DNA from: Abditibacterium sp.
GTDB taxonomy: Bacteria; Armatimonadota; Abditibacteriia; Abditibacteriales; Abditibacteriaceae
Direction of reading: 5' to 3'
Assembly (NCBI GenBank): GCA_965199495.1
Contig: CBDASK010000003.1
Span: forward strand, 4,096,001 to 4,160,000
Length of the DNA: 64,000 bases
The notes under the pieces are model-generated. The model did not search any database, was not told the origin of the DNA, and saw nothing but the letters and a program-made list of their open reading frames with translations. Of the stretch, positions 1 through 64,000 are shown piece by piece. How positions within the stretch are numbered: position 1 is the stretch's first letter; each line of letters begins with the position of its first letter. The position numbers and the translations under genes are program-made.

Positions 1-92
1 AAATGTTCTCGATTTTGATGGGCGACGCGGTTGAACCGCGCAAAGAGTTCATCGAAGCCAACGCCAAGTTAGTCGCGGACTTGGACGTGTAA
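1..92 (+). CDS. gyrB: DNA gyrase subunit B, 3' end (partial)
   Basis: Translates to FSILMGDAVEPRKEFIEANAKLVADLDV*, the typical GyrB C-terminus; directly upstream of gyrA. Confidence 0.93.
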   Translation, partial: MFSILMGDAVEPRKEFIEANAKLVADLDV

Positions 93-128
93 TTATCTCG
101 TAAAAGTAAGTTTGTTTTAGCTCGAATC

Positions 129-2768
129 ATGTCAGATCAAAATCCCAATGGCGCCAATACAAATGGCGCCCCTGAACTTCCCGAACAGCCCGCTTTTGCG
201 CGGCAGGTCATCCAGATGCGCATCGAAGACGAAATGCGCGTTTCCTACACGCGTTATGCGATGTCGGTTATCGTCGGGCGCGCTTTGCCCGATGCGCGCG
301 ACGGCCTCAAACCCGTTCACCGCCGCATTCTTTACGCGATGTATGACCAGAATATGCTGCCCGACCGGCGTCGCGAAAAATGCGCGTCGGCGGTTGGCGA
401 AGTGCTGAAAAAGTATCACCCGCACGGCGACCAATCGGTTTATGATGCGCTCGTACGCATGGCGCAGGATTTCTCGATGCGCTATCCGCTCGTGGACGGG
501 CAGGGCAACTTTGGCAGCGTGGACGGCGACGCACCTGCCGCTTATCGCTATACCGAGGCGCGCATGGCGCCGCTTGCGTCGGAGTTGCTGCGCGATATTG
601 ATTCCGATACCGTGGATTTTGGCCCGAACTTCTCGGAAACCACGACCGAGCCGACCGTTTTCCCCGCTGTTTATCCGAACCTTTTGGTCAACGGTAGCGC
701 GGGAATCGCGGTCGGCATGGCGACCAACATTCCGCCGCATAATCTGGGCGAAGTCTGCGACGCCGTGGCGCTGTTGATTGATAATCCCAACGCGTCGGTT
801 GACGATTTGCTGACCGTGATTCCCGGCCCCGACTTCCCAACTGCCGGTTTGATTTTGGGCAAAAAGGGCATTCGCAGCGCGTTCGAGACCGGGCGTGGTT
901 CGGTGATTATGCAAGCGCGCGCGACGATTGAGCCGCTCGAAGGCGGGCGTCACGCGATTATCGTGACCGAAATTCCCTATCAGGTCAACAAGGCGACGCT
1001 GATTCAGAATATCGCGCAATTGGCGCGCGACAAAAAGATTGACGGACTGACCGACGTGCGCGACGAAAGCGACCGCACCGGCATGCGCATGGTCATTGAA
1101 ATGCGCCGCGATGCCAACCCCAACGTCGTGCTGAACTTTTTGTATAAGCACACGGCGCTGCGCACCAGTTTCGGCGTGAACACGCTGGCACTTGTGGAAC
1201 AGCAACCGAAAATGTTGCCGCTTCGCCGCGCGCTCGAAGTGTTTATCGGCCACCGCGAGGAAGTCATCGTGCGGCGCTCGAAGTTCCAACTCGCCAAGGC
1301 CGAAGCGCGCTCGCACATTCTGGAAGGTTTTCGCGCGATTTTGGCTTCGATTGACGATGTAATTGCGCTCATTCGCAGTTCGCAATCGCGCGACGATGCG
1401 CGCCAGAAGCTGATTAACGACGGCGTTCCGGCCTATGTGGACGGCGCCTTGGCTGCTAACGGCGAGATGGTTTTGTTGTCGGAAATTCAGGCCAACGCGG
1501 TTTTGGATATGCGCTTGGGACAACTGACGCAGCTCGACCGCATGAAAATTGACGACGAGTTCGACGCATTACAAAAAGAGATCGAGCGCCTGCGCGGCAT
1601 TATTGATAACCCGGCGCGCGTGCGTCAGATTATCAAGCAGGACATGGCGCGCATCAAGAAAGAATACGGCAACCCGCGTCGCACCCAGATCATTGATCGC
1701 GAGGCGCAGGATTTGAAGCCGGAAGATTTGATCGCCGAGGAAGATGTCGTCGTGACAATTACGCGCGATGGCTATATCAAAAAGCTGCCGAAAGATACTT
1801 ACAATGTGCAAAATCGCGGCGGTCGTGGCAAGGTCGGTTTGACCAAGAAAGAGGAAGATCAGGTCGAACACTTGTTCGTTTGCACGACGCATAATATCTT
1901 GCTGGTTTTCACCAACAAGGGCACGGTTTATCAACTCAAAACCTACGAGATTCCGACGGCTTCGCGTCAAGGCAAGGGCACTTCGATTCGCAATTTGCTG
2001 CAAACCGAAACCGGCGAAGTCGTGACGGCGGTTTTGAACATCTCGGAGTTTTCCGACGATAAATATCTGTTCATGGTGACGCGCGAGGGCACGGTGAAAA
2101 AGACGCCGCTTTCGGATTACTCGACGCGCTTGCAGAAAGGTCTCATCGCCATCAAGTTGCAGGGCAAAGACGAACTGCGCTTTGTGTTTCAGACCGACGG
2201 CAAAAAAGACATTATTCTGGCTTCGCGTCAGGGCATGAGCGTGCGTTTCAACGAAGCTGGTGACGGTAAAAATGACAAAGGTTTGCGTCCGATGGGCCGC
2301 AACTCGCAGGGCAACATCGGCATGAGATTCAAGAATCCGAAAGATTACATCGTCGGCGCCATCGCCGCCGACCCGGAAGAACACGTTTTGACGGTTTCCG
2401 AGTTGGGCTTGGGCAAGCGTTCGCAGGTCAAAGATTATCGTTTGCAAAGTCGCGGTGGAACTGGCGTTATCACGCTCAAAGTGACGGAGAAAACCGGCGA
2501 ATTGGTGGCCTTGAAAAGCGTGGACGAAGAAGACGAGCTGATGATTATCAGCAAAAACGGCATCATCATTCGCCAGCGCGTCAACGATATTCGCGAGACT
2601 GGGCGCGTCGCGCAGGGCGTGAAGTTGATTAATCTCGACGAAGGTGATCAAGTCGCCGCCGTCGCGAAAATTATTCAAGACCCCGAAGACGATGACGATG
2701 CCAGCGACGAAAGCGTGGAGGGCGCAGACTCTGAAGTCGAGCAGGGCGAGCTGGTTCTGGAAGCGTAA
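129..2768 (+). CDS. gyrA: DNA gyrase subunit A
   Basis: RALPDARDGLKPVHRR, YHPHGD, catalytic AAYRYTEAR, GyrA-box QNRGGRG, beta-pinwheel repeats, acidic tail. Confidence 0.97.
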   Translation: MSDQNPNGANTNGAPELPEQPAFARQVIQMRIEDEMRVSYTRYAMSVIVGRALPDARDGLKPVHRRILYAMYDQNMLPDRRREKCASAVGEVLKKYHPHGDQSVYDALVRMAQDFSMRYPLVDGQGNFGSVDGDAPAAYRYTEARMAPLASELLRDIDSDTVDFGPNFSETTTEPTVFPAVYPNLLVNGSAGIAVGMATNIPPHNLGEVCDAVALLIDNPNASVDDLLTVIPGPDFPTAGLILGKKGIRSAFETGRGSVIMQARATIEPLEGGRHAIIVTEIPYQVNKATLIQNIAQLARDKKIDGLTDVRDESDRTGMRMVIEMRRDANPNVVLNFLYKHTALRTSFGVNTLALVEQQPKMLPLRRALEVFIGHREEVIVRRSKFQLAKAEARSHILEGFRAILASIDDVIALIRSSQSRDDARQKLINDGVPAYVDGALAANGEMVLLSEIQANAVLDMRLGQLTQLDRMKIDDEFDALQKEIERLRGIIDNPARVRQIIKQDMARIKKEYGNPRRTQIIDREAQDLKPEDLIAEEDVVVTITRDGYIKKLPKDTYNVQNRGGRGKVGLTKKEEDQVEHLFVCTTHNILLVFTNKGTVYQLKTYEIPTASRQGKGTSIRNLLQTETGEVVTAVLNISEFSDDKYLFMVTREGTVKKTPLSDYSTRLQKGLIAIKLQGKDELRFVFQTDGKKDIILASRQGMSVRFNEAGDGKNDKGLRPMGRNSQGNIGMRFKNPKDYIVGAIAADPEEHVLTVSELGLGKRSQVKDYRLQSRGGTGVITLKVTEKTGELVALKSVDEEDELMIISKNGIIIRQRVNDIRETGRVAQGVKLINLDEGDQVAAVAKIIQDPEDDDDASDESVEGADSEVEQGELVLEA

Positions 2769-2780
2769 AAACTCACTCGC

Positions 2781-2818
2781 AAAAAACGCTGCCCGCTTTT
2801 GTGGGCAGCGTTTTTTTT
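2781..2818. terminator. Bidirectional intrinsic terminator
   Basis: A-tract, CGCTGCCC/GGGCAGCG stem, T-tract, between convergent genes. Confidence 0.85.
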
Positions 2819-2844
2819 CGCGTCATTATCGCGTCAAATTTCGT

Positions 2845-4062
2845 TTAAAAAACGGTGCTTAAACCCAGAGCGAACCGCTCTTGGAATTTGGTGCCGACGG
2901 CGACATCCAAGCGGCTGAGACCGAGATTAAAGCCCAATCCGCCGACAATTTTGTCGTCGTCCAGACCCGCGCGCACCGCGAACTGGCGATTAACTTTGTA
3001 TTCCGCGCCCAGATGAACGGTCAAATCGCCGCCGTTGGCGCCCGAAATGTTATGCAGTTCGGCGGCCAGCAGAGTTTTCGGCACGACCTTGGGCACAGCC
3101 ACGCCCACGTCTATCTGCGGGCGCTGGCGAAAATCGAACTGCGTATCGCCCACGTTGGTGCCATTGACGTTGGTGCGCGAATTCAGGCTAAATTTCGGCG
3201 ACAAGACGTGACGAATCGCGACTGCGGCGCGCGCGCCATACATCTTGGGGAATTCGGGCGAAATGTAACCCAAATCAAGATCAAACGCGTTGTCGTGAGC
3301 GTGATTATAGGTCGTGCCGTTGATGTCGCCCGGTATTTGCGTTTGCGGGTTGATGCCCTCGCTGGCCAAAAAGTTGGTCGCCGCGTAATCGGCGCGCATA
3401 TATTTGGCGCTCACGCCAAAGGTGCCAACGCTGAGGCCAGTTTTGGTCTTGAACGAATGGGCAAAAGGAATCGCAATCGAACTCAACGCCAAACCACCCG
3501 CGTTGGCGTTGACGGTGCGCGAACCTTGCGTCGTCCCCGTCACGCCGATGCGTGCGTCGGCAAAGCCGCCGCTGGAGGCCACGAGGCCGTAATTGCTAAA
3601 CGAAATGCCGACCAAGGGCACAACCGAAGCCGTCAACCGAGCGGGCGCGCCGCCCGGCGTGGCTCCGGCATCGCGCGCGAAACCATAAACGTCGTTGAAG
3701 GCATCCTGCACTCTGGCGACGGCGCCCACAGGCGAACTATTTTTCACTTCACTGCCCAAATCGCTCAGGCTGTTCACCAGATTGGAAATCTTGTTGACGT
3801 CCACGTTATCGGTGCGCGCCGCCAAACTCAGCGGCAAAGTCACGCGTTTGGCCTGCGCAATCGCCGCCGGATTCCATACGGCGGCGGAAGCGTCATCCGC
3901 CGCGATCAAATAACTGCCGCCCATGCCCAACGCGCGCGCGCCGGGACGAATCGTGCTGCGATCGATGTCTTCGGGTTTGACCTGCGCCTGCGCAATGGGC
4001 ACCAATCCCACAACAGCGCCAAAAACGAGGCCGCCACGACAAATCAACTGACTTTTTTTCAT
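2845..4062 (-). CDS. Outer-membrane beta-barrel protein (TraF_2/PorV/FadL-like)
   Basis: Signal peptide, GARALGMGG...DDASAAVWNPA motif, C-terminal Phe; start moved to MKKSQL. Confidence 0.7.
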   Translation of the reverse strand: MKKSQLICRGGLVFGAVVGLVPIAQAQVKPEDIDRSTIRPGARALGMGGSYLIAADDASAAVWNPAAIAQAKRVTLPLSLAARTDNVDVNKISNLVNSLSDLGSEVKNSSPVGAVARVQDAFNDVYGFARDAGATPGGAPARLTASVVPLVGISFSNYGLVASSGGFADARIGVTGTTQGSRTVNANAGGLALSSIAIPFAHSFKTKTGLSVGTFGVSAKYMRADYAATNFLASEGINPQTQIPGDINGTTYNHAHDNAFDLDLGYISPEFPKMYGARAAVAIRHVLSPKFSLNSRTNVNGTNVGDTQFDFRQRPQIDVGVAVPKVVPKTLLAAELHNISGANGGDLTVHLGAEYKVNRQFAVRAGLDDDKIVGGLGFNLGLSRLDVAVGTKFQERFALGLSTVF

Positions 4063-4243
4063 GTAATGTTTTCTCCAAAAAATGTATTCTGCTCCCAAAA
4101 TTTCACAATTAAGCGACATCAAAAGATAATTTATCTTTGATGAATGCTTGGATTTCTCGGAAGCGGTGAACAATTCGAGTAGCATGAAAGTTTTCTGCCA
4201 TCTTGTCCGTCTGGCGGTGCGCGCTTTGCCATACTTCCAATAT

Positions 4244-6073
4244 ATGTCCGAAACGACGCGCCAACCTTTCAAACTTCATCTGCCCGGTCTTCTCAAAGTG
4301 CTGGCCGAACATCTTTACTCCAACAAGCAAGTCGCCGTGCGCGAACTGATTCAAAACGCCCACGACGGTTGCCGCCGCCGTCAGGCCGAATCGAACGAAA
4401 CCGATTACGAGCCGCGCATTGATATTCAGATTGATGGCCCGCGCCGCGTTTTATCCATTTCCGATAACGGTTACGGTTTAACGCGCCACGAAATCGAAGA
4501 ATATCTGGCGACGATTGGCCGCTCTTACACGCGCGAATTGCGCCAGAACCTGAGCGCTTTGTCGCCCGACGAAGCCGCCCGACTCATCGGCCAATTCGGC
4601 TTCGGTTTTCTGTCGGCGTTTTTGTTGGCCGACGAAGTCAAAGTCATCACCAAAAGTTTTCAGGGCGAGGACGCCTTTGAGTGGAACTCGGACGGCGGCG
4701 AAACCTACGAAATCAAAGACGCCAAACGCAGTCAAACCGGCACGACCGTGGAGTTGCGCGTCAAAAGCGCCGCCAGTTTCGTGTTACGCGAGCAGACTTT
4801 GCTTGAAATCGTGCGTCAATTCGCCGATTTTCTGCCGATTCCAATTCATATCAACGGCGAATCGCAGCAGGCCAATCTGGGCACGCCGCCGTGGAACGCC
4901 CGCAACGTCGAAGCAGCCACGCGCGATTACATCGGGCGCGCTTTCGATACGTCCGAGCCGCTGGCGATTATTCCGCTCCACGATGTCATCGAAGAAATCG
5001 GCGACGATAATATTACGATTCCTCTGCGCGGTTTTCTGTTCGTGCCGCCGGGCACGGTCGCGAGCGTGCGCGAATACGGCGATGTTTTAGTCTTCATTCG
5101 CCGGATGTTCATTTGTCGCGAAGACAAAGATTTGCTACCGCAATGGGCGCGCTTCGTGCGCGGCGCGATTGATTGTCCGTTGTTGCAACCGACGGCCTCG
5201 CGCGAAGATTTGCATCAGGACGAAACTTTCGAGAAAGTGCGCGACGCCATCGAAGCGCAATTGGCGCAGGGACTTCAAGACATCGCCGAGAATCAGCCGG
5301 AAGCGTGGGAGAAAATCGTGCGCGGGCATACCGATTTGATTACGGGCTGGGCCGCGCGCGACGAAGGTTTTTTCGAGGCCGTGTGCGACATCGTGACTTT
5401 TCGCACCTCGCGCGGCGCGCTGACTTTGCCGGATTATCTGAGTCAAAGCGACGGCAATTTTTACTACACCACGCGCGAATTGGGTTCGCTGCAAGAGCGC
5501 GTTTTGGCCGAAGCGCACGGTGTTCCGGTCATTGACGCGTCGTGGTTTGGCGTGCAGCCGTTTCTGGCGCGCTACTCGATGCGCGTGGCGAATTGCGGTT
5601 TGATTCAACTGGACGGCGAATCGAAAAATTTATTGCGTTCGGTTGATCCGGAAAAGTGGAGCGGGGTCTTAGATTACTACGACCGCCGCGACGTGGCTGC
5701 TCAGGTCGCCGAGTTCCGCCCGCCCGAAATCCCGGCGCTGATGTTCTATCCCGAAGACGCCGAATTCGCCATCGAAGGCCGCCAAGCGATTGACAACGGC
5801 GAAATCGCCGATCCTTTGGCCGCGCTGTTGGGCGATTATCTCGACAACCACGCCTCCGATTCCGATAAAGTCGCGGGCACCCTCGTGATTAACGCCTCAA
5901 ATCCGTTGATGCGGAATTTGCAAACCGAAACTGAAAGCGCCGCGCGCGATGCCGCTCTCGAATTGGTGCATCAGATGGCGCGCCTGTTCAACGGTCGCAC
6001 GCTCAGCGCGCAGGACGCCAGCCGCGCGTTTCGCGGCGTGAGCGAAGCGGTGGAGTTAATGCGCGAGCGGTGA
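4244..6073 (+). CDS. Hsp90/HtpG-like GHKL ATPase (divergent family)
   Basis: LYSNKQVAVRELIQNAHD, DNGYG, IGQFGFGFLS, GTTV, LQPTASRE motifs. Confidence 0.88.
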   Translation: MSETTRQPFKLHLPGLLKVLAEHLYSNKQVAVRELIQNAHDGCRRRQAESNETDYEPRIDIQIDGPRRVLSISDNGYGLTRHEIEEYLATIGRSYTRELRQNLSALSPDEAARLIGQFGFGFLSAFLLADEVKVITKSFQGEDAFEWNSDGGETYEIKDAKRSQTGTTVELRVKSAASFVLREQTLLEIVRQFADFLPIPIHINGESQQANLGTPPWNARNVEAATRDYIGRAFDTSEPLAIIPLHDVIEEIGDDNITIPLRGFLFVPPGTVASVREYGDVLVFIRRMFICREDKDLLPQWARFVRGAIDCPLLQPTASREDLHQDETFEKVRDAIEAQLAQGLQDIAENQPEAWEKIVRGHTDLITGWAARDEGFFEAVCDIVTFRTSRGALTLPDYLSQSDGNFYYTTRELGSLQERVLAEAHGVPVIDASWFGVQPFLARYSMRVANCGLIQLDGESKNLLRSVDPEKWSGVLDYYDRRDVAAQVAEFRPPEIPALMFYPEDAEFAIEGRQAIDNGEIADPLAALLGDYLDNHASDSDKVAGTLVINASNPLMRNLQTETESAARDAALELVHQMARLFNGRTLSAQDASRAFRGVSEAVELMRER

Positions 6074-6082
6074 AATTACTTC

Positions 6083-6397
6083 ATGGAATTTTTCGGTCTA
6101 ATTTTCTTGCTGCCGATTGCTTTGGTAATCAGCCTATTTTTGCCTGCGCTCATCTATAAATTTCTTGGTAAATTTCGGTTTGCGCGTTTGGCGGCGGCGC
6201 TTTTATGCGTCCTATTTCTCTTTTCGCTCGTTGTCGAACTCGCGTTAATTGCCAGATTCGGAATGGTAAGCGCACACGATAAATATTATCCGTTGTTGGA
6301 TCGGATGCAGGGCTATAACACGATTTTTGTCCCGCTGGCTTTGACAGCATTTGTGGTTCTCTTGCTACGAAACCAAAACCTTAAAACCCTCAGATAG
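6083..6397 (+). CDS. Small membrane protein
   Basis: Three hydrophobic segments; AT-richer than flanks. Confidence 0.55.
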   Translation: MEFFGLIFLLPIALVISLFLPALIYKFLGKFRFARLAAALLCVLFLFSLVVELALIARFGMVSAHDKYYPLLDRMQGYNTIFVPLALTAFVVLLLRNQNLKTLR

Positions 6398-6609
6398 TGC
6401 GCGGGGTTCGTCTGTTTTTGCGCTTTCATACTATCCGCATTTGCCAGCTTATTTTACGATTCCAGGGCACATTATCGCACGGATGGCGAGGGGACTTACC
6501 GCATCGAAGAACATTAATCGACAGCCGATTATTTTGTTCGTTAACTTGCGAACCACACTCACTTGGGCGCGTCTGAGTGAGGCCAAATCTGAACAAGGAG
6601 GGCCAAATC

Positions 6610-7548
6610 ATGAAAAACAGCAGCAAGAAAGCGTTGGAAAAACGCGGTATCGTCAGTGCGGGCCGCGCAGCAGCCACGCCGGGCGCGCGCGCGCACGACG
6701 ATAAACGTCGCGCCAATCGCACGACCGATAAACAGCGCCTCAAACGCGAAGTTCAACTCGAAACGGCCCGCAATCGCGGGCCGTTTCCGTTTGGTCGGAG
6801 ACCTTTTTCTCCAACGCGTTGCGCGCTGATAACTTTGGGTTTGGCCGCGCTGTTGTGGCTGATTTATACCGTCCTGCGCTCGCGCGTTTTGCTCGCCAAC
6901 GGACGAATTATCGGGCAACAAAGCGCGACTTTTGCGCGTGATTATTTCGTGGGTGAAATTGACAAACCCTTCGTAACCTATTTGGCGATGGGCGACAGCA
7001 CCGCCGCCGGTTGGGGCGCCAAAACGTGGGAAGCGACTTATCCCTACTTAGTCGCGCGAGCTTTGGCGGAGCGCGGTTTTCGCGTTCATGTCGTCGTCGT
7101 GGCTATTGGTGGTGCCACGGTTAATGGCGTGAAAACGCGACAACTCGAAGCGATTGAGCGCGTGCGTCCCGACTGGATCACGCTTTCGGTCGGTGCCAAC
7201 GACGCCACACACTTCACGGCGCCCACCGATTATCGGCGCGATTTGAGCGCGATTCTCGCCGCACTCGAAACCAGTTCGGCGCGCACGATCTTAGTCGCCG
7301 ACACGCCCGATATGTTTCTGGCGCCCGCGTTGCCGTTGCCGCTCTCTATGGGCACAGCGCGGCGCGCACGCGACCAAAACGCCATTTTGCGCGAGTTAAA
7401 AAGTGATTCGCGCATTCAAATCGTCGAGCTTTACCAACGTGGCAAATTGGACGCGCGCGCAAATCCGAAACTTTACGCCGCCGACCGTTTTCATCCGTCG
7501 GACGAAGGTTATGCGAAGTGGGCGCAATTGTTTATCGAGAAAATTTAG
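6610..7548 (+). CDS. SGNH/GDSL hydrolase with TM anchor, in frame with an N-terminal basic peptide
   Basis: GDS(T), GAND and DRFHP blocks; SD AAGGAGG before ATG 6610. The hydrolase may have its own start near 6835. Confidence 0.75.
   Translation: MKNSSKKALEKRGIVSAGRAAATPGARAHDDKRRANRTTDKQRLKREVQLETARNRGPFPFGRRPFSPTRCALITLGLAALLWLIYTVLRSRVLLANGRIIGQQSATFARDYFVGEIDKPFVTYLAMGDSTAAGWGAKTWEATYPYLVARALAERGFRVHVVVVAIGGATVNGVKTRQLEAIERVRPDWITLSVGANDATHFTAPTDYRRDLSAILAALETSSARTILVADTPDMFLAPALPLPLSMGTARRARDQNAILRELKSDSRIQIVELYQRGKLDARANPKLYAADRFHPSDEGYAKWAQLFIEKI
6760..6787 (+). terminator. Intragenic terminator-like hairpin
   Basis: GAAACGGCCCGC-AATC-GCGGGCCGTTTC, 12-bp perfect stem followed by an imperfect T-tract. 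Confidence 0.6.
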
Positions 7549-7619
7549 AGCGTCTCGGAAAATTCCTCACCTAAGAGCTTATCCACATAGGAAAACCAAA
7601 ATACGATTGAGTGATAGGA

Positions 7620-7639
7620 GCGGGGCTGACGCCCCCTTC
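7620..7639. repeat. Solo REP-like unit GCGGGGCTGACGCCCCCTTC
   Basis: Identical to 20 nt of the arm at 10027-10046. Confidence 0.7.
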
Positions 7640-7654
7640 ACGTTTTCGATGAGG

Positions 7655-8983
7655 TCACGTCGCGATTTTGACATCTTCCAGACGGCCCAAACGGCGCACC
7701 TGCGGCCACGCGATGCCAACGGCGACGGCAATCAAAATCGTGATGAACCCGCCGCTCGCGACGGCGAGAACGGGCGTGAGGAACTGCGCGACCAAGCCCG
7801 ATTCGACTTCGCCGATTTCGTTGGAAGTGCCGATGAAAACCGAGTTGACCGCGTTGACGCGCCCGCGCATTTCGTCGGGCGTGAGCAGTTGAACCAACGT
7901 CGAACGCACGATAACCGAAACGTTATCCGCCGCGCCCAGCGCCGCCAGAGCCGCCAGCGATAAAAAGAAGTTGCGCGACAAACCAAAGACAATCGTCGCC
8001 GCGCCAAAGGCAACCACGGCGCACAGAAGCGCGCGGCCCGCGTGCTTCATCGGCGGACGCATCGTCAGAAAAAGCGCCATCATAATCGCGCCGACGGCGG
8101 GCGCGGCGCGCAGTGGCCCCAACCCGGCGGCGCCCACGCCCAAAATATCTTTGGCGTAAATCGGCAACAGCGCCGTCGCGCCGCCAAACAAAACGGCCAC
8201 CATATCGAGCGTAATCGTCGAAATTATGAGCGGCTGTGCGCGCACGAATTTCCAACCCGCAACGACACTTTCCCAGCCCAACTTTTCGCGGGATAGCGTC
8301 CGTTGCATCGGGTTCATCTGCGCCAGAAACACGCAGAAAACCAGACGGCCAAACGAATCCATCGCGTAAATTTCGGCTTCACGCCCGAAATAATGAATCA
8401 AAAATCCGCCCGCGACCGGCCCAATTGTCGAGGCCAACTGGCCGCGAATCGAACCCCATTTCGTCGCTTCGGGAATGAGTTGGAGCGGCACCACGTTGGT
8501 CACGAGGGCGCCCAACGCTGGCCCCATGAACGCGCCGCAGATGCCGTTGAGCAAAACCAGCCCGTAAAAGAATGGGAGCGGCAACCGAAAGTAAGAGACC
8601 AACGCCAGCAAAATCAAACAGATCGCCGCCCCGATTTGCGCCAGCAACGCGATGCGGCGGCGGTCGTGGCGGTCGGCCAAAGTTCCGGCGGGCAGCGCCA
8701 GAAATATCACCGGCAACGCGCTCATCAGGCCCAAAAGCGCGAGAGAATAAGGCTTGCCGGTGCGCGTGTAAAGCTCCCAACCCGCCGCGACATTCGTCAT
8801 TTGGCTGCCCGCCGCCGCGAGGGCGCCGCCCAATAAATAGCGGCGGAAATCGGGGACTTTTAGAACATCGTAACGCGAATAAATCGGCGCGTCGTGGGTT
8901 TCGAGTTGATGATCAATTTCGGATTGTAGCGGAGCCGCCAGACGTTCGGGCGGCTCAAATTCGGGTTCGTTGGTGGTGGACAT
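7655..8983 (-). CDS. MFS transporter (DHA3/EntS-like)
   Basis: GTLADRHDRRR motif A, about 12 TM segments, TPDEMRGRV; start MSTTNE. Confidence 0.9.
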   Translation of the reverse strand: MSTTNEPEFEPPERLAAPLQSEIDHQLETHDAPIYSRYDVLKVPDFRRYLLGGALAAAGSQMTNVAAGWELYTRTGKPYSLALLGLMSALPVIFLALPAGTLADRHDRRRIALLAQIGAAICLILLALVSYFRLPLPFFYGLVLLNGICGAFMGPALGALVTNVVPLQLIPEATKWGSIRGQLASTIGPVAGGFLIHYFGREAEIYAMDSFGRLVFCVFLAQMNPMQRTLSREKLGWESVVAGWKFVRAQPLIISTITLDMVAVLFGGATALLPIYAKDILGVGAAGLGPLRAAPAVGAIMMALFLTMRPPMKHAGRALLCAVVAFGAATIVFGLSRNFFLSLAALAALGAADNVSVIVRSTLVQLLTPDEMRGRVNAVNSVFIGTSNEIGEVESGLVAQFLTPVLAVASGGFITILIAVAVGIAWPQVRRLGRLEDVKIAT

Positions 8984-9072
8984 GGGGTGAAATAGCGCGA
9001 CAGAATTTTTATGCGCACGAAAAAGGGCGCAGAGATTTAGAAAAATCTCTGCGCCCCCGATTGGCTCCGACT

Positions 9073-9939
9073 TTACGCGTGCTTCATGCCCAGGGCTTGC
9101 GAAATCAGCACGGTGGCTTTGCTTTTGTTGAGCGTGTAAAAATGCAATCCGGCGACATCTTGGGCCAAAAGGTCTTCGCATTGGCGAATCGCGTATTCGA
9201 CGCCCGCCGCATGAACGCTTTGCGGATCGGATTCCAGACTTTCCATCTGGCGCAAAATCGGGTTGGGGATTTTCGCGCCGCACATCGTCACGAATCGCTT
9301 GGTCTGGCCGATATTGAGAATCGGCATCAGACCCGCCACGAGCGGCGCCGTCACGCCCATGCCGTGCAAACGATCGCGCCAACGGAAGAACTCGGCGTTA
9401 TCGAAAAACAGTTGCGTGATGACGAACTGCGCGCCCTTGTCCAACTTCTGCTTGAGATATTCGGCGTCGCGTTCGAGGTTCAAACACTGCGGATGTCCTT
9501 CGGGATAGCCAGCCACGCCGATGCAAAACGGATGGCGATTGGCGGTGAACTCAACCAAATCGTCGGCATTGGCGAAACCGCCTTCGGTGACGGAAAAAGT
9601 CTGTTGACCGGGCGCCGCGTCGCCGCGCAGCGCGAGGATATTGCGGATGCCGCTTTCCCACGCCCGATCCAAAAGTTCGCCGATTTGATCGCGCGTATAA
9701 CCGGCGCAGGTCAGGTGGCTCATCGCGGTGAAGCCGGTTTGGTTCTGAATGCGCGCCGTTAGGTCGAGCGTGGGTGGCGCGCCGCCGCCGGTGCGGGTAA
9801 TCGAAACAAAAGAGGGCGCCAGAGGTTTGAGTTCTTCGATAACGCCCATGAGCTGGGCCTCACTCTCGGCATCTTTGGGTGGGAAAAACTCGAAAGAGAG
9901 CGTCGGAACGCCTTTGGAAAATAGTTCATCAATTCGCAT
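9073..9939 (-). CDS. metF: 5,10-methylenetetrahydrofolate reductase
   Basis: SFEFFPPK, HLTC, ILALRGD, YPEGHP, ITQLFFD, HFYTLN. Confidence 0.96.
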   Translation of the reverse strand: MRIDELFSKGVPTLSFEFFPPKDAESEAQLMGVIEELKPLAPSFVSITRTGGGAPPTLDLTARIQNQTGFTAMSHLTCAGYTRDQIGELLDRAWESGIRNILALRGDAAPGQQTFSVTEGGFANADDLVEFTANRHPFCIGVAGYPEGHPQCLNLERDAEYLKQKLDKGAQFVITQLFFDNAEFFRWRDRLHGMGVTAPLVAGLMPILNIGQTKRFVTMCGAKIPNPILRQMESLESDPQSVHAAGVEYAIRQCEDLLAQDVAGLHFYTLNKSKATVLISQALGMKHA

Positions 9940-10022
9940 GATGAATCCAGTTTAATCGGGTTTAGGCGGGCGGACAAAGCGAATTTATAATTGGTTCGTT
10001 GCGCAAGACAGTTCGGAGATAT

Positions 10023-10104
10023 AGCGGCGGGGCTGACGCCCCCTTCCAATCGGCGGTTTTGCGAGGAACTCCGCCGATTGGAAGGGGGCGTCAGCCCCGC
10101 CGCT
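10023..10104. repeat. REP/MITE-like doublet with 34-bp perfect inverted arms
   Basis: Arms 10023-10056 and 10071-10104, each with an internal GGGGC-TGAC-GCCCC hairpin. Confidence 0.85.
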
Positions 10105-10141
10105 CAAACTATGATATTTCACCTGCGATAGAGAAGCGAAC

Positions 10142-11566
10142 TCAACCTCCGCCGCGCAGACGATCCGCCAGACTTGTGCGTTGGCCAGTCGAAAGCAGGC
10201 TGCCGCGCAGCGACATCTGCGAGTGCATTTCTTGACGGCGGTCGCTGGAAGTCGTCCAGCAGTAGGCTTGCACCTGCTCGACGCGGCCTTTGATGTCCAC
10301 TTTAATCGGGTCGAGATTGCGAATCATGGCGGGTGGCAGATGCGCGAGGGTGCGGTCGGAGAGTAGCAGCGAATGCGGCGGCGCGGCGCTCTGCATGCGC
10401 TGGGCGAAGTTGACGGCCTCGCCCAAAATCGTGCGCTGGCGGATTTCGGGCACGCCCAGATTCGCGACCGCGACAAAGCCGGTGTTCAAACCGACGCGCA
10501 CCTGAATCGGCACCGCCCAGTTGGCGGTGGGCCGCACTTCGCGCGATTCCTGCACCATTTTTTTGCTGGCCTCAAACGCTTCCACCGGCTCGGTGAAATA
10601 GGCCAACATACAATCGCCGATGAACTTGTCAATGGTGCCGCCGTGAACTTTGACGATATTATAAAGGCGCCCGAAATGATCGTTCAAAATCACCGCGACC
10701 TGCGTGGGCGTCAACCGCTCCGAAAGTTTGGTGAAGCCGACCAAATCGCAAAAACAAATCGTTAATTCTTGACGTTCCAAGTCGGCGATCTCTTCTTTGT
10801 TGCTGCGGAGCGCGTTCTGGGCGGCGTCCCACGTTTGGCCACCGACATAGCCGCGCACCAAACGCTCCATGCGCTCGCTCTCTTCGCGCATTTTTTCGAT
10901 CTCTTCTTCGCGCGCGCGCAACTGCAAACGCTGCGACTCCAAAACCTCCATGATGCGCCGGTTGGTGCGACCATGCCAACTCGCCATCAAATCGTGGTCG
11001 TTCCAGCGCCCGGTCATCGGCGCCAAACGCAACAGCGAAGCCAGACGGCCCGCCGCCGCGTCCACGGCTTCAGCATAGGTCGTCAGAAAACCTTCGTAAT
11101 AAGAAGAGTTGGAATCGGCGGGATTGAGCAGACCTTCGCTGTGCGCGAACAAAGCCGCGCCAAACGACGCCGACTCAACAACCACGCCGCGCTCATCCAA
11201 TAAGGCCGCGCCATTGGGAACGGGCACGGCGACGACGCCGCTCAAATTTAAATCGCAGTCGGGCGCGCCGAAAATCCAGACATCGGCGGTGCGCGCCAAA
11301 TTTTCGTAGTGCGCGGCGTCGGGCGCAATCGAACTCCAATGGCCCGCCATCACATAGACGCGCGCGCGTTCGCCAGTTCGTTCTCCGCACTGCGCGGCCA
11401 TCTGCTCAACTTCGCGGCGCACCATCGTCAGCGACGGCTCCAAAAACAGATTCATCGCCGCTTCGTCGCCCCACTCCTGCGCCTCAACCTCGGCGATAGT
11501 GAGCGCAATATCCCACAGGCTAAAAGTGCCCAGGGACATCTGCGAATCTTTGGGGACGGAATTCAT
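10142..11566 (-). CDS. Class III adenylate cyclase with N-terminal DICT-like sensor and coiled coil
   Basis: FCDLVGFT, IDKFIGD, VRVGLNTG, TILGEAVNFAQR; N-terminal YENLARTADVWIFG resembles DICT. Confidence 0.85.
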   Translation of the reverse strand: MNSVPKDSQMSLGTFSLWDIALTIAEVEAQEWGDEAAMNLFLEPSLTMVRREVEQMAAQCGERTGERARVYVMAGHWSSIAPDAAHYENLARTADVWIFGAPDCDLNLSGVVAVPVPNGAALLDERGVVVESASFGAALFAHSEGLLNPADSNSSYYEGFLTTYAEAVDAAAGRLASLLRLAPMTGRWNDHDLMASWHGRTNRRIMEVLESQRLQLRAREEEIEKMREESERMERLVRGYVGGQTWDAAQNALRSNKEEIADLERQELTICFCDLVGFTKLSERLTPTQVAVILNDHFGRLYNIVKVHGGTIDKFIGDCMLAYFTEPVEAFEASKKMVQESREVRPTANWAVPIQVRVGLNTGFVAVANLGVPEIRQRTILGEAVNFAQRMQSAAPPHSLLLSDRTLAHLPPAMIRNLDPIKVDIKGRVEQVQAYCWTTSSDRRQEMHSQMSLRGSLLSTGQRTSLADRLRGGG

Positions 11567-11750
11567 AAAAGCGGGGTTTTCCCTCCTTATTATTTTATCT
11601 TAATGCGCGAAAGTTGCCAGTGCCAATTGCAAATCTCAATTGACTAAATTCCCTCGCGAACGGCGCGTGGGACAAAAGGTAGACTAAATGACGCTTCAAT
11701 TCCCCCTTTTGTTCTACGGTGGCAACAACGCGCGCCGCTTCCTTTATACC

Positions 11751-13655
11751 ATGATTCAAGTTACTTTTCCCGACGGCAACGTCCGCGAATTTCCCGACCA
11801 CTCGACTCCGCTCGCCATCGCTCAATCCATCGGCTCAAGGTTGGCCAAGGCCGTTTTGGGCGCGAATGTCAACGACCAACCGTGGGATTTAACGCGCCCG
11901 CTCGAAGGCGATTCCGCTCTTCAACTTTACACCTGGGACGACGCGCAGGGACGCGAAGTTTATCGTCATTCTTCGACGCATTTAATGGCCCAGGCAATTC
12001 AAGAATTGTATCCCGACGCCAAGCTCACCATCGGCCCGCCTTTGGAAGACCGTTACTATTACGACATCGACGTGGCTGCTATTTCGGAAGACGATTTTCC
12101 CAAGATCGAAGCCAAAATGATGGAGCTGGCCCGCGCCGATTTGCCCATTACCTGCGAGACGATTTCGCGCGCCCACGCGCTCGAACTGTTCGCCGATAAT
12201 CCTTATAAAACCGAATTGATTAACGCTCTGCCCGACGACGCGCCCATTACAATTTATCGTCAGGGCACGTTTTTGGATTTGTGTCGCGGCCCGCACTTGC
12301 CTTCGACCGGTATGATTAAAGCCGTCAAATTGCTGTCGGTCGCCGGAGCGTTCTGGCGCGGCGACGCCGACAACGCGCAGTTGCAGCGACTTTACGGCAC
12401 CAGTTATCCCAGCCAAAAAGAGTTGGAGCAGCACATGGCGCGCTTGGAAGAAGCCAAGGCGCGCGACCATCGCAAGTTGGGCCGCGAGTTGGGTTTGTTC
12501 GTGCTATCGCCCGAAGTCGGCGCCGGTTTGCCGCTTTGGACGCCCAAAGGCGCCGCGATTCGTCACGCCCTCGAATCGTTTATTCGCAGTGAGCTGACCA
12601 AGCGCGGCTATCAAATGGTCGTTACGCCGCACATCGCCAACGCCAAGCTGTTCGAGACAAGCGGCCACGCCGTGGCTTACGTCGAGTCCATGTTCCCGAT
12701 GATGGAGCGCGACAACGACCGCTTTGTTTTGAAGCCGGTCAACTGCCCGATGCACATCGAACTTTACGCTTCGCAACCGCGCTCCTACCGCGATTTGCCG
12801 GTGCGATTGGCCGAATTTGGCACGGTTTATCGTTGGGAATTGTCCGGCGAAGTCGGCGGATTAACGAGGGTTCGCGGCTTCACCCAAGACGACGCGCATA
12901 TTTTTCTGCGCCCCGAACAGTTGGTCGAAGAGTTCAAATCGCAGGTCGAATTGGTTTTGCTCGTTCTCGGACGTCTGGGCCTGAGTTATACGGCGCGCGT
13001 TGGACTTCGCGATCCGCAGTCCGATAAATACGTCGGCTCGGACGAAGCGTGGGAGCAATCGCAAGCCGCGCTTTTGGAAGCGGTGCAGGAATTGGGCATG
13101 GATCACACCGTCGAAGAAGGCGAGGCCGCGATTTACGGCCCAAAGTTAGATTTCATCGTCAACGACGCCATCGGTCGCCAATGGCAGTTGGGCACGGTTC
13201 AAGTTGACTACGTTTTGCCCGAACGATTTGAACTCGAATACACCGGCTCCGATGGCCAAAAACATCGTCCGGTGATGATTCATCGCGCGCCCTTTGGCAG
13301 TTTGGAGCGGTTCACCGGCGTTCTCATCGAACATTTCGCCGGTGCTTTTCCGCTCTGGATGGCGCCAGTTCAGGTTCAGGTTTTGCCGATTGCCGACCGC
13401 CATTTCGATCATGCGCGCGATGTGGCTGCTAAGTTGAAAGAGGCCGGATTCCGCGTCGAAGTCAACGATGACAACGCCAAAATCGGCGCCAAAATCGCGA
13501 TTGCCGAAACGCAGAAAGTGCCGTATATGGCGATCATCGGCGACAAAGAAATCGAAGTGGGCGGCGTCAGTCTGCGCGCGCGCGGACGGCAAGATTTGGG
13601 CGCGATTGGCTTGGACGAGTTGATCGAGAAATTGAACGCCGAAGCGACTGTGTAA
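11751..13655 (+). CDS. thrS: Threonine--tRNA ligase
   Basis: TGS domain, HSSTH and DLCRGPH editing motifs, RDHRKLG, KPVNCPMH, RVRGFTQDDAHIF. Confidence 0.98.
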   Translation: MIQVTFPDGNVREFPDHSTPLAIAQSIGSRLAKAVLGANVNDQPWDLTRPLEGDSALQLYTWDDAQGREVYRHSSTHLMAQAIQELYPDAKLTIGPPLEDRYYYDIDVAAISEDDFPKIEAKMMELARADLPITCETISRAHALELFADNPYKTELINALPDDAPITIYRQGTFLDLCRGPHLPSTGMIKAVKLLSVAGAFWRGDADNAQLQRLYGTSYPSQKELEQHMARLEEAKARDHRKLGRELGLFVLSPEVGAGLPLWTPKGAAIRHALESFIRSELTKRGYQMVVTPHIANAKLFETSGHAVAYVESMFPMMERDNDRFVLKPVNCPMHIELYASQPRSYRDLPVRLAEFGTVYRWELSGEVGGLTRVRGFTQDDAHIFLRPEQLVEEFKSQVELVLLVLGRLGLSYTARVGLRDPQSDKYVGSDEAWEQSQAALLEAVQELGMDHTVEEGEAAIYGPKLDFIVNDAIGRQWQLGTVQVDYVLPERFELEYTGSDGQKHRPVMIHRAPFGSLERFTGVLIEHFAGAFPLWMAPVQVQVLPIADRHFDHARDVAAKLKEAGFRVEVNDDNAKIGAKIAIAETQKVPYMAIIGDKEIEVGGVSLRARGRQDLGAIGLDELIEKLNAEATV

Positions 13656-13669
13656 GTTTTTCTTGGAGG

Positions 13670-13745
13670 CACAAAAAGCACAAAAGAGAATGGAGAACCG
13701 ATAGACAATCACGCTGGTTCTTCATTCCCTTTCGTGCTTTTTGTG
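13670..13745. repeat. Imperfect inverted repeat with 9-mer periodic ends
   Basis: CACAAAAAG-CACAAAAG ... CTTTCGTG-CTTTTTGTG. Confidence 0.7.
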
Positions 13746-13758
13746 TTCAAATTTTCTT

Positions 13759-14175
13759 ATGAAATTCGCTCTTACTTTCGCGCCCGACACGCGCGAGCCA
13801 ATCATTGGACGCACACTTTCGCAGTTGCATCTGGCGTTCAAACGGGGGCTTGGCGGCGAGATTTTTCAGGTTCAACTCGATCCCGAAAAAGACGACGGAA
13901 CAATTGAAGGTTTGAACGCCTTTTTCAACGCCAAGCGCGCGTGGCTTATCTGGAGCAACGCCGATGGCGAATGGCTTTATCCAGTCAATACCGAACACGC
14001 CGCGTTAGAGCCGATTGAAGAAGATTGTTTCATCGAAAACGGGCAGTTGGACAGCTACTCAATCGCGTGGAGTCATGGGCGCGAACGCGCGATTCGCGTG
14101 TTAATTCACTATTTCGAGACCAGCGCACTGGCGCCGTGGCTGCATTGGACGAGCGAAGAATATTGGATAAATTAA
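13759..14175 (+). CDS. Putative Imm1-family immunity protein
   Basis: About 138 aa; C-terminal AIRVLIHYFETSALAPWLHW pattern resembles Imm1. Confidence 0.55.
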   Translation: MKFALTFAPDTREPIIGRTLSQLHLAFKRGLGGEIFQVQLDPEKDDGTIEGLNAFFNAKRAWLIWSNADGEWLYPVNTEHAALEPIEEDCFIENGQLDSYSIAWSHGRERAIRVLIHYFETSALAPWLHWTSEEYWIN

Positions 14176-15212
14176 CGCAGCCGCCAGCGCCAAATTTTGC
14201 CTTGATTATCGAGCGTATAGAAGGTATCGCCGTTCGGATCGAGAGCCAAGGCTTGTGCGCCGTGAGGGCCGGGCACTTTACCCAAATCGCGTCCGGTGCG
14301 CGCGTTGCTTTGGGCGGCAGAAGGATTCAACAAACTGATAATGCGTTGACTATCGGCACTCCACGCCCAGAAGTAGTCCTGAAATTTGTTCCACATCTTT
14401 ACGCCTGTGCGCGCATCGTGAACGATGAGAAGTCCTTTGGCGCCTTCGGGAAAAAATGCCCACAACCTTCCATCGGGCGACAAACGGGCGTTACGCTCAA
14501 CATCCTCATAAGCCCAAAGCCCACGCTGTTTGCCGGTTTTGGTATCGTAGATGGCGACGACGGTTTTGGCGATGCCATTGGCCAGAGCGAGAACCGTTGT
14601 GCCATCGGCGCTGACGTGGCTCTGTGGTGGGAGCGGAAGTCTGGTGTTTTGAAGCGTGGGTAAATCGAAGTTCCATTGCCGGATTGTTTTGCCAGTTTGC
14701 GTATCAACGACCGATGCTCCCTGATTGGTCGAGACAACCAATTGTTTGTCCGATAAAAACGCGGCGCCTTGCAGATTGCCGAGATAATGCCCCGGCAGAA
14801 TCGCGCGACGCTGTTTGCCGGTGGCAACATCAACCAAAATGACGCGGAAGTTCGCGCGCCCGAAAACGCTGGTATCTTCGGCGACAGCCAATGTTTGGCT
14901 ATCGGGCGAGAAAGCCATCGGAAACTGAGCATAATCTGGCGCGGTGTGTTGCCAGAGTTGCTCGCGCGTTTGCGGCGCCCACAGCGTCAAAACAATTTTG
15001 GTTCGCAGCGTAACCACCGAAGCCAGAATTTTTCCGTTGGGCGAAACCAAAAGTTTGGGGCCGACGATTGCCGAAGGCAACATTCCCGGCCCATTCATGG
15101 GTTGAGTCGGATTCACGCCAACCAACTTCGGGCGCCACGACGCGGCTTGAGCCATCCACGCAAGTAACGCGAGCGGGACGATGAGCAGGAGCCAGCGACG
15201 TTTGAATTTCAT
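14172..15212 (-). CDS. Exported WD40/beta-propeller protein
   Basis: N-terminal TM; repeated (F/L/V)SP(D/N)(G/S) turns; start MKFKRRW. Confidence 0.8.
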   Translation of the reverse strand: MKFKRRWLLLIVPLALLAWMAQAASWRPKLVGVNPTQPMNGPGMLPSAIVGPKLLVSPNGKILASVVTLRTKIVLTLWAPQTREQLWQHTAPDYAQFPMAFSPDSQTLAVAEDTSVFGRANFRVILVDVATGKQRRAILPGHYLGNLQGAAFLSDKQLVVSTNQGASVVDTQTGKTIRQWNFDLPTLQNTRLPLPPQSHVSADGTTVLALANGIAKTVVAIYDTKTGKQRGLWAYEDVERNARLSPDGRLWAFFPEGAKGLLIVHDARTGVKMWNKFQDYFWAWSADSQRIISLLNPSAAQSNARTGRDLGKVPGPHGAQALALDPNGDTFYTLDNQGKIWRWRLR

Positions 15213-15364
15213 TGGAGTAAATCTTAGCGCGGCATCCATCGGCGAATTTTGGCATCGTGCGCGGGCGGCAAATTCGCGAGCAACTAATCGCGCAAAAACA
15301 GGTGCGCTTCGAGTTGCTCGTGCGCGGTCGGATCGAAGGGGGAATCGAACTCGAAACGCGCAGT

Positions 15365-18300
15365 TTATTCCAAACCACTGCCCAAAACTTTGACTTTCGC
15401 GCCCCCGATTTCGCCCTGCCACAGCGCGTGCGTGCAAAACTCGTGTCGCAGTTTTTGCCACAATTGCGCGTTTAAAAACGTCGTTTCATCGAGCGGCACC
15501 AAATCGAAAACCGATTTGGCCGCCACCAAAATCAGCTTCTCTTTGGCGCGACTGAGCGAGACGCACAAACGGCGCGGATCGAGCAAAAAGCCGCCGTTAT
15601 GCAGCAGATAAAGCGGGTCGCTTTCGGTCGCCGAAAACGCCATCACGCGGCGCTGGTCGCCCTGAAAGCGTTCGACGGTGTCCACTTTCCAACGCGCGTC
15701 GCCCAACAAGGCGCGTTGCGCGCGGTGCGGCACCACGATGCCCAATCCGTCTTTCACATCGAGCGCGTATAAGTCGGCTTGCGTGAGTTGCTCCAGAATC
15801 GGGCGCAGCACGTTGTTTTCGCTGCGGTTTTCCAAAATCGAGACGGCCTCGTCGTGAATAATCAAGACAATTGGATGGTCGGGCGCCAAAACTGCCGCGC
15901 TGAAGTCGTCGGCGTGGCTGCATATCGGCAAGACCTTGACTTTGTTCGAGTGGTAATGGATGCCGTCCTGCGCATAAATTGCCTCGCCCAGAAACTGCGC
16001 CATGCGCGCGTGCAAACGAAAGCTCTCCTCGAACGCGATTTTGACTGGATTGCGCGCTTCGACGGCGGCGTAAAGCGACTCGAACGCCGCCTGTCCCTCG
16101 AAGACGCGATGCGATTCGGAATCCCATTCGTGCTTGGTTATCGGCGGCATCTGACGCGGATCGCCCACGACGATCAAAGTCGAATCGCCCGCATGCGCGA
16201 CCGCCGCCAGACACGCCAGAGGCTGATTCATCTGCGACGCTTCGTCCACAATCAGCGCGTTGAAATAGCGCGCCTCCTGCTTTTTGTCGGCGTTCCAAAC
16301 CTTGCGCACGCCCATCGGCACCGCGCCCGCGATGCAATAATCGCTGCCCATCAGCGCCTCGCGCGGCCAAATCCAATCGCTGTTGTAAGCCTCGGCTTCC
16401 TTTTTGTCGCTCCACAGCGGGAACAGATAATCTTGTTCGATAAAATCGGTCGAGGTGCCCTGCAAGCGAAACAACGGCAATTCGAGCAAACGCGCATCGA
16501 AAAACTGCGCGAACAATTCCGGCTGATTTTCCCGCACTTCGCGCAATTTCTCCAACGCTTCGTGAACATCTTTGAGCGCGACGTTGACCGCGTTGTGCGT
16601 GTGCGCGCAAATCAAAGCGCGCCACGGAATCTGGGCCGCCATCGCGCCCTGTGCGCGTGCCAAAAGCGCGAACGCCGTCGCATAAGTTTTGCCGGTTCCC
16701 GGCGGGCCTTGAACCAACACTAAGAGCGCGCCGCCCCATGCGCCGATGTAGGCTTCTTTCGATGGCTCGAAGACGAAAACGTCTGTGCCCAACTGTTTCA
16801 AACCCGCCAAAAACTTCGCTTGCCCCGCAGCAGCCACGGCGGGCCAATTGGGCGCTGGGGCGTTGCCGCTCAGCAAATCATAGACGAAATTTGGCTCGCC
16901 CTGCGCGATTTTTTCGTGCTGCTTGAAGCACATCGAACCCGACCAATCGTTGGGATTCGGGTCGAGCGAATAGGTCTCGCCGTCCTCGAACGCGCAGTTG
17001 TCGCCGCCAAACGTGAAATTATGGCCGTCGCCGCCCATCGCGCTGTCGGGCTGCACTTCGAGCCAGCCGGCCTCGTTTTCGATATACGGCGCGCGCACAA
17101 CTTTCGCGTTTTTCGAGAAAATCAAAAGTTGCCGCACCGTCGGATGAAACATTGTGCGCTCGCTTTCGGGCAGACGCGAATCGAAGGTCTGGCGCTCGTG
17201 AATCCACACGAAATCGCCCTCGCGAAAAGTCGCGATTCCCAGCGCATCTTCGAGCGAACAATCGCAGCCCGTCGTCTCAATGCGCAGCTTAACGGCGATC
17301 TCGAAATCGATCAATTTACTGCTCATCTCATCGGGATATTTGACGCGCTTGTCGCTGGTCTTGCGATGTTCTTCTTTATAGGCCGCGCGCTTTTCCAGCA
17401 GTTCGCGGTTAAGCGCGTTTTGCGCGCGGGTTTCGTCGGTCTGGTCGGCTTCGACATAGCGCACGACCAGACTATCGCCCGAAAGCATCCGCCGTTCGGG
17501 CGGCGCGTGGCGCACGGATTTCCACTCGCTCAGTTCGGCCAATCGTTCCATCTGCAAAAAGGTTTGCAACGCGTCCACAAACGACGGCTCTTTCGCCTGA
17601 AAATCGAGCAGTTCGTTCAGTTCATAGGGTCGAATCGTGGTTTTGGTGTTGCCCCGAAACTTGCCCGCGATGTGCGCGATGGCATTCAAACGCCGCTCAC
17701 AAAACGCGGTCAAGTCGTCGGTTGTCACGTCGCGAAATCCGCGAAACGGTTCGTCGCGCCCACTCGGAACGGGCAGGGCGCCCCACGCGCCATACAAATA
17801 TTCGAGCGGAATCTGGCTGGTGAAGCGCGACCTCGCGGTAAACCATGTGGTTTCATCGTCCAAAGTGCTGCCGTCATCGAACAAGCCACGCCGGAAGCGT
17901 TTCATGGTTTCGGCGCCCCAATCGAAGCGAAGATAACGCGCTAAAATTTGCAGCGACGGCGAAAGTAACGGGAAATTTTTCAACTGGCGCGCCTCGGAAT
18001 CGAGCGTCGAAACCACGAACGAATCGCCCGATGGCAACTGTTTGAGAAAATCGAAAACTGGGGCGCACGCGATGAGCGTCACGAAATGACGGCCCAGTGC
18101 ATCGAGCCAAATGCGCTGCGTGGCGCGGTCGAAAAACGTGACGTGAATCGGCGCCTCGAAAGTCAAAACGCCGTCTTCGTCAATATACTCGGCATCGTTG
18201 GCCATTTGGGCCGCGATTTCTTGCGCCTGACCGAAAAACTGGCGAATCAGTTCGCGTTCGATTTCGGCGCTGTCGGGTGGCGCTGAGGCCAGTTGCACCA

Positions 18301-19630
18301 AATTGCGCTCGCTAACGGGCACGCCGTCGCGGTAAGCCACGAAGCGCGCGCCCAGATAGGTGGCGCGGTCGTTGACGAAATCCAGCCCGGCATCGAGATA
18401 AATCCGCACGATGTTGGCGTTAATTTCGGGCGTGACGTAGGGCAACGTGCCCTCGCCTCGCGACGGCATATAGCTCTTGAAGCCGGGCGTGCGCAGAAAC
18501 GCGTGCGCGCGATGAATCAGTTCATCCAAACGTGCGCCGACCTGCCGGTCGCCCGCCAAACGCGCGACTTTGAGTTCCTGCCCCGCGACGGTTTGCAGTT
18601 CGTTCCAGCCGCGCGGATCATCGGCATTGGCGGGCGTATCGCGCGGCGTTTTGAGTTGGGCCAAATCGGCAATATCGCCGATGCCGCCCGCTTTCAAGGC
18701 GCCTTTTTCGACCGAGGTGAGATAGGGCAGCAACGACAAATCGCGCGTTTGCGCCGACTCTTTCAGGCAAAATTCGGCGAAAACGCAGGTGTCACACTTT
18801 TTGGTCAGATGAAATTCGACCGCCCCAAAATCTTTGACCGCGATGGTTTTTGCCGTCGAATCTGGGTCGAAAACCAGCCGCTTCAAACTGTTGAGATAAG
18901 TGTGTTCGTCGTCGCACGCTTCAAAAAACCATTCGTCCAAACCCCAGACCTCGCGGGCGGCGTGGCTGTGTTTCTCCAACAGCTCGACCTGCTCGACCAA
19001 CAAGCCTTCGCGGTCGCCCGGCCCGCGATACAAAACACCAAACTTCAAGCTCGCAATCGGTTCATTGGCGCGCGCAAACAGCGCTTCAATCATGCGATAA
19101 TAAAACGCCAATTGCAACCGGTGTTCGACTTTGGCGCGCTGCGACGCCTTCATATCGGCGATGAGAAGGTGCAATCCGCCGTTTTCGTCGCGACTCAGCC
19201 GCAATAAATCAATCACGCCGCGCATCTGCCAACCGTCGAGTTCGGCGCCCAGCGTCACCTGCGTTTTGATGACGCACTGGCCAGCAGCCACGGCGCGCGC
19301 GGTCGCCAATAATCGTTGGTTGGCCCCGTCCAAACTCGCCAAACTGCCATCGTCCCGCGCCGTTTTATCGGTTGGCTCCAATCCCAAAGCCGCTTCGACT
19401 TGTTCCTCGAACTGGCCGCCCGAACTTGTCAACAACGGCGGAATCGTCTGGCGGCGTAGGCCCGACTCTTCGAGCCATTTCGCGTTGATATTGGTTGTAT
19501 GCAACCGCAATCGCAAAAAGCGTTCGCAACCTTCGAGGCGGCCAAAACCGCCGATGTCGGTCGGCGCCAACGTGCGCGGCGCGGCGAAATCGAGAACGGG
19601 GAAAGCGGAGTTGAGAGCGGACGAATTCAT
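15365..19630 (-). CDS. PD-(D/E)XK Fe-S nuclease fused to SF1 (Upf1/Dna2-like) helicase
   Basis: GVIDLL..IADMK..QLAFY; Cys35 plus CDTCVFAEFC; QGPPGTGKT, DEASQ, VGDPRQMPP, TVERFQG, SRAK. Confidence 0.88.
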   Translation of the reverse strand: MNSSALNSAFPVLDFAAPRTLAPTDIGGFGRLEGCERFLRLRLHTTNINAKWLEESGLRRQTIPPLLTSSGGQFEEQVEAALGLEPTDKTARDDGSLASLDGANQRLLATARAVAAGQCVIKTQVTLGAELDGWQMRGVIDLLRLSRDENGGLHLLIADMKASQRAKVEHRLQLAFYYRMIEALFARANEPIASLKFGVLYRGPGDREGLLVEQVELLEKHSHAAREVWGLDEWFFEACDDEHTYLNSLKRLVFDPDSTAKTIAVKDFGAVEFHLTKKCDTCVFAEFCLKESAQTRDLSLLPYLTSVEKGALKAGGIGDIADLAQLKTPRDTPANADDPRGWNELQTVAGQELKVARLAGDRQVGARLDELIHRAHAFLRTPGFKSYMPSRGEGTLPYVTPEINANIVRIYLDAGLDFVNDRATYLGARFVAYRDGVPVSERNLVQLASAPPDSAEIERELIRQFFGQAQEIAAQMANDAEYIDEDGVLTFEAPIHVTFFDRATQRIWLDALGRHFVTLIACAPVFDFLKQLPSGDSFVVSTLDSEARQLKNFPLLSPSLQILARYLRFDWGAETMKRFRRGLFDDGSTLDDETTWFTARSRFTSQIPLEYLYGAWGALPVPSGRDEPFRGFRDVTTDDLTAFCERRLNAIAHIAGKFRGNTKTTIRPYELNELLDFQAKEPSFVDALQTFLQMERLAELSEWKSVRHAPPERRMLSGDSLVVRYVEADQTDETRAQNALNRELLEKRAAYKEEHRKTSDKRVKYPDEMSSKLIDFEIAVKLRIETTGCDCSLEDALGIATFREGDFVWIHERQTFDSRLPESERTMFHPTVRQLLIFSKNAKVVRAPYIENEAGWLEVQPDSAMGGDGHNFTFGGDNCAFEDGETYSLDPNPNDWSGSMCFKQHEKIAQGEPNFVYDLLSGNAPAPNWPAVAAAGQAKFLAGLKQLGTDVFVFEPSKEAYIGAWGGALLVLVQGPPGTGKTYATAFALLARAQGAMAAQIPWRALICAHTHNAVNVALKDVHEALEKLREVRENQPELFAQFFDARLLELPLFRLQGTSTDFIEQDYLFPLWSDKKEAEAYNSDWIWPREALMGSDYCIAGAVPMGVRKVWNADKKQEARYFNALIVDEASQMNQPLACLAAVAHAGDSTLIVVGDPRQMPPITKHEWDSESHRVFEGQAAFESLYAAVEARNPVKIAFEESFRLHARMAQFLGEAIYAQDGIHYHSNKVKVLPICSHADDFSAAVLAPDHPIVLIIHDEAVSILENRSENNVLRPILEQLTQADLYALDVKDGLGIVVPHRAQRALLGDARWKVDTVERFQGDQRRVMAFSATESDPLYLLHNGGFLLDPRRLCVSLSRAKEKLILVAAKSVFDLVPLDETTFLNAQLWQKLRHEFCTHALWQGEIGGAKVKVLGSGLE

Positions 19631-19697
19631 AAAAGCGCGCTTGGAAACGGCGCAATGAATTTTAATTTACTCTCAGCGATAACGCCATTGTGTCAAC

Positions 19698-19726
19698 AAA
19701 AAAGCCCCCGATTTCTCGGAGGCTTT
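19698..19726 (-). terminator. Intrinsic terminator after tRNA-Ile
   Basis: Minus strand AAAGCCTCCGAGAAATCGGGGGCTTTTTT. Confidence 0.75.
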
Positions 19727-19737
19727 GGTTTTCTATT

Positions 19738-19811
19738 TGGGCCCACCTGGATTCGAACCAGAGACCTCTACATTATCAGTGTAGCGCTCTAACCAACTGA
19801 GCTATGGGCCC
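19738..19811 (-). tRNA. tRNA-Ile(GAT), CCA not encoded
   Basis: GGGCCCA acceptor stem, AGCTCAGTTGGTTAGAGC D-arm, CTACA-CTGATAA-TGTAG anticodon arm, GGTTCGAATCC T-arm. Confidence 0.97.
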
Positions 19812-19907
19812 GACTTACGTCGTTCGTGCGAAAGAAAGCTCGCCAAACGCAAGAGGAAATTCTACCCAATCTTCGCGGGTTTGACAACCCCTTTAAACAA
19901 AAAATCT

Positions 19908-21038
19908 TTATTTGCTTTTGTCTCCCGCTTCGGTATTAGCCAATTTCTGTTGAAGCAAACCCAGAACCGCCGCCTCTTCGGGCTTCAATCCCGACAAATC
20001 GCCGCTCAGTTCTTCCTCGACTTTTTGCTGCAAACTTTCCAACATATCGCCGTCAAAATACGCCTCGATAACCGCCGGGTGGATATACGATTTGCGGCAC
20101 ACGGCGGGCGTGTTGCCCAATTTTTCGGCGACGGTTTTGACCGCCTCGACCACGTTTTGCGCGGCAGTGCCCTGATCAGAAAAATCCTCGAATTCCTGCA
20201 ACGCCAGACTGGCAGCCACGGTGCCCGCCCACGTCCGAAAATCCTTGGCGGTGAAATGATCGCCCGCGATTTCATGCAGATATTCGTTGACATCGCCCGA
20301 AGTGATGTTATGGATTTCGCCGTCTTCGTCCACAAATTGAAACAACGATTGGCCGGGCAAATCCTGCAACTGCTCGACGATGCGGGCGAGTTTGGCGTCT
20401 TTCAAGTCTATTTCGTGGTCTTTGTGGCTTTTGCCGGTGAACTCAAAATGCACGATTACACCCTCGACTTCGACGTGCCGGTTTTCTAAAGTCGTCAAAC
20501 CGTAAGTCTCGTTTTGGCGCGCATATTCTTCGTTGCCCACGCGAATCGCGGTTTTTTCCAGCAGTTGAATAATCGCCGCCAAAACTTTCTCGCGCGACAG
20601 TTTGCGCGCGCGCATATCGGTGCCAGTGCGCTCGCGAATCGCGGGCAACGCGTGGGCAAACGCGATGAGGCGCGTGAATTTCGCTTCGTCGCGAACCTCG
20701 CTCCAGCGCGGATGATAGCGGTATTGTTTGCGGCCTTTATCGTCCAAACCGGTGGCTTGGATATGGCCGTCGGGGTCGGGGCAAATCCACACATCCGAAT
20801 AAGCGGGCGGAATCGCGAGCGCGTTAATGCGCGCGCGAACTGTTTCGTCTTTGATAGTTTTGCCCTTGACATCTTTGTAAGAAAACCCTTTGCCCGCGCG
20901 CCGCCGCGTGATGCCGGGGCTGTCGTCGTGAACGTAGTTTAAACCGGCGCGTTCGGCGCTTTTTTCAGGGTCTTTTGAGTCTTCGAGCGAAGGCAAATCG
21001 GCGATGAGTTGCGAAGCGGATGCAGCGGTTTGAGACAT
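19908..21038 (-). CDS. DNA topoisomerase IB (bacterial, poxvirus-like)
   Basis: GRKQYRYH, IRVGNEEY, FTGKS, KDFRTW, LGNTPAVCRKSY. Confidence 0.93.
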   Translation of the reverse strand: MSQTAASASQLIADLPSLEDSKDPEKSAERAGLNYVHDDSPGITRRRAGKGFSYKDVKGKTIKDETVRARINALAIPPAYSDVWICPDPDGHIQATGLDDKGRKQYRYHPRWSEVRDEAKFTRLIAFAHALPAIRERTGTDMRARKLSREKVLAAIIQLLEKTAIRVGNEEYARQNETYGLTTLENRHVEVEGVIVHFEFTGKSHKDHEIDLKDAKLARIVEQLQDLPGQSLFQFVDEDGEIHNITSGDVNEYLHEIAGDHFTAKDFRTWAGTVAASLALQEFEDFSDQGTAAQNVVEAVKTVAEKLGNTPAVCRKSYIHPAVIEAYFDGDMLESLQQKVEEELSGDLSGLKPEEAAVLGLLQQKLANTEAGDKSK

Positions 21039-21152
21039 AATTGGCGGACGCCAATTTCAGGCAAGTGAAGTGCCAGAGATAAATTCGATTTTAGTTTGGA
21101 TTATTGCGCGGGAAAAACCCAAGCAGTAATCCAAACTAACAATTTCGTCCGA

Positions 21153-23111
21153 CTAACTCATCGCTTTAGTTGCCGCCATTTCGGCGTCGCGCGCGATGCT
21201 GATTTGACGCGCCATTTCGCGCAAAGCCGCGCGGTCGCTTTCCGTCAGCGTCGCGCCGACGAGGGGCGCGATGGCGCTGGCGGCGTCCAGAGAATCGGCG
21301 CTTAACGCGAAGTTGGAAATCGCTACGTTTAGGTTGCCTTTGTTCTGGCGCGCGGCGACTTCGCAAAACGCGGCGGCGCGGCGGCGCTCTCGCGCCCAGT
21401 TGCGCGCGGGTTCGCCAAAAAACGCGACGACATTGCGCGCGCGCGGCGCGAAATCGCGCGGGATGGGCGTCGCCGTGGCTGTTGGCAGGGGCACAGCCAC
21501 GCCGTTGGCATCAACGGCGTTTTCTTCGGCGCGCGCGGGCGGCTCGGCGAAGCCGCCAAACGCGGTTGGATCGGGACTGTCGGCGATTCTCACCAACTCT
21601 CGCGCCAGATAATTCAGACCGGCGATATTGAGCGACACCGTGTCGTTGCCCTGACGATTCATCATCTGCGCGGCGCGGCGTAGCGTCCGCGAGTTCGCGT
21701 CGGATTGCTGGAGGCGCGGCAATTCCCAGATGAACTGCGGCGTCGAGTTGAGTTTGGGACTGGCGGGCACAACTGTCGCGCCGGGCGCGGGAGTGCCATT
21801 GGGCGTTTGCGAGGCGCTGAGTTGTTGCAGCGTGCGCGGTTTTTCGCCCGCGCCCAGAAAACTGAGCATCGTATAACTTTTGCCGAACTTGCTTTTGGCC
21901 TTCCACATTTGGACGAAACTTGCGACCGCGAGCGTATTGAACTGCGCGCCTTGATCTTGCAGATAAACCTCGCCGCGCTCGGAATCGTAACCCACGCACA
22001 GCATCCAACGGCCCTCGCCGCTGTTTTCGATGTAAAGCAATGGCTCGTGCGCCGAATCTATATCGTTTTGCAAGGCGCGCAACGCGTTCTCGGCTTTGTC
22101 ATAACCGGTCAGGCTGAAACGCAACCCCGCGTTGGCCACGATGTTGGCGAACTGATCGAACGAGGGCGCGACGACGCGGCCCGGATTTGTCGTATCAATG
22201 CCAACATAGAACGGCGCCAGACTCCAGCCACGGGTCACGGTCGTATCTACGCTCAGGCCGCGCGCGCCCAGCAGAATATCGAGCGCCTGCCACAAATCGC
22301 TGCCTTTGGTGGGCGCGCTCAGTCCATCGGTATCAATGAGCGGCGCGATGTCGAGCAAAACGCGGCGCACTGGACGGCGGCCCAACTGTTCGTTATAGGC
22401 CAATAATCCCAAACGCTCGCGCGCCTCGCCCGCCCACACCGATTTGGGATAGCGTCGCAACGTGGCGTCGTAGGCGCGCTGGGCTTTGTCGCGTTGCTTG
22501 AGCAACGTTTCGTAAAGCACGCCCAGATGAAACTGGGCTTCGGCGCCCGCCTCGCTGTTGTTGGGCCAGTTGGCGATGACGCTTTGCAACAGAGCCAGCG
22601 CGGTTACGCCATCGTTTTCATCGAGCGCGAGACGGCCCAGTTTGGTCGTCGCCATCGCGGCGGCATCGGAGCGGTCGGAATTGCGCTTGAGAATTTCCTG
22701 ATAAAAACGCCGCGCCGACGGGCCATCGCTCAAATCTTCGGCAGCGATTTGTCCGGCATCAAACAGGGCGGCGTTGCCCAATTTGTTGTCGGGATAATTC
22801 TGCGCTAATTTGGCGTAAGCGTCCATTGCGGCGCGCAGGTCGCCCGTATTTTTGTTGGCTCGCCCACGCGCCGAAAGCAGATCGCCCTCTTTGAGCAAAG
22901 CGCGCGGCGCGAGCGACGATTCGGGATGGCGATTGGCCACGAGCGCGTAGTGCCGCAGCGCGAGCGAAATTTGTCCGGCCTCTTCGAGCTGGCGCGCGCG
23001 GGAAAACAGGCTGGCCCCGGCGTCGGGCGCGATGAGAACGCGACCGATCAGAATCAGCGCGCACAATAACGCGACGGTGAGAAACCCGTTGAAAAGATGG
23101 CGAGGAGTCAT
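21153..23111 (-). CDS. Membrane-anchored TPR protein with possible degenerate C39/BtrH-like domain
   Basis: N-terminal TM, BamD/YfiO-like TPRs, LCVGYD..VYLQD segment. Confidence 0.7.
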   Translation of the reverse strand: MTPRHLFNGFLTVALLCALILIGRVLIAPDAGASLFSRARQLEEAGQISLALRHYALVANRHPESSLAPRALLKEGDLLSARGRANKNTGDLRAAMDAYAKLAQNYPDNKLGNAALFDAGQIAAEDLSDGPSARRFYQEILKRNSDRSDAAAMATTKLGRLALDENDGVTALALLQSVIANWPNNSEAGAEAQFHLGVLYETLLKQRDKAQRAYDATLRRYPKSVWAGEARERLGLLAYNEQLGRRPVRRVLLDIAPLIDTDGLSAPTKGSDLWQALDILLGARGLSVDTTVTRGWSLAPFYVGIDTTNPGRVVAPSFDQFANIVANAGLRFSLTGYDKAENALRALQNDIDSAHEPLLYIENSGEGRWMLCVGYDSERGEVYLQDQGAQFNTLAVASFVQMWKAKSKFGKSYTMLSFLGAGEKPRTLQQLSASQTPNGTPAPGATVVPASPKLNSTPQFIWELPRLQQSDANSRTLRRAAQMMNRQGNDTVSLNIAGLNYLARELVRIADSPDPTAFGGFAEPPARAEENAVDANGVAVPLPTATATPIPRDFAPRARNVVAFFGEPARNWARERRRAAAFCEVAARQNKGNLNVAISNFALSADSLDAASAIAPLVGATLTESDRAALREMARQISIARDAEMAATKAMS

Positions 23112-23120
23112 GAGAAACAA

Positions 23121-23235
23121 ATTTTATTTCACGCAGAGACGCAGAGAGAACAAAGAAACTAAAAAATTATGGCTCGAATGTTCTTCAAAAGTTTTAACGG
23201 CTTTGTCCTCTCTGCATCTCTGCGTGAAATAAAAT
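23121..23235. repeat. Inverted repeat with 9-mer periodic ends
   Basis: TTTTATTTCACGCAGAGACGCAGAGAG ... CTCTCTGCATCTCTGCGTGAAATAAAA. Confidence 0.8.
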
Positions 23236-25043
23236 TATTTTAAATCTTTCTCCAGCCGATCTAACTCGCCCGCCAACTCAAACGGCAGATGTTCGCCGAA
23301 GATTTTATAAAATTCGCGAATCGAAGCCGCCTCGGTTTTCCACTTCTCGACATCAACGCGCGTCAATTCATCAATCGCGTCGGGCGATAAATCGAGGCCG
23401 CTCAAGTCTAAACTGCCGGGCGCGGGCACGCGGCCAATGGGCGTATCAACGGCGGCGGCTTTGTTGTTGGTGCGCTCGAAAATCCACTTCAAAACGCGCG
23501 CATTGTCGCCAAAGCCGGGCCACAAAAACTGGCCGTCATCGCCCTTGCGAAACCAGTTGACGGCGAACATTTTGGGCAAACGCGCGGGCGTTGTCGTCGA
23601 GGGAATATCGAGCCAATGCGCGAAATAATCGCCCATGTGATAGCCGCAAAACGGCAGCATCGCCATCGGGTCTCGTCGGATTTGGCCGACCGCGCCGCTC
23701 GCCGCCGCCGTCGTTTCACTCGCGATAGTCGAGCCGATAAACGTGCCATGCGTCCAATCGCGCGCTTCGGTGACGAGCGGAACCGTGGACGGGCGCCGAC
23801 CGCCAAACAGAATCGCCGAGATTGGCACGCCGCGCGGATCGTCGTAGGCCGGATCAATTGCCGGACATTGGTTGGCGCGCGCGGTAAATCGCGCGTTGGG
23901 ATGCGCCGCCGCCGTGCCGGTGGCTGGCGTCCAGTCTTTGCCGTGCCAGTCAATTAAATGTTCGGGCGGAGTTTTGGTCATGCCTTCCCACCACACGTCG
24001 CCATCGTCGGTGCGCGCCACGTTGGTAAAAATCGCGTCGTGCGCGAGGGTGTCCATCGCGTTGGGATTGGTGTCGTAAGAGGTGCCGGGCGCGACGCCGA
24101 AAAAGCCCCATTCGGGATTAATTGCATACAAACGCCCGTCGGCCTTGACGCGTAGCCACGCGATGTCGTCGCCGACGCACTCGACTTTCCAGCCGGGCAA
24201 AGTCGGCTGCAACATCGCCAGATTCGTTTTGCCGCACGCCGACGGGAAAGCCGCCACGAAATATTTCTTTTCGCCGAGCGGATTGGTGATGCCCAAAATC
24301 AGCATATGCTCGGCGAGCCAACCTTCGTCGCGCGCCATCACGCTGGCGACGCGCAGCGCGAAACATTTCTTGGCGAGCAGGGCATTGCCGCCGTAGCCCG
24401 AACCGAAACTCCAAATCTGGCGCTGTTCGGGAAAGTGCGAAATATAACGATTGTCGGGATTGCACGGCCAAGGCACATCTTTTTGGCCCGATTTTAGCGG
24501 CGCGCCCAGCGAATGAACGCAACGCACGAAATCATCTTTTTGACCTAAGGGTCGCAAAACGTCGTGGCCGCAACGCGTCGTCAGACGCATGGACAACGCG
24601 ACATAAGGCGAATCGGTAATCTCAACGCCGATGCGCGCGATGCGCGAATCGAGCGGGCCAAGACAAAACGGGATGACATACATGGTGCGCCCTTCCATGC
24701 AGCCGTCGAACAGGCGCAGCATCGTTTGTTTCATCTCGCGCGGGTCGCGCCAGTTGTTGGTCGGTCCGGCTTCGACGGGCCGTTTGGAACAGATAAAAGT
24801 TCTATCTTCGACACGAGCCACGTCGCGCGGGTCGGAGCGCGCCAGGAACGAATTGGGCCGCAGTTCAGGGTTGAGCGGCTCGATTGTTCCGGCCTCGACC
24901 ATTTGGTCGGCGAGCATTTGATATTCGTCGGCGGAGCCGTCGCACCAATGAATAGATTTGGGGCGGCAAAGCGCGACTTTGCCAGCGACCCAATCGAAGA
25001 GTGCCTCGTTATCGGAAAGTTCGAGCGGAAAAGGAATTTTCAT
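23235..25043 (-). CDS. pckG: Phosphoenolpyruvate carboxykinase (GTP)
   Basis: [41 protein letters not shown]; start MKIPFP. Confidence 0.97.
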
Positions 25044-25071
25044 AATTCGTGCGCCAGAGTTTAGGCGATGA
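24962..25071. repeat. 110-bp direct repeat, copy 1 (functional pckG 5' end)
   Basis: Matches 26069-26178 at a constant 1107-bp offset. Confidence 0.92.
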
Positions 25072-25105
25072 GGGAATTGCAAGGCCGTAAACTGTGCCCA
25101 CAATT

Positions 25106-25366
25106 ATGCCAACTACTCCCGAAATTGATGTCGAATTGCAAACTCTGATTCAGAAGCACCTGCGCGGCGACGAGTGCATCGAGTTCGTGATGCACAACAC
25201 TCGCGATGAGACGGTGACTGCAATGGTTATTTCTCGCGAGATGAAGCAACAACTGGAGAAGATGCCAGCTTATATTCGGCGTAAAGCGGGTGGAGGCCGT
25301 AATTTGAGCTTTGAAATGCGAGAGGGCAAATGGTGTTTCACTGGACAAGGCTTTTGGATAAGGTAA
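25106..25366 (+). CDS. Hypothetical protein
   Basis: 86-aa ORF with atypical codon usage, inside the cassette. Confidence 0.5.
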   Translation: MPTTPEIDVELQTLIQKHLRGDECIEFVMHNTRDETVTAMVISREMKQQLEKMPAYIRRKAGGGRNLSFEMREGKWCFTGQGFWIR

Positions 25367-25395
25367 AGTTAGTGAACTTACAGTAAAATCAAATT

Positions 25396-25629
25396 ATGCA
25401 AAAAGCCTACGAAGAAATCATCGAATTCATCGCGCGCGGCACCACGCCCGATAAAGTCGCCGCGTTTCGGCCTTCGGATGCGACCAAAGCGCGCGTCGGC
25501 GAACTTATCAGGCGCCACAAAAATGGCGGCTTAAATCCCGATGAAGCCGCCGAACTCGAGCATTTCCTACAACTCGAACATTTGATGCGGTTGGTGAAAG
25601 CGCGCGCGCACAAACACTTGGTCGCATGA
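25396..25629 (+). CDS. Small helical protein typically found upstream of HNH genes (antitoxin-like)
   Basis: AFRPS..RVGELI..L..EAAEL pattern; ATGA overlap with the HNH gene. Confidence 0.75.
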   Translation: MQKAYEEIIEFIARGTTPDKVAAFRPSDATKARVGELIRRHKNGGLNPDEAAELEHFLQLEHLMRLVKARAHKHLVA

Positions 25630-26060
25630 GCACGACCTACATTCCCGTCGCTTTGCGCCGACGGGTCATCGCTCGTGCGCAGAACCTTTGCGAGTATTGT
25701 CTGATTCATCAGGACGACACTTTCTTCGGCTGTCACGTCGATCATATTGTCAGCGAAAAACATGGCGGATTAACAGTCGCCGAGAATTTGGCTCTGGCTT
25801 GCACTTTTTGCAATCTCTACAAAGGCAGCGATTTGGGTTCGCTGGTTGGGAGCGGCGACCTCGTTCGCTTTTATCATCCGCGCACGGATGTCTGGTTGGA
25901 ACACTTCTTTTTGGCAGCAGCCACAATCGAGCCGCTAACCGAAATCGGCGAAGTCACGGTTCGCATCTTTCGATTTAATCATTCCGACCGTTTGTTGGAA
26001 CGCCAGAACTTAATTGACGCTGAACTTTATCCGCGTCTTGATATGGAACGGTTGCTCTAA
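25626..26060 (+). CDS. HNH endonuclease
   Basis: CEYC, HVDHI..KHGG, NLALACTFCN..KG. Confidence 0.93.
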   Translation: MSTTYIPVALRRRVIARAQNLCEYCLIHQDDTFFGCHVDHIVSEKHGGLTVAENLALACTFCNLYKGSDLGSLVGSGDLVRFYHPRTDVWLEHFFLAAATIEPLTEIGEVTVRIFRFNHSDRLLERQNLIDAELYPRLDMERLL

Positions 26061-26068
26061 AGTCAACA

Positions 26069-26178
26069 GGCGACAAAGCGCGACTTTGCCCGCGACCCAA
26101 TCGAAGAGCGCCTCGTTTTCGGAAAGTTCGAGCGGAAAGGGAATTTTCATAATTCGTGCGGCAGAGTTTAGGCGATGA
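26069..26178 (-). pseudogene. Displaced duplicate of the pckG 5' end (direct repeat copy 2)
   Basis: Encodes [27 protein letters not shown] from ATG 26150, then diverges. Confidence 0.9.
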
Positions 26179-26224
26179 ATGGGTTTGGACGCGAAAATTC
26201 GCCAACATCTGCTAAAATCAAAAC

Positions 26225-26584
26225 ATGAGTTTTCGTCCGATTTCTCGTCAGATGCGTCAGCCGGAAAGATCGTTTAGCTGGTGCCGCTCCTGTTTTCGCG
26301 CGTGCCTAGAGAGTTACTGTCAGTTGTCCCACCAATCGCACCGCACGCTTTACGCGCGCTTTGCCGATGAATTTGGTTTCGACCGCGACGACGTATCCGA
26401 TGCCAACGAGAGCCTGTTGCGTGCGTTGAACGCTTTAGAAGTAGAGCGTAATCAAATGCTGGAGCTGCTACGCGCTTTCGACAGGAAACGCGTCAGAGCG
26501 AAAGCGCTGGGCGTCGCACACTGTCGAACGCCGAAAAAGCCGAACTTGATACGATTCGTCGCGGCTCTCAATCCCTCATTATGA
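26225..26584 (+). CDS. Hypothetical protein
   Basis: 119-aa ORF with TAAAAT 6 nt upstream; overlaps the next start. Confidence 0.45.
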   Translation: MSFRPISRQMRQPERSFSWCRSCFRACLESYCQLSHQSHRTLYARFADEFGFDRDDVSDANESLLRALNALEVERNQMLELLRAFDRKRVRAKALGVAHCRTPKKPNLIRFVAALNPSL

Positions 26585-26871
26585 ACCCTAACAATTCAAA
26601 CCAAAACGAAACAGAAACTCAGCCCACTCTCGAAGAATTGCGCGAACTGGGAAGCGCCGAAATCAACGCCATGACTTTCACTCCGCCGGGTGGAACTGCG
26701 ATGACGTTGGATGAATACGTCGAATATCAAAAGAGTGAAGCCGCCAAAAAAGATGAAAGTCTGCGGTGCATGATTCAACTCAACGCGGATGAGGACAGAC
26801 GGCGGCGCGACATGAAGAATATGACGAATGAAGAGCGCGCGGTTTATCTTGAGCGCGAAAACGAAAAATAG
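26581..26871 (+). CDS. Hypothetical protein
   Basis: 96-aa charged ORF in an operon-like arrangement. Confidence 0.55.
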   Translation: MNPNNSNQNETETQPTLEELRELGSAEINAMTFTPPGGTAMTLDEYVEYQKSEAAKKDESLRCMIQLNADEDRRRRDMKNMTNEERAVYLERENEK

Positions 26872-26883
26872 CGACAAATATTT

Positions 26884-27141
26884 ATGCCTCAACCCGATAA
26901 TCGTGCGCGCGAGCCGTTTGCCGGAGAAAATTGCTTTGCCGGTGGCTGTATCGGAGCGTTGCTTGCGCCGCTCGCGTTTTTGTTGTGCCTCGCGCTTTTT
27001 CTGCGCGCCGATGAAGGCTCAGGAGGTTTGATTTTCCTCTTTTTCTTATCGGCGCCCATCGGCGCGATCATCGGAATCATCGTTTATCCAACAGCGCGCA
27101 AATGGGCGAAATCGTTCGCCACGAAAAGAAAATCTCGATGA
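26884..27141 (+). CDS. Small 2-TM protein (paralogue of the next gene)
   Basis: GGCIGA..APLAFLL and PIGAIIG. Confidence 0.65.
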   Translation: MPQPDNRAREPFAGENCFAGGCIGALLAPLAFLLCLALFLRADEGSGGLIFLFFLSAPIGAIIGIIVYPTARKWAKSFATKRKSR

Positions 27142-27434
27142 AAGTTGAAAACTACGACGACGATGAGCCGGAGCCGCCGACCGGTTGGCAATGGCTGGGC
27201 GGCTGTTGCATCGGCGCCGCGCTGGGCGCGGTTGGCGCGCCGCTCGCGTTTTTGTTGTTGCTTTGTGTCATCGGCTTTTTTACTCCCGACGACAATGCCG
27301 AAGGTTCCCCGCTTTGGATATTACTTTGCGTTCCGTTGGGCGCGATTATGGGCGCCATCGGTTTTCCGATGGCGCGCTTGATTTTTGTTTTGTTACGCGC
27401 CAAAATCAGGCGTCGTCGGACAAATCGTCGGTAA
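27138..27434 (+). CDS. Small 2-TM protein
   Basis: GCCIGA..APLAFLL and PLGAIMG; ATGA overlap. Confidence 0.65.
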   Translation: MKVENYDDDEPEPPTGWQWLGGCCIGAALGAVGAPLAFLLLLCVIGFFTPDDNAEGSPLWILLCVPLGAIMGAIGFPMARLIFVLLRAKIRRRRTNRR

Positions 27435-27540
27435 CATCCGTTTGAGAGCATTCTTAAACAGGGAATTCCCGCGAAATTGTTCCATCTGCGAAAAATGGAA
27501 TTCAACTTGCTTTTCGAGAGATGTTAGAGGAAATCTCTTT

Positions 27541-28206
27541 ATGAAAACCAACTCTTTCAAAATGTTACTGGGCACTGCTGCCCTTGGTCTGGCTCTAACA
27601 GCCACGGCGCCTGTTGCGCGCGCGATGGATATGCCCGCGACGATGGATTTCAAATCGGCGCTCAACAATAACCTCGACAAATTGTTCATGGTTCACGCTT
27701 ATCAGGGCAACTTGGGCGAAGTCAAACTGGGCAAACTGGCCGAAATGCGCGCCAAAGACCCATCGGTGAAAATGGTCGCCAAAACCATCGTTTTGGAACA
27801 CGGCATCGCCAACCGCGATTTGCTCGGACACTTCAAAGAGTTGGGCGTGCCCGTTCCCAAAGATGCGGGCATCGCCAACGCCGCGCTTTACGAGAAAATG
27901 ACGACTTTGCACGGTTCGGCCTTCGACAAAGCCTATATCGCCGCGATGGCAGGCGGGCACGAAGCGGCAGTTGTGTTGTATTCGCACGAAGTGGATTCCG
28001 GCAAAAACGCCACGGCCAAAGCCTATGCCGCCAACAAACTGCCCGGCATTTTGGGACACACCGCGATGATTTATCAATGCGCCAAAAAGGTCGGTGCGCC
28101 CGGTTTGAATTTGCGTCCCGCTCCGGTCAAAGAAGCCGCGCCCGCCGCAGCCAAAGAACACGAAGCGATGGTCAAGATGAAGATGGAAAAGATGGGCAAA
28201 ATGTAA
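27541..28206 (+). CDS. DUF4142 (ferritin-like) exported protein
   Basis: Signal peptide, EVKLGKLA, GSAFDKAYI...H. Confidence 0.85.
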   Translation: MKTNSFKMLLGTAALGLALTATAPVARAMDMPATMDFKSALNNNLDKLFMVHAYQGNLGEVKLGKLAEMRAKDPSVKMVAKTIVLEHGIANRDLLGHFKELGVPVPKDAGIANAALYEKMTTLHGSAFDKAYIAAMAGGHEAAVVLYSHEVDSGKNATAKAYAANKLPGILGHTAMIYQCAKKVGAPGLNLRPAPVKEAAPAAAKEHEAMVKMKMEKMGKM

Positions 28207-28222
28207 ATTGTCCGACACAAAG

Positions 28223-28256
28223 AAGCCCGCGATACTTTTGGTATCGCGGGCTTTTT
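28223..28256 (+). terminator. Intrinsic terminator
   Basis: AAGCCCGCGATAC/GTATCGCGGGCTT stem plus T-tract. Confidence 0.85.
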
Positions 28257-28262
28257 ACAATT

Positions 28263-28358
28263 GTAGAGACGCCGATTTATCGCGTCTAAAATGTGAATCA
28301 CTCCGCAGATCAGCGCGGCAACTTCTACATTTTAGACGCGATAAATCGGCATCTCTAC
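28263..28358. repeat. GTAG-type REP doublet (REPIN-like)
   Basis: GTAGAGACGCCGATTTATCGCGTCTAAAATGT and its inverted copy; same family at 59024 and 47182. Confidence 0.9.
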
Positions 28359-28368
28359 GGATTGCGAA

Positions 28369-28758
28369 TTAATCTTCGAGCGGATCCAATCGCGCATCAG
28401 GCGGCAGCAGTTCGCGCACGGCGTCTTCGTCCAATTCTTCGATGTCCACTTCGCCGGGCGCGTTCATCGAACTTTGCACGGGCGAATGCAACTGCGGTTC
28501 GGGCGTGTCCAAATCCGACATCGGCACTTCCATGTCGGGCGTTTCCTCGTCCATCTCATCATAAAGCGCGACATCTTCTTCGTCGTCCCGCGTCGGGTCA
28601 ATTAATCCGGCGTCGGCTTCGGACGAGGCCGAATCGGAGACGGTTTTGACGCCTGGTTGCAGCGTTTCCATTTCGTCGGTTGAGAGCGGCGCGCCGCCGG
28701 GCGTGGGCGTGTCGAGTTCGTTGTTGACGTAAGATTCGGTATCGCGTGGTTTTTGCAT
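28369..28758 (-). CDS. Acidic, probably disordered hypothetical protein
   Basis: 129 aa, D/E/P rich, host-like codons. Confidence 0.65.
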   Translation of the reverse strand: MQKPRDTESYVNNELDTPTPGGAPLSTDEMETLQPGVKTVSDSASSEADAGLIDPTRDDEEDVALYDEMDEETPDMEVPMSDLDTPEPQLHSPVQSSMNAPGEVDIEELDEDAVRELLPPDARLDPLED

Positions 28759-28817
28759 ATTGTTAGTGATTTAAACTCCGGCGCGCTTTGCAGCCAATGA
28801 AGTGCCACACTCGCGCG

Positions 28818-30902
28818 CTACTTTTTCCACGTCACAGCCGGGAATTTTAACGTCGCCGTTTCGGCTTTTTCGTTCGAGATTTCGGTCGCGCGAATATCGA
28901 GGTCTATCGCCGTGGCTGCTGTTGAGTTGGGCGCGGGCAAAATCAGCGAAAGCGCGCCCGCCGTGGTGCCACTCAGCAAATCGCCGCGATAAATCGGGCC
29001 ATTGATTTCCTGCGCGTCGCCTTTGTCGGCGCGCAAGGTGGACTTTTCCAGCGTAATTTCGGCATCGGCGGCGAAGGGCGTGTAATCGAAAACCGCCACC
29101 AGAGCGCTGTCGCCTTTGAATTTGGCCGCCGCGCCCTGCGCCAAGAGCAAGGTCTCGATTTTGTCGGCGGGGAGCCACGCGATCTTCTTCAATTGCAACG
29201 TGCCTGTGCCCACCGTTTCGTCAACGGCGCGCTGCGAATCGGGAGCGACCGCCAAATTTTTGGCGCTGAAACTGTGGCGCAAACGCCGAAACGAGCGCAC
29301 ATCGAGCGCGAAATCGGTGGTCGCATCGAACTTGCCGTAATTTTTGTTAAAGCGCGTCGCGGTTTCGCCGGGCACGGGCGGCGCGCCGTCGGAATGAAAG
29401 AAAACTTCGTCGGAAGTTTCGCCAAAGACAACCATTTTGTTGTCTTTGCCCTCGCTGTCGCGGGCGCGCAGTTCGACGGGGACGGTCACCGTTTCGACCA
29501 GAGTTTGCGTTTGCTCGGCGTTATTTTTCTCGGCGGGCGCGACCCAGACCAAACCGAGATAATTGTCGCCGCGCTGCACCTCTTCGATGCGCGCCGCGAA
29601 TTTGCCGTCGCTCGCGCTCCATGCGGGCAACGCTTCGGGATCGTCGGCGGGCGGCGCGACAACTGGCGCGGGCGGATTCGCCTTGAGCAGAGCAGAGACC
29701 GGCACCTCGACTTCGATCGTGCTATACGCGTCTTTTTGCTTCCACGCCTCGTCGAACTCGGTCATTAATAAAGTGATTTTCGCTTCTTTGGCGCCATCTT
29801 CGGGTAAAGCGGGCATCCGAACCGACACGCCTTGTGCAGTGCCGGTCGAATACGAGCCGCCCGCGCGTAGCGAGCGATTCTGGTCGTCCACGATGTTTTG
29901 GATGTCGCTGTCAATTCGCGCGTTCGGCGCGTCTTTGGGTCGCGTCCACTCGATGTTGTAAGTCGTGGTTTTCTTGTCCCAATCGCCGATAATGGAAGTC
30001 AAAGTCAGAACTGTTCCGTGCGCCGTTGTGACCTGCGAATTGGTCTTGCTTACGGGATTTTCGCGCGTGGGCAATGGGCCGCTCAGCGTGTAGGGCGCGC
30101 GAAAGCGTCCGCTCGAATCGGCATTGGCGTCGGGCGAAGTCGTTTCCCAGATCGCGGTCACGCTTTTCCATTGCGGGTTGACTTTGGGAAACGAAATCAC
30201 GCGCGCCTCTCCCGTGTTGCCCGCTCCGCTCCCGACCAGCATTTGGCCATCGGGCGCGCGCACGCCCAATAAATGCGCCCATTCGTAATAGGGCCGCGTG
30301 GTTTTGGGTTCGCGCGGCTCGAAGACGCGATAAGACAAAAAGTAGACGGGCCGCGTATTTTTGCTCCAATTGAAAATTTGGTTTTCCGGCTGAAACCCGC
30401 CATCCACGACGCGCACGCGCACGCCTTTGGAATCGGCGGGCGGCGGCAACAATCCGCGAAGCGGCGTCGGCGTGGCTGGGTCGGGCGGAATCGTCGGAAC
30501 CGGCGAACTCCATTCGAGCGCGCGCGCGTTCATCGGTTTTCCCGTGCCGCCGTCGCGCCCGACGGCGCGCAATCGTAGGCCGATAGTCAAATCGCCCAAA
30601 CCATAAATCGTGCCCTGACGCAAATCTATCAAACGCGTTTGGCCGTTGGTCACGAGGGTTTTGGGTTTGGGCGGGTTCAACGATTTTCGTCCGTTGGGCG
30701 TGGCAAACGCCGTCGCCAAAATCGTGACTTCACCGGTCGCGCCGTTGATGCCGCGAACTTCGCCTTCGAGCGCGATTTCGCCCGGCTGCAAAATCGCGCC
30801 TTGTTGCGCAGTCAATTCGGTTTTATCCGGCGTTTGTGCCCACGCGCGCGGGCAGGGCGCCAAGGCGCACACTCCAAAGATGAGAAAATAAGAACGTTTC
30901 AT
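28818..30902 (-). CDS. Large secreted hypothetical protein
   Basis: Signal peptide (start MKRSYF), OB/DUF5666-like N-terminal domain, Pro-rich linkers. Confidence 0.7.
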   Translation of the reverse strand: MKRSYFLIFGVCALAPCPRAWAQTPDKTELTAQQGAILQPGEIALEGEVRGINGATGEVTILATAFATPNGRKSLNPPKPKTLVTNGQTRLIDLRQGTIYGLGDLTIGLRLRAVGRDGGTGKPMNARALEWSSPVPTIPPDPATPTPLRGLLPPPADSKGVRVRVVDGGFQPENQIFNWSKNTRPVYFLSYRVFEPREPKTTRPYYEWAHLLGVRAPDGQMLVGSGAGNTGEARVISFPKVNPQWKSVTAIWETTSPDANADSSGRFRAPYTLSGPLPTRENPVSKTNSQVTTAHGTVLTLTSIIGDWDKKTTTYNIEWTRPKDAPNARIDSDIQNIVDDQNRSLRAGGSYSTGTAQGVSVRMPALPEDGAKEAKITLLMTEFDEAWKQKDAYSTIEVEVPVSALLKANPPAPVVAPPADDPEALPAWSASDGKFAARIEEVQRGDNYLGLVWVAPAEKNNAEQTQTLVETVTVPVELRARDSEGKDNKMVVFGETSDEVFFHSDGAPPVPGETATRFNKNYGKFDATTDFALDVRSFRRLRHSFSAKNLAVAPDSQRAVDETVGTGTLQLKKIAWLPADKIETLLLAQGAAAKFKGDSALVAVFDYTPFAADAEITLEKSTLRADKGDAQEINGPIYRGDLLSGTTAGALSLILPAPNSTAATAIDLDIRATEISNEKAETATLKFPAVTWKK

Positions 30903-30994
30903 TGCTACTCGACAGTTTAAATGAGATGTAGCTACGAAAATTAATTTTGACGACCACCGAACTTTCGCCCCCGTTTTCTGCATCCAATAGCGTA

Positions 30995-31411
30995 ATGGAA
31001 ATGGTTTTCCCCATCGCTCCGCCGCTCTTCGCAGCGCAAGCGCCCACAAACGCCAACGACGAAGCGCGTTTGATCGAGCGCGCCCGCGCCGGAGAAGTCG
31101 GCGCTCTGGACGAATTAATGAATCGTCATCGCGCGCGCATTTTGAATCTGACGTTTCAAATCACGCGCGACCGCGACCGCGACATCGCCGAAGACTGCGC
31201 GCAGGAAGCGTTCGTGCGCGCCTTTTCCAAGTTAAATCTGTTTCGCGCCCAATTGAGCTTCGCGACGTGGCTCTATCGCATCGCGCTCAACGTCGCGCTC
31301 GAAAAAGGGCGCGTAATACCCCTACGCGCGCAACTCAATCGCAATTTGGATCGCCAAGTGCCAATCGGCGAAATCGCCTGGATGCGGGAGCAAATCGCTA
31401 AAACGAAATAG
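30995..31411 (+). pseudogene. Truncated ECF sigma factor (region 2 only)
   Basis: AEDCAQEAF and SFATWLYRIALN present; no region-4 HTH before the stop. Confidence 0.65.
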
Positions 31412-31519
31412 CGCGCGCGAGCAGTATTGCGAATTTAGGCGAAAAAGCGGGCGCAACTTCCTTGCACTTGCGTGGGGGGAGCGGCGAAACTGTGGGCGTT
31501 CCCTCAACGTCTTCTCCCT

Positions 31520-33952
31520 ATGGCCTCCACTTCTGCCCCGCCGCGTGGCGCGGATACGCGTAGCGCAGGTGCGCGAACTGCTGATATTTCCGTCGCGGAT
31601 GTCGCCGATTTTCAAATGCCGATTCTGCCCGCTTTGCTCGTTGACGATGGCAAGGCGCAGGACGCCATCGCCGCGCTCGATGCGACCGAGTATCGCGCCG
31701 CCGACCGCGACGACAAAAGCCCCGATTCGCCGCGCGCCCGCGTCAAAGCTCTGGTCGAGAAAACTCTGGCCGCGCGCCCCCTCGCCGACGCCGATTTATT
31801 GGCGCGCGCCTACGCGTTCGCCGACGAAAAACACGCCGGTCAAACGCGCAAATCGGGCGAGCCTTACGTCGAGCATCCCATCGCCGTGGCTGGTATTCTG
31901 GCCGAATTGGGCATGGACGACGTGACCATCGCCGCCGGACTCTTGCACGATGTGCCCGAAGATTGCAACGTTTCTTACGAGGAAATGCAGGAGCGCTTCG
32001 GCGCCGACGTGGCTCAGTTGGTCGAAGGCGTCACCAAGCTCAAGCACATTCGTTTCGATACCAAGGCCGATAAACAAGCTGGGAATTTGCGCAAATTGTT
32101 TTTAGCGATGTCGGGCGATGTGCGCGTGATTATCGTCAAGCTCGCCGACCGTTTGCATAATATGCGGACTTTGGATCCGTTCGAGCAGCGCAAGAAAATC
32201 GAAATTTCCGAAGAGACGCTCTATATTTTTGCGCCAATCGCGCACCGTCTGGGCATCTGGCGCATCAAGTGGGAACTCGAAGACCGTTCGTTCAAATATC
32301 TCGAACCTGACGTTTACAAACAGATTTATTCCCTCGTTTCGCGCACGCGCGCGCACCGCACGCAGCAGGTGCAACGCGCCATCCAAAACCTCACCGACAA
32401 ACTCGCTTCCGAAGGCATCAAAGCCGAAGTGACCGGGCGGCCCAAGCATTTTTATTCGATATACCAAAAGATGCTCAAGCAGGGCCTCAAATTCGACGCG
32501 ATTCACGACTTGATCGCCTTGCGCGTCGTCACGCAATCGGTGCCCGATTGTTATCACGCGTTGGGCGTCGTTCACGGTTTGTGGATGCAGGTGCCGGAAA
32601 TGTTTTATGATTATATCGCGAAACCTAAACCGAATAATTACCAGTCTTTGCACACCAAAGTTTTGGATAATGAAGGCGAAATTTTAGAAGTGCAAATTCG
32701 GACTTTAGAAATGCACCGCAACGCCGAATTTGGAATTGCCGCACACTGGCGTTATAAAGCCGACCAGCCCGCCGAGAAAGCCTTTGGCGACCGTCTTAAC
32801 TGGTTGCGTCCGGTGTTGGAAATGCAACAGGAATCGAGCGAAGATAATCAATCGTATCTCGACAGTTTAAAAATAGATTTGGCGGCGGAACAGGTATTCT
32901 GTTTCACTCCGCATGGCGACGTAATTTATTTGCCCAACGGCTCGACGCCGATTGATTTCGCTTATCGCGTTCACTCGGAAATCGGCGACAAATGCACCGG
33001 CGCCAAAGTCAACGGGCGCATCGTGCCGCTCAGCCATAAATTGCACAACGGCGATATTTGCGAGATCGTCACGAGTCGCAACTCCAAAGGCCCCAAACGG
33101 GGCTGGCTCGATTTCGTCACGACGCCGCACGCCAAAGCGCGCATCAAAGCGCACTTGCGCCGTTTGGATTTCGACATCAATTATCGGCAGGGTTTGCAGC
33201 GCTTGGAGAAAGCTGCGCGCTCGGAACGCCTGAAATTGGGCAACTTGGCCGAAAACGCGGCCATCGAAACCATAGCCAAACAGATGGGGCAAAAAAGCGC
33301 GGGCGAGTTGGTCGCGGCGATTGGCTATGGCGAGTATTCGGGCGAAAACGTGTTGAATCGGATTCGCACCGAACTCGAAACCGAAAATCGCACCTGCGAC
33401 AGCGCCGAAGAAGTTTCGGGAGCAGCCACGGCGCTGCTGCAGAAGCGGCCCAACCTCGAAATCGTCGAACAGCAGACGCAGGGCGAACTGGCGTTTGGTG
33501 AGAAAAAAGAAATAGAGTTAGACCCGACCCATGCCGAGGGTTTGTCGTATCATCTGGCGCGTTGTTGCGCGCCGATTCATGGCGACGATGTGCGCGGTTA
33601 CGTCACGCGCGGGCGGGGCATTTCGGTTCACCGCGACGATTGCGCGAATTTGCGTCACTACGAAACCCTCGAACCCGACCGCATCGCGCCCGCCGTATGG
33701 GCCGACAATAGCGCTAAACCTTATCAGGCATTGATCGGCGTCGAATGCACCGACCGTAGCGGACTTTTGGCCGATATTACCGTTTTAATCGCGGGCAAAG
33801 GTGTTAACATTAACGCAGTCAATACATATCCGTTAAAGCACGGCAGGGCCAGATTAAATTTCGCTGTTACTATCGGTGGAGCGATGCAATTGGATGATTT
33901 AATGCGCGTGGTTAAAAGCGTTGAAGGCGTGGTTAATGTGCATCGTGTGTGA
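31520..33952 (+). CDS. rel: Bifunctional (p)ppGpp synthetase/hydrolase
   Basis: RKSGEPY..HP, LLHD, KLADRLHN, YQSLH, EVQIRT; TGS, ZFD and ACT domains. Confidence 0.96.
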   Translation: MASTSAPPRGADTRSAGARTADISVADVADFQMPILPALLVDDGKAQDAIAALDATEYRAADRDDKSPDSPRARVKALVEKTLAARPLADADLLARAYAFADEKHAGQTRKSGEPYVEHPIAVAGILAELGMDDVTIAAGLLHDVPEDCNVSYEEMQERFGADVAQLVEGVTKLKHIRFDTKADKQAGNLRKLFLAMSGDVRVIIVKLADRLHNMRTLDPFEQRKKIEISEETLYIFAPIAHRLGIWRIKWELEDRSFKYLEPDVYKQIYSLVSRTRAHRTQQVQRAIQNLTDKLASEGIKAEVTGRPKHFYSIYQKMLKQGLKFDAIHDLIALRVVTQSVPDCYHALGVVHGLWMQVPEMFYDYIAKPKPNNYQSLHTKVLDNEGEILEVQIRTLEMHRNAEFGIAAHWRYKADQPAEKAFGDRLNWLRPVLEMQQESSEDNQSYLDSLKIDLAAEQVFCFTPHGDVIYLPNGSTPIDFAYRVHSEIGDKCTGAKVNGRIVPLSHKLHNGDICEIVTSRNSKGPKRGWLDFVTTPHAKARIKAHLRRLDFDINYRQGLQRLEKAARSERLKLGNLAENAAIETIAKQMGQKSAGELVAAIGYGEYSGENVLNRIRTELETENRTCDSAEEVSGAATALLQKRPNLEIVEQQTQGELAFGEKKEIELDPTHAEGLSYHLARCCAPIHGDDVRGYVTRGRGISVHRDDCANLRHYETLEPDRIAPAVWADNSAKPYQALIGVECTDRSGLLADITVLIAGKGVNINAVNTYPLKHGRARLNFAVTIGGAMQLDDLMRVVKSVEGVVNVHRV

Positions 33953-33960
33953 ATTATAAT

Positions 33961-34058
33961 TAGCCACAAAAAGGCGCAAAAGAAACAATTTATTGGAAGC
34001 ACTCGCTATTGCGCAGTTGCTTCCAATAAATTGTTTCTTTTGCGCCTTTTTGTGGCTA
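33961..34058. repeat. 41-bp perfect inverted repeat with 9-mer periodic ends
   Basis: Arms 33961-34001 and 34018-34058, between convergent genes. Confidence 0.88.
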
Positions 34059-34059
34059 T

Positions 34060-35670
34060 TCAATACACATCGCGTCCGTAGCGTCCATCTTTGCTCATTT
34101 GCGCGACATAGGCTTTGGCTTCGTCTTCCGATTTGCCGCCGTGCTGGGCGATGATTGAGTGCAGCGCCGCGTCCACATCTTTGGCCATGCGCGAAGCGTC
34201 GCCGCAGACGGTGAAGTGCGCGCCCTCATCCAGCCACCGCCACAACTGCGCGCCTTCTTCGAGCATGCGGGTTTGCACATAAATCTTCGCGTCCTGATCG
34301 CGCGAGAACGCCAGACTGAGTTTGTTCAACACGCCCGACGCTTGATAATCCTCGATTTCGGATTGAAACAAAAAATCGGTTTCGCGCTTTTGGTCGCCGA
34401 AAAACAGCCAGTTTTTGCCTTGCGCTCCGGTCGCCGCGCGCTCTTCGAGAAACGCGCGAAACGGCGCGATGCCGGTGCCGGGGCCGACCATAATGAGCGG
34501 CGTGTCGCCGTTTGTCGGTGGCCGAAAACCGTGGCTCGGCTGCACAAAAACGCCGACTTTGCCGTGCGTCAACGCGCGGTCGCCCAAGAAAGTTGAAGCT
34601 ACGCCTTTGCGCGTGCGTTCGCCGCTCAGACCCGAATAGCGCACCATGCCGACGGTGAGATGAACTTCATCAGGATGCGCGCGCAGCGAACTCGAAATCG
34701 AATACAAACGCGGGCGCAGTGGCGATAGTTTGGAAATCAGAAAGCCGACGTGCGAAGCCGATGTCGGGCGCGCCGAGGGATGATCGTGCAAAATATCCAA
34801 AACGTCGCGGCCTTCGAGATAATTGCCCGCATCGGTCGCGGCCAATTCCTCCAATTTGGCGCGGTCGTCGGCGTTAGCGGCCAAGCCTGATAAGGCTTCT
34901 AAAAACTCGTCCGAAACGCGATTGACGACATAAGCCGCCGAAAGCGCGATGCGCGCGGGAATGACGCGGCCTTCGGGCGAATGCGTCGGCTCGTCGCCGG
35001 TCGCTTGCAGTTCGTCCAAAATGTCCTTCACCAGTTCGTCGCAGTTTTCGGGATAAACGCCCAACGCGTCGCCGACTTCATATTTTAGACCCGAACCGCG
35101 CAGACCAAACGAAACGAAGCGCACATCTTTCTGCGAATCTTTGCGCGTTAGAGGGCGAATTTCTAAAATCGGCGCCGGAAACGGATTGTCGCGCGTATAG
35201 AGCGGCGTCTCCGCATTTAAGTCGGGCGGCGTGGCTGCTGTTGTTGAGGGCGCGGCGGGAATATCGGCGCCAGCAGGTTTGAGGGTGATGAGTTCTTTGA
35301 GTTTGTTTTTGGTTTCGCGTCCGCCCGGCGTGCATTTCGAGATGTCTGCGTCGGCGCCCGACGCAATCGCTTCGGCGTAGGTCTGGCAGACGTAGCCGCA
35401 CGAACCGCAGTCGAGTTGCGCCATCGCCGCCATCAAAACGCGCGAGTAGGGCTTATCCTGCGCCAATTCCAAACGCTCGTCGAGGGCGAGCGCCGGGTCG
35501 TGCCACGCAAACTCTTCGTCTTCTTCGACAACGCTTGCGACAGTTTCATCGGTGGCGACAGAAACTTTGCCGCCTTCATCGAGATTGAGCAGACCCGCGA
35601 AAAAGCCGTTGAGCCAGGCGCGCTGCGACGCCGAAAACGGCGCGGATTCGGGAAGTAGAGGGAGAGACAT
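34060..35670 (-). CDS. Sulfite-reductase-alpha-like flavoprotein with N-terminal Fe-S domain
   Basis: DCGSCGY.C...C.PGG, RLYSISSS, GPGTGIAPFR, CGDA, RY.RDVY; start MSLPLL. Confidence 0.9.
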   Translation of the reverse strand: MSLPLLPESAPFSASQRAWLNGFFAGLLNLDEGGKVSVATDETVASVVEEDEEFAWHDPALALDERLELAQDKPYSRVLMAAMAQLDCGSCGYVCQTYAEAIASGADADISKCTPGGRETKNKLKELITLKPAGADIPAAPSTTAATPPDLNAETPLYTRDNPFPAPILEIRPLTRKDSQKDVRFVSFGLRGSGLKYEVGDALGVYPENCDELVKDILDELQATGDEPTHSPEGRVIPARIALSAAYVVNRVSDEFLEALSGLAANADDRAKLEELAATDAGNYLEGRDVLDILHDHPSARPTSASHVGFLISKLSPLRPRLYSISSSLRAHPDEVHLTVGMVRYSGLSGERTRKGVASTFLGDRALTHGKVGVFVQPSHGFRPPTNGDTPLIMVGPGTGIAPFRAFLEERAATGAQGKNWLFFGDQKRETDFLFQSEIEDYQASGVLNKLSLAFSRDQDAKIYVQTRMLEEGAQLWRWLDEGAHFTVCGDASRMAKDVDAALHSIIAQHGGKSEDEAKAYVAQMSKDGRYGRDVY

Positions 35671-35676
35671 GGGAAA

Positions 35677-35744
35677 GGATAAAGGCTGAGGGATAAAGGA
35701 TGAAATTGGGTTGAAGAAATTTTTATTCTTCATCCTTTATCCTT
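35677..35744. repeat. Inverted heptamer array (GGATAAA-type)
   Basis: GGATAAA GGCTGAG GGATAAA GGATGAA ... TTCATCC TTTATCC. Confidence 0.7.
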
Positions 35745-35841
35745 GTTTTTGTCCACGTCTTTCTGAACGAGGCGAGAGCGCAACGGAAGCCCCGTTGAAT
35801 ACGTTGCGTTCTCGCCACGCTCAGAAAGACGTGGGAAAAGT

Positions 35842-35932
35842 CGGATATTGGATAACAGATTTCGGATGGCAGATAGCGGAATGGGCCAAGAGAATTAAAC
35901 CATAAGGTAATCTTCAACCTATCCGATATCCG
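35842..35932. repeat. Inverted heptamer array (CGGATAT-type)
   Basis: Six degenerate heptamers, then CTATCCG ATATCCG. Confidence 0.7.
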
Positions 35933-37730
35933 AAACACAAATCGCGCTCAAATCCTCCGTTGTCTGGCGCGCGCTCCAACTGTAAAAGCTCTCCAACACG
36001 TCGGCGCGCCCCGACAGATACGCTTGCAGCAACTTACGCGTCACAATCGGCGCGTTGTCCGCCGTCACGTCGCGCGCGATTTCGCGGGCGATATTCTGCT
36101 GGTCTGCGTAGCCACCGCCGACATAAAGATGATAACCCTCGACTAAATCTTCGTCGGGCGCAACCTCGACTTTGGTGCCCATCCATCCGATGTCGCCGAT
36201 ATAATGCTGGGCGCACGAGTTGTTGCAACCCGTCAAATGAATGTTGATGTTTTGATCGAATTCGATCTGGCCATCGAGAAAATCGGCGATTTGCAGCGCG
36301 TGCGTTTTGGTATGGGCGTTGGCATACTTGCAGCCCGCCGCGCCCGTGCAAGCCACCAAACCCGCGCGCACGCCCGACGCCTGAAAATCCAAACCCAACT
36401 CCAACAGACGCGATTCGACGGCAGGTTTAGCAGCATCGGGAATGTCGGCGATCAGCAGGTTTTGCCAGACGGTCAAGCGGCAATCGCCGCTGCCGTAAGC
36501 GTCGGAAATCTCGGCCAATCCGCGCATTTGCACGCTCGTCATGCGACCAACCGGTAGCACGACGCCGACATAATTCAAGCCGTCCTGCTTTTGTGCGTGC
36601 CAACCGATGTGACCGGCGCGATCTAACGGCGGACGCGTTTCGCATTCCGACAACGGCAGTTTGAGCGATTCTTCGCCCCATTCTTTGAGGGTTTCTTCGA
36701 GAAATTTCTCGTGGCCCCATTCGTCCAAGAGGTATTTGAGCCGCGCCTTTTTGCGGTCTGCCCGGTTGCCGTTTTTGATAAACACGCGCACCGCCGCCGC
36801 CGCGAACGGTACGCATTGTTCGGGCGCCAGCAAAACGCCCTCATCTTTCGCGAAATCTTGGTGGCCAGTAATGCCGCCAAACGCGCAGCGAAAATAGACG
36901 CCGGGCGCATAAGGCACCGGCTCGGTCTGGCGCAACTCAACAGCGCTAAAACCGATGTCATTGGTTTCTTCGAGCGTGGCAATCGCGCCGCCGCCATCGA
37001 ACGAGATATTGAACTTGCGCGGCAAACCATACATCTCGCGGTGATTGAGAATATAATAGTGCATCTCACGCGCGAGTTCGCGCACGTCATACAACTCGTG
37101 CGGATCTAAACCCGCCGTTGCTGAACCAGTGACGTTACGGATATTATCGGCGCCCGAACCGCGCGCGACCAAACCGGCTTCGTGCAACGCCAGCAGAAAA
37201 TCAACGGCATCGGCGGCTTTAATTTCGCGAATTTGCAGATTGCCGCGCGTGGTGCAATCGGCGTAGTCGCCGCCGAACTTTTTAGAAATGCGCGCCATCG
37301 AACGCAGCTGATCCGACGAAATCAAGCCGCCGTAAAAGCGCAGACGGCACATATACGAATCCTGCGCGGGCGCGACGTAAAACAAGCCGTGATATTTCCA
37401 CATCAACACATCGGTGCCCTTGGGAAATTTATCGGATTTGGCGTGTTCCACGATTTGATCCCAGCGGTCGAATGGATGCAGTTCGCACTTGGCTTTCTCT
37501 TCGGGCACCAGTTTTTTGCCCGCCTTTTCCTGCGCGGCAGCGGCTTGCAAAGCCAATTTGTCCGGCCCTTCGAGTGCAGCCACGTCCGCCGTGGCTGCTG
37601 TTTGGCCATTGGCGAACGAGGGTAAACCGCGTAAATTGCGTGTCAGACCGGCTCCGGCGGTGAAGCCGGAGAGGTATTCTTTTTGTTCGGCGGAAAAATC
37701 TTGCGCAAGGGTTTCGAGGGCTTCGCTCAT
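35919..37730 (-). CDS. nirA: NirA-family siroheme nitrite/sulfite reductase
   Basis: TTRGNLQIR, GADNIRN, LPRKFNI, VACTGAAGC, TGCNNSC. Confidence 0.88.
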   Translation of the reverse strand: MSEALETLAQDFSAEQKEYLSGFTAGAGLTRNLRGLPSFANGQTAATADVAALEGPDKLALQAAAAQEKAGKKLVPEEKAKCELHPFDRWDQIVEHAKSDKFPKGTDVLMWKYHGLFYVAPAQDSYMCRLRFYGGLISSDQLRSMARISKKFGGDYADCTTRGNLQIREIKAADAVDFLLALHEAGLVARGSGADNIRNVTGSATAGLDPHELYDVRELAREMHYYILNHREMYGLPRKFNISFDGGGAIATLEETNDIGFSAVELRQTEPVPYAPGVYFRCAFGGITGHQDFAKDEGVLLAPEQCVPFAAAAVRVFIKNGNRADRKKARLKYLLDEWGHEKFLEETLKEWGEESLKLPLSECETRPPLDRAGHIGWHAQKQDGLNYVGVVLPVGRMTSVQMRGLAEISDAYGSGDCRLTVWQNLLIADIPDAAKPAVESRLLELGLDFQASGVRAGLVACTGAAGCKYANAHTKTHALQIADFLDGQIEFDQNINIHLTGCNNSCAQHYIGDIGWMGTKVEVAPDEDLVEGYHLYVGGGYADQQNIAREIARDVTADNAPIVTRKLLQAYLSGRADVLESFYSWSARQTTEDLSAICVSDIG

Positions 37731-37813
37731 ACTTTAAAGAATGAGCGGATGATGTTTCGTTTGTCCGCCGCGCGATGTTTGCTTTAGGTGAACTTTCGGT
37801 TAACGGAGTGTTT

Positions 37814-37906
37814 CGGATGTCGGATATCCTATGCCAGATATTCGGATTGTGCGAGGCAGGTGAAGTCTTCCCTTAGCGCCATCTGATATTCGTTATCCAA
37901 AATCCA
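37814..37906. repeat. Inverted heptamer array (CGGATAT-type)
   Basis: CGGATGT CGGATAT ... CCATCTG ATATTCG TTATCCA AAATCCA. Confidence 0.6.
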
Positions 37907-38538
37907 TGCCCCTTCCTCTTTTAGATTACTTGCGGTTTTGCGTCGGCGCGCTCGCTTTAATTGCGTCACCGGGCGCCGATTTCTTTTATGTCGCCACGCG
38001 CGGTTTGGCGGGCGGGCCGCGCGCTGGCGTCGCTTCGGCGTTGGGCATCGGCGCCGGTTTGTTGGTTCATACCACTTTGGCGGCGACCGGTTTGACGCTG
38101 TTGTTGCTGGCCTCAAGCTGGGTTTTCAATCTCGTCAAATGGCTGGGCGCGCTTTACTTAATTTGGATGGGCGTCAAAATTTTGCGTTCGGGCGACGAAT
38201 TGTTGACCGCGACCGACGTGGCTCCTATGGGCTTCGGGCGCACTTTTCGGCAGGGCGTTTTGACCAACGTTTTCAATCCCAAAGTCGCTTTAACGTTCGC
38301 GGCGTTTTTGCCGCAATTCATTGACACCAAGCACGCCAATCCGCAGGAGCAAATGGCATTTTTGGGCGTCATGTTGTGCGTTTTGGCGACGCTGTGGTTT
38401 TGCGGCATCGGTGCGTTCGCCGGACAGTTGGGCGCGTTTTTGCTGCGCTTTCCGAAATTTGGCAAAGGCATTCGCGTGGTCGCCGGAACCGTTTTGTGTT
38501 TGCTGGGCGCGCGATTGGCATTTGTGCCGCGCGGATAA
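37906..38538 (+). CDS. LysE/RhtB translocator
   Basis: SPGAD, KWLGALYLIWMG, FRQGVLTNVFNPK. Confidence 0.93.
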   Translation: MPLPLLDYLRFCVGALALIASPGADFFYVATRGLAGGPRAGVASALGIGAGLLVHTTLAATGLTLLLLASSWVFNLVKWLGALYLIWMGVKILRSGDELLTATDVAPMGFGRTFRQGVLTNVFNPKVALTFAAFLPQFIDTKHANPQEQMAFLGVMLCVLATLWFCGIGAFAGQLGAFLLRFPKFGKGIRVVAGTVLCLLGARLAFVPRG

Positions 38539-38546
38539 ATCAATTT

Positions 38547-39320
38547 ATGAAACTGCGATTTTTAGGTTCCGGCACTTCCTACGGCGTGCCCTATGTCGGC
38601 TGCGACTGCGAAGTTTGCACTTCGGACGATCCGCGCGACAAACGTTTGCGCGCCTCGATATTAGTCGAGCAGGGCGACACCCAAATCATCGTGGATACCG
38701 GCCCCGATTTTCGCCAGCAGTGTTTGCGCGCGGGTGTCACACATCTCGACGCGATTTTGTGGACGCATCTGCACAACGATCACATCATCGGGCTGGATGA
38801 CGTGCGGCCTTTATCGGACAAGCAGGGCTATATTCCCGCTTACGCCGATGCAGCCACGTTGGAGCGCTTACAACAAATTTTCGATTATGTCTTCGTGCAA
38901 GACCGCGATCATCCCGGCTTTCCGCGCGTGACGCCGCACGTTGTCGAGCCGGGACAAAAGTTACAATTCGGCGAAATTCAAGTCACGCCGCTACAAATTT
39001 TTCATGGCACGCGCCCGATTTTGAGCTACCAATTCGAGCATAACGGCCACCGCGCGGTTTATGCCACCGATTGTTCGGCGATTCCCGATGAAAGTATGAA
39101 AATCATGCGCGATTGCGATGTTTTCATCGTGGATGCGCTGCGCCATGCCGAACATCCCAACCATTTCAGTCTGGCGCAAGCCTTGGAAGCCATCGAAAAA
39201 ATTAATCCCAAACGCGCATTTTTGACGCACTTGACGCACGATTTGGGGCACGCCGTCACCGAGGCCGAATTGCCCGCGCGCGTGCGCATCGCGACCGATA
39301 ATTTGGAGTTGCAAATCTAA
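38547..39320 (+). CDS. MBL-fold hydrolase (PhnP-like)
   Basis: LGSGTSYGVP..C.C..C, DTGPD, THLHNDH. Confidence 0.92.
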   Translation: MKLRFLGSGTSYGVPYVGCDCEVCTSDDPRDKRLRASILVEQGDTQIIVDTGPDFRQQCLRAGVTHLDAILWTHLHNDHIIGLDDVRPLSDKQGYIPAYADAATLERLQQIFDYVFVQDRDHPGFPRVTPHVVEPGQKLQFGEIQVTPLQIFHGTRPILSYQFEHNGHRAVYATDCSAIPDESMKIMRDCDVFIVDALRHAEHPNHFSLAQALEAIEKINPKRAFLTHLTHDLGHAVTEAELPARVRIATDNLELQI

Positions 39321-39321
39321 C

Positions 39322-40077
39322 ATGATGATTTCGCTGGAAGGCCAAACCGTCGTCGTGACGGGCGGCGCGCGCCGTTTGGGACGCGCCGTGGCTCTCGAAT
39401 GCGCGCGGTCGGGCGCGAACGTCGCCATCACATTTCGCACTTCTCACGATGCAGCCACGCGCACCGTTCAAGAATTGCGAGCCATCGCGCCGCACGCGCA
39501 ATTCGCGGCTTTTCCCTTGAACATATCTTTGAGTAAAGAGGTTGTCAAGTTCGTCGAAATCATAGAAAATGAATTTGGCGGCGCGACGGCTTTGGTTAAT
39601 AACGCCGCGATTTTCGAGCGCACGCCGGTTGAGACGATGGATGAAGCCGATTTCGATGCGCATATGGATGCGAATTTGAAAGGGGCTTATCTGCTTTCGA
39701 CGCATTTCGCGCGTTTGTTCGAGCGTGGAAACGGCGGGCATATCGTCAATTTCGCCGATATTCACGCGTGGCGACCATTGAGCAACTATGTTCCTTATTG
39801 TGTTTCTAAGGCGGGCGTCGTGATGCTGACGCAGAGCATGGCCAAGGCGTTGGCACCGCGCGTGCGCGTCAATTGTATCTGTCCGGGCACGATCCTTTTG
39901 CCGCACGGGCAGGGCAGCGCGGAAATGGGCGACGAGGCGGAACTCGTGGCGCGCATTCCGTTTGGGCGCCTGGGAACCGAAGCCGAAATCGCGCGCGCGG
40001 CGGTGTTTTTGCTGGGCGGCCCGGCGTTTATTACCGGCGCGATTTTGCCCGTTGATGGCGGCGAAAGTTTGCGTTGA
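39322..40077 (+). CDS. SDR oxidoreductase (pteridine reductase/FolM-like)
   Basis: TGGARRLG, NNA, YCVSK, VDGG. Confidence 0.9.
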   Translation: MMISLEGQTVVVTGGARRLGRAVALECARSGANVAITFRTSHDAATRTVQELRAIAPHAQFAAFPLNISLSKEVVKFVEIIENEFGGATALVNNAAIFERTPVETMDEADFDAHMDANLKGAYLLSTHFARLFERGNGGHIVNFADIHAWRPLSNYVPYCVSKAGVVMLTQSMAKALAPRVRVNCICPGTILLPHGQGSAEMGDEAELVARIPFGRLGTEAEIARAAVFLLGGPAFITGAILPVDGGESLR

Positions 40078-40186
40078 AATCGTTGGCGCGTAAAAAACGT
40101 CATACTGTGTGCGCGCTGATGATATTGTGATTTTGAAGCCACGATATTTGCCAGAGTGCGCTGATTATTGGAATTGGAAAGTTCAA

Positions 40187-41173
40187 ATGGAACACGTTTT
40201 AATTGCCGAAGATAGTTTGGAAATCTCCGCGCTGATGGTGATATCTTTGCGTCTGGCTGGCTATCAGGTTTCGCAGGCGCACGATGGAAATCAGGCGCTG
40301 GAAATGGCGTCGTCTTTGCTGCCAGATCTCATATTGATGGACGTGATGATGCCCGGCATAGATGGATTTCAGGTCGCCGGAAAATTAAAAGATCAGGCTG
40401 CGACTACGGACATTCCGATTATTTTTGTGACCGCCAAAAGTGAGATTCCCGATAAAGTTCAGGGACTCGAAACGGCGGTGGATTATATCTCCAAACCGTT
40501 TGCCATGCCCGAACTGGTGGCGCGCGTGCGTTCGGCTTTGCGCATTCAACGTTTGCAGGTCGAGCTGAAGAAATCCAACGAAGAACTTTCGCGTTTGGCG
40601 CTGACCGACGGTTTGACCGGTTTATCGAATCGGCGCGGTTTCGATCAGCAGATCGAAGACGAAATTTGGCGCGCGCGGCGCTTCAATCACGGTTTGGGTT
40701 TGCTGATTTTCGATTTGGATCGCTTTAAAAGCGTCAACGACAACTGGGGCCACACGCAGGGCGACATCGTATTGCGCGCGTTCGCTGAAGTGTTGATGAA
40801 CTCGTCGCGTCGCGTGGACAAAATTGCGCGTTTTGGCGGCGAAGAGTTCGCGCTCTTGTTGCCCGGCACCGATGCCGAGGGCGTCGAGTTCGTCGGCGAG
40901 AAAGTGCGCGAAGCCACGCAACAGATGGAGGTTGAATGTCCGCCGTGCGGCGATGTCGTTTTGCGCGTCACTGTGTCGGTCGGCGGTATCACTCTGCCGA
41001 CGCTGGCCGAAAATGGCCCGTCGGTGGCTGATTTGGCGCGCGGTATGTTCGAGGTGGCTGACCATTGTTTATACGCCGCCAAAAATGGGGGCCGCAACCG
41101 CGTGGTGACGATGTCCGCAACCGAAAATGAGATCGTCAGTCGGGTGCAGATGGCCTCTCAACTCAGCCCGTAA
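40187..41173 (+). CDS. Response-regulator diguanylate cyclase
   Basis: REC domain (LMDVMMP), GGEEF with RxxD I-site. Confidence 0.93.
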   Translation: MEHVLIAEDSLEISALMVISLRLAGYQVSQAHDGNQALEMASSLLPDLILMDVMMPGIDGFQVAGKLKDQAATTDIPIIFVTAKSEIPDKVQGLETAVDYISKPFAMPELVARVRSALRIQRLQVELKKSNEELSRLALTDGLTGLSNRRGFDQQIEDEIWRARRFNHGLGLLIFDLDRFKSVNDNWGHTQGDIVLRAFAEVLMNSSRRVDKIARFGGEEFALLLPGTDAEGVEFVGEKVREATQQMEVECPPCGDVVLRVTVSVGGITLPTLAENGPSVADLARGMFEVADHCLYAAKNGGRNRVVTMSATENEIVSRVQMASQLSP

Positions 41174-41230
41174 CGCGCGCTTCAAACTAATAAGGCTCAT
41201 ATATTGCAACGAATCGAAAACGAGGGCGCT

Positions 41231-41692
41231 ATGACTTCCTTTGATATTCCCACTGGAAATGGCGGGACAATCGTTGAATTGGCCGCGCGCAAGCGTATTT
41301 TGGTCGTCGAGAGCGAAAACTCGGCTGCCGACGAATTGATTCGCATTTTGGAAGACGAGGGACACATCGTCGAAAACGCGTCCAACGCCGGAACTGCACT
41401 CTTGCATCTGCAACAGTTCAACCCGCAGTTGGTTTTGCTGGGCACCTACTTGTCCGATATGCCCGGCTATGAATTGACGGCAATTTTGCGCGGCGCGCCG
41501 CAATATGGCGCGCAGTTTCGTCATGTCGGATTATTATTCGTGGCCGACCGTCACAAGTTGCTCAAGCACCGTTTCGTTGGCGCGCCCGAAATCCCCATCG
41601 CGCAATACATTTTCAAACCGATCGACGAGGACGAAGTGCGCAGCAAAGTCGCGCGCGAAATCGAAAAGCGCAACCAAATCACGTTGTCCTAA
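41231..41692 (+). CDS. Atypical single-domain response regulator
   Basis: REC fold, phosphoacceptor position reads LVLLG, YIFKP retained. Confidence 0.8.
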   Translation: MTSFDIPTGNGGTIVELAARKRILVVESENSAADELIRILEDEGHIVENASNAGTALLHLQQFNPQLVLLGTYLSDMPGYELTAILRGAPQYGAQFRHVGLLFVADRHKLLKHRFVGAPEIPIAQYIFKPIDEDEVRSKVAREIEKRNQITLS

Positions 41693-41727
41693 AACGCTGG
41701 CTCCGAGATTGCTTTATCCTTTACCCG

Positions 41728-42231
41728 ATGAGAATCGAGTGGGATTTAAATTCGCGTCTGCGTGTGCGACCAGCGCACGAACACGATTTGCGGCCTTTGG
41801 AATGGCACGGCGGGCGCGATTTGCGCTCGTTTTACGAGGAAGTCTGGGAAAAACACGGCGCGCAGGAACTCTGTTATCTGGTCGCCGATTTCAACGGTTT
41901 TCCTGTTGGACAAGTTTTAGTGATTTGGAGCGGCAAACCCTCGCATCCTCATTTTCCCGACGTGCAATCCCTGCGCGTTCATCCGGCGTTTCGCGGGTTG
42001 GGCATCGGTTCGCGTTTGCTCGAAGCCGCCGAACAGTGCGCGCGCGAACACAGCCACGCCGAGTTGGGCTTGTCGGTCAGCATCGAAAATCCCAAGGCAC
42101 ACCGTTTATACGAGCGCTGTGGCTACGTCGTGCGCGGCGAACCGTATTTGGACGAGTGGAGCTATTGCAACGCGCGCGAAGAGTCGGTCACGCTCAGCGA
42201 AGTCGTGGTTGATTTAGTTAAACAATTGTAA
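41728..42231 (+). CDS. GNAT acetyltransferase
   Basis: VHPAFRGLGIG, N..A..LYERCGY. Confidence 0.9.
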   Translation: MRIEWDLNSRLRVRPAHEHDLRPLEWHGGRDLRSFYEEVWEKHGAQELCYLVADFNGFPVGQVLVIWSGKPSHPHFPDVQSLRVHPAFRGLGIGSRLLEAAEQCAREHSHAELGLSVSIENPKAHRLYERCGYVVRGEPYLDEWSYCNAREESVTLSEVVVDLVKQL

Positions 42232-42252
42232 ATTTGGCGATTCTACGACAGT

Positions 42253-42288
42253 AAAAAAGGCGACGAATTTTAAATTCGTCGCCTTTTT
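42253..42288. terminator. Bidirectional terminator
   Basis: AAAAAAGGCGACGAATT/AATTCGTCGCCTTTTT. Confidence 0.85.
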
Positions 42289-42300
42289 GTTTCGTCAAAA

Positions 42301-42825
42301 TTACTGCTTTGTCCGTTGTTCCAGCGCGCCTTTAACTTTGATGCGCGGCAATTCGGCTCCGGCGGTGGCTGTTCCGTTGATGCGCGGCAAAACCACGGCG
42401 GGCCGCCCCAGTTCGCGCGAGAAGTAGACGCGATAGTTGCCGAATTCCTGTTCGCGCGAAGAAGTCGTGATGACGCGGTAGACCTCGCCGCGTTTGACCT
42501 TGAAGCTCACCGCGGCATCGGGGCCATCGCCGCTGTCATCGTCTTGCGCGATCAGATTATAATCGCCGCTGGAATCGCGACGATAAATGAAAAGTTCAGA
42601 ATCCAAATCGTTGGATGTCATATCCACTTCGGCGGTGCCGCTACTGGCCACTTCCGTCACAAAAATATCGTAGTTGCGATTGTCGGTTTGATCGAAAAAA
42701 TCGCTGCTATCAATCGTTCCGTCCACTGTAAACGGCCCGCCGCTGTTGGAGTTGTGCGAGGAACCGCCGCCGCAACCGGCGAGCATAAGGGCGGAAGTGA
42801 CGCCTAAAGCGCCCAAGTATTTCAT
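42301..42825 (-). CDS. Lipoprotein with PPC-like domain
   Basis: Lipobox LAGC, Gly/Ser linker, IAQDDDSG. Confidence 0.8.
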   Translation of the reverse strand: MKYLGALGVTSALMLAGCGGGSSHNSNSGGPFTVDGTIDSSDFFDQTDNRNYDIFVTEVASSGTAEVDMTSNDLDSELFIYRRDSSGDYNLIAQDDDSGDGPDAAVSFKVKRGEVYRVITTSSREQEFGNYRVYFSRELGRPAVVLPRINGTATAGAELPRIKVKGALEQRTKQ

Positions 42826-42905
42826 GTGAAGAAGTTGCATTTCGAGGGAAGCGGACGCGATACAGTTAAGAAAGTTCAAATCAATTTTCGTATTAGGAAA
42901 ATTTT

Positions 42906-43811
42906 TTAGAACGCGCACAAATCGCGCACCGCCGCAAAGCGACGCTCGACTTCTTCCATTCCTAAATCGCGCACGCCGCCCAGCGAAAACTGCTGCACCG
43001 TGCAAGAAGCCACGGCGCCGCCATAGACGATGGCGCGGCGCAAATTGGCGTCGCTCAAATCGCCGGTTTTGGCCAGATAACCCATAATCGAACCGGCGAA
43101 CGTATCGCCCGCGCCCGTTGGGTCAACGACGGCATCGAGCGGATAGGCCGGAACGCTAAACAACGCGTCGCGCGTCAGCATCATCGAACCGTGTTCGCCC
43201 TTTTTGATGATAATGGCGCGCGGCCCCAAACCCAAAAGTTGGCGCGCGGCCTTGAGCAAATTATCTTCTTCTGTCAGCATGCGCGCCTCGCCATCGTTCA
43301 AGACCGCGATGTCCACGCGCTTGAAGACTTCCAAGACCGTGTCGCGCGCCAGATTAATCCACAAGTTCATGGTGTCGCACAGCACCAATTTCGGGTTTTC
43401 CACCTGATCCAAAACCTGCAATTGCAAACCGGGATTGATGTTGGCTAAAAAAACCAGTTCGGCTTTTTTATAGTTTTCGGGCAAGGTCGGCTCGAACGTT
43501 TCAAAGACGCCCAACTGCGTTTCGTGGGTAACAGCGGTGTTGAGGTCTTCGTTGTAATCGCCTTTCCAGCGAAAGGTTTTGCCGCCTTCGATGCGCTGCA
43601 AACCGGCCAGATCAATGCCGCGATTTTCGAGAAATTGCGTGTGCTGCGCGGGGAAATCATCGCCGACGACGCCGACCAATTGGACGGGTGCGAAAATCGA
43701 GGCGGCGGCAGCGCCATAGGTCGCGGCGCCGCCGAGTGCGTTATCTACGGTTCCGGCGGGCGTCTCGATGGAATCGAGCGCGACCGAACCGACTACTAAA
43801 ACGGAATTCAT
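42906..43811 (-). CDS. PfkB-family carbohydrate kinase
   Basis: VGSVALD, LGGAA, DPTGAGDTF. Confidence 0.93.
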   Translation of the reverse strand: MNSVLVVGSVALDSIETPAGTVDNALGGAATYGAAAASIFAPVQLVGVVGDDFPAQHTQFLENRGIDLAGLQRIEGGKTFRWKGDYNEDLNTAVTHETQLGVFETFEPTLPENYKKAELVFLANINPGLQLQVLDQVENPKLVLCDTMNLWINLARDTVLEVFKRVDIAVLNDGEARMLTEEDNLLKAARQLLGLGPRAIIIKKGEHGSMMLTRDALFSVPAYPLDAVVDPTGAGDTFAGSIMGYLAKTGDLSDANLRRAIVYGGAVASCTVQQFSLGGVRDLGMEEVERRFAAVRDLCAF

Positions 43812-43888
43812 GAACGGGCGAGTTAAACCTATTTGATTTGGCGGGACAAACGCAAAATGCCGCACAGAGCAATTCTGCGCGGCATTGG

Positions 43889-44031
43889 AGCGAATAAATT
43901 CGCAGCCACACATAACTGTCGGCCTACGCCGACACGTCACAACTTGGATAACGAAGAACCGTTCCTCATCATTCTATTTCCTTTGTGTCGGCGCAGGCCG
44001 ACAACTATTTGTGGCTGCGAATTTATTCGCT
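43889..44031. repeat. Composite REP-like inverted repeat
   Basis: AGCGAATAAATTCGCAGCCACA..TGTCGGCCTACGCCGACAC and its inverted copy. Confidence 0.8.
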
Positions 44032-44430
44032 TTGTTTCTCCACGGGCACTGCCGCCACGCGTTCCGGCGCGGTTTCTGTTTTATCCGCGACTTTCGCGTC
44101 ACCGGGTTTCGCCGCCACAACCGGCGCTTTGGGCGTTTGCGCGGCGGGATAGCCGTTGATGATGCCCGCCGCCGCCAAACGTTGCACGGCGGCAAACGCC
44201 CAGTGATCGCGTGGCACGTCGGGAAAAAAGCCAGGCATCTCTTCGGGCTTCATTGTCGAATCGGCCTGCGCGATTTTCGTTGGCACCGTTTTCGCGGCGG
44301 GCGCAATAATCGGTTTAGCCGCGACTTTCGCGGGCGCAACTTTGGCTTTGGCCGCAGTTTTGGCGGGCGCCGCCTGAACAACTGAAGCGCACAACGCGCA
44401 CGCGGTCAGGGAAAATACGAGTTTTTTCAT
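44023..44430 (-). CDS. Small SLH-domain protein
   Basis: Signal peptide, [10 protein letters not shown]...GIINGYP. Confidence 0.88.
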
Positions 44431-44504
44431 GGGAATTTGCAACTTGTCAAACTGACATTTAACAGACAGCCGAAGCAGCCAAATGTTCCGCGCCAAAACG
44501 CGAT

Positions 44505-44999
44505 TTACAGCGTTTGCGGCGGCTCGAAAATCATCGCGAATTCTTCGACAAATAATGCAATTTGTCGCCCGCGAAACGCGAACCTTGCGCGCGCTTCGAT
44601 GCGCGCGGACACGCGCACATTTTCGCCGTTTAAAGTTTGAATCGTCCAAAACGGTGCCGCAATGGGAAAGCTCGGCCCGCAAATGCGCAGTCGAAAAGTT
44701 TGGTTTGCGCGCCGAAAAATCAAATGCTTGCTGTCGCGTTGCCAACTCAAGTTTTCGATTGTTTTCGGATAACCCCAGATTTCGCGCCCGCCGATTTTCG
44801 AGGCTTCCGAATTTACGCTCATCTGCACCACGCGCGGCCCCAGCCACGTCGGAACGGCCAGCGCGTGTTCGAGATACGGGCCGACGGGCGACGACGCGTA
44901 ATTCACCAATAATCGCAGCGTCAAAGGCGACGCCAAAAACGCGACGGCTTGTCCGGTCAAATGCCACGGCGCGGGCGGAATCGAAATATCTTGATTCAT
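44505..44999 (-). CDS. Acetoacetate-decarboxylase-family protein
   Basis: [24 protein letters not shown]. Confidence 0.8.
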
Positions 45000-45044
45000 C
45001 GAACGTCAAACGATTGTCCCGATTAAGCGTTGCGCCGCCAACGC

Positions 45045-45080
45045 AAAAGCGCCCGCACCAAAACCGGTGCGGGCGCTTTT
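45045..45080 (-). terminator. Intrinsic terminator after tkt
   Basis: AAAAGCGCCCGCACC/GGTGCGGGCGCTTTT. Confidence 0.85.
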
Positions 45081-45094
45081 ATTTTCTCCAAACG

Positions 45095-47086
45095 TTACTT
45101 CAAATTCTTCACCGCTTCCACGACGTGGCTGCTCGTCATACCCAGCTCTTCCATCGCGGTGTCGCCGGGCGCGCTCAACCCGAAACGGTCAATGCCGAGG
45201 GGAATTCCGCCGAAACCGACGTATTTCCACCACAAATAGGTGACGCCCGCTTCAACCGAAACGCGGCGCGTGATCTTCGACGGCAAAACCGATTCTTTAT
45301 ATTCATCTTCCTGGCGCTCGAAACGCTCGAAGCACGGCATCGAAACGACTCTGACGCCGCCGCCCAATTCTTTCGCCGCAGCAACGGCGAGTTGAACTTC
45401 CGAACCGGTCGCGAGGATAATCGTGTTCAACTCTTCGGTTTCCTTGACCAAAACGTAGGCGCCCTTGAAAACGCCTTCGCGCCGCGTCGCGACATCAGCC
45501 ACGTCGAGGAACGGCAAATCCTGACGGCTGAGTGCCAGCAATGTCGGGCCATCTTTTCTGTCCAAAGCCGCGACAAACGCGGCGGCGGTTTCTTCGGCGT
45601 CGGCGGGGCGAATCACGTCGAGATTGGGAATCACGCGCAAACCTGAAACGGTTTCGACCGGTTGATGCGTTGGGCCGTCTTCGCCGACGCCGACTGAATC
45701 GTGGGTGAAAATATACAAGACCGGCAAATGCGACAGCGCGGCCAGACGAATCGGCGGGCGACAATAATCGGCGAACACCAAAAACGTCGCGCCCGACGGA
45801 CGGAAAATGCCGTCGTAGGCGATGCCGTTCAAAATCGCGCCCATCGCGTGTTCGCGAATGCCGAACCAGATATTGCGGCCCAAAACGTCTTCCTTGGAAT
45901 AGTCGCCGCCGTCTTTGATATAGTTTTTGGTCGAGCCGAACAAATCGGCGCTGCCGGTAATCAGAGCGGGGACTTTCTCGGCCAAAACCTGCATGATTTC
46001 GCCGCCCGCATTGCGCGTGGCTGCTTTCTTTTTCTCGCCGCCAAATTCGGGAATCGAAGCCAACAAATCGGCGGGGATTTCGCCGCTCAAGTTGGTTTCG
46101 AGTTCTTCTTTCAAGGCCGGATTGTCTTGGCCCCACGCTTCGTAGGTGCGATTCCAATGCTCGTGCTGCTCGGCGTGCTGCTTTTTCAAATCACCGAAAT
46201 AATCGCGCACGTCGGGGCCGATATAGAAATTTTCGTCGGCGGGCAAACCCAGCAATTCGCGCGCGGCGGTTAAGAATTTGACGCCGCCTTCGCCGTGCGC
46301 TTTCTGGCTGCCAGCGATCTCGACGATGCCGCGCCCGATTTCGGTTTTGGCGACGATGAGTTTGGGTTTGCCATTTTTGTTCGATTTGGCCGCGTGAATC
46401 GCCGTCGAAATCTCGCCGAAATCGTGGCCGTTGATGACTTGAACGTCCCATTCGATGCTCTCGAACTTCTTCACCACATCGCCCGATTGCGTGACTTCGG
46501 CCATCGCGTCGAGCGTGACGCCGTTGGCGTCATAAATCAAAATCAGGTTGTCCAAACCCAAATGTCCGGCCAGCGTCACCGATTCCAGACCGACACCTTC
46601 CTGCAAACAGCCGTCTCCGCACAGACAAATGACGTGATAATCCAGAATTTTGGCGCGCGCCGTATTGAATTTTTCCATCGCGCGCTTGGCCGAAATCGCG
46701 TAGCCGACCGAGTTGCCGATGCCCTGACCGAGCGGCCCGGTCGTGGCTTCAACGCCGGGCGTTTCGTGGAATTCGGGATGGCCGGGCGTAATCGAATGCA
46801 ACTGGCGAAATTTGGATAAATCGTCGGTCGAAATGTCGTAACCCGCGATGCACAGCCACGAATACAGAAACATAGAGCCGTGTCCGGCGCTCAAAACGAA
46901 GCGGTCGCGGTTGAGCCATTTTGGGTCGGCGGGATCGCATTGAATAAGGCCGCCGCCCCACAAAGTCGCGCCAATTTCGGCGCAACCGAGCGGCAAACCC
47001 AAATGGCCAGAATTAGCTTTGTGGACGGCGTCCATCGCGAGGCCGCGCATTTGGTTGGCGGCAGTTTGAAGAATTTCGGTATTCAT
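45095..47086 (-). CDS. tkt: Transketolase
   Basis: [43 protein letters not shown]. Confidence 0.97.
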
Positions 47087-47151
47087 AATCGAAGGGGAAG
47101 AGTAGGGCCAAAGCGCGCAATTTGTCCGCGTGCTCGCCTTTCGCAGTGGTT

Positions 47152-47305
47152 ATTTTATCATTTCGAGTGCCAACAGCGTTCGTAGAGACACCGACTTGTC
47201 GTGTCTAAAACGTCAGACTCGCCGTTTGGTAAAAGCAATTTTAACGTTTTAGACACGACAAGTCGGTGTCTCTACGAACGCTGTTGGCACTCGAAATGAT
47301 AAAAT
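47152..47305. repeat. 62-bp perfect inverted repeat containing a GTAG-REP doublet
   Basis: Arms 47152-47213 and 47244-47305; GTAGAGACACCGACTTGTCGTGTCT core at 47182. Confidence 0.92.
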
Positions 47306-47312
47306 TTAAGTC

Positions 47313-48737
47313 ATGTCTTCTCGACCGTCTCCGTCTTACTCGCTCACTTTGCGCATCGAATATCCCAATTCCGTTGGAATGTTGGGCCGCATAACTTCGC
47401 TGATTGGCGAAATGGGCGGCGACATCGGCGCCATTGACATCGTGACTTCGACCAAAGGTGTCATGACGCGCGACATCACCTTTTCGGCCAACGATGTCGC
47501 GCACGGCCAGGAAATCGTCAACGCCGTGCGCGCGACTGGTTTGGTGGATGTCGTTCAGGTTTCGGACAGAACTTTTCTGCTGCATTTGGGCGGCAAATTG
47601 GAAATCACCGCCAAAAACCCGATCAAAACGCGCGACGATATTTCGATGCTCTACACGCCGGGCGTTTCGCGCATCGTCGAGAAAATCGTCGAAAACCCCG
47701 ACGACGCTTATAATTTGACCATCAAGAAAAACACCGTCGCCGTCGTGACCGACGGAAGCGAAGTTTTGGGTTTGGGCGCGGCTGGCCCGGCGGCGGCGTT
47801 GCCAGTTTTAGAAGCCAAAGCGATTTTGCTCAAAGAGTTCGCTGGCGTCGACGCATTTCCGCTTCCGCTCGACGCGCAGGGAGACGCCAATTTCGTGGCG
47901 GCGGTCAAAGCGATTGCGCCGTCGTTTGGCGCGATTCATCTGGAAGACATCAAGGCGCCGCGCTGTTTTCGTCTCGAAAAACAGTTGCAAGAAGCTTTGG
48001 CAATTCCGGTTTTTCATAACGATCAGCACGGCACCGCGATTGTCGCGCTCGCGGGTTTGATGAACGCTTTGAAGTTGGTGCGCAAGAATCCTGAATCGCT
48101 CAAAGTCGTGATTAACGGCGCCGAGGCCGCCGGTGTAGCCACGGCGTGGCTGCTCGAAGCGTGGGGCGTCAAAGATGTGATCGTGTGCGACGAAAAAGGC
48201 ACGCTGGGAACCTTTCGCGCCGATGTTGACGACTCGACATTGCGCCATTTGTGCGAGACGACCAATCCGCGCAAAGTCGAAGGCACATTGGAAACCGCGC
48301 TGCAAGGCGCCGATGTTTTGCTGGGCTTTGGCCGTCGCCGCGTGTTGGAAGCGGGCGCCATTGGCACGATGGCCAAAGACCCAATTGTTTTCGCGATGGC
48401 CAATCCCTATCCCGAAGTTGATCCGACTTCCATCGAAGGCGTGGCGCGCGTCATCGCGACCGGCAAAAGCGATTTTCCCAACCAAATCAACAATATGCTC
48501 GCCTTTCCCGGCGTGATGCGCGGCTTGTTAGATGCGCGCGCCAGCACGGTGAACAACGAAATGAAATTAGCCGCCGCCGCCGCGATTGCGGGTATCGTCG
48601 GGCCGGATGAATTGAACGAAGATTACGTGATTCCCAGCGTTTTCAATCGCCGCGTTGCGGGCGAAGTCGCCAAAGCCGTCGTCAAAGCCGCGCAGGCGAG
48701 CGGCGTTTCGCATCGCATCGCGCGCGCGAGTTTGTAA
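47313..48737 (+). CDS. ACT-domain malic enzyme homologue (degenerate motifs)
   Basis: N-terminal ACT domain, YTPGV, LEDI, QHGTA, ANP.PE, NQINN. Confidence 0.88.
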   Translation: MSSRPSPSYSLTLRIEYPNSVGMLGRITSLIGEMGGDIGAIDIVTSTKGVMTRDITFSANDVAHGQEIVNAVRATGLVDVVQVSDRTFLLHLGGKLEITAKNPIKTRDDISMLYTPGVSRIVEKIVENPDDAYNLTIKKNTVAVVTDGSEVLGLGAAGPAAALPVLEAKAILLKEFAGVDAFPLPLDAQGDANFVAAVKAIAPSFGAIHLEDIKAPRCFRLEKQLQEALAIPVFHNDQHGTAIVALAGLMNALKLVRKNPESLKVVINGAEAAGVATAWLLEAWGVKDVIVCDEKGTLGTFRADVDDSTLRHLCETTNPRKVEGTLETALQGADVLLGFGRRRVLEAGAIGTMAKDPIVFAMANPYPEVDPTSIEGVARVIATGKSDFPNQINNMLAFPGVMRGLLDARASTVNNEMKLAAAAAIAGIVGPDELNEDYVIPSVFNRRVAGEVAKAVVKAAQASGVSHRIARASL

Positions 48738-48798
48738 ATTTCGGGCGAAATTAAAGCCGCGCCGATAGGTTTCGGCGCAGCTTTGTTTTCGTGTCGGC

Positions 48799-49689
48799 TT
48801 ATTCTTCGTCCGGATCGGTGAGAACTGCGGTTATGAAGCTATCCAGATAAGATTGATTGATGGTGTTCAAGGTCTCCGCAATTTTGGGCGGAGGGACAAC
48901 TGTGACTTCCGGTTTGCCGTCGTTGGCTTGTCCCATTCCCACTTCGGATTTGACGAGACCTTGCAGCAGTTGAATCAAGCCTCCGATTTGTCCTGTCTTC
49001 ATATTTTGAGTGGGCGTCTGTGCATCAGCCAACGCCAAAACTTGATTGAACGAATCTAACGCGCCTTTAAAGTCGCGCTGATTCATATCAACTTCGCCTC
49101 TTTTGATCAGAGCCAACAGACGATAACCCGAATCCCCCTTGCTGTATTCGGTGATTTGCTTCAACTCTTGCTGCGCCAAATCGTATTGTTTAGTGGCGGC
49201 GTAAGCGTTGGCCAATGCAAAGTTAAACGGCGCGAGAGTCTGTTTGCCTTCTGCTGTGTTGGCGTCCGTTATTTGAGTCTTGAGACTTTCGATGAAGGTT
49301 TTGTATTCGGGAATCGCTTTGTCGAATTGGCCCTGCGCGTCATAACTCCGCGCGAAACCAAAATGCGCGAAAGCGTGCGAACTTTCGTCATCGTTGTCGG
49401 GCAACGCGAGAATTTTCGTCCATTGCTGTTGCGCCTCGTCATACATTTTGCGGCGATAATACGATTCGCCCAGCAAAGTCAACGCCTCGCCAGTTTCTTC
49501 GGGCGATGCAGCCACGGCGAGCGACTCGGCGACATCCTTAGTGGCGGCCTCATATTTTTCGCTTTTGAAATCGCGTTGGCCCGCCGCAAGCGCGGTTTCG
49601 TAAGTCGTCGGTTGCGCGTCTTGCGCGTGGCTGCTGTTGGCAAAGCCCGCACACAAAATCGCGCAGAGAACGAGAGTTGAATTTTTCAT
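48799..49689 (-). CDS. Exported TPR protein
   Basis: Signal peptide and several TPR repeats. Confidence 0.8.
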   Translation of the reverse strand: MKNSTLVLCAILCAGFANSSHAQDAQPTTYETALAAGQRDFKSEKYEAATKDVAESLAVAASPEETGEALTLLGESYYRRKMYDEAQQQWTKILALPDNDDESSHAFAHFGFARSYDAQGQFDKAIPEYKTFIESLKTQITDANTAEGKQTLAPFNFALANAYAATKQYDLAQQELKQITEYSKGDSGYRLLALIKRGEVDMNQRDFKGALDSFNQVLALADAQTPTQNMKTGQIGGLIQLLQGLVKSEVGMGQANDGKPEVTVVPPPKIAETLNTINQSYLDSFITAVLTDPDEE

Positions 49690-49736
49690 AAATGCGGAGT
49701 TTTAACGCGAATGATTTTCCAAAGTTTCAACGAATT

Positions 49737-51074
49737 TCAAATCTCGAACCAGAACTCTGAGCCGACGCCGACTTCGCTGTTGACGCCGATAATTCCGCCG
49801 TGCGCTTCGACGGCCAATTTGCAAAAGGTTAAACCTAAACCGGTCGAGAATTTGGCGCCCTTTTGACGGTTTTCGACCTGGCCGAATTTATCGAAAATTT
49901 TATCCTGAAATTCGGGCGCGATGCCCGGCCCGTTATCCCTCACGGCGAAGTAGGTTTTGTTGGGCGTCGGCTCGGCGCTCAAAGTAATTTCGCCGTCGCG
50001 TGGCGTGAATTTGAGCGCGTTGCCGACCAGATTAATCAAAATGCGTTCAAGCAAATCGGGATCGGCTTCGACGGTTTTCTGCTCGCAACGCGCGATAATT
50101 TGGGCGCTGTCGCTATCTTCCATCGGGCGCGCGATTTGGATGACGCGCGTCAACAAAGGCTTTATCTCGACGGTCTGACGATGAATGGTAAATTCGCCCG
50201 CTTCCATTTTCGAGACATCCAACAAGGCGTTGACCATGCCCAATAAACGTTGGCCCGAACGGTGCGAAATGTGGACGACCTCGCGCTGGCTTTCGTCGAG
50301 CGGCCCCAACATTTCGGCTTCGAGCATTTGCAGCGGCGCCAAAAGTCCGGTTAAGGGCGTGCGCAAATCGTGGACGAGCATCGCCGTCAGGTTGTCGCGC
50401 ATACTTTCGGCGCGCTGAATTTCGCGATAGGCGCCTTCGAGTTCGCGGTTCTGGCGCGCGGCGCGGCCCAGCAAAAACGTGATCAAGCCCAGAAACAAAA
50501 AGCCGACCAGAGTTTCGATCCAAAACGTGCGCCTCGCATCGTCGGCGGCTTGATTGGCATTGGTCGAGCGCGATTCCAAAAGTTCGTTTTCGCGGCTGCG
50601 CATATCCGTGACAATGGTTTCGATGCGCCGGTTTTCGCGCTCCGCCGCGCCGCTTTCGACCAGATCGGTGGCGGCAGTTAAGCCCTTGGTTTTGCGCAGC
50701 GAAATACCGTGTTCGGCGATTTTTAGACGCGAGGCGACCGCCGACTTGAGAATCGGAACGCGCGACTTTTGCTGAGAATCGGTCGCCGCCACGCTCAGGT
50801 TACCCAGCGAAACGCTCAGACTTTCGCGCGCCGTTTTGAAAAAATCGAGATACGACGCATTGCCCGTCAACACATACGAACGCTGCGCACTTTCGGCGTC
50901 TTTGACCAGCCCCGCCACGTTTTCCAGTTCCGAAACCACGCTCACCGTTTGCGACAGCTCGCGATTGCCCGCGATAAGTTGCTCGATATTAAAATAAGCG
51001 ACAACGGCGTTGAGGCCCAGCGTGAGGCACACCAAAACTCCGATGAAGATGTGGCGAGACGAAAGCAGACGCAT
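49737..51074 (-). CDS. CHASE3 sensor histidine kinase
   Basis: DAESAQRSY.LTG, HDLRTPL, NALKF, DNGPG, GLGL. Confidence 0.93.
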   Translation of the reverse strand: MRLLSSRHIFIGVLVCLTLGLNAVVAYFNIEQLIAGNRELSQTVSVVSELENVAGLVKDAESAQRSYVLTGNASYLDFFKTARESLSVSLGNLSVAATDSQQKSRVPILKSAVASRLKIAEHGISLRKTKGLTAATDLVESGAAERENRRIETIVTDMRSRENELLESRSTNANQAADDARRTFWIETLVGFLFLGLITFLLGRAARQNRELEGAYREIQRAESMRDNLTAMLVHDLRTPLTGLLAPLQMLEAEMLGPLDESQREVVHISHRSGQRLLGMVNALLDVSKMEAGEFTIHRQTVEIKPLLTRVIQIARPMEDSDSAQIIARCEQKTVEADPDLLERILINLVGNALKFTPRDGEITLSAEPTPNKTYFAVRDNGPGIAPEFQDKIFDKFGQVENRQKGAKFSTGLGLTFCKLAVEAHGGIIGVNSEVGVGSEFWFEI

Positions 51075-51160
51075 GAAAAGGTGAGGGTTTCAGTGTTACG
51101 TCTTCCACAAAACTTCGCCCACGCCAATGGGTGAAAATAGGGGTTTGGAACGTTTTGTTG

Positions 51161-51201
51161 AAAAAGGGCCGCAGAACTCGAAAGTTCTGCGGCCCTTTTT
51201 T
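51161..51201. terminator. Intrinsic terminator
   Basis: AAAAAGGGCCGCAGAACT/AGTTCTGCGGCCCTTTTT. Confidence 0.85.
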
Positions 51202-51219
51202 ATGCGTGCGAACAACGTC

Positions 51220-52269
51220 TTACTGTGTCCACGAAGCGTCGTAATTTTCGCCCTGTGTGTCGTTGGTCACAGCCACGCCCGCCGGTTGCGTGCCGGTTGC
51301 CGCGACGTTGGCGACATAAAGCTGGCGTCCCGCTCCCAAAGCTGTGTTGGCGTCCCATACCAGACGATTGCTGTCGGGGCTAAAGCTGGGGTTGAGTTGG
51401 TTGAAGCCGCCCGTCGGGCCATCGCCGATAACGGTGCCTGTCGGCGAAAGCAATTGCAGGCGCGCCTGACCCAGCGTCGGCGCGTTGAAGACGACGATGC
51501 GCTGGCCGTTGGGTGAATAGCGCGGATGCGCGGCGGAAGTGCCCGTCGCCAGAACTTGCGCGTTGGCCGCCGTGGCTGCTGTTGTGGCCGGTGTGATGAC
51601 CGCCAAATCGTTGAGATTGGAGTTGCCCGCGTTGACTAAAAAGCCCAGCAAACGCTGGCTATCGGGATTCCACGAGCCGTCGAACGAGGGTTGCGTCGGA
51701 TCGGCGAACGTCACCTCGCGCTGGTTGGCGCCGGTCGCGTCCATGATATACAAGTGGCGCGTTCCGCCACGCGTGGACTGCCACAAAATGCTATTGCCAT
51801 CGGGCGAAAACACCGGGCGCGTGTCCTGCGGCGCCTGAGCGGCGGGGCCGGTATCGTTGGTCAGGCGTTGCGGCGTGCCCGAACCGTCGGATTTGATGAC
51901 GTAAATTTCCGAGTTGCCATCGCGCTGCGAGGAAAATACCACGCGGCGCCCGTCGGGCGAGCGCGAAGGGTTTTCGTCAACCGCGTCGTTGGTGGTCAGG
52001 CGGCGCGCGTTGGTCGCCGCCGTTCCGTTGAGGTCAAGCGAGTAGATTTCGGGATTGCCGTCGCGCGTCGAAACGAAAACAATGCTGCCCGCGCCCAACG
52101 CAAAACCGCCGCCGCCAGTTCCGCCTGCCGTGCCCAGACCGCCGTTGCCCGAACCGGGTGTCGGCAAGTTGCTGCCACCACCGCCGCCACAACCGGCGAT
52201 CATCAAACCGAGGCCAGCGCTGGCGACCAAAAGCGGCAACTGAGCGCCGCGCAAAGAAAGATTAAACAT
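51220..52269 (-). CDS. TolB-like PD40 lipoprotein
   Basis: Lipobox IAGC, repeated P.(F/Y)SPDG, RDGN.EIY. Confidence 0.88.
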   Translation of the reverse strand: MFNLSLRGAQLPLLVASAGLGLMIAGCGGGGGSNLPTPGSGNGGLGTAGGTGGGGFALGAGSIVFVSTRDGNPEIYSLDLNGTAATNARRLTTNDAVDENPSRSPDGRRVVFSSQRDGNSEIYVIKSDGSGTPQRLTNDTGPAAQAPQDTRPVFSPDGNSILWQSTRGGTRHLYIMDATGANQREVTFADPTQPSFDGSWNPDSQRLLGFLVNAGNSNLNDLAVITPATTAATAANAQVLATGTSAAHPRYSPNGQRIVVFNAPTLGQARLQLLSPTGTVIGDGPTGGFNQLNPSFSPDSNRLVWDANTALGAGRQLYVANVAATGTQPAGVAVTNDTQGENYDASWTQ

Positions 52270-52350
52270 AGTCCCCCCAATTTTACCTCAATTGCGCCGC
52301 TTTGCCATCCGATTTTAGCGCCGATGTAGAGCAATTTTTTGCTGTTGAGA

Positions 52351-53280
52351 TCAAATCGGTTTGCGCGCGAGGGCCATAATCGTCTCGAAGTGCGGCGGCG
52401 CGCTTTCGCGATCCACGCGCGAAACTTCGATTTCGCCAAAACCCGCGTCGCTCAGCAAACTCGACATTTCGACGGGCGAAAACCCCAGCCAAACGTGCGC
52501 ATAAAGTTCGCGCGCGGCCTCGAACTCGTGGCGCACCAAATCGAAAACCACAATTTGTCCGCCCGGCTTCAACACGCGCGCCGCCTCAGCCACGGCGCGG
52601 TCGGGATGCAAAACGTGATGCAACGTCTGGTGCATCAACGCCAAATCTACCGCGCCGTCGTCAATCGGCACGTTTTCCATGTCACCCAACCGATATTCCA
52701 AATTCGACAATCCGTTGCTCGCCGCCAACTCGGCGCCGTATTCGCGCATTTTGGGCGAATTATCAACCGCAATCACACGCTTGGCGCGCTGAGCCAACAA
52801 AAGCGAAAGCGTCGCTTCGCCCGCGCCCAGATCGGCGATTTCGAGTGGCGGCAACAAGCGCAAAAACATTTCGGATAATGCTTTCCACGAACGGCCCGGC
52901 ACGTAATCGCGCCCGAATTTTCCGGCCAATTCGTCGAAATGCGTCTTCAAAGCGTCGCTGCGTTTTTCCAGTAATAATCGCAACGCCTCATCGTCGTGCG
53001 CGGACTGGGCGATTTCGGCCTGACTGCGCTGCAAAACATCTTGCACCAAAGCCTTCATGCCGGGCGGCGTGGCTGCTTTGTAAAGGTTCTTCTGGCCGAC
53101 GCGCCGCAACTCCACAAATCCGCCGCCCTTGAGCTGCGCCAGTTGCATCGAAATCCGGCTCTGGCCCATGCCCAAAATCTCCTGCAACTCGGCGACGCTG
53201 AGTTCCTCGCGGTCGAGCAGACGCAATACGCGCACGCGGTTGGCATCGCCCAAAATTCGCAGCGCCTTGAAAAATTCCAT
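52351..53280 (-). CDS. sahR: ArsR-HTH + SAM-methyltransferase regulator (SahR-like)
   Basis: ArsR N-terminus, DLGAGE, LHH; divergent from ahcY. Confidence 0.82.
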   Translation of the reverse strand: MEFFKALRILGDANRVRVLRLLDREELSVAELQEILGMGQSRISMQLAQLKGGGFVELRRVGQKNLYKAATPPGMKALVQDVLQRSQAEIAQSAHDDEALRLLLEKRSDALKTHFDELAGKFGRDYVPGRSWKALSEMFLRLLPPLEIADLGAGEATLSLLLAQRAKRVIAVDNSPKMREYGAELAASNGLSNLEYRLGDMENVPIDDGAVDLALMHQTLHHVLHPDRAVAEAARVLKPGGQIVVFDLVRHEFEAARELYAHVWLGFSPVEMSSLLSDAGFGEIEVSRVDRESAPPHFETIMALARKPI

Positions 53281-53328
53281 TGGGAGCCAGTTTAGATAAA
53301 GAAGCAATGAGCGCCTATTGCACTAATC

Positions 53329-53367
53329 ATCAATCTATCTTGATTTGTTGATATTGTGTGGTATAAT
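53329..53367 (+). promoter_or_regulatory. SahR-type operator overlapping the ahcY promoter
   Basis: ATCAA-N6-TTGAT at 53329-53344; TTGATT -35, 16-bp spacer, TGnTATAAT -10. Confidence 0.75.
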
Positions 53368-53395
53368 TTCAAGCTGAACGGAGAAAACCAAAATT

Positions 53396-54892
53396 ATGTC
53401 CACAATTTTAGCCGAAGACAAAGTCGCCGCCAAAGGCGCACAGCAAGCCAAACTCGATTCGATGGTTGCCGATATTGACGTCAACTTTACCGATTACAAA
53501 GTCGCCGATATTGCGCTCGCGAGCTGGGGCCGCAAAGAAATCAACGTCGCCGAACACGAAATGCCCGGCCTGATGGCGATTCGTAAAAAATACGCCGCTG
53601 ACAAGCCGTTGCAGGATGTGCGTATCACCGGCTCGTTGCACATGACGATTCAGACCGCCGTTTTGATCGAGACTTTGGTCGAATTGGGCGCCGATGTGCG
53701 TTGGGCGAGCTGCAACATCTTCTCGACGCAAGATCACGCCGCCGCCGCGATTGCAGCCACCGGCACGCCGGTCTTCGCTTGGAAAGGCGAATCATTGGAA
53801 GAATATTGGTGGTGCACCAATCAGGCTTTGTCGTTCCCCGGCGACCTCGGCCCGCAAATGGTCGTGGACGACGGCGGCGACGTGACGTTGTTGATTCACA
53901 AGGGCTACGAACTCGAAAATGGCGACGACAAATGGGTCAATTCCGCGTCGGGCAGTTTGGAAGAGAAAGTCATCAAGAACTTGCTCAAAACGATTCAAGC
54001 CGAGACGCCGGAGCGTTGGCGCAACGTGGTGAAAGAGTGGAAAGGCGTTTCGGAAGAGACGACGACGGGTGTTCACCGTTTATATAAGATGCAGGCCGAG
54101 GGCAAATTGCTCGTTCCCGCCATTAACGTCAACGATTCCGTGACCAAATCGAAGTTCGACAATCTTTACGGTTGCCGCGAGAGTTTGGCCGATGGAATCA
54201 AGCGCGCGACCGACGTGATGTTGTCGGGCAAAGTCGCGGTGATTTGCGGCTACGGCGATGTCGGCAAAGGTTCGGCTCAGTCGCTGCGCGGATTGGGCGC
54301 GCGCGTTGTCGTCACCGAAATCGATCCGATTAACGCGCTACAAGCCGCGATGGAAGGCTATGAAGTCAAGACCGTCGAAGACACGTTGGGCTGGGGCGAT
54401 ATTTACGTGACGACGACCGGCAACGTGGATATTCTCCGTTTGGAACACATGGAAAAGATGAAAGATCAGGCGATTGTCTGTAACATCGGCCATTTTGACA
54501 ACGAGATTCAGGTCGACAAACTCAACAACGCGCCGGGCGTCGAGCGTTTGGAAATCAAGCCGCAGGTTGACCAATACACCTTCCCCGACGGCCACCAAAT
54601 TTTCATGTTGGCCGAAGGCCGTCTGGTGAACTTGGGGTGCGCGACCGGACATCCGAGTTTCGTGATGTCGGCGAGTTTCGCCAACCAGACTTTGGCGCAG
54701 TTGGATTTGTGGGCTAAGAAAGATGAATACGAAGTCGGCGTTTACGTTTTGCCCAAGAAATTGGACGAGGAAGTCGCGCGCTTGCATCTGGAGAAAATCG
54801 GCGCGAAATTGACCGTGCTGACCAAAGAACAAGCCGATTACATCGACGTGGCTGTTGAAGGCCCGTATAAAGCCGAGACTTACCGTTATTGA
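53396..54892 (+). CDS. ahcY: Adenosylhomocysteinase
   Basis: [41 protein letters not shown]. Confidence 0.98.
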
Positions 54893-54906
54893 ATTTCGGC
54901 AAATAG

Positions 54907-54942
54907 AAAAAGCCGCGCCCGAATTTTCGGGCGCGGCTTTTT
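54907..54942 (+). terminator. Intrinsic terminator after ahcY
   Basis: AAAAAGCCGCGCCCGAA/TTCGGGCGCGGCTTTTT. Confidence 0.88.
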
Positions 54943-54964
54943 GATTTGCGGCAAACTCGTCTGT

Positions 54965-55618
54965 ATGCCAGCGACGCTCGATTTTCAGGAGATATTGCGC
55001 AATCCCAGCGAAACTTATGAAGAGGGATTGCGCTTTTTTCGCGGCGAGGGGCTGATGAACCAAACGCTCAAACAACTCGCCGCCGATTTGGACGCGCGCC
55101 ACATTGATTACGCTGTGATTGGCGCGATTGCGCTTAACCAACACGGCTATCGGCGCTTTACTTCCGACATCGACATTTTGCTGACGTCCGAGGGTTTAGA
55201 GCGATTTCGCGCCGAGCTGGTTGGCCGTGGCTACCGTCCGGCATTTGAAGGTGCGACGCGCAAATTCCGCGCGACGCAGGAAAATGTACCAATTGAAATT
55301 ATCACGTCGGGCGAGTTTCCCGGTGATGGCCGCGCCAAAGCGGTGAGTTTTCCTGAACCTTCGCAAGTCGCAATTGAAATTGACGGCGTGAAAACGGTGA
55401 ATCTGGAAAAACTGGTCGAGCTAAAATTAGCATCGGGCGCTTCGGGTTTGGGGCGCCGCCGCGATTTAGGGGATGTGCAAGAACTGATTCGCACGCTGAA
55501 TTTAAGCGCTGGCTTTGCCGAGAAAATTGACGCTTCGGTGCGCGCGCTTTACTTAGAATTGTGGGGCGAATTGCAAGCCGCGCGCGAACAAACCGGCGCG
55601 CCCGACGCGGATTTTTAA
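54965..55618 (+). CDS. Pol-beta-superfamily nucleotidyltransferase-like protein
   Basis: YAVIGAIAL..HG..RFT.DIDIL, LVELK, RDLGD. Confidence 0.75.
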   Translation: MPATLDFQEILRNPSETYEEGLRFFRGEGLMNQTLKQLAADLDARHIDYAVIGAIALNQHGYRRFTSDIDILLTSEGLERFRAELVGRGYRPAFEGATRKFRATQENVPIEIITSGEFPGDGRAKAVSFPEPSQVAIEIDGVKTVNLEKLVELKLASGASGLGRRRDLGDVQELIRTLNLSAGFAEKIDASVRALYLELWGELQAAREQTGAPDADF

Positions 55619-57552
55619 TTTGGCACGGGCGCCGTGGCTGCTCCGTTGGCGGCTTCTTTCGCTTTCTCCTTCTCCACTTTCTTCTCGACTGCCACAGCTT
55701 TTTTCTCGGCTTCCTCGACTTTCTTCACCACTTTCTCGACCTTTTCTTCGGCGGCTTTTTCGCCGGGAATGAGCGTGATTATTGTGTCGTTGGCGTTCGG
55801 TTCGATCTGGCTGTCGGCGGCGATGACGAACAGTTCGCCTTTTTCGGTGATGAGAAAGAGCGGAATCGCGTAAACGCCATAGCGGTCACGCAGGTCTTCG
55901 TAAGTAAATTCGGCGCTCAGTTTGGTGGCTTTCACGGTCGCACCTTTGGCGAACGCTTCGTTGAGTTGCGTCCACGAAGTGCCCCGGTCGAAGATGAGAC
56001 GCCCGCGTTGGTTTGGCCCGACCGATTCGTGGCGCGCGTGACCCGCGCGTTTGAATGAAAGCTGGAACACGCCCGCGCGCCCGAACAATTCGATGTAATT
56101 CATGCAGGCGAGCGCGTTGACTTCGTCGTTGCGCGTCAGAGCCACGAGGCGTCCGTATTCGCCTTGTTCGGCGGCTTCGTGCGCGACCTTCGACATAATC
56201 GAAGTATGTTGCGCGGTCAAACCGGCCATCTTCGCCGCCGCCGTGTTGCTCACATCGGTATCCACCATCAGCACGCTGATGCCCGCTTTTTTGAGCGCCT
56301 CGGCAATTTTGCGCGACCAATCGTTGGCGCCCACGATCATCACGCCGTTGGGCGCGGGTTTGGCGATGCCCAATTTCTTGGCGACAAAACTCGCCGTCAA
56401 ACCATAAAGCGCGACGGTGCCGACGATAATCACGACCGTGACTGGCACGATGGATTCGGCGCCCGACAAAGGTTCGTCCATCGCGAGTAGGCGTTGCGCA
56501 AAAATAGAAGCCACCGCCGCCGCCACGATGCCGCGCGGCGCCATCCAACTCAAAAATAATTTCTCTTGCAGCGTGACTTTGGTGCCGATGGTCGAAAGAA
56601 ACACGCTGAGCGGGCGCGCGACAATCACCATCAATACCAGAAACGCGATGCTGCCCCAGCCGATTTCTCGCAGTTCTTCGACGCGCAGACGCGCGGCCAG
56701 TAAAATAAACAGTCCCGAAATCAACAAAACGCGCAGGTTTTCTTTGAACTCGACGATGTGGCCGACGGCGATCCATTTCTGGTTCGCCAAAATTACGCCC
56801 ATCAGCGTAACGGCGACCAAGCCCGATTCGGCCTGCAAGTGATTGGAAAACGCGAACGCGCCCGCGACAAACGCCAAAACCGCCGGGTTTTGCAGTTCGT
56901 CGGGAATCCAGAAGCGCCGCAGCAAACTCGCGAGGGCACCCGCCGCGACTAAGCCGACGCCACCGCCAAAAAGCAGCGTTTTGCCAATCGAAAGCGCGAT
57001 AAATTGCCAACCGTCGGAATGACCGACAATCGCCTCGAACACGATGACCGCCAGCACCGCACCAATCGGGTCAATGACGATGCCTTCCCAGTTGAGAATC
57101 GAAGAAACCTTGGCCGTCGGTCGCACATGGCGCAAAAGCGGCCCGATAACTGTCGGGCCAGTGACAACCAGAATCGCGCCCAGCAAAAGTGCGACGCCCC
57201 AGTCTTGAATGCCGACGAGGTAATGCGCGCCCAGCGTGCCCACGACCCACGTCGCGAGCGCGCCGACCGATAATAATCGCCACAAAACCGCGCCGACATG
57301 AGGCAATTGACTAAGACGCAACGTGAGACCGCCCTCGAACAGGATGACAGCCACGGCGAACGAGATAATCGGAAACAGTAGTCCGCCGAAAACTTTGTTG
57401 GGATCGAGAATGTGCGTTACCGGCCCCGCGATGAAGCCGAAGACGAGCAGCAACAAAATCGCGGGCAGACGCACGCGCCAGCCCAGCCACTGTGCGCCGA
57501 TTCCTAAAACTATGGTGAGCGCGATGCCCACTAAACGCTGATGTTCTTCCAA
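55615..57552 (-). CDS. CPA1 cation:proton antiporter with RCK/NAD-binding C-terminal domain
   Basis: LFEGG, TGPTV, WEGI.IDP, APRGIVAA; TTG start after AAGGGA chosen over the MITE-derived ATG 57666. Confidence 0.9.
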   Translation of the reverse strand: MEEHQRLVGIALTIVLGIGAQWLGWRVRLPAILLLLVFGFIAGPVTHILDPNKVFGGLLFPIISFAVAVILFEGGLTLRLSQLPHVGAVLWRLLSVGALATWVVGTLGAHYLVGIQDWGVALLLGAILVVTGPTVIGPLLRHVRPTAKVSSILNWEGIVIDPIGAVLAVIVFEAIVGHSDGWQFIALSIGKTLLFGGGVGLVAAGALASLLRRFWIPDELQNPAVLAFVAGAFAFSNHLQAESGLVAVTLMGVILANQKWIAVGHIVEFKENLRVLLISGLFILLAARLRVEELREIGWGSIAFLVLMVIVARPLSVFLSTIGTKVTLQEKLFLSWMAPRGIVAAAVASIFAQRLLAMDEPLSGAESIVPVTVVIIVGTVALYGLTASFVAKKLGIAKPAPNGVMIVGANDWSRKIAEALKKAGISVLMVDTDVSNTAAAKMAGLTAQHTSIMSKVAHEAAEQGEYGRLVALTRNDEVNALACMNYIELFGRAGVFQLSFKRAGHARHESVGPNQRGRLIFDRGTSWTQLNEAFAKGATVKATKLSAEFTYEDLRDRYGVYAIPLFLITEKGELFVIAADSQIEPNANDTIITLIPGEKAAEEKVEKVVKKVEEAEKKAVAVEKKVEKEKAKEAANGAATAPVPN

Positions 57553-57614
57553 ATAAATTCCCTTGAAAAAGTCGAAGTCAAAAAGACCGATGGAGTTCTC
57601 ATCTGCGATAACTC

Positions 57615-57760
57615 CCGCTTTGTCATTCTGAGCGAAGAGAGGCACGAACGAAGTCGAAGAATCCATGCGTTATAACCGGAACGCAGGATTGAGAAAAACT
57701 TCAGAGTTATGGATTCTTCGACTTCGTTCGTGCCTCTCTTCGCTCAGAATGACAAAGCGG
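57615..57760. mobile_element. MITE-like palindromic element with 52-bp perfect arms
   Basis: Arms 57615-57666 and 57709-57760, GTCATTCTGAGCGAAG..GAAGAATC type. Confidence 0.85.
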
Positions 57761-57791
57761 AGAGCATCACTATCGTAGCATTAACTGCCGA

Positions 57792-58538
57792 TCAAAATTC
57801 GTTGATTTCGTTGGTGTCCAAACCAATTTTGCGTTGCAACGTCGCGCCGGGCAGGGCGAAACGAAACGTCATGTCGTGGCCGTCGCCGGGAATGTTGACC
57901 AAAACTTCGTCTTGCGCCTGTTCCAGTTTTGCCATCTCGAAATCGGGGTGTTCCAGAAACAACGTCCAGCCGCCGATTTGCGGGTTGGGCAGGGCGTTGA
58001 TGATTTGCACGTTTTCGTCGTAAACCGGAAATATCGGCAATTGCGTGGGCGATTCTGAGCGCAGAATCATCAATAAATCGCCCGCCGAAAAGTTGAGCGC
58101 GCGCACGCGAAATCCGCGACTGGCGACGCCTTCGATGAGTTCGTGAAACGGCGTCATCGGATCGTCACGCAATTCATTTTCGCCTTCGATGGGTTCGCTC
58201 CACAGCTCCTCGCGATCAATTTCGCTGGAATCCTGTGCGTCGGTCGTTTCGGGTTCGAGCGTGAAAATCGCGCGCGGCCAATTCGCCGACATTTGGTCGC
58301 CGCGCATTTCGATCTGCACCGGCTCGAAGAAATCGCTTTCGAGCATCAGGCCCAGAAAGTTCTTCTGACTATCGTAAAAGGTATCAACCGGCGCGACATC
58401 GGGCGGCAAAGTGCCCGCCGCGAACAGGTTCGTCGGATGCGAAATAACGCGCAACAACGCCAACAGTTGATCGGGCTTGAGCAGAAACATCAACCATTTT
58501 TTGGTTTCGCGCTGGGGCGCAGATTCGGAATTTTGCAT
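57792..58538 (-). CDS. Hypothetical protein with apparent internal duplication
   Basis: Two similar halves: LLALLR..LESDFFE and LLMILR..LEHPDFE. Confidence 0.65.
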   Translation of the reverse strand: MQNSESAPQRETKKWLMFLLKPDQLLALLRVISHPTNLFAAGTLPPDVAPVDTFYDSQKNFLGLMLESDFFEPVQIEMRGDQMSANWPRAIFTLEPETTDAQDSSEIDREELWSEPIEGENELRDDPMTPFHELIEGVASRGFRVRALNFSAGDLLMILRSESPTQLPIFPVYDENVQIINALPNPQIGGWTLFLEHPDFEMAKLEQAQDEVLVNIPGDGHDMTFRFALPGATLQRKIGLDTNEINEF

Positions 58539-58578
58539 AACGTGAAAGTCAGTTTAGGAAACGCGAAGCCTTGCCCGG

Positions 58579-59010
58579 CTAATCATGCGCCAGTTCGGCG
58601 GCGGCGCGCAAGCCGAGTTCGTAGGACAGCGTGCCAAACCCGGCGATAGTGCCGACGCAAACTTCCGAAATGACCGAATGATGGCGCCACGCTTCGGCGC
58701 GCGCGGCGGTGTTGGACAAATGAACTTCGATGACCGGATGCGGAATCGCGGCGATGGCATCGCGCAGCGCATACGAATAATGCGTCCATGCGCCCGCGTT
58801 CAGCACGACGGCCTGCGCCTGAGTTTGATGCAACTCGTCAATGATGACGCCTTCGTGATTCGATTGGACGCACTCGACTTCAACGCTCATTTCTTGGCCC
58901 AACGTCATCAAGCGTTCATTGAGCGAATCGAGGGTTAAAATGCCGTAAATATCCGGCTCGCGCGAGCCGAGCAGGTTGAGGTTAGGGCCGTGTAATACGA
59001 GAATTTTCAT
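58579..59010 (-). CDS. aroQ: Type II 3-dehydroquinate dehydratase
   Basis: HGPNLNLLG.REP.IYG, QSNHEG, THYSYALRDA, EVHLSN. Confidence 0.97.
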   Translation of the reverse strand: MKILVLHGPNLNLLGSREPDIYGILTLDSLNERLMTLGQEMSVEVECVQSNHEGVIIDELHQTQAQAVVLNAGAWTHYSYALRDAIAAIPHPVIEVHLSNTAARAEAWRHHSVISEVCVGTIAGFGTLSYELGLRAAAELAHD

Positions 59011-59023
59011 AGTTTGAGTTTCC

Positions 59024-59106
59024 GTAGAGACGCCGATTTATCGCGTCTGAAACGTGGAAATTGCGGAAAGTTTTATATTTTAGAAGCGATAAATCGGCGT
59101 CTCTAC
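59024..59106. repeat. GTAG-type REP doublet
   Basis: GTAGAGACGCCGATTTATCGCGTCT identical to 28263, plus an inverted copy. Confidence 0.9.
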
Positions 59107-61160
59107 GGGGCGGTTGTTGCTATTATCTGTTTCAAACGCGCTTCCAATTCGTCGGCGTCGTCGTAGGTATCTATGCTACCGCCGCCGCCAACGGCGGCGG
59201 CCATTTCGCGATTGTGCGGCGCGATGAGTTTGGCTGCCGCGACATCTTTGAGCGCGCGCTCCGCCAGTTTACGCGCGCGCGTGCTTTGACCTTCTTGTTT
59301 CAGTCGCGGCGCCAACAGAGCCACGCCGCGCGCGAAGTCCAAATTAACTTGATCGTTATCGGATAGCGCCGGATAGCGACCGTAAGGCGCGTCCCACAAA
59401 TCCATTAATGTTTTCAAATCGTCGTAGCCGCGCGCGTCTTTGTGTTGCAACTGAAACTTGGCGCGCGTCAGCAAAAAATAAGAAGAAAGCGGCTCGCGTT
59501 TCAATGCCTCGCCCATCCATTTTTCGTAAAGGTCGGGCCGATTGTTGGCCTGCGCCACGCGCGCTAACGTCAGATAGTTCGCCGAACGGTCGGGCTGCAA
59601 TTCAATCGCGCGCTGCAACGCCGCGTTGCTATCCAAACCGTTGGCGCTTTGCAAATAACCCAAATTCGCCTGCAAACGCGACGAACCGGGCGCAATCGCG
59701 ACGGCTTGCTCGGCGAATTGCAACGCCTGCGCGCGCGAACCCAAATCGAGCAAACGCTGCGATTCGTTGTAAGCATCCTGTCCCTGCGCGGCCTGCTGTG
59801 TGCCAAATCCGGCCAAAGCCAACAGCAAAGTCGCGCCGATCCAACCCAAATTCAAGTTGCCGCGCGGTTCTTCAATTTCATCAATCGGCGCGGGCATTTG
59901 CAACAATCCCAGCGCAAGCGCCAATAAAATCACGACTGGCGTCGCGCCCCATCCGGCGTCGAAACAGCCATGAACGATCATCGCGATTAAAGCGCCGATG
60001 GCGCCCGCGCGCAACGCCCAACCTTCGTCGCGGCGCGCGCGCCAACCGTTGCGTAGCGCCAACGCAAAAGTCGCGGCCAAAATTAATAGCGCGGGCACGC
60101 CCGATTCGGCGGCGATTTGCAGCCACGATTCGTGCGCACTGCGCGCCGTTCCAGCGGGCGCGAACTGCGGATACGAACCGGAAAACGCGCCCGGCCCAAA
60201 ACCGAACACGGGGCGCGCTTCGATCATTTTGAGCGTGCCACGCCACAGGTAAACACGAAACATCGTCGAGTTATCGTCGGAGCCACGCGCCGCCAAAAGT
60301 CGCGGCACCACGGTTTTGGCGGCCAAGGCGCCGAAAACTAACGCCAACACCAAAACGGCGGGCAACATTTTGCGAAACACCGTTTTAAATGCGGCGGGCC
60401 GCGCCGCACGCAACGCGAAAATCGTGATGATCGAACCGACGAAAGCCGCCAACAATCCGCCTTTGCTCGACGTGACGGCCAGAGCCGGAAGCAAAATGAG
60501 AAACGGAATCGCGCCAACAATGGCGAAATTACGATTGCGCCAAACGTTCCAGACCGCGAGCGGCAAACCGATGGAAAGTGGAATCGCCAGGGCCAGCGCA
60601 TTGGCGAACAAATTGGGATTGAGAAACGTGCCGAACTGGCGCGGATCGTGTGTTTGGAAAAAATTAAATAACGCTTGTCCGCCTAAATATGTCACGCCCA
60701 AAACCGCCGCCGCGATGAAACCCAATTTTTGTGTGGGCCGGGGAAAGGCGCGAACGATGAAGAAAAATAAGAGCGCGCCGGTGATGCGGCCCAATTCGAG
60801 CCACGCGTCGTGCGCATAAGTGCCGGTAAGAACCGTCAGCAAACTCCAACCGAGAAACAGACTCAGACATGCAGCCACGGCGTCGAAGCGCGGGACAGGC
60901 AAACGTGAAATCGCGAGTAAAATTGCCACGCCCGCCAACAATAAAGTGAAAAGCGCTTGGGGCCAGAAATTGTAATCGCCGGGCCAAAAATTGGCGATTT
61001 GCGTGGGCGCGCACAACAATAAAATGAGCGCGCCCGCCCACGCGAGCAAACCGAAAAGCGAATCGAAACCGAGCGCGCCCGTTTTCTGAACCGGCGCTGC
61101 GCGCGCGCCGCGCATGGGAGAAGAAATCACGCGATTCAGTTTAATGGCGCCTCCATACAA
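59103..61160 (-). CDS. O-antigen ligase family protein with C-terminal TPRs (start uncertain)
   Basis: GTFLNPN, TSSKGG, R..LW, GFGPG, SAHESWLQ. Confidence 0.88.
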   Translation of the reverse strand: MYGGAIKLNRVISSPMRGARAAPVQKTGALGFDSLFGLLAWAGALILLLCAPTQIANFWPGDYNFWPQALFTLLLAGVAILLAISRLPVPRFDAVAACLSLFLGWSLLTVLTGTYAHDAWLELGRITGALLFFFIVRAFPRPTQKLGFIAAAVLGVTYLGGQALFNFFQTHDPRQFGTFLNPNLFANALALAIPLSIGLPLAVWNVWRNRNFAIVGAIPFLILLPALAVTSSKGGLLAAFVGSIITIFALRAARPAAFKTVFRKMLPAVLVLALVFGALAAKTVVPRLLAARGSDDNSTMFRVYLWRGTLKMIEARPVFGFGPGAFSGSYPQFAPAGTARSAHESWLQIAAESGVPALLILAATFALALRNGWRARRDEGWALRAGAIGALIAMIVHGCFDAGWGATPVVILLALALGLLQMPAPIDEIEEPRGNLNLGWIGATLLLALAGFGTQQAAQGQDAYNESQRLLDLGSRAQALQFAEQAVAIAPGSSRLQANLGYLQSANGLDSNAALQRAIELQPDRSANYLTLARVAQANNRPDLYEKWMGEALKREPLSSYFLLTRAKFQLQHKDARGYDDLKTLMDLWDAPYGRYPALSDNDQVNLDFARGVALLAPRLKQEGQSTRARKLAERALKDVAAAKLIAPHNREMAAAVGGGGSIDTYDDADELEARLKQIIATTAP

Positions 61161-61206
61161 AAGACGATTTCTCGCGTTTAAAAACGTGACGCGCTAAAAT
61201 AGCTTT

Positions 61207-62211
61207 GTGCGCTTTCTTTTTGCCTTCATCTTCCTGCCCGCCGTGGCTGCTCATTCCCAATCGAACTGGAACGGCCCGTTGCCCGCTGAAAACGCGCGGC
61301 CACTCAATCAAATTTTTCTGCATTTGCCGCCCGCTAATCCCGACGTTCTCGACAAAAATCAAAGCGCGTTGGGAATTCAACTCGACATCGCCAACAATTT
61401 ACTGATTCCCAATCCCGACGCGGGTGGAAGCGTCACCGAAGATTTCGAGACGCAGCGTTTAATGTTAGGTTACCGGCGCGGTCTGGGCCACGATTTGGAA
61501 GTGCGCGTAGACGGCCAACTCATCGCGCGCAACGGCGGCTTTGAGGACGCGCCAATTGACGCCTATCACCGCTTGTTTGGCATCAAGGCCAATGGCCAAG
61601 ACCAGCCGCAGGGCCGCTTTAACATTCCACGCAACCGTTCGATTCTGGCGTTTCAAAATGCCAACGGAAGCGGAATTAGCGAGGGCAGCGCCTTTGGCGT
61701 GGGCGATACGACTTTGAGTTTGCAACGCCAACTTTCGCGCGGCAAATTCGCCAGTGCCGCGCGTTTGGGCGTGAAATTGCCGACGGGAAGCGGCAACAAA
61801 ATTCTGGGTTCGGGCGGCTTCGATGGCGGCGCGAGTTTCGATGCGCGCTTCCAATTCGCGCGCAATTGGGCTTTGTTTGGCAACGCGGGCGCCTACACTT
61901 ATGGCGGCGCCGATGTGCCCGACGCCAAAAATAACGGAGTGAGCGGCGGTTTGGGTTTCGAGCGTCGCGTCGGCAAAGGCCAATCCATTCTGGCACAAAT
62001 CAACGCCGACAGCCGCGTCGTCACGACGGGCAACGCGTTCGCGGATAGAACGCCGGTTATCGCGTCGGTCGGCTACAAACGCCAATGGAAAACCGGCGCG
62101 TTATGGGCGTTCTTTTCGGAAAACGGCGATTATCACAATTACAACGCGCCATTTTTCGGCAACATCGCGCCCGATTTGACGCTGCGCTTCGGCTACGAAT
62201 TTCGGCGTTGA
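61207..62211 (+). CDS. DUF3187-like outer-membrane protein
   Basis: Signal peptide, GGF.D..ID.YH..FG, VKLPTG, GSGGFD. Confidence 0.7.
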   Translation: MRFLFAFIFLPAVAAHSQSNWNGPLPAENARPLNQIFLHLPPANPDVLDKNQSALGIQLDIANNLLIPNPDAGGSVTEDFETQRLMLGYRRGLGHDLEVRVDGQLIARNGGFEDAPIDAYHRLFGIKANGQDQPQGRFNIPRNRSILAFQNANGSGISEGSAFGVGDTTLSLQRQLSRGKFASAARLGVKLPTGSGNKILGSGGFDGGASFDARFQFARNWALFGNAGAYTYGGADVPDAKNNGVSGGLGFERRVGKGQSILAQINADSRVVTTGNAFADRTPVIASVGYKRQWKTGALWAFFSENGDYHNYNAPFFGNIAPDLTLRFGYEFRR

Positions 62212-62216
62212 AAAAG

Positions 62217-62249
62217 AAAAGCTCCGGCGCGCAGGCGCTGGAGCTTTTT
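62217..62249. terminator. Bidirectional terminator
   Basis: AAAAGCTCCGGCGC/GCGCTGGAGCTTTT between convergent genes. Confidence 0.75.
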
Positions 62250-62250
62250 G

Positions 62251-63369
62251 CTATTTCCCATCGCGTTTTCGCAATCGCTTGATTTCTTTCAAACGTTCCT
62301 CGCTCTCTTCGGCTTCTTCGATGAGCGTCATCTGCGCCGAAAACGCCGATGGCGGCGCGGGTTCGCCCAAATATTCGTAGGCGCGCCGCGTTATGCGACG
62401 GCCCGCCGGAGTGCGCGCTAAAAAACCAATTTTGAGCAGATACGGCTCGACGACATCAACGAGCGTATCGGATTCCTCGTTGAGCGTGGCGGCTAAGGCT
62501 TCGATGCCGACGGGGCCGCCGTCGTAAACGTCTTTGATGACGCTCAAAACCGCGTGATCTAATCTGTCTAAACCCAACTCGTCAATGCCTTCGAGCTTCA
62601 GGGCGTCGCGCGCGACTTCGAGCGTAATATCGCCGTTCGCGCGCACCAGAGCGTAATCGCGCACGCGGCGCAATAAGCGGTTAGCCACGCGCGGTGTGCC
62701 CCGGCTGCGGCGCGCGATTTCAAAGGCGGCTTGCGCGTCAATTTCGGTTTGCAAAATGTAGGCGCTGCGCCGCACAATCGAAACCAAATCTTCCTCGGTA
62801 TAGAAATCGAAGTGCTGCTGCAAACCGAAACGGTCGCGCAGTGGCCGCGTCAACATCGCCGGTCGCGTCGTGGCGCCGATAATGGTGAACTTTTCCAACC
62901 GAATCGGCAAAGGTTTGGAATACATGCCTTTATCGAGCGTGAAGTTGACGATGTAATCTTCCATCGCCGAATACAAAAACTCTTCGACGATACGCGGCAA
63001 ACGATGAATTTCGTCAATAAAGATAATGTCGCCCTCTTTGGCGTTGACCAAAAAGCCCATCACGTCGCCGGGCCGCTCCAACGACGGGCCACTCGTCAAA
63101 GCGATGTCGCGGCCCAATTCTTCGGCCATAATGTATGCGAGGCTCGTTTTCCCAAGGCCGGGCGGCCCAGATAACAACAAGTGATCCAGACTTTCGTGGC
63201 GCACTTTGCTGGCATCAATCGCGATTTTTAGGCGCTCGACGGCTTCACGCTGGCCAATATACTCGGCCAGACTTTTGGGGCGAAGTCCCCAGTTCCATTC
63301 CTTTTCGCCGCTGGATTTGCCGCCCTCTTCGGGCAGGTCGTCGGGCGAGACAATGCGTTCTCGTGACAT
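62251..63369 (-). CDS. ruvB: Holliday junction branch migration helicase
   Basis: LRPKSL.EYIGQ, GPPGLGKT, FIDEIHR, LRDRFG, RGTPR. Confidence 0.97.
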   Translation of the reverse strand: MSRERIVSPDDLPEEGGKSSGEKEWNWGLRPKSLAEYIGQREAVERLKIAIDASKVRHESLDHLLLSGPPGLGKTSLAYIMAEELGRDIALTSGPSLERPGDVMGFLVNAKEGDIIFIDEIHRLPRIVEEFLYSAMEDYIVNFTLDKGMYSKPLPIRLEKFTIIGATTRPAMLTRPLRDRFGLQQHFDFYTEEDLVSIVRRSAYILQTEIDAQAAFEIARRSRGTPRVANRLLRRVRDYALVRANGDITLEVARDALKLEGIDELGLDRLDHAVLSVIKDVYDGGPVGIEALAATLNEESDTLVDVVEPYLLKIGFLARTPAGRRITRRAYEYLGEPAPPSAFSAQMTLIEEAEESEERLKEIKRLRKRDGK

Positions 63370-63413
63370 CTCAAGCAGTTTAACTAAAACCAGTGAAACC
63401 GTGCGCTGGTTTT

Positions 63414-64000
63414 TTATTTCACGCTTTCGCGCCGACCCGCTTCCCAGCGATAGGGCACATCCGATAGATAAAACGCGTTGGCCAGAATCGGTTGGGCGCC
63501 CGCGAATCGCGGGTCGTCGAAGAAAGTATTAGCGCGCACTTCGACATGAACCGGTATGGGATTCCACTTCTTGCGGATGCCTTTGACCAAAATCATCGAA
63601 TGCGTCTGGCGTTCATAATCGAAGGTGTAGGGCAGTGGCCCAGCGTAGCGGCGCGCGGTTTCGATGTCGGGAAACGGCGAATTCGCGGGCAAGGGCGACG
63701 GCGTGGCTATATCAGCAGCCACGGCGAGATGAACATCGGGCGCGCGCGTTTCGATATTTAGGGTTTGGCCCGCCAATTCAAAGCGCGTGCGGGCGAACTG
63801 ATAGTTGTAATGCGTGAAAAGATTGCCCACATATTTCATCAGAAGTTTGTCGGTATCGGAGCGCAGAATTTGCAAACCGTGCAGGTTGCGGCCCGCGCGA
63901 TTGCGGTAGCGCGCGAAGATGCGATAGCCCGCTAAAAAGAAATTTTGGCCCAAAGGCGCGGGCAAGAAAGACGGGCGCAAAGCGCGCGTCCCCACCAGAG
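63414..64000 (-). CDS. DUF2071-like protein (partial)
   Basis: LRP.FLP..LG..F....YRIF, GNLFTHY.Y; runs off the window end. Confidence 0.6.
   Translation of the reverse strand, partial: LVGTRALRPSFLPAPLGQNFFLAGYRIFARYRNRAGRNLHGLQILRSDTDKLLMKYVGNLFTHYNYQFARTRFELAGQTLNIETRAPDVHLAVAADIATPSPLPANSPFPDIETARRYAGPLPYTFDYERQTHSMILVKGIRKKWNPIPVHVEVRANTFFDDPRFAGAQPILANAFYLSDVPYRWEAGRRESVK

Follow-up and report, generated by a model that had tools for sequence, protein, structure and literature searches.

The Neisseriaceae DUS, as described in the cited accounts, are non-palindromic words of 10-12 nt that are repeated thousands of times, on either strand, form inverted pairs, have dialects with a shared core in related lineages and are read by the minor pilin ComP (PMC3630211; bioRxiv 10.1101/2025.10.24.684340); they are enriched in the core genome and absent from recently acquired DNA (bioRxiv 10.1101/2025.10.24.684340). 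The word that we describe here resembles them in all these respects except the receptor, and in one carrier genome (G004) more than half of its copies likewise form intergenic hairpins. It differs in its unrelated sequence and in its phylum, Abditibacteriota rather than Pseudomonadota; no ComP_DUS homologue is present here, and a role in uptake is putative. In our reference genome (G000) it is also more frequent within genes (0.40/kb) than between them (0.22/kb), with mostly intragenic inverted pairs, and whereas DUS are described as family-wide, the word is limited to three of 13 species of one genus.

With the Pasteurellaceae USS, as these are reported, it shares a mostly coding location in frames that spell common peptides, an origin through point mutation of existing sequence, a brief A/T preference beside the core and a lack of strand polarity (PMC1939737; PMC2817400). 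H. influenzae is reported to carry 1,471 perfect and 764 singly mismatched USS (PMC1939737), whereas one-mismatch forms of our word are at chance (1.07x) and its profile is much sharper; it is also GC-rich within a 56% GC genome. HIP1 (GCGATCGC) of cyanobacteria is similarly a hyper-abundant short intragenic word, conserved more than its neighbours (PMC5861425, PMC4390886, PMC13756078), and has been linked to gene transfer (PMC13756078; bioRxiv 10.1101/2024.09.10.611283). However, HIP1 is a palindrome that orphan methyltransferases read and is described as phylum-wide, whereas our word is non-palindromic, longer and confined to one small clade.

Like Chi and KOPS, the word is over-represented in the resident chromosome and rare in foreign DNA. 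Chi and KOPS are co-oriented with replication. Our word is not: the 10-mers divided into 1,447 leading-strand and 1,466 lagging-strand copies (49.7% leading), and the leading share never exceeded 51%, whichever origin was chosen. The KOPS-like word GGGCAGGG of the same genome served as a positive control and was clearly polar with identical ori/ter (189:36, 84%).

The word in the chromosome and in the window

The first-pass annotation had noticed the word in the window (the whole 64-kb stretch of DNA that was analysed) and had suggested counting it genome-wide against Markov and synonymous-codon-shuffled nulls. We observed that the enrichment was chromosome-wide and persisted against each of them. 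The 4.72 Mb chromosome holds 1,780 9-mers (863 + 917), 2,913 10-mers and 1,350 12-mers, with the whole-genome consensus CG-V-CGTGGCT-G-C-W (10-12 letters). An order-3 Markov model expects about 77 of the 9-mers, and CGCCGTGGCTGC was 178x in excess of this model. The order-5 (hexamer-level) model expects 499 9-mers, still fewer than were observed, and 33 copies of CGCCGTGGCTGC as against 690 (~21x). In leave-one-out counts, any other base at the core positions reduced the number from 1,350 to 1-55, and shuffling synonymous codons within genes (n = 20) gave 77-106 copies in comparison to 1,621 in the real CDS (~17x). CG runs are abundant in this genome, whose GC content is 56%.

The word was enriched 6-40x in each of the six reading frames, and spacers were enriched as well. 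In the commonest frames, VAA (669) and AAT (562), GTGGCTGC encoded 40% of all V-A-A tripeptides, where 3.7% was expected, and GCAGCCACG encoded 39.5% of the A-A-T tripeptides, where 0.9% was expected, although the Ala codons used are rare (10% and 6% of Ala usage). Beyond ~13 nt the flanks hold little information. One-mismatch 10-mers numbered 2,909 versus 2,729 simulated, and the two-mismatch class was mildly depleted (0.93x). Copies were spaced fairly evenly over the core, about one per 1.6 kb, and close pairs were inverted in 88 cases and direct in five.

The window itself has 72 CGTGGCT cores, 46 10-mers (CGNCGTGGCT) and 20 full 12-mers (Table 1). All 28 9-mers listed earlier were exact in coordinate and strand (15 on +, 13 on -), and the estimate of about one expected copy proved sound, with a mean of 0.79 and a maximum of 4 in 100 dinucleotide-preserving shuffles. 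The next base was A/T in 27 of the 28, CG stood at -3/-2 in 20, and the four core variants given as examples all exist. Every one of the 28 lay in a gene called by our own simple caller, in differing frames (VAA, AAT, PWLH/AWLL/SWLQ and CSHA/SSHV/SSHA), as had been claimed.

Table 1. Copies of the word in the window, with strand, form and context; "first-pass" marks core variants of the first-pass annotation
Position	Strand	Form	Context
3655..3666	+	10-mer form CGGCGTGGCT(CC)	
4913..4924	-	9-mer CGTGGCTGC	GCG before
5689..5700	+	full 12-mer CGACGTGGCTGC	frame VAA
6670..6681	-	full 12-mer CGGCGTGGCTGC	gene reads AAT
7095..7106	+	10-mer form	
9509..9520	-	10-mer form	
12068..12079	+	full 12-mer	within thrS, frame VAA
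12668..12679	+	10-mer form	
14132..14143	+	full 12-mer	frame PWLH
15910..15921	+	full 12-mer	gene reads CSHA
16830..16841	-	full 12-mer	frame VAA
17882..17893	-	10-mer form	
18958..18969	+	10-mer form	first-pass 18961
19284..19295	-	full 12-mer	frame VAA
20212..20223	-	9-mer	CAC before, frame VAA
21471..21504	.	inverted pair, two 10-mer forms	21471 (+), 21493 (-); includes first-pass 21474
24814..24825	-	10-mer form	
27598..27609	-	10-mer form	
28908..28919	+	full 12-mer	reads AAT
30468..30479	+	10-mer form	first-pass 30471
31263..31274	+	10-mer form	
31882..31893	+	10-mer form	
32005..32016	+	10-mer form	
33422..33433	-	full 12-mer	within relA/spoT, reads AAT
35227..35238	+	full 12-mer	reads AAT
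37576..37598	.	head-to-head inverted pair	9-mer 37576-37587 (-), full 12-mer 37587-37598 (+); sulfite/nitrite reductase gene
38214..38225	+	10-mer form	
38850..38861	-	9-mer	CAA before, reads AAT
39384..39395	+	10-mer form	
39451..39462	-	9-mer	GCG before, reads AAT
42050..42061	-	10-mer form	
43006..43017	-	10-mer form	
44840..44851	-	10-mer form	
45121..45132	+	full 12-mer	transketolase; also in G011 (10-mer) and G004, missing from 10 remoter orthologues
45495..45506	-	10-mer form	transketolase, G000-specific
46013..46024	+	9-mer	transketolase, common to G000 and G011 only
48135..48153	.	overlapping inverted pair	10-mer 48135 (-), full 12-mer 48142 (+); frame AWLL
49508..49519	-	full 12-mer	frame VAA
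49623..49634	+	9-mer	reads SSHA
51568..51579	+	full 12-mer	reads AAT
52586..52597	-	10-mer form	
53065..53076	+	full 12-mer	reads AAT
54844..54855	+	10-mer form	first-pass 54847
55630..55641	+	full 12-mer	reads AAT
57347..57358	-	10-mer form	
59317..59328	-	10-mer form	
60119..60130	-	9-mer	AAT before, frame SWLQ
60871..60882	-	full 12-mer	frame VAA
61239..61250	+	full 12-mer	frame VAA
63699..63726	.	tail-to-tail inverted pair	10-mer 63699 (+), full 12-mer 63715 (-)

Mobile DNA, relatives and dialects

When core and accessory DNA were compared, the word was dense on the chromosome (0.617/kb) and 15-20x rarer on the plasmid (0.04/kb) and the phage contig (0.03/kb). One prophage and two integrated islands had no copy, and the three largest word-free gaps encode serine recombinases, ParB, Mrr and TnpB as well as capsid and portal proteins of phages.

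Among 13 genomes of the genus, only G000, G011 and G004 carry the word. The 12-mer of the first dialect (A) was present in 1,350, 1,047 and 431 copies in G000, G011 and G004, respectively, and in 3-13 copies in the remaining 10 genomes; relatives at 71-77% nucleotide identity (sampled GC 55-63%) were without the word. G004 uses a second dialect (B), GGACGTGGCTGGTGTC, whose 12-mer ACGTGGCTGGTG numbered 1,742 there, 17 in G000, 13 in G011 and 0-2 elsewhere. Some orthologous sites have switched from one dialect to the other: at no fewer than 8 positions, G000 has A where G004 has B. In addition, 23 of 32 A sites of G004 were also present in G000.

The word originates through point substitution in place and not through insertion: in a transketolase alignment of all 13 genomes, six positions carry the word with no indels at it, and none of the 10 outgroup genomes has it. 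It is also maintained. Of 156 G000 sites, 105 were perfect in G011, as against 33% for random 9-mers. Where the amino acid was conserved between these two genomes, codon identity was 89.5% if the third base lay in the word and 73.9% outside it, and GCT codons were identical in 86% of cases in the word and 49% outside. This conservation of synonymous positions is direct evidence that selection acts on DNA and not on protein, as the first-pass annotation had supposed.

In G004, 118 of 209 B sites lie in long intergenic hairpins of ~20 bp that start with GTAG and occur alike in convergent, tandem and divergent spacers. In spacers, B sites reached 8x their density in genes. The hairpin loops and outer flanks vary among copies, and indels relative to G000 were seen at 6 of the 19 B sites that were aligned.

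A candidate uptake word and its alternatives

The word could be a cytoplasmic self tag read by an enzyme of recombination, repair or defence, in a Chi-like but unpolarised role in which a nuclease or helicase would spare or repair resident DNA while untagged incoming DNA was degraded. The dense core, the nearly empty plasmid, phage and islands and the maintained synonymous sites would fit this, both orientations everywhere would suit random two-ended breaks, and dialect B includes GCTGGTG, which agrees with the E. coli Chi site in seven of its eight letters. We regard it as a minor possibility, since polarity is lacking in a genome that keeps a polar KOPS-like word, a search confined to the RecC family found no match, and the specific word (10-18 nt) is far longer than the known Chi sites (5-8 nt); to our knowledge, >100x enrichment with a chance-level one-mismatch class is not typical of Chi either. 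It is unlikely that the abundance is driven, as might be supposed for HIP1, by intracellular sequence-directed repair or modification with no surface receptor, such as methyltransferase- or nickase-linked correction of near-matches. HIP1, reportedly 15-300x over-represented within genes and read by methyltransferases, is comparable in this respect (PMC5861425, PMC4390886). The mismatch classes look as though near-matches were corrected, and recently arrived mobile DNA would be free of the word here also. The word is non-palindromic and 10-18 nt long, however; we know of no methyltransferase or Vsr-type site that resembles it, and known short-patch repair corrects a single mismatch type, not all positions of a 10-mer. 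This explanation may merge with the uptake reading, because HIP1 itself has lately been tied to transformation, as a preprint reports (bioRxiv 10.1101/2024.09.10.611283). Near-even spacing, conserved sites and the excess of inverted pairs, which could fit a dimeric binder, would also be expected of a binding site for an abundant nucleoid-associated or chromosome-organising protein, each site being kept by ordinary selection. If thousands of sites were singly selected, contrary to codon usage, the benefit of each would have to be very weak, and the dialect switch between sister species would mean re-selecting thousands of them. We know of no nucleoid protein with a sharp 10-12 nt non-palindromic site this dense, and consider this quite unlikely.

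The G004 hairpins recall REP-like elements, as REPs carry a GTAG head. Their density in spacers and the indels, together with Y1_Tnp genes in 12 of the 13 genomes, would suit a small mobile repeat (REP/REPIN-like, Y1/RAYT transposase) spread by copying. This is very improbable as a general account and is largely refuted for G000, where 1,621 of 1,780 9-mers are intragenic in six frames, flanks beyond ~13 nt are nearly uninformative and the word arises in orthologues by substitution with no indels. The G004 loops and outer flanks are not constant, the word did not bracket any of the Y1_Tnp loci inspected (six in G000, two in G004), and Y1_Tnp is equally common in word-free genomes. The common peptides of the favoured frames and the abundant CG runs might suggest that the pattern merely follows from the usage of codons, dicodons or peptides or from a CpG-rich composition. 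This is practically untenable, being refuted by the synonymous shuffle, the word's rare Ala codons, the order-5 model, the enriched spacers and the word-free relatives.

We favour, with a probability of roughly 0.55, the reading of the word as a candidate DNA-uptake-enhancing sequence (DUS/USS-like) outside Proteobacteria, a 'self' word peculiar to one small Abditibacteriaceae clade. A soil-type member of this little-known family would then tag its chromosome much as Neisseria and Haemophilus tag DNA for uptake. According to a recent preprint, DUES are typically 9-10 nt long, number from hundreds to thousands, have dialects, form inverted repeats, occur in permissive frames, are enriched in the core and are missing from DNA acquired recently (bioRxiv 10.1101/2025.10.24.684340). 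Our word appears to match these hallmarks. All the computational tests that the first-pass annotation had proposed gave the outcome expected of a DUS/USS-like signal; because the competence genes are not clade-specific and no ComP-type receptor was found, the word remains a well-supported candidate and not a proven uptake signal. A literature search found no paper pairing 'uptake sequence' with Armatimonad*.

Natural competence itself is inferred here, as are biased uptake and the receptor behind it. On this model, a receptor for DNA on the cell surface, probably within the type IV pilus machinery, would favour word-bearing double-stranded DNA; pilus retraction would pull it through a secretin, ComEA would hold it, ComEC would import one strand and DprA/RecA would recombine this into the chromosome. 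Because word-bearing alleles would be taken up more often, a molecular drive would steadily turn near-matches in the core genome into perfect copies through point substitution, while recently arrived plasmids, phages and islands would lack the word. In the G004 lineage, a change in receptor specificity may have led to rewriting of the flanks of the same core as the second dialect. The scarcity of close direct pairs is not predicted by uptake alone, and the mismatch profile is sharper than in known uptake systems.

The proposed search for comEA, comEC and type IV pilin genes was fruitful. ComEC (DUF4131 + Competence + Lactamase_B), ComEA (SLBB + HHH_3), DprA and 6-8 secretins are present, along with a type IV pilus operon (PilB, PilT-like, PilC, PilD and four pilin-like genes). 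ComEC occurs in 13 of 13 genus genomes and a ComEA-like HHH_3 in 12, the pilus operon was syntenic in seven of seven relatives examined, and no gain of a competence or pilus gene among the genus genomes coincided with the word's origin. A profile search gave no ComP_DUS homologue (best E 0.998), and no clear receptor stood out among 48 pilin-like genes. A 618-aa pilin-like gene of the pilus operon is only 50% identical between the two genomes with dialect A in common.

Abundance and form of the word

The first-pass annotation had listed 28 copies of a 9-mer in the window, and a pattern search recovered all of them exactly (15 plus and 13 minus, none extra). Its estimate that about one copy should be expected was also sound, as 100 dinucleotide-preserving shuffles gave a mean of 0.79 copies and a maximum of 4. 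We likewise found the A or T that it had noted after the 9-mer in 27 of the 28 copies, the preceding CG at positions -3/-2 in 20, and all 28 copies inside genes, as judged by a crude gene caller of our own that relies on ORFs and codon usage. The frames described earlier (VAA, AAT, xWL and SH) could be confirmed, including PWLH, AWLL, SWLQ, CSHA, SSHV and SSHA. The window holds 72 CGTGGCT cores, 46 copies of the 10-mer CGNCGTGGCT and 20 copies of the full 12-mer, and its gene content is that of ordinary core genes (e.g. gyrA, thrS, GTP-PEPCK, relA/spoT, transketolase and SAH hydrolase).

The enrichment was not limited to the window, since thousands of copies were seen across the chromosome (contig C3, 4.72 Mb, 55.7% GC), on which the window occupies positions 4,096,001-4,160,000. 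The 9-mer is present there in 863 + 917 = 1,780 copies (0.377/kb), the 10-mer in 2,913 copies (one per 1.6 kb), and the full 12-mer in 1,350 copies. A logo together with leave-one-out counts gave the consensus C-G-V-C-G-T-G-G-C-T-G-C-W. At positions 0 to 6 the consensus base was found 1,350 times versus 1-55 times for any alternative, with the remaining positions fixed; positions 7 (G) and 8 (C) were softer, and position -1 tolerated all bases but T. A copy number of hundreds to thousands for a single word of 9-12 nt is also what is seen with the DNA uptake sequences of the Neisseriaceae (DUS) and the Pasteurellaceae (USS).

An order-3 Markov model predicted 77 9-mers, and 3.9 copies of the form CGCCGTGGCTGC versus 690 observed; across word forms the excess over this model was 23x to 178x. 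The order-5 model predicted 499 9-mers and 33 copies of CGCCGTGGCTGC, an expectation inflated by hexamers of the word itself, and the 12-mer was still 21x above it. Ranking by maximum-order Markov models was uninformative, since sub-words of the motif raise their own expectation. When the perfect 10-mer was compared with an order-3 simulated chromosome, we observed 2,913 copies versus 113. With one mismatch there were 2,909 versus 2,729 (1.07x), and with two mismatches 0.93x. The singly mismatched class is thus near chance while the perfect class is far above it, which makes the profile of the word very sharp. The profile of the H. influenzae USS is less sharp, with 1,471 perfect versus 764 singly mismatched copies (PMC1939737). 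Alternating CG runs are also unusually common on the chromosome, where CGCGCGCGC is the top 9-mer (3,093 copies).

Reading frames, replication strand and replicons

The pressure behind the word was evaluated on a chromosomal set of 3,649 genes (85% coverage, own crude caller). These genes hold 1,621 9-mers versus 77-106 after within-gene synonymous-codon shuffling (20 replicates), and the enrichment therefore survives a codon-preserving null. Each of the six reading frames was enriched 6- to 40-fold over the shuffle, with VAA and AAT dominating. The 9-mer was sense to the gene in 831 cases and antisense in 790, and its density was 0.40/kb in genes and 0.22/kb in spacers. The spelling GTG-GCT-GC was used for 40% of the 1,797 V-A-A tripeptides versus 3.7% expected from codon usage, and GCA-GCC-ACG for 39.5% of the 1,423 A-A-T tripeptides versus 0.9% expected; GCT and GCA, both used by the word, account for 10% and 6% of Ala codons. 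The spread over frames, the rare Ala codons and the conserved synonymous sites (described below) supported the earlier proposal that selection is on DNA and not on protein. A codon or peptide artefact was ruled out by the synonymous shuffle, the codon-choice counts and Markov orders 1-6. The word shares with DUS/USS its occurrence in several frames and in spacers, the bias towards cheap peptides and the action on DNA.

We also examined the orientation of the word relative to replication. The dnaA gene lies at 2.03 Mb. Cumulative GC skew is weak, with a minimum near 1.8-1.9 Mb and a turn near 3.9-4.1 Mb; for the replichores, we put the origin at 2.0 Mb and the terminus at 4.05 Mb. Among the 8-mers of the chromosome, GGGCAGGG had the strongest skew to the leading strand (189:36), and it fits the KOPS consensus GGGNAGGG. 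This skew and this fit validate the replichores. As an observation in its own right, GGGCAGGG gives this genome, which has almost no GC skew, a KOPS-like word; by it the origin is placed near 2.0 Mb, the terminus near 4.05 Mb and hence the window just beyond the terminus.

With this polar word as positive control, the 10-mer was found 1,447 times on the leading and 1,466 times on the lagging strand (49.7% leading), in keeping with the absence of strand bias noted in the window. The leading share was at most 51% for any symmetric choice of origin, and that of the 9-mer was 53%, a small bias. These values do not support a role as KOPS or another architecture-imparting sequence, or as Chi, all of which would call for orientation with replication, and such roles were rejected on polarity; a search for RecC in this genome gave no match. 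Equal use of both orientations is a further trait shared with DUS/USS. Separately, a repeat family of 131 copies on the chromosome contains GACCCGATTAAAAC and ATCTCACAAGACCC, and its 8-mers GGGTCTTG, GTGAGATT and AGATTGAA are 76-80% leading, indicating that the family is oriented with replication.

The assembly has three contigs, and the word was dense on only one of them. Contig C1 (24.7 kb) encodes RepA, a MobA/MobL relaxase, a TraG/TraD-type coupling protein, ArdC and a resolvase, and is a mobilisable plasmid. Contig C2 (64.6 kb), with Mu Gam, a Mu-type portal, an S49 protease and a tape-measure protein, is a Mu-like phage genome; it additionally encodes a LAGLIDADG and papain-like protein, plus ParB. 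The 10-mer density was 0.617/kb on the chromosome, 0.041/kb on C1 and 0.031/kb on C2. Word-free gaps longer than 10 kb were also more frequent on the chromosome than expected (16 versus 6) and clustered in three regions (see the table); judged from their genes, the three largest gaps are one prophage and two integrated elements. The comparison of core with accessory density proposed in the first-pass annotation therefore came out in favour of a word that is dense on the chromosome and nearly absent from plasmid, phage and the largest gaps. Enrichment in core DNA and absence from recent acquisitions is likewise seen with DUS/USS.

Relatives, dialects and the history of the sites

NCBI taxonomy places the Abditibacteriaceae in the phylum Abditibacteriota, and GyrA of the source genome (G000) showed 76% identity to its counterpart in a metagenome-assembled genome that carries the label Abditibacteriaceae; none of the other 79 loci retained exceeded 59%. 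We counted the 9-mer against a reversed-word control in 41 genomes (G000 itself and members of its genus, family, order, class and phylum). The ratios were 1,783/141 in G000, 1,411/146 in G011 and 972/135 in G004, and only these three exceeded the control by more than about 2.4-fold. G011 and G004 are the nearest relatives of G000 (80-88% nucleotide identity, syntenic); for the other ten genus members the identity is 71-77%. The word is lacking in relatives at about 72-77% nucleotide identity, and the system is a young one, born within one genus.

For de novo words and alignments, G000 was used whole and the relatives as samples of 200-460 kb each. The k-mer ranking of G011 (400 kb) returned the same word as in G000, dialect A. 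In G004 (400 kb) it returned a longer, different word, (T)(R)GGACGTGGCTGGTGTC, dialect B, whose core ACGTGGCTG is common to dialect A. Nothing comparable was seen by k-mer ranking in 200 kb each of four other genus members (G006, G009, G010 and G012). A palindrome, GTTTCACGTGAAAC, was present in 12 copies in 200 kb of G010 and is a candidate regulator site or small repeat. Counted over whole genomes, the dialect A form CGNCGTGGCTGC occurred 1,350 times in G000, 1,047 in G011, 431 in G004 and 3-13 times in the other ten genus genomes, and the dialect B form ACGTGGCTGGTG 17, 13, 1,742 and 0-2 times, respectively. An apparent 100% strand polarity of dialect B in G004 was an artefact: over the initial 60 kb of that contig, 13 copies were forward and 9 were reverse, and both strands were also found in two 200 kb samples. 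Dialects with a common core in related lineages, here with conversion of sites in place, are known for DUS/USS as well.

We followed the origin of sites in a 13-genome alignment of transketolase. Six word positions were seen, with no indels at the word, and the outgroups carried unrelated or partly similar sequence; some sites were common to G000, G011 and G004, some to G000 and G011 only, and some to G011 and G004 only. These alignments, together with the aligned blocks of G000 and G004, showed an origin by point substitution in existing sequence, as in DUS/USS. A mini-insertion or mobile element as the source in G000 was ruled out by the indel-free alignments.

Between G000 and G011 (214 kb, 84.8% identity), 105 of the 156 G000 sites were perfect in G011 versus 33% of random 9-mers. 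The imperfect ones were bimodal, with 25 having one mismatch, 4 having two and 17 having three to five. Codons for the same amino acid were identical in 89.5% of cases when the third base lay in the word (n=554) versus 73.9% elsewhere (n=54,119), with GCT at 86% versus 49% and GCA at 80% versus 33%. No such excess was seen between G000 and G004 (63.9% versus 67.8%). In this pair (230 kb, 79.9% identity), 23 of the 152 A sites of G000 were perfect in G004, a lower share than for random 9-mers (23%), and of the 32 A sites found in G004, 23 were perfect in G000; at least 8 orthologous positions had A flanks in G000 and B flanks in G004 around a common core. We infer that dialect A was already in the common ancestor of the three genomes, and that in the G004 lineage the specificity changed, some sites being converted, new ones made and leftover A sites decaying. 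The old-dialect relics and the orthologous sites converted in place would then be a dialect switch caught midway.

The same core also leads two lifestyles, mostly coding in G000 and G011 (0.40-0.55/kb in genes versus 0.22-0.27/kb in spacers), whereas in G004 most copies lie in intergenic hairpins. Over the 460 kb sampled from G004, dialect B was 8x denser in spacers (1.75/kb versus 0.21/kb in genes), and 118 of 209 sites lay in inverted pairs forming hairpins of ~20 bp with a mean of -41 kcal/mol. The 57 pairs had variable loops and unrelated outer flanks. Among the intergenic hairpins, 23 of 47 adjoined a T run, and they were found in 26 tandem, 11 convergent and 9 divergent spacers. Since their arms start with GTAG, as those of REP-like elements do, the hairpins recall such elements; they also resemble the inverted DUS pairs of Neisseria (bioRxiv 10.1101/2025.10.24.684340). 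Such hairpins may act as terminators or be REP-like units, or combine the two.

In G000, close pairs (up to 60 nt apart) were inverted in 88 cases versus direct in 5, where about equal numbers were expected. Their flanks were unrelated, they lay mostly inside genes (only 17 inverted pairs were intergenic), and the spacer density of the word was flat over convergent, tandem and divergent spacers. Of the 13 genus genomes, 12 carried Y1 transposases, irrespective of whether they had the word, and the word bracketed none of the 8 Y1_Tnp loci inspected (6 in G000, 2 in G004) in a REP-RAYT arrangement. A REP/REPIN element moved by a RAYT was therefore rejected for G000, where 91% of the 9-mers are intragenic, the sites arose by substitution and the Y1_Tnp loci are unbracketed.

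Uptake machinery and interpretation

In uptake-sequence systems, how the receptor and the thousands of genomic sites come to match is still argued. We looked for the comEA, comEC and type IV pilin genes whose search had been suggested, and all were present in G000: a full-length ComEC (DUF4131 + Competence + Lactamase_B) and ComEA (SLBB + HHH_3), accompanied by DprA, 6-8 secretins and 7 T2SSE ATPases. Besides four pilin-like genes, the type IV pilus operon contains those for PilB, a PilT-like protein, PilC, PilD and a 1,366-aa protein that belongs to no known family. All 13 genus genomes had ComEC and 12 of the 13 had HHH_3, the pilus operon was syntenic in 7 of 7 relatives examined, and no clade-specific gene was found in it across these 7. 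The host machinery thus permits an uptake reading, but being present in word-free genus members as well, it does not mark the word-bearing clade. The search for a ComP-type receptor gave no ComP_DUS match in G000 (PF16732, best E 0.998, 12.6 bits), which has 48 pilin-like genes. The fastest-evolving gene of the operon, a 618-aa pilin-like gene, showed 50% identity to G011, 42% to G004 and 30-36% to others, and its neighbours 77-95% to G011; in the search for the receptor, its divergence did not track the dialects.

Together, these studies confirmed a genuine word that extends over the whole genome, is imposed at the DNA level, lacks polarity and belongs to the resident chromosome alone; it is also young, and it is evolving in dialects. 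In the G000 clade it shows all the computational hallmarks of DUS/USS except a clear association with terminators. The best-supported mechanism would be uptake-biased molecular drive, with a role of the word in uptake, to which we assign a probability of about 0.55. Mobile elements and codons are essentially excluded as explanations for G000. A cytoplasmic tag of self DNA is an unlikely alternative, and a site for a nucleoid protein would be very unlikely.

The word could also be the product of an intracellular system that converts near-matches of a 10-18 nt word to the perfect form, and not an uptake signal; we consider this rather improbable. Under this "genome watermarking" reading, a specificity change would have re-written thousands of sites in the sister species. 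Room for it is left by the chance-level one-mismatch class and the depleted two-mismatch class, by the 88:5 ratio of inverted to direct pairs, and by the lack of a difference in uptake genes between genomes with and without the word. A conversion or modification process like that of HIP1 seems slightly less probable again. HIP1 is the other known hyper-abundant intragenic word, but it is palindromic; an iterated palindrome of this type, read by a methyltransferase, was rejected for G000, whose word differs from its own reverse complement.

According to an October 2025 preprint (bioRxiv 10.1101/2025.10.24.684340), which sets out the hallmarks, uptake-enhancing sequences and the recognition of self DNA through them are so far known from only two proteobacterial families, the Neisseriaceae and Pasteurellaceae. 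No paper joining 'uptake sequence' with 'Armatimonad' was found, none of the titles and abstract openings listed, a small part of the literature on Abditibacterium or Abditibacteriota, dealt with such a motif, and a full-text search for the 9-mer returned primers and unrelated papers only. If uptake bias is confirmed, a distant and little-studied phylum would join those in which self DNA is recognised during transformation, its receptor would not be related to ComP, and tagged DNA would be a genetic handle for organisms that are hard to manipulate. The search for the reader needs a comparison of only three genomes.

Positions of word gaps, the pilin-like gene and further features of the window
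Feature	Position	Observation
Gap cluster	C3 415-536 kb	Sampled from 429.8 kb: GAP1/DO-GTPase genes, ParB, DUF932, serine recombinase, Prok-E2/ThiF/JAB protein, Mrr
Gap cluster	C3 1,119-1,257 kb	Sampled from 1,203.6 kb: serine recombinase, AAA_25 protein
Gap cluster	C3 4,220-4,297 kb	Sampled from 4,229.7 kb: TnpB, phage capsid, phage portal
618-aa pilin-like gene	C3:868592-870448	
1,421-aa protein	window 15365-19630	PD-(D/E)XK nuclease joined to AAA_11/AAA_12 helicase
Bacterial type IB topoisomerase	window 19908-21038	Adjoins the 1,421-aa nuclease-helicase
Near-perfect long inverted repeat	window 47152-47305	Arms ~60 nt; contains GTAGAGACACCGA (13-mer, 153 genome copies); MITE-like, dozens of copies in G000, G011 and G004; no word copy within
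Palindromic intergenic repeat, ~140 nt	window 57615-57765	Many copies, both strands, in G000 and G011
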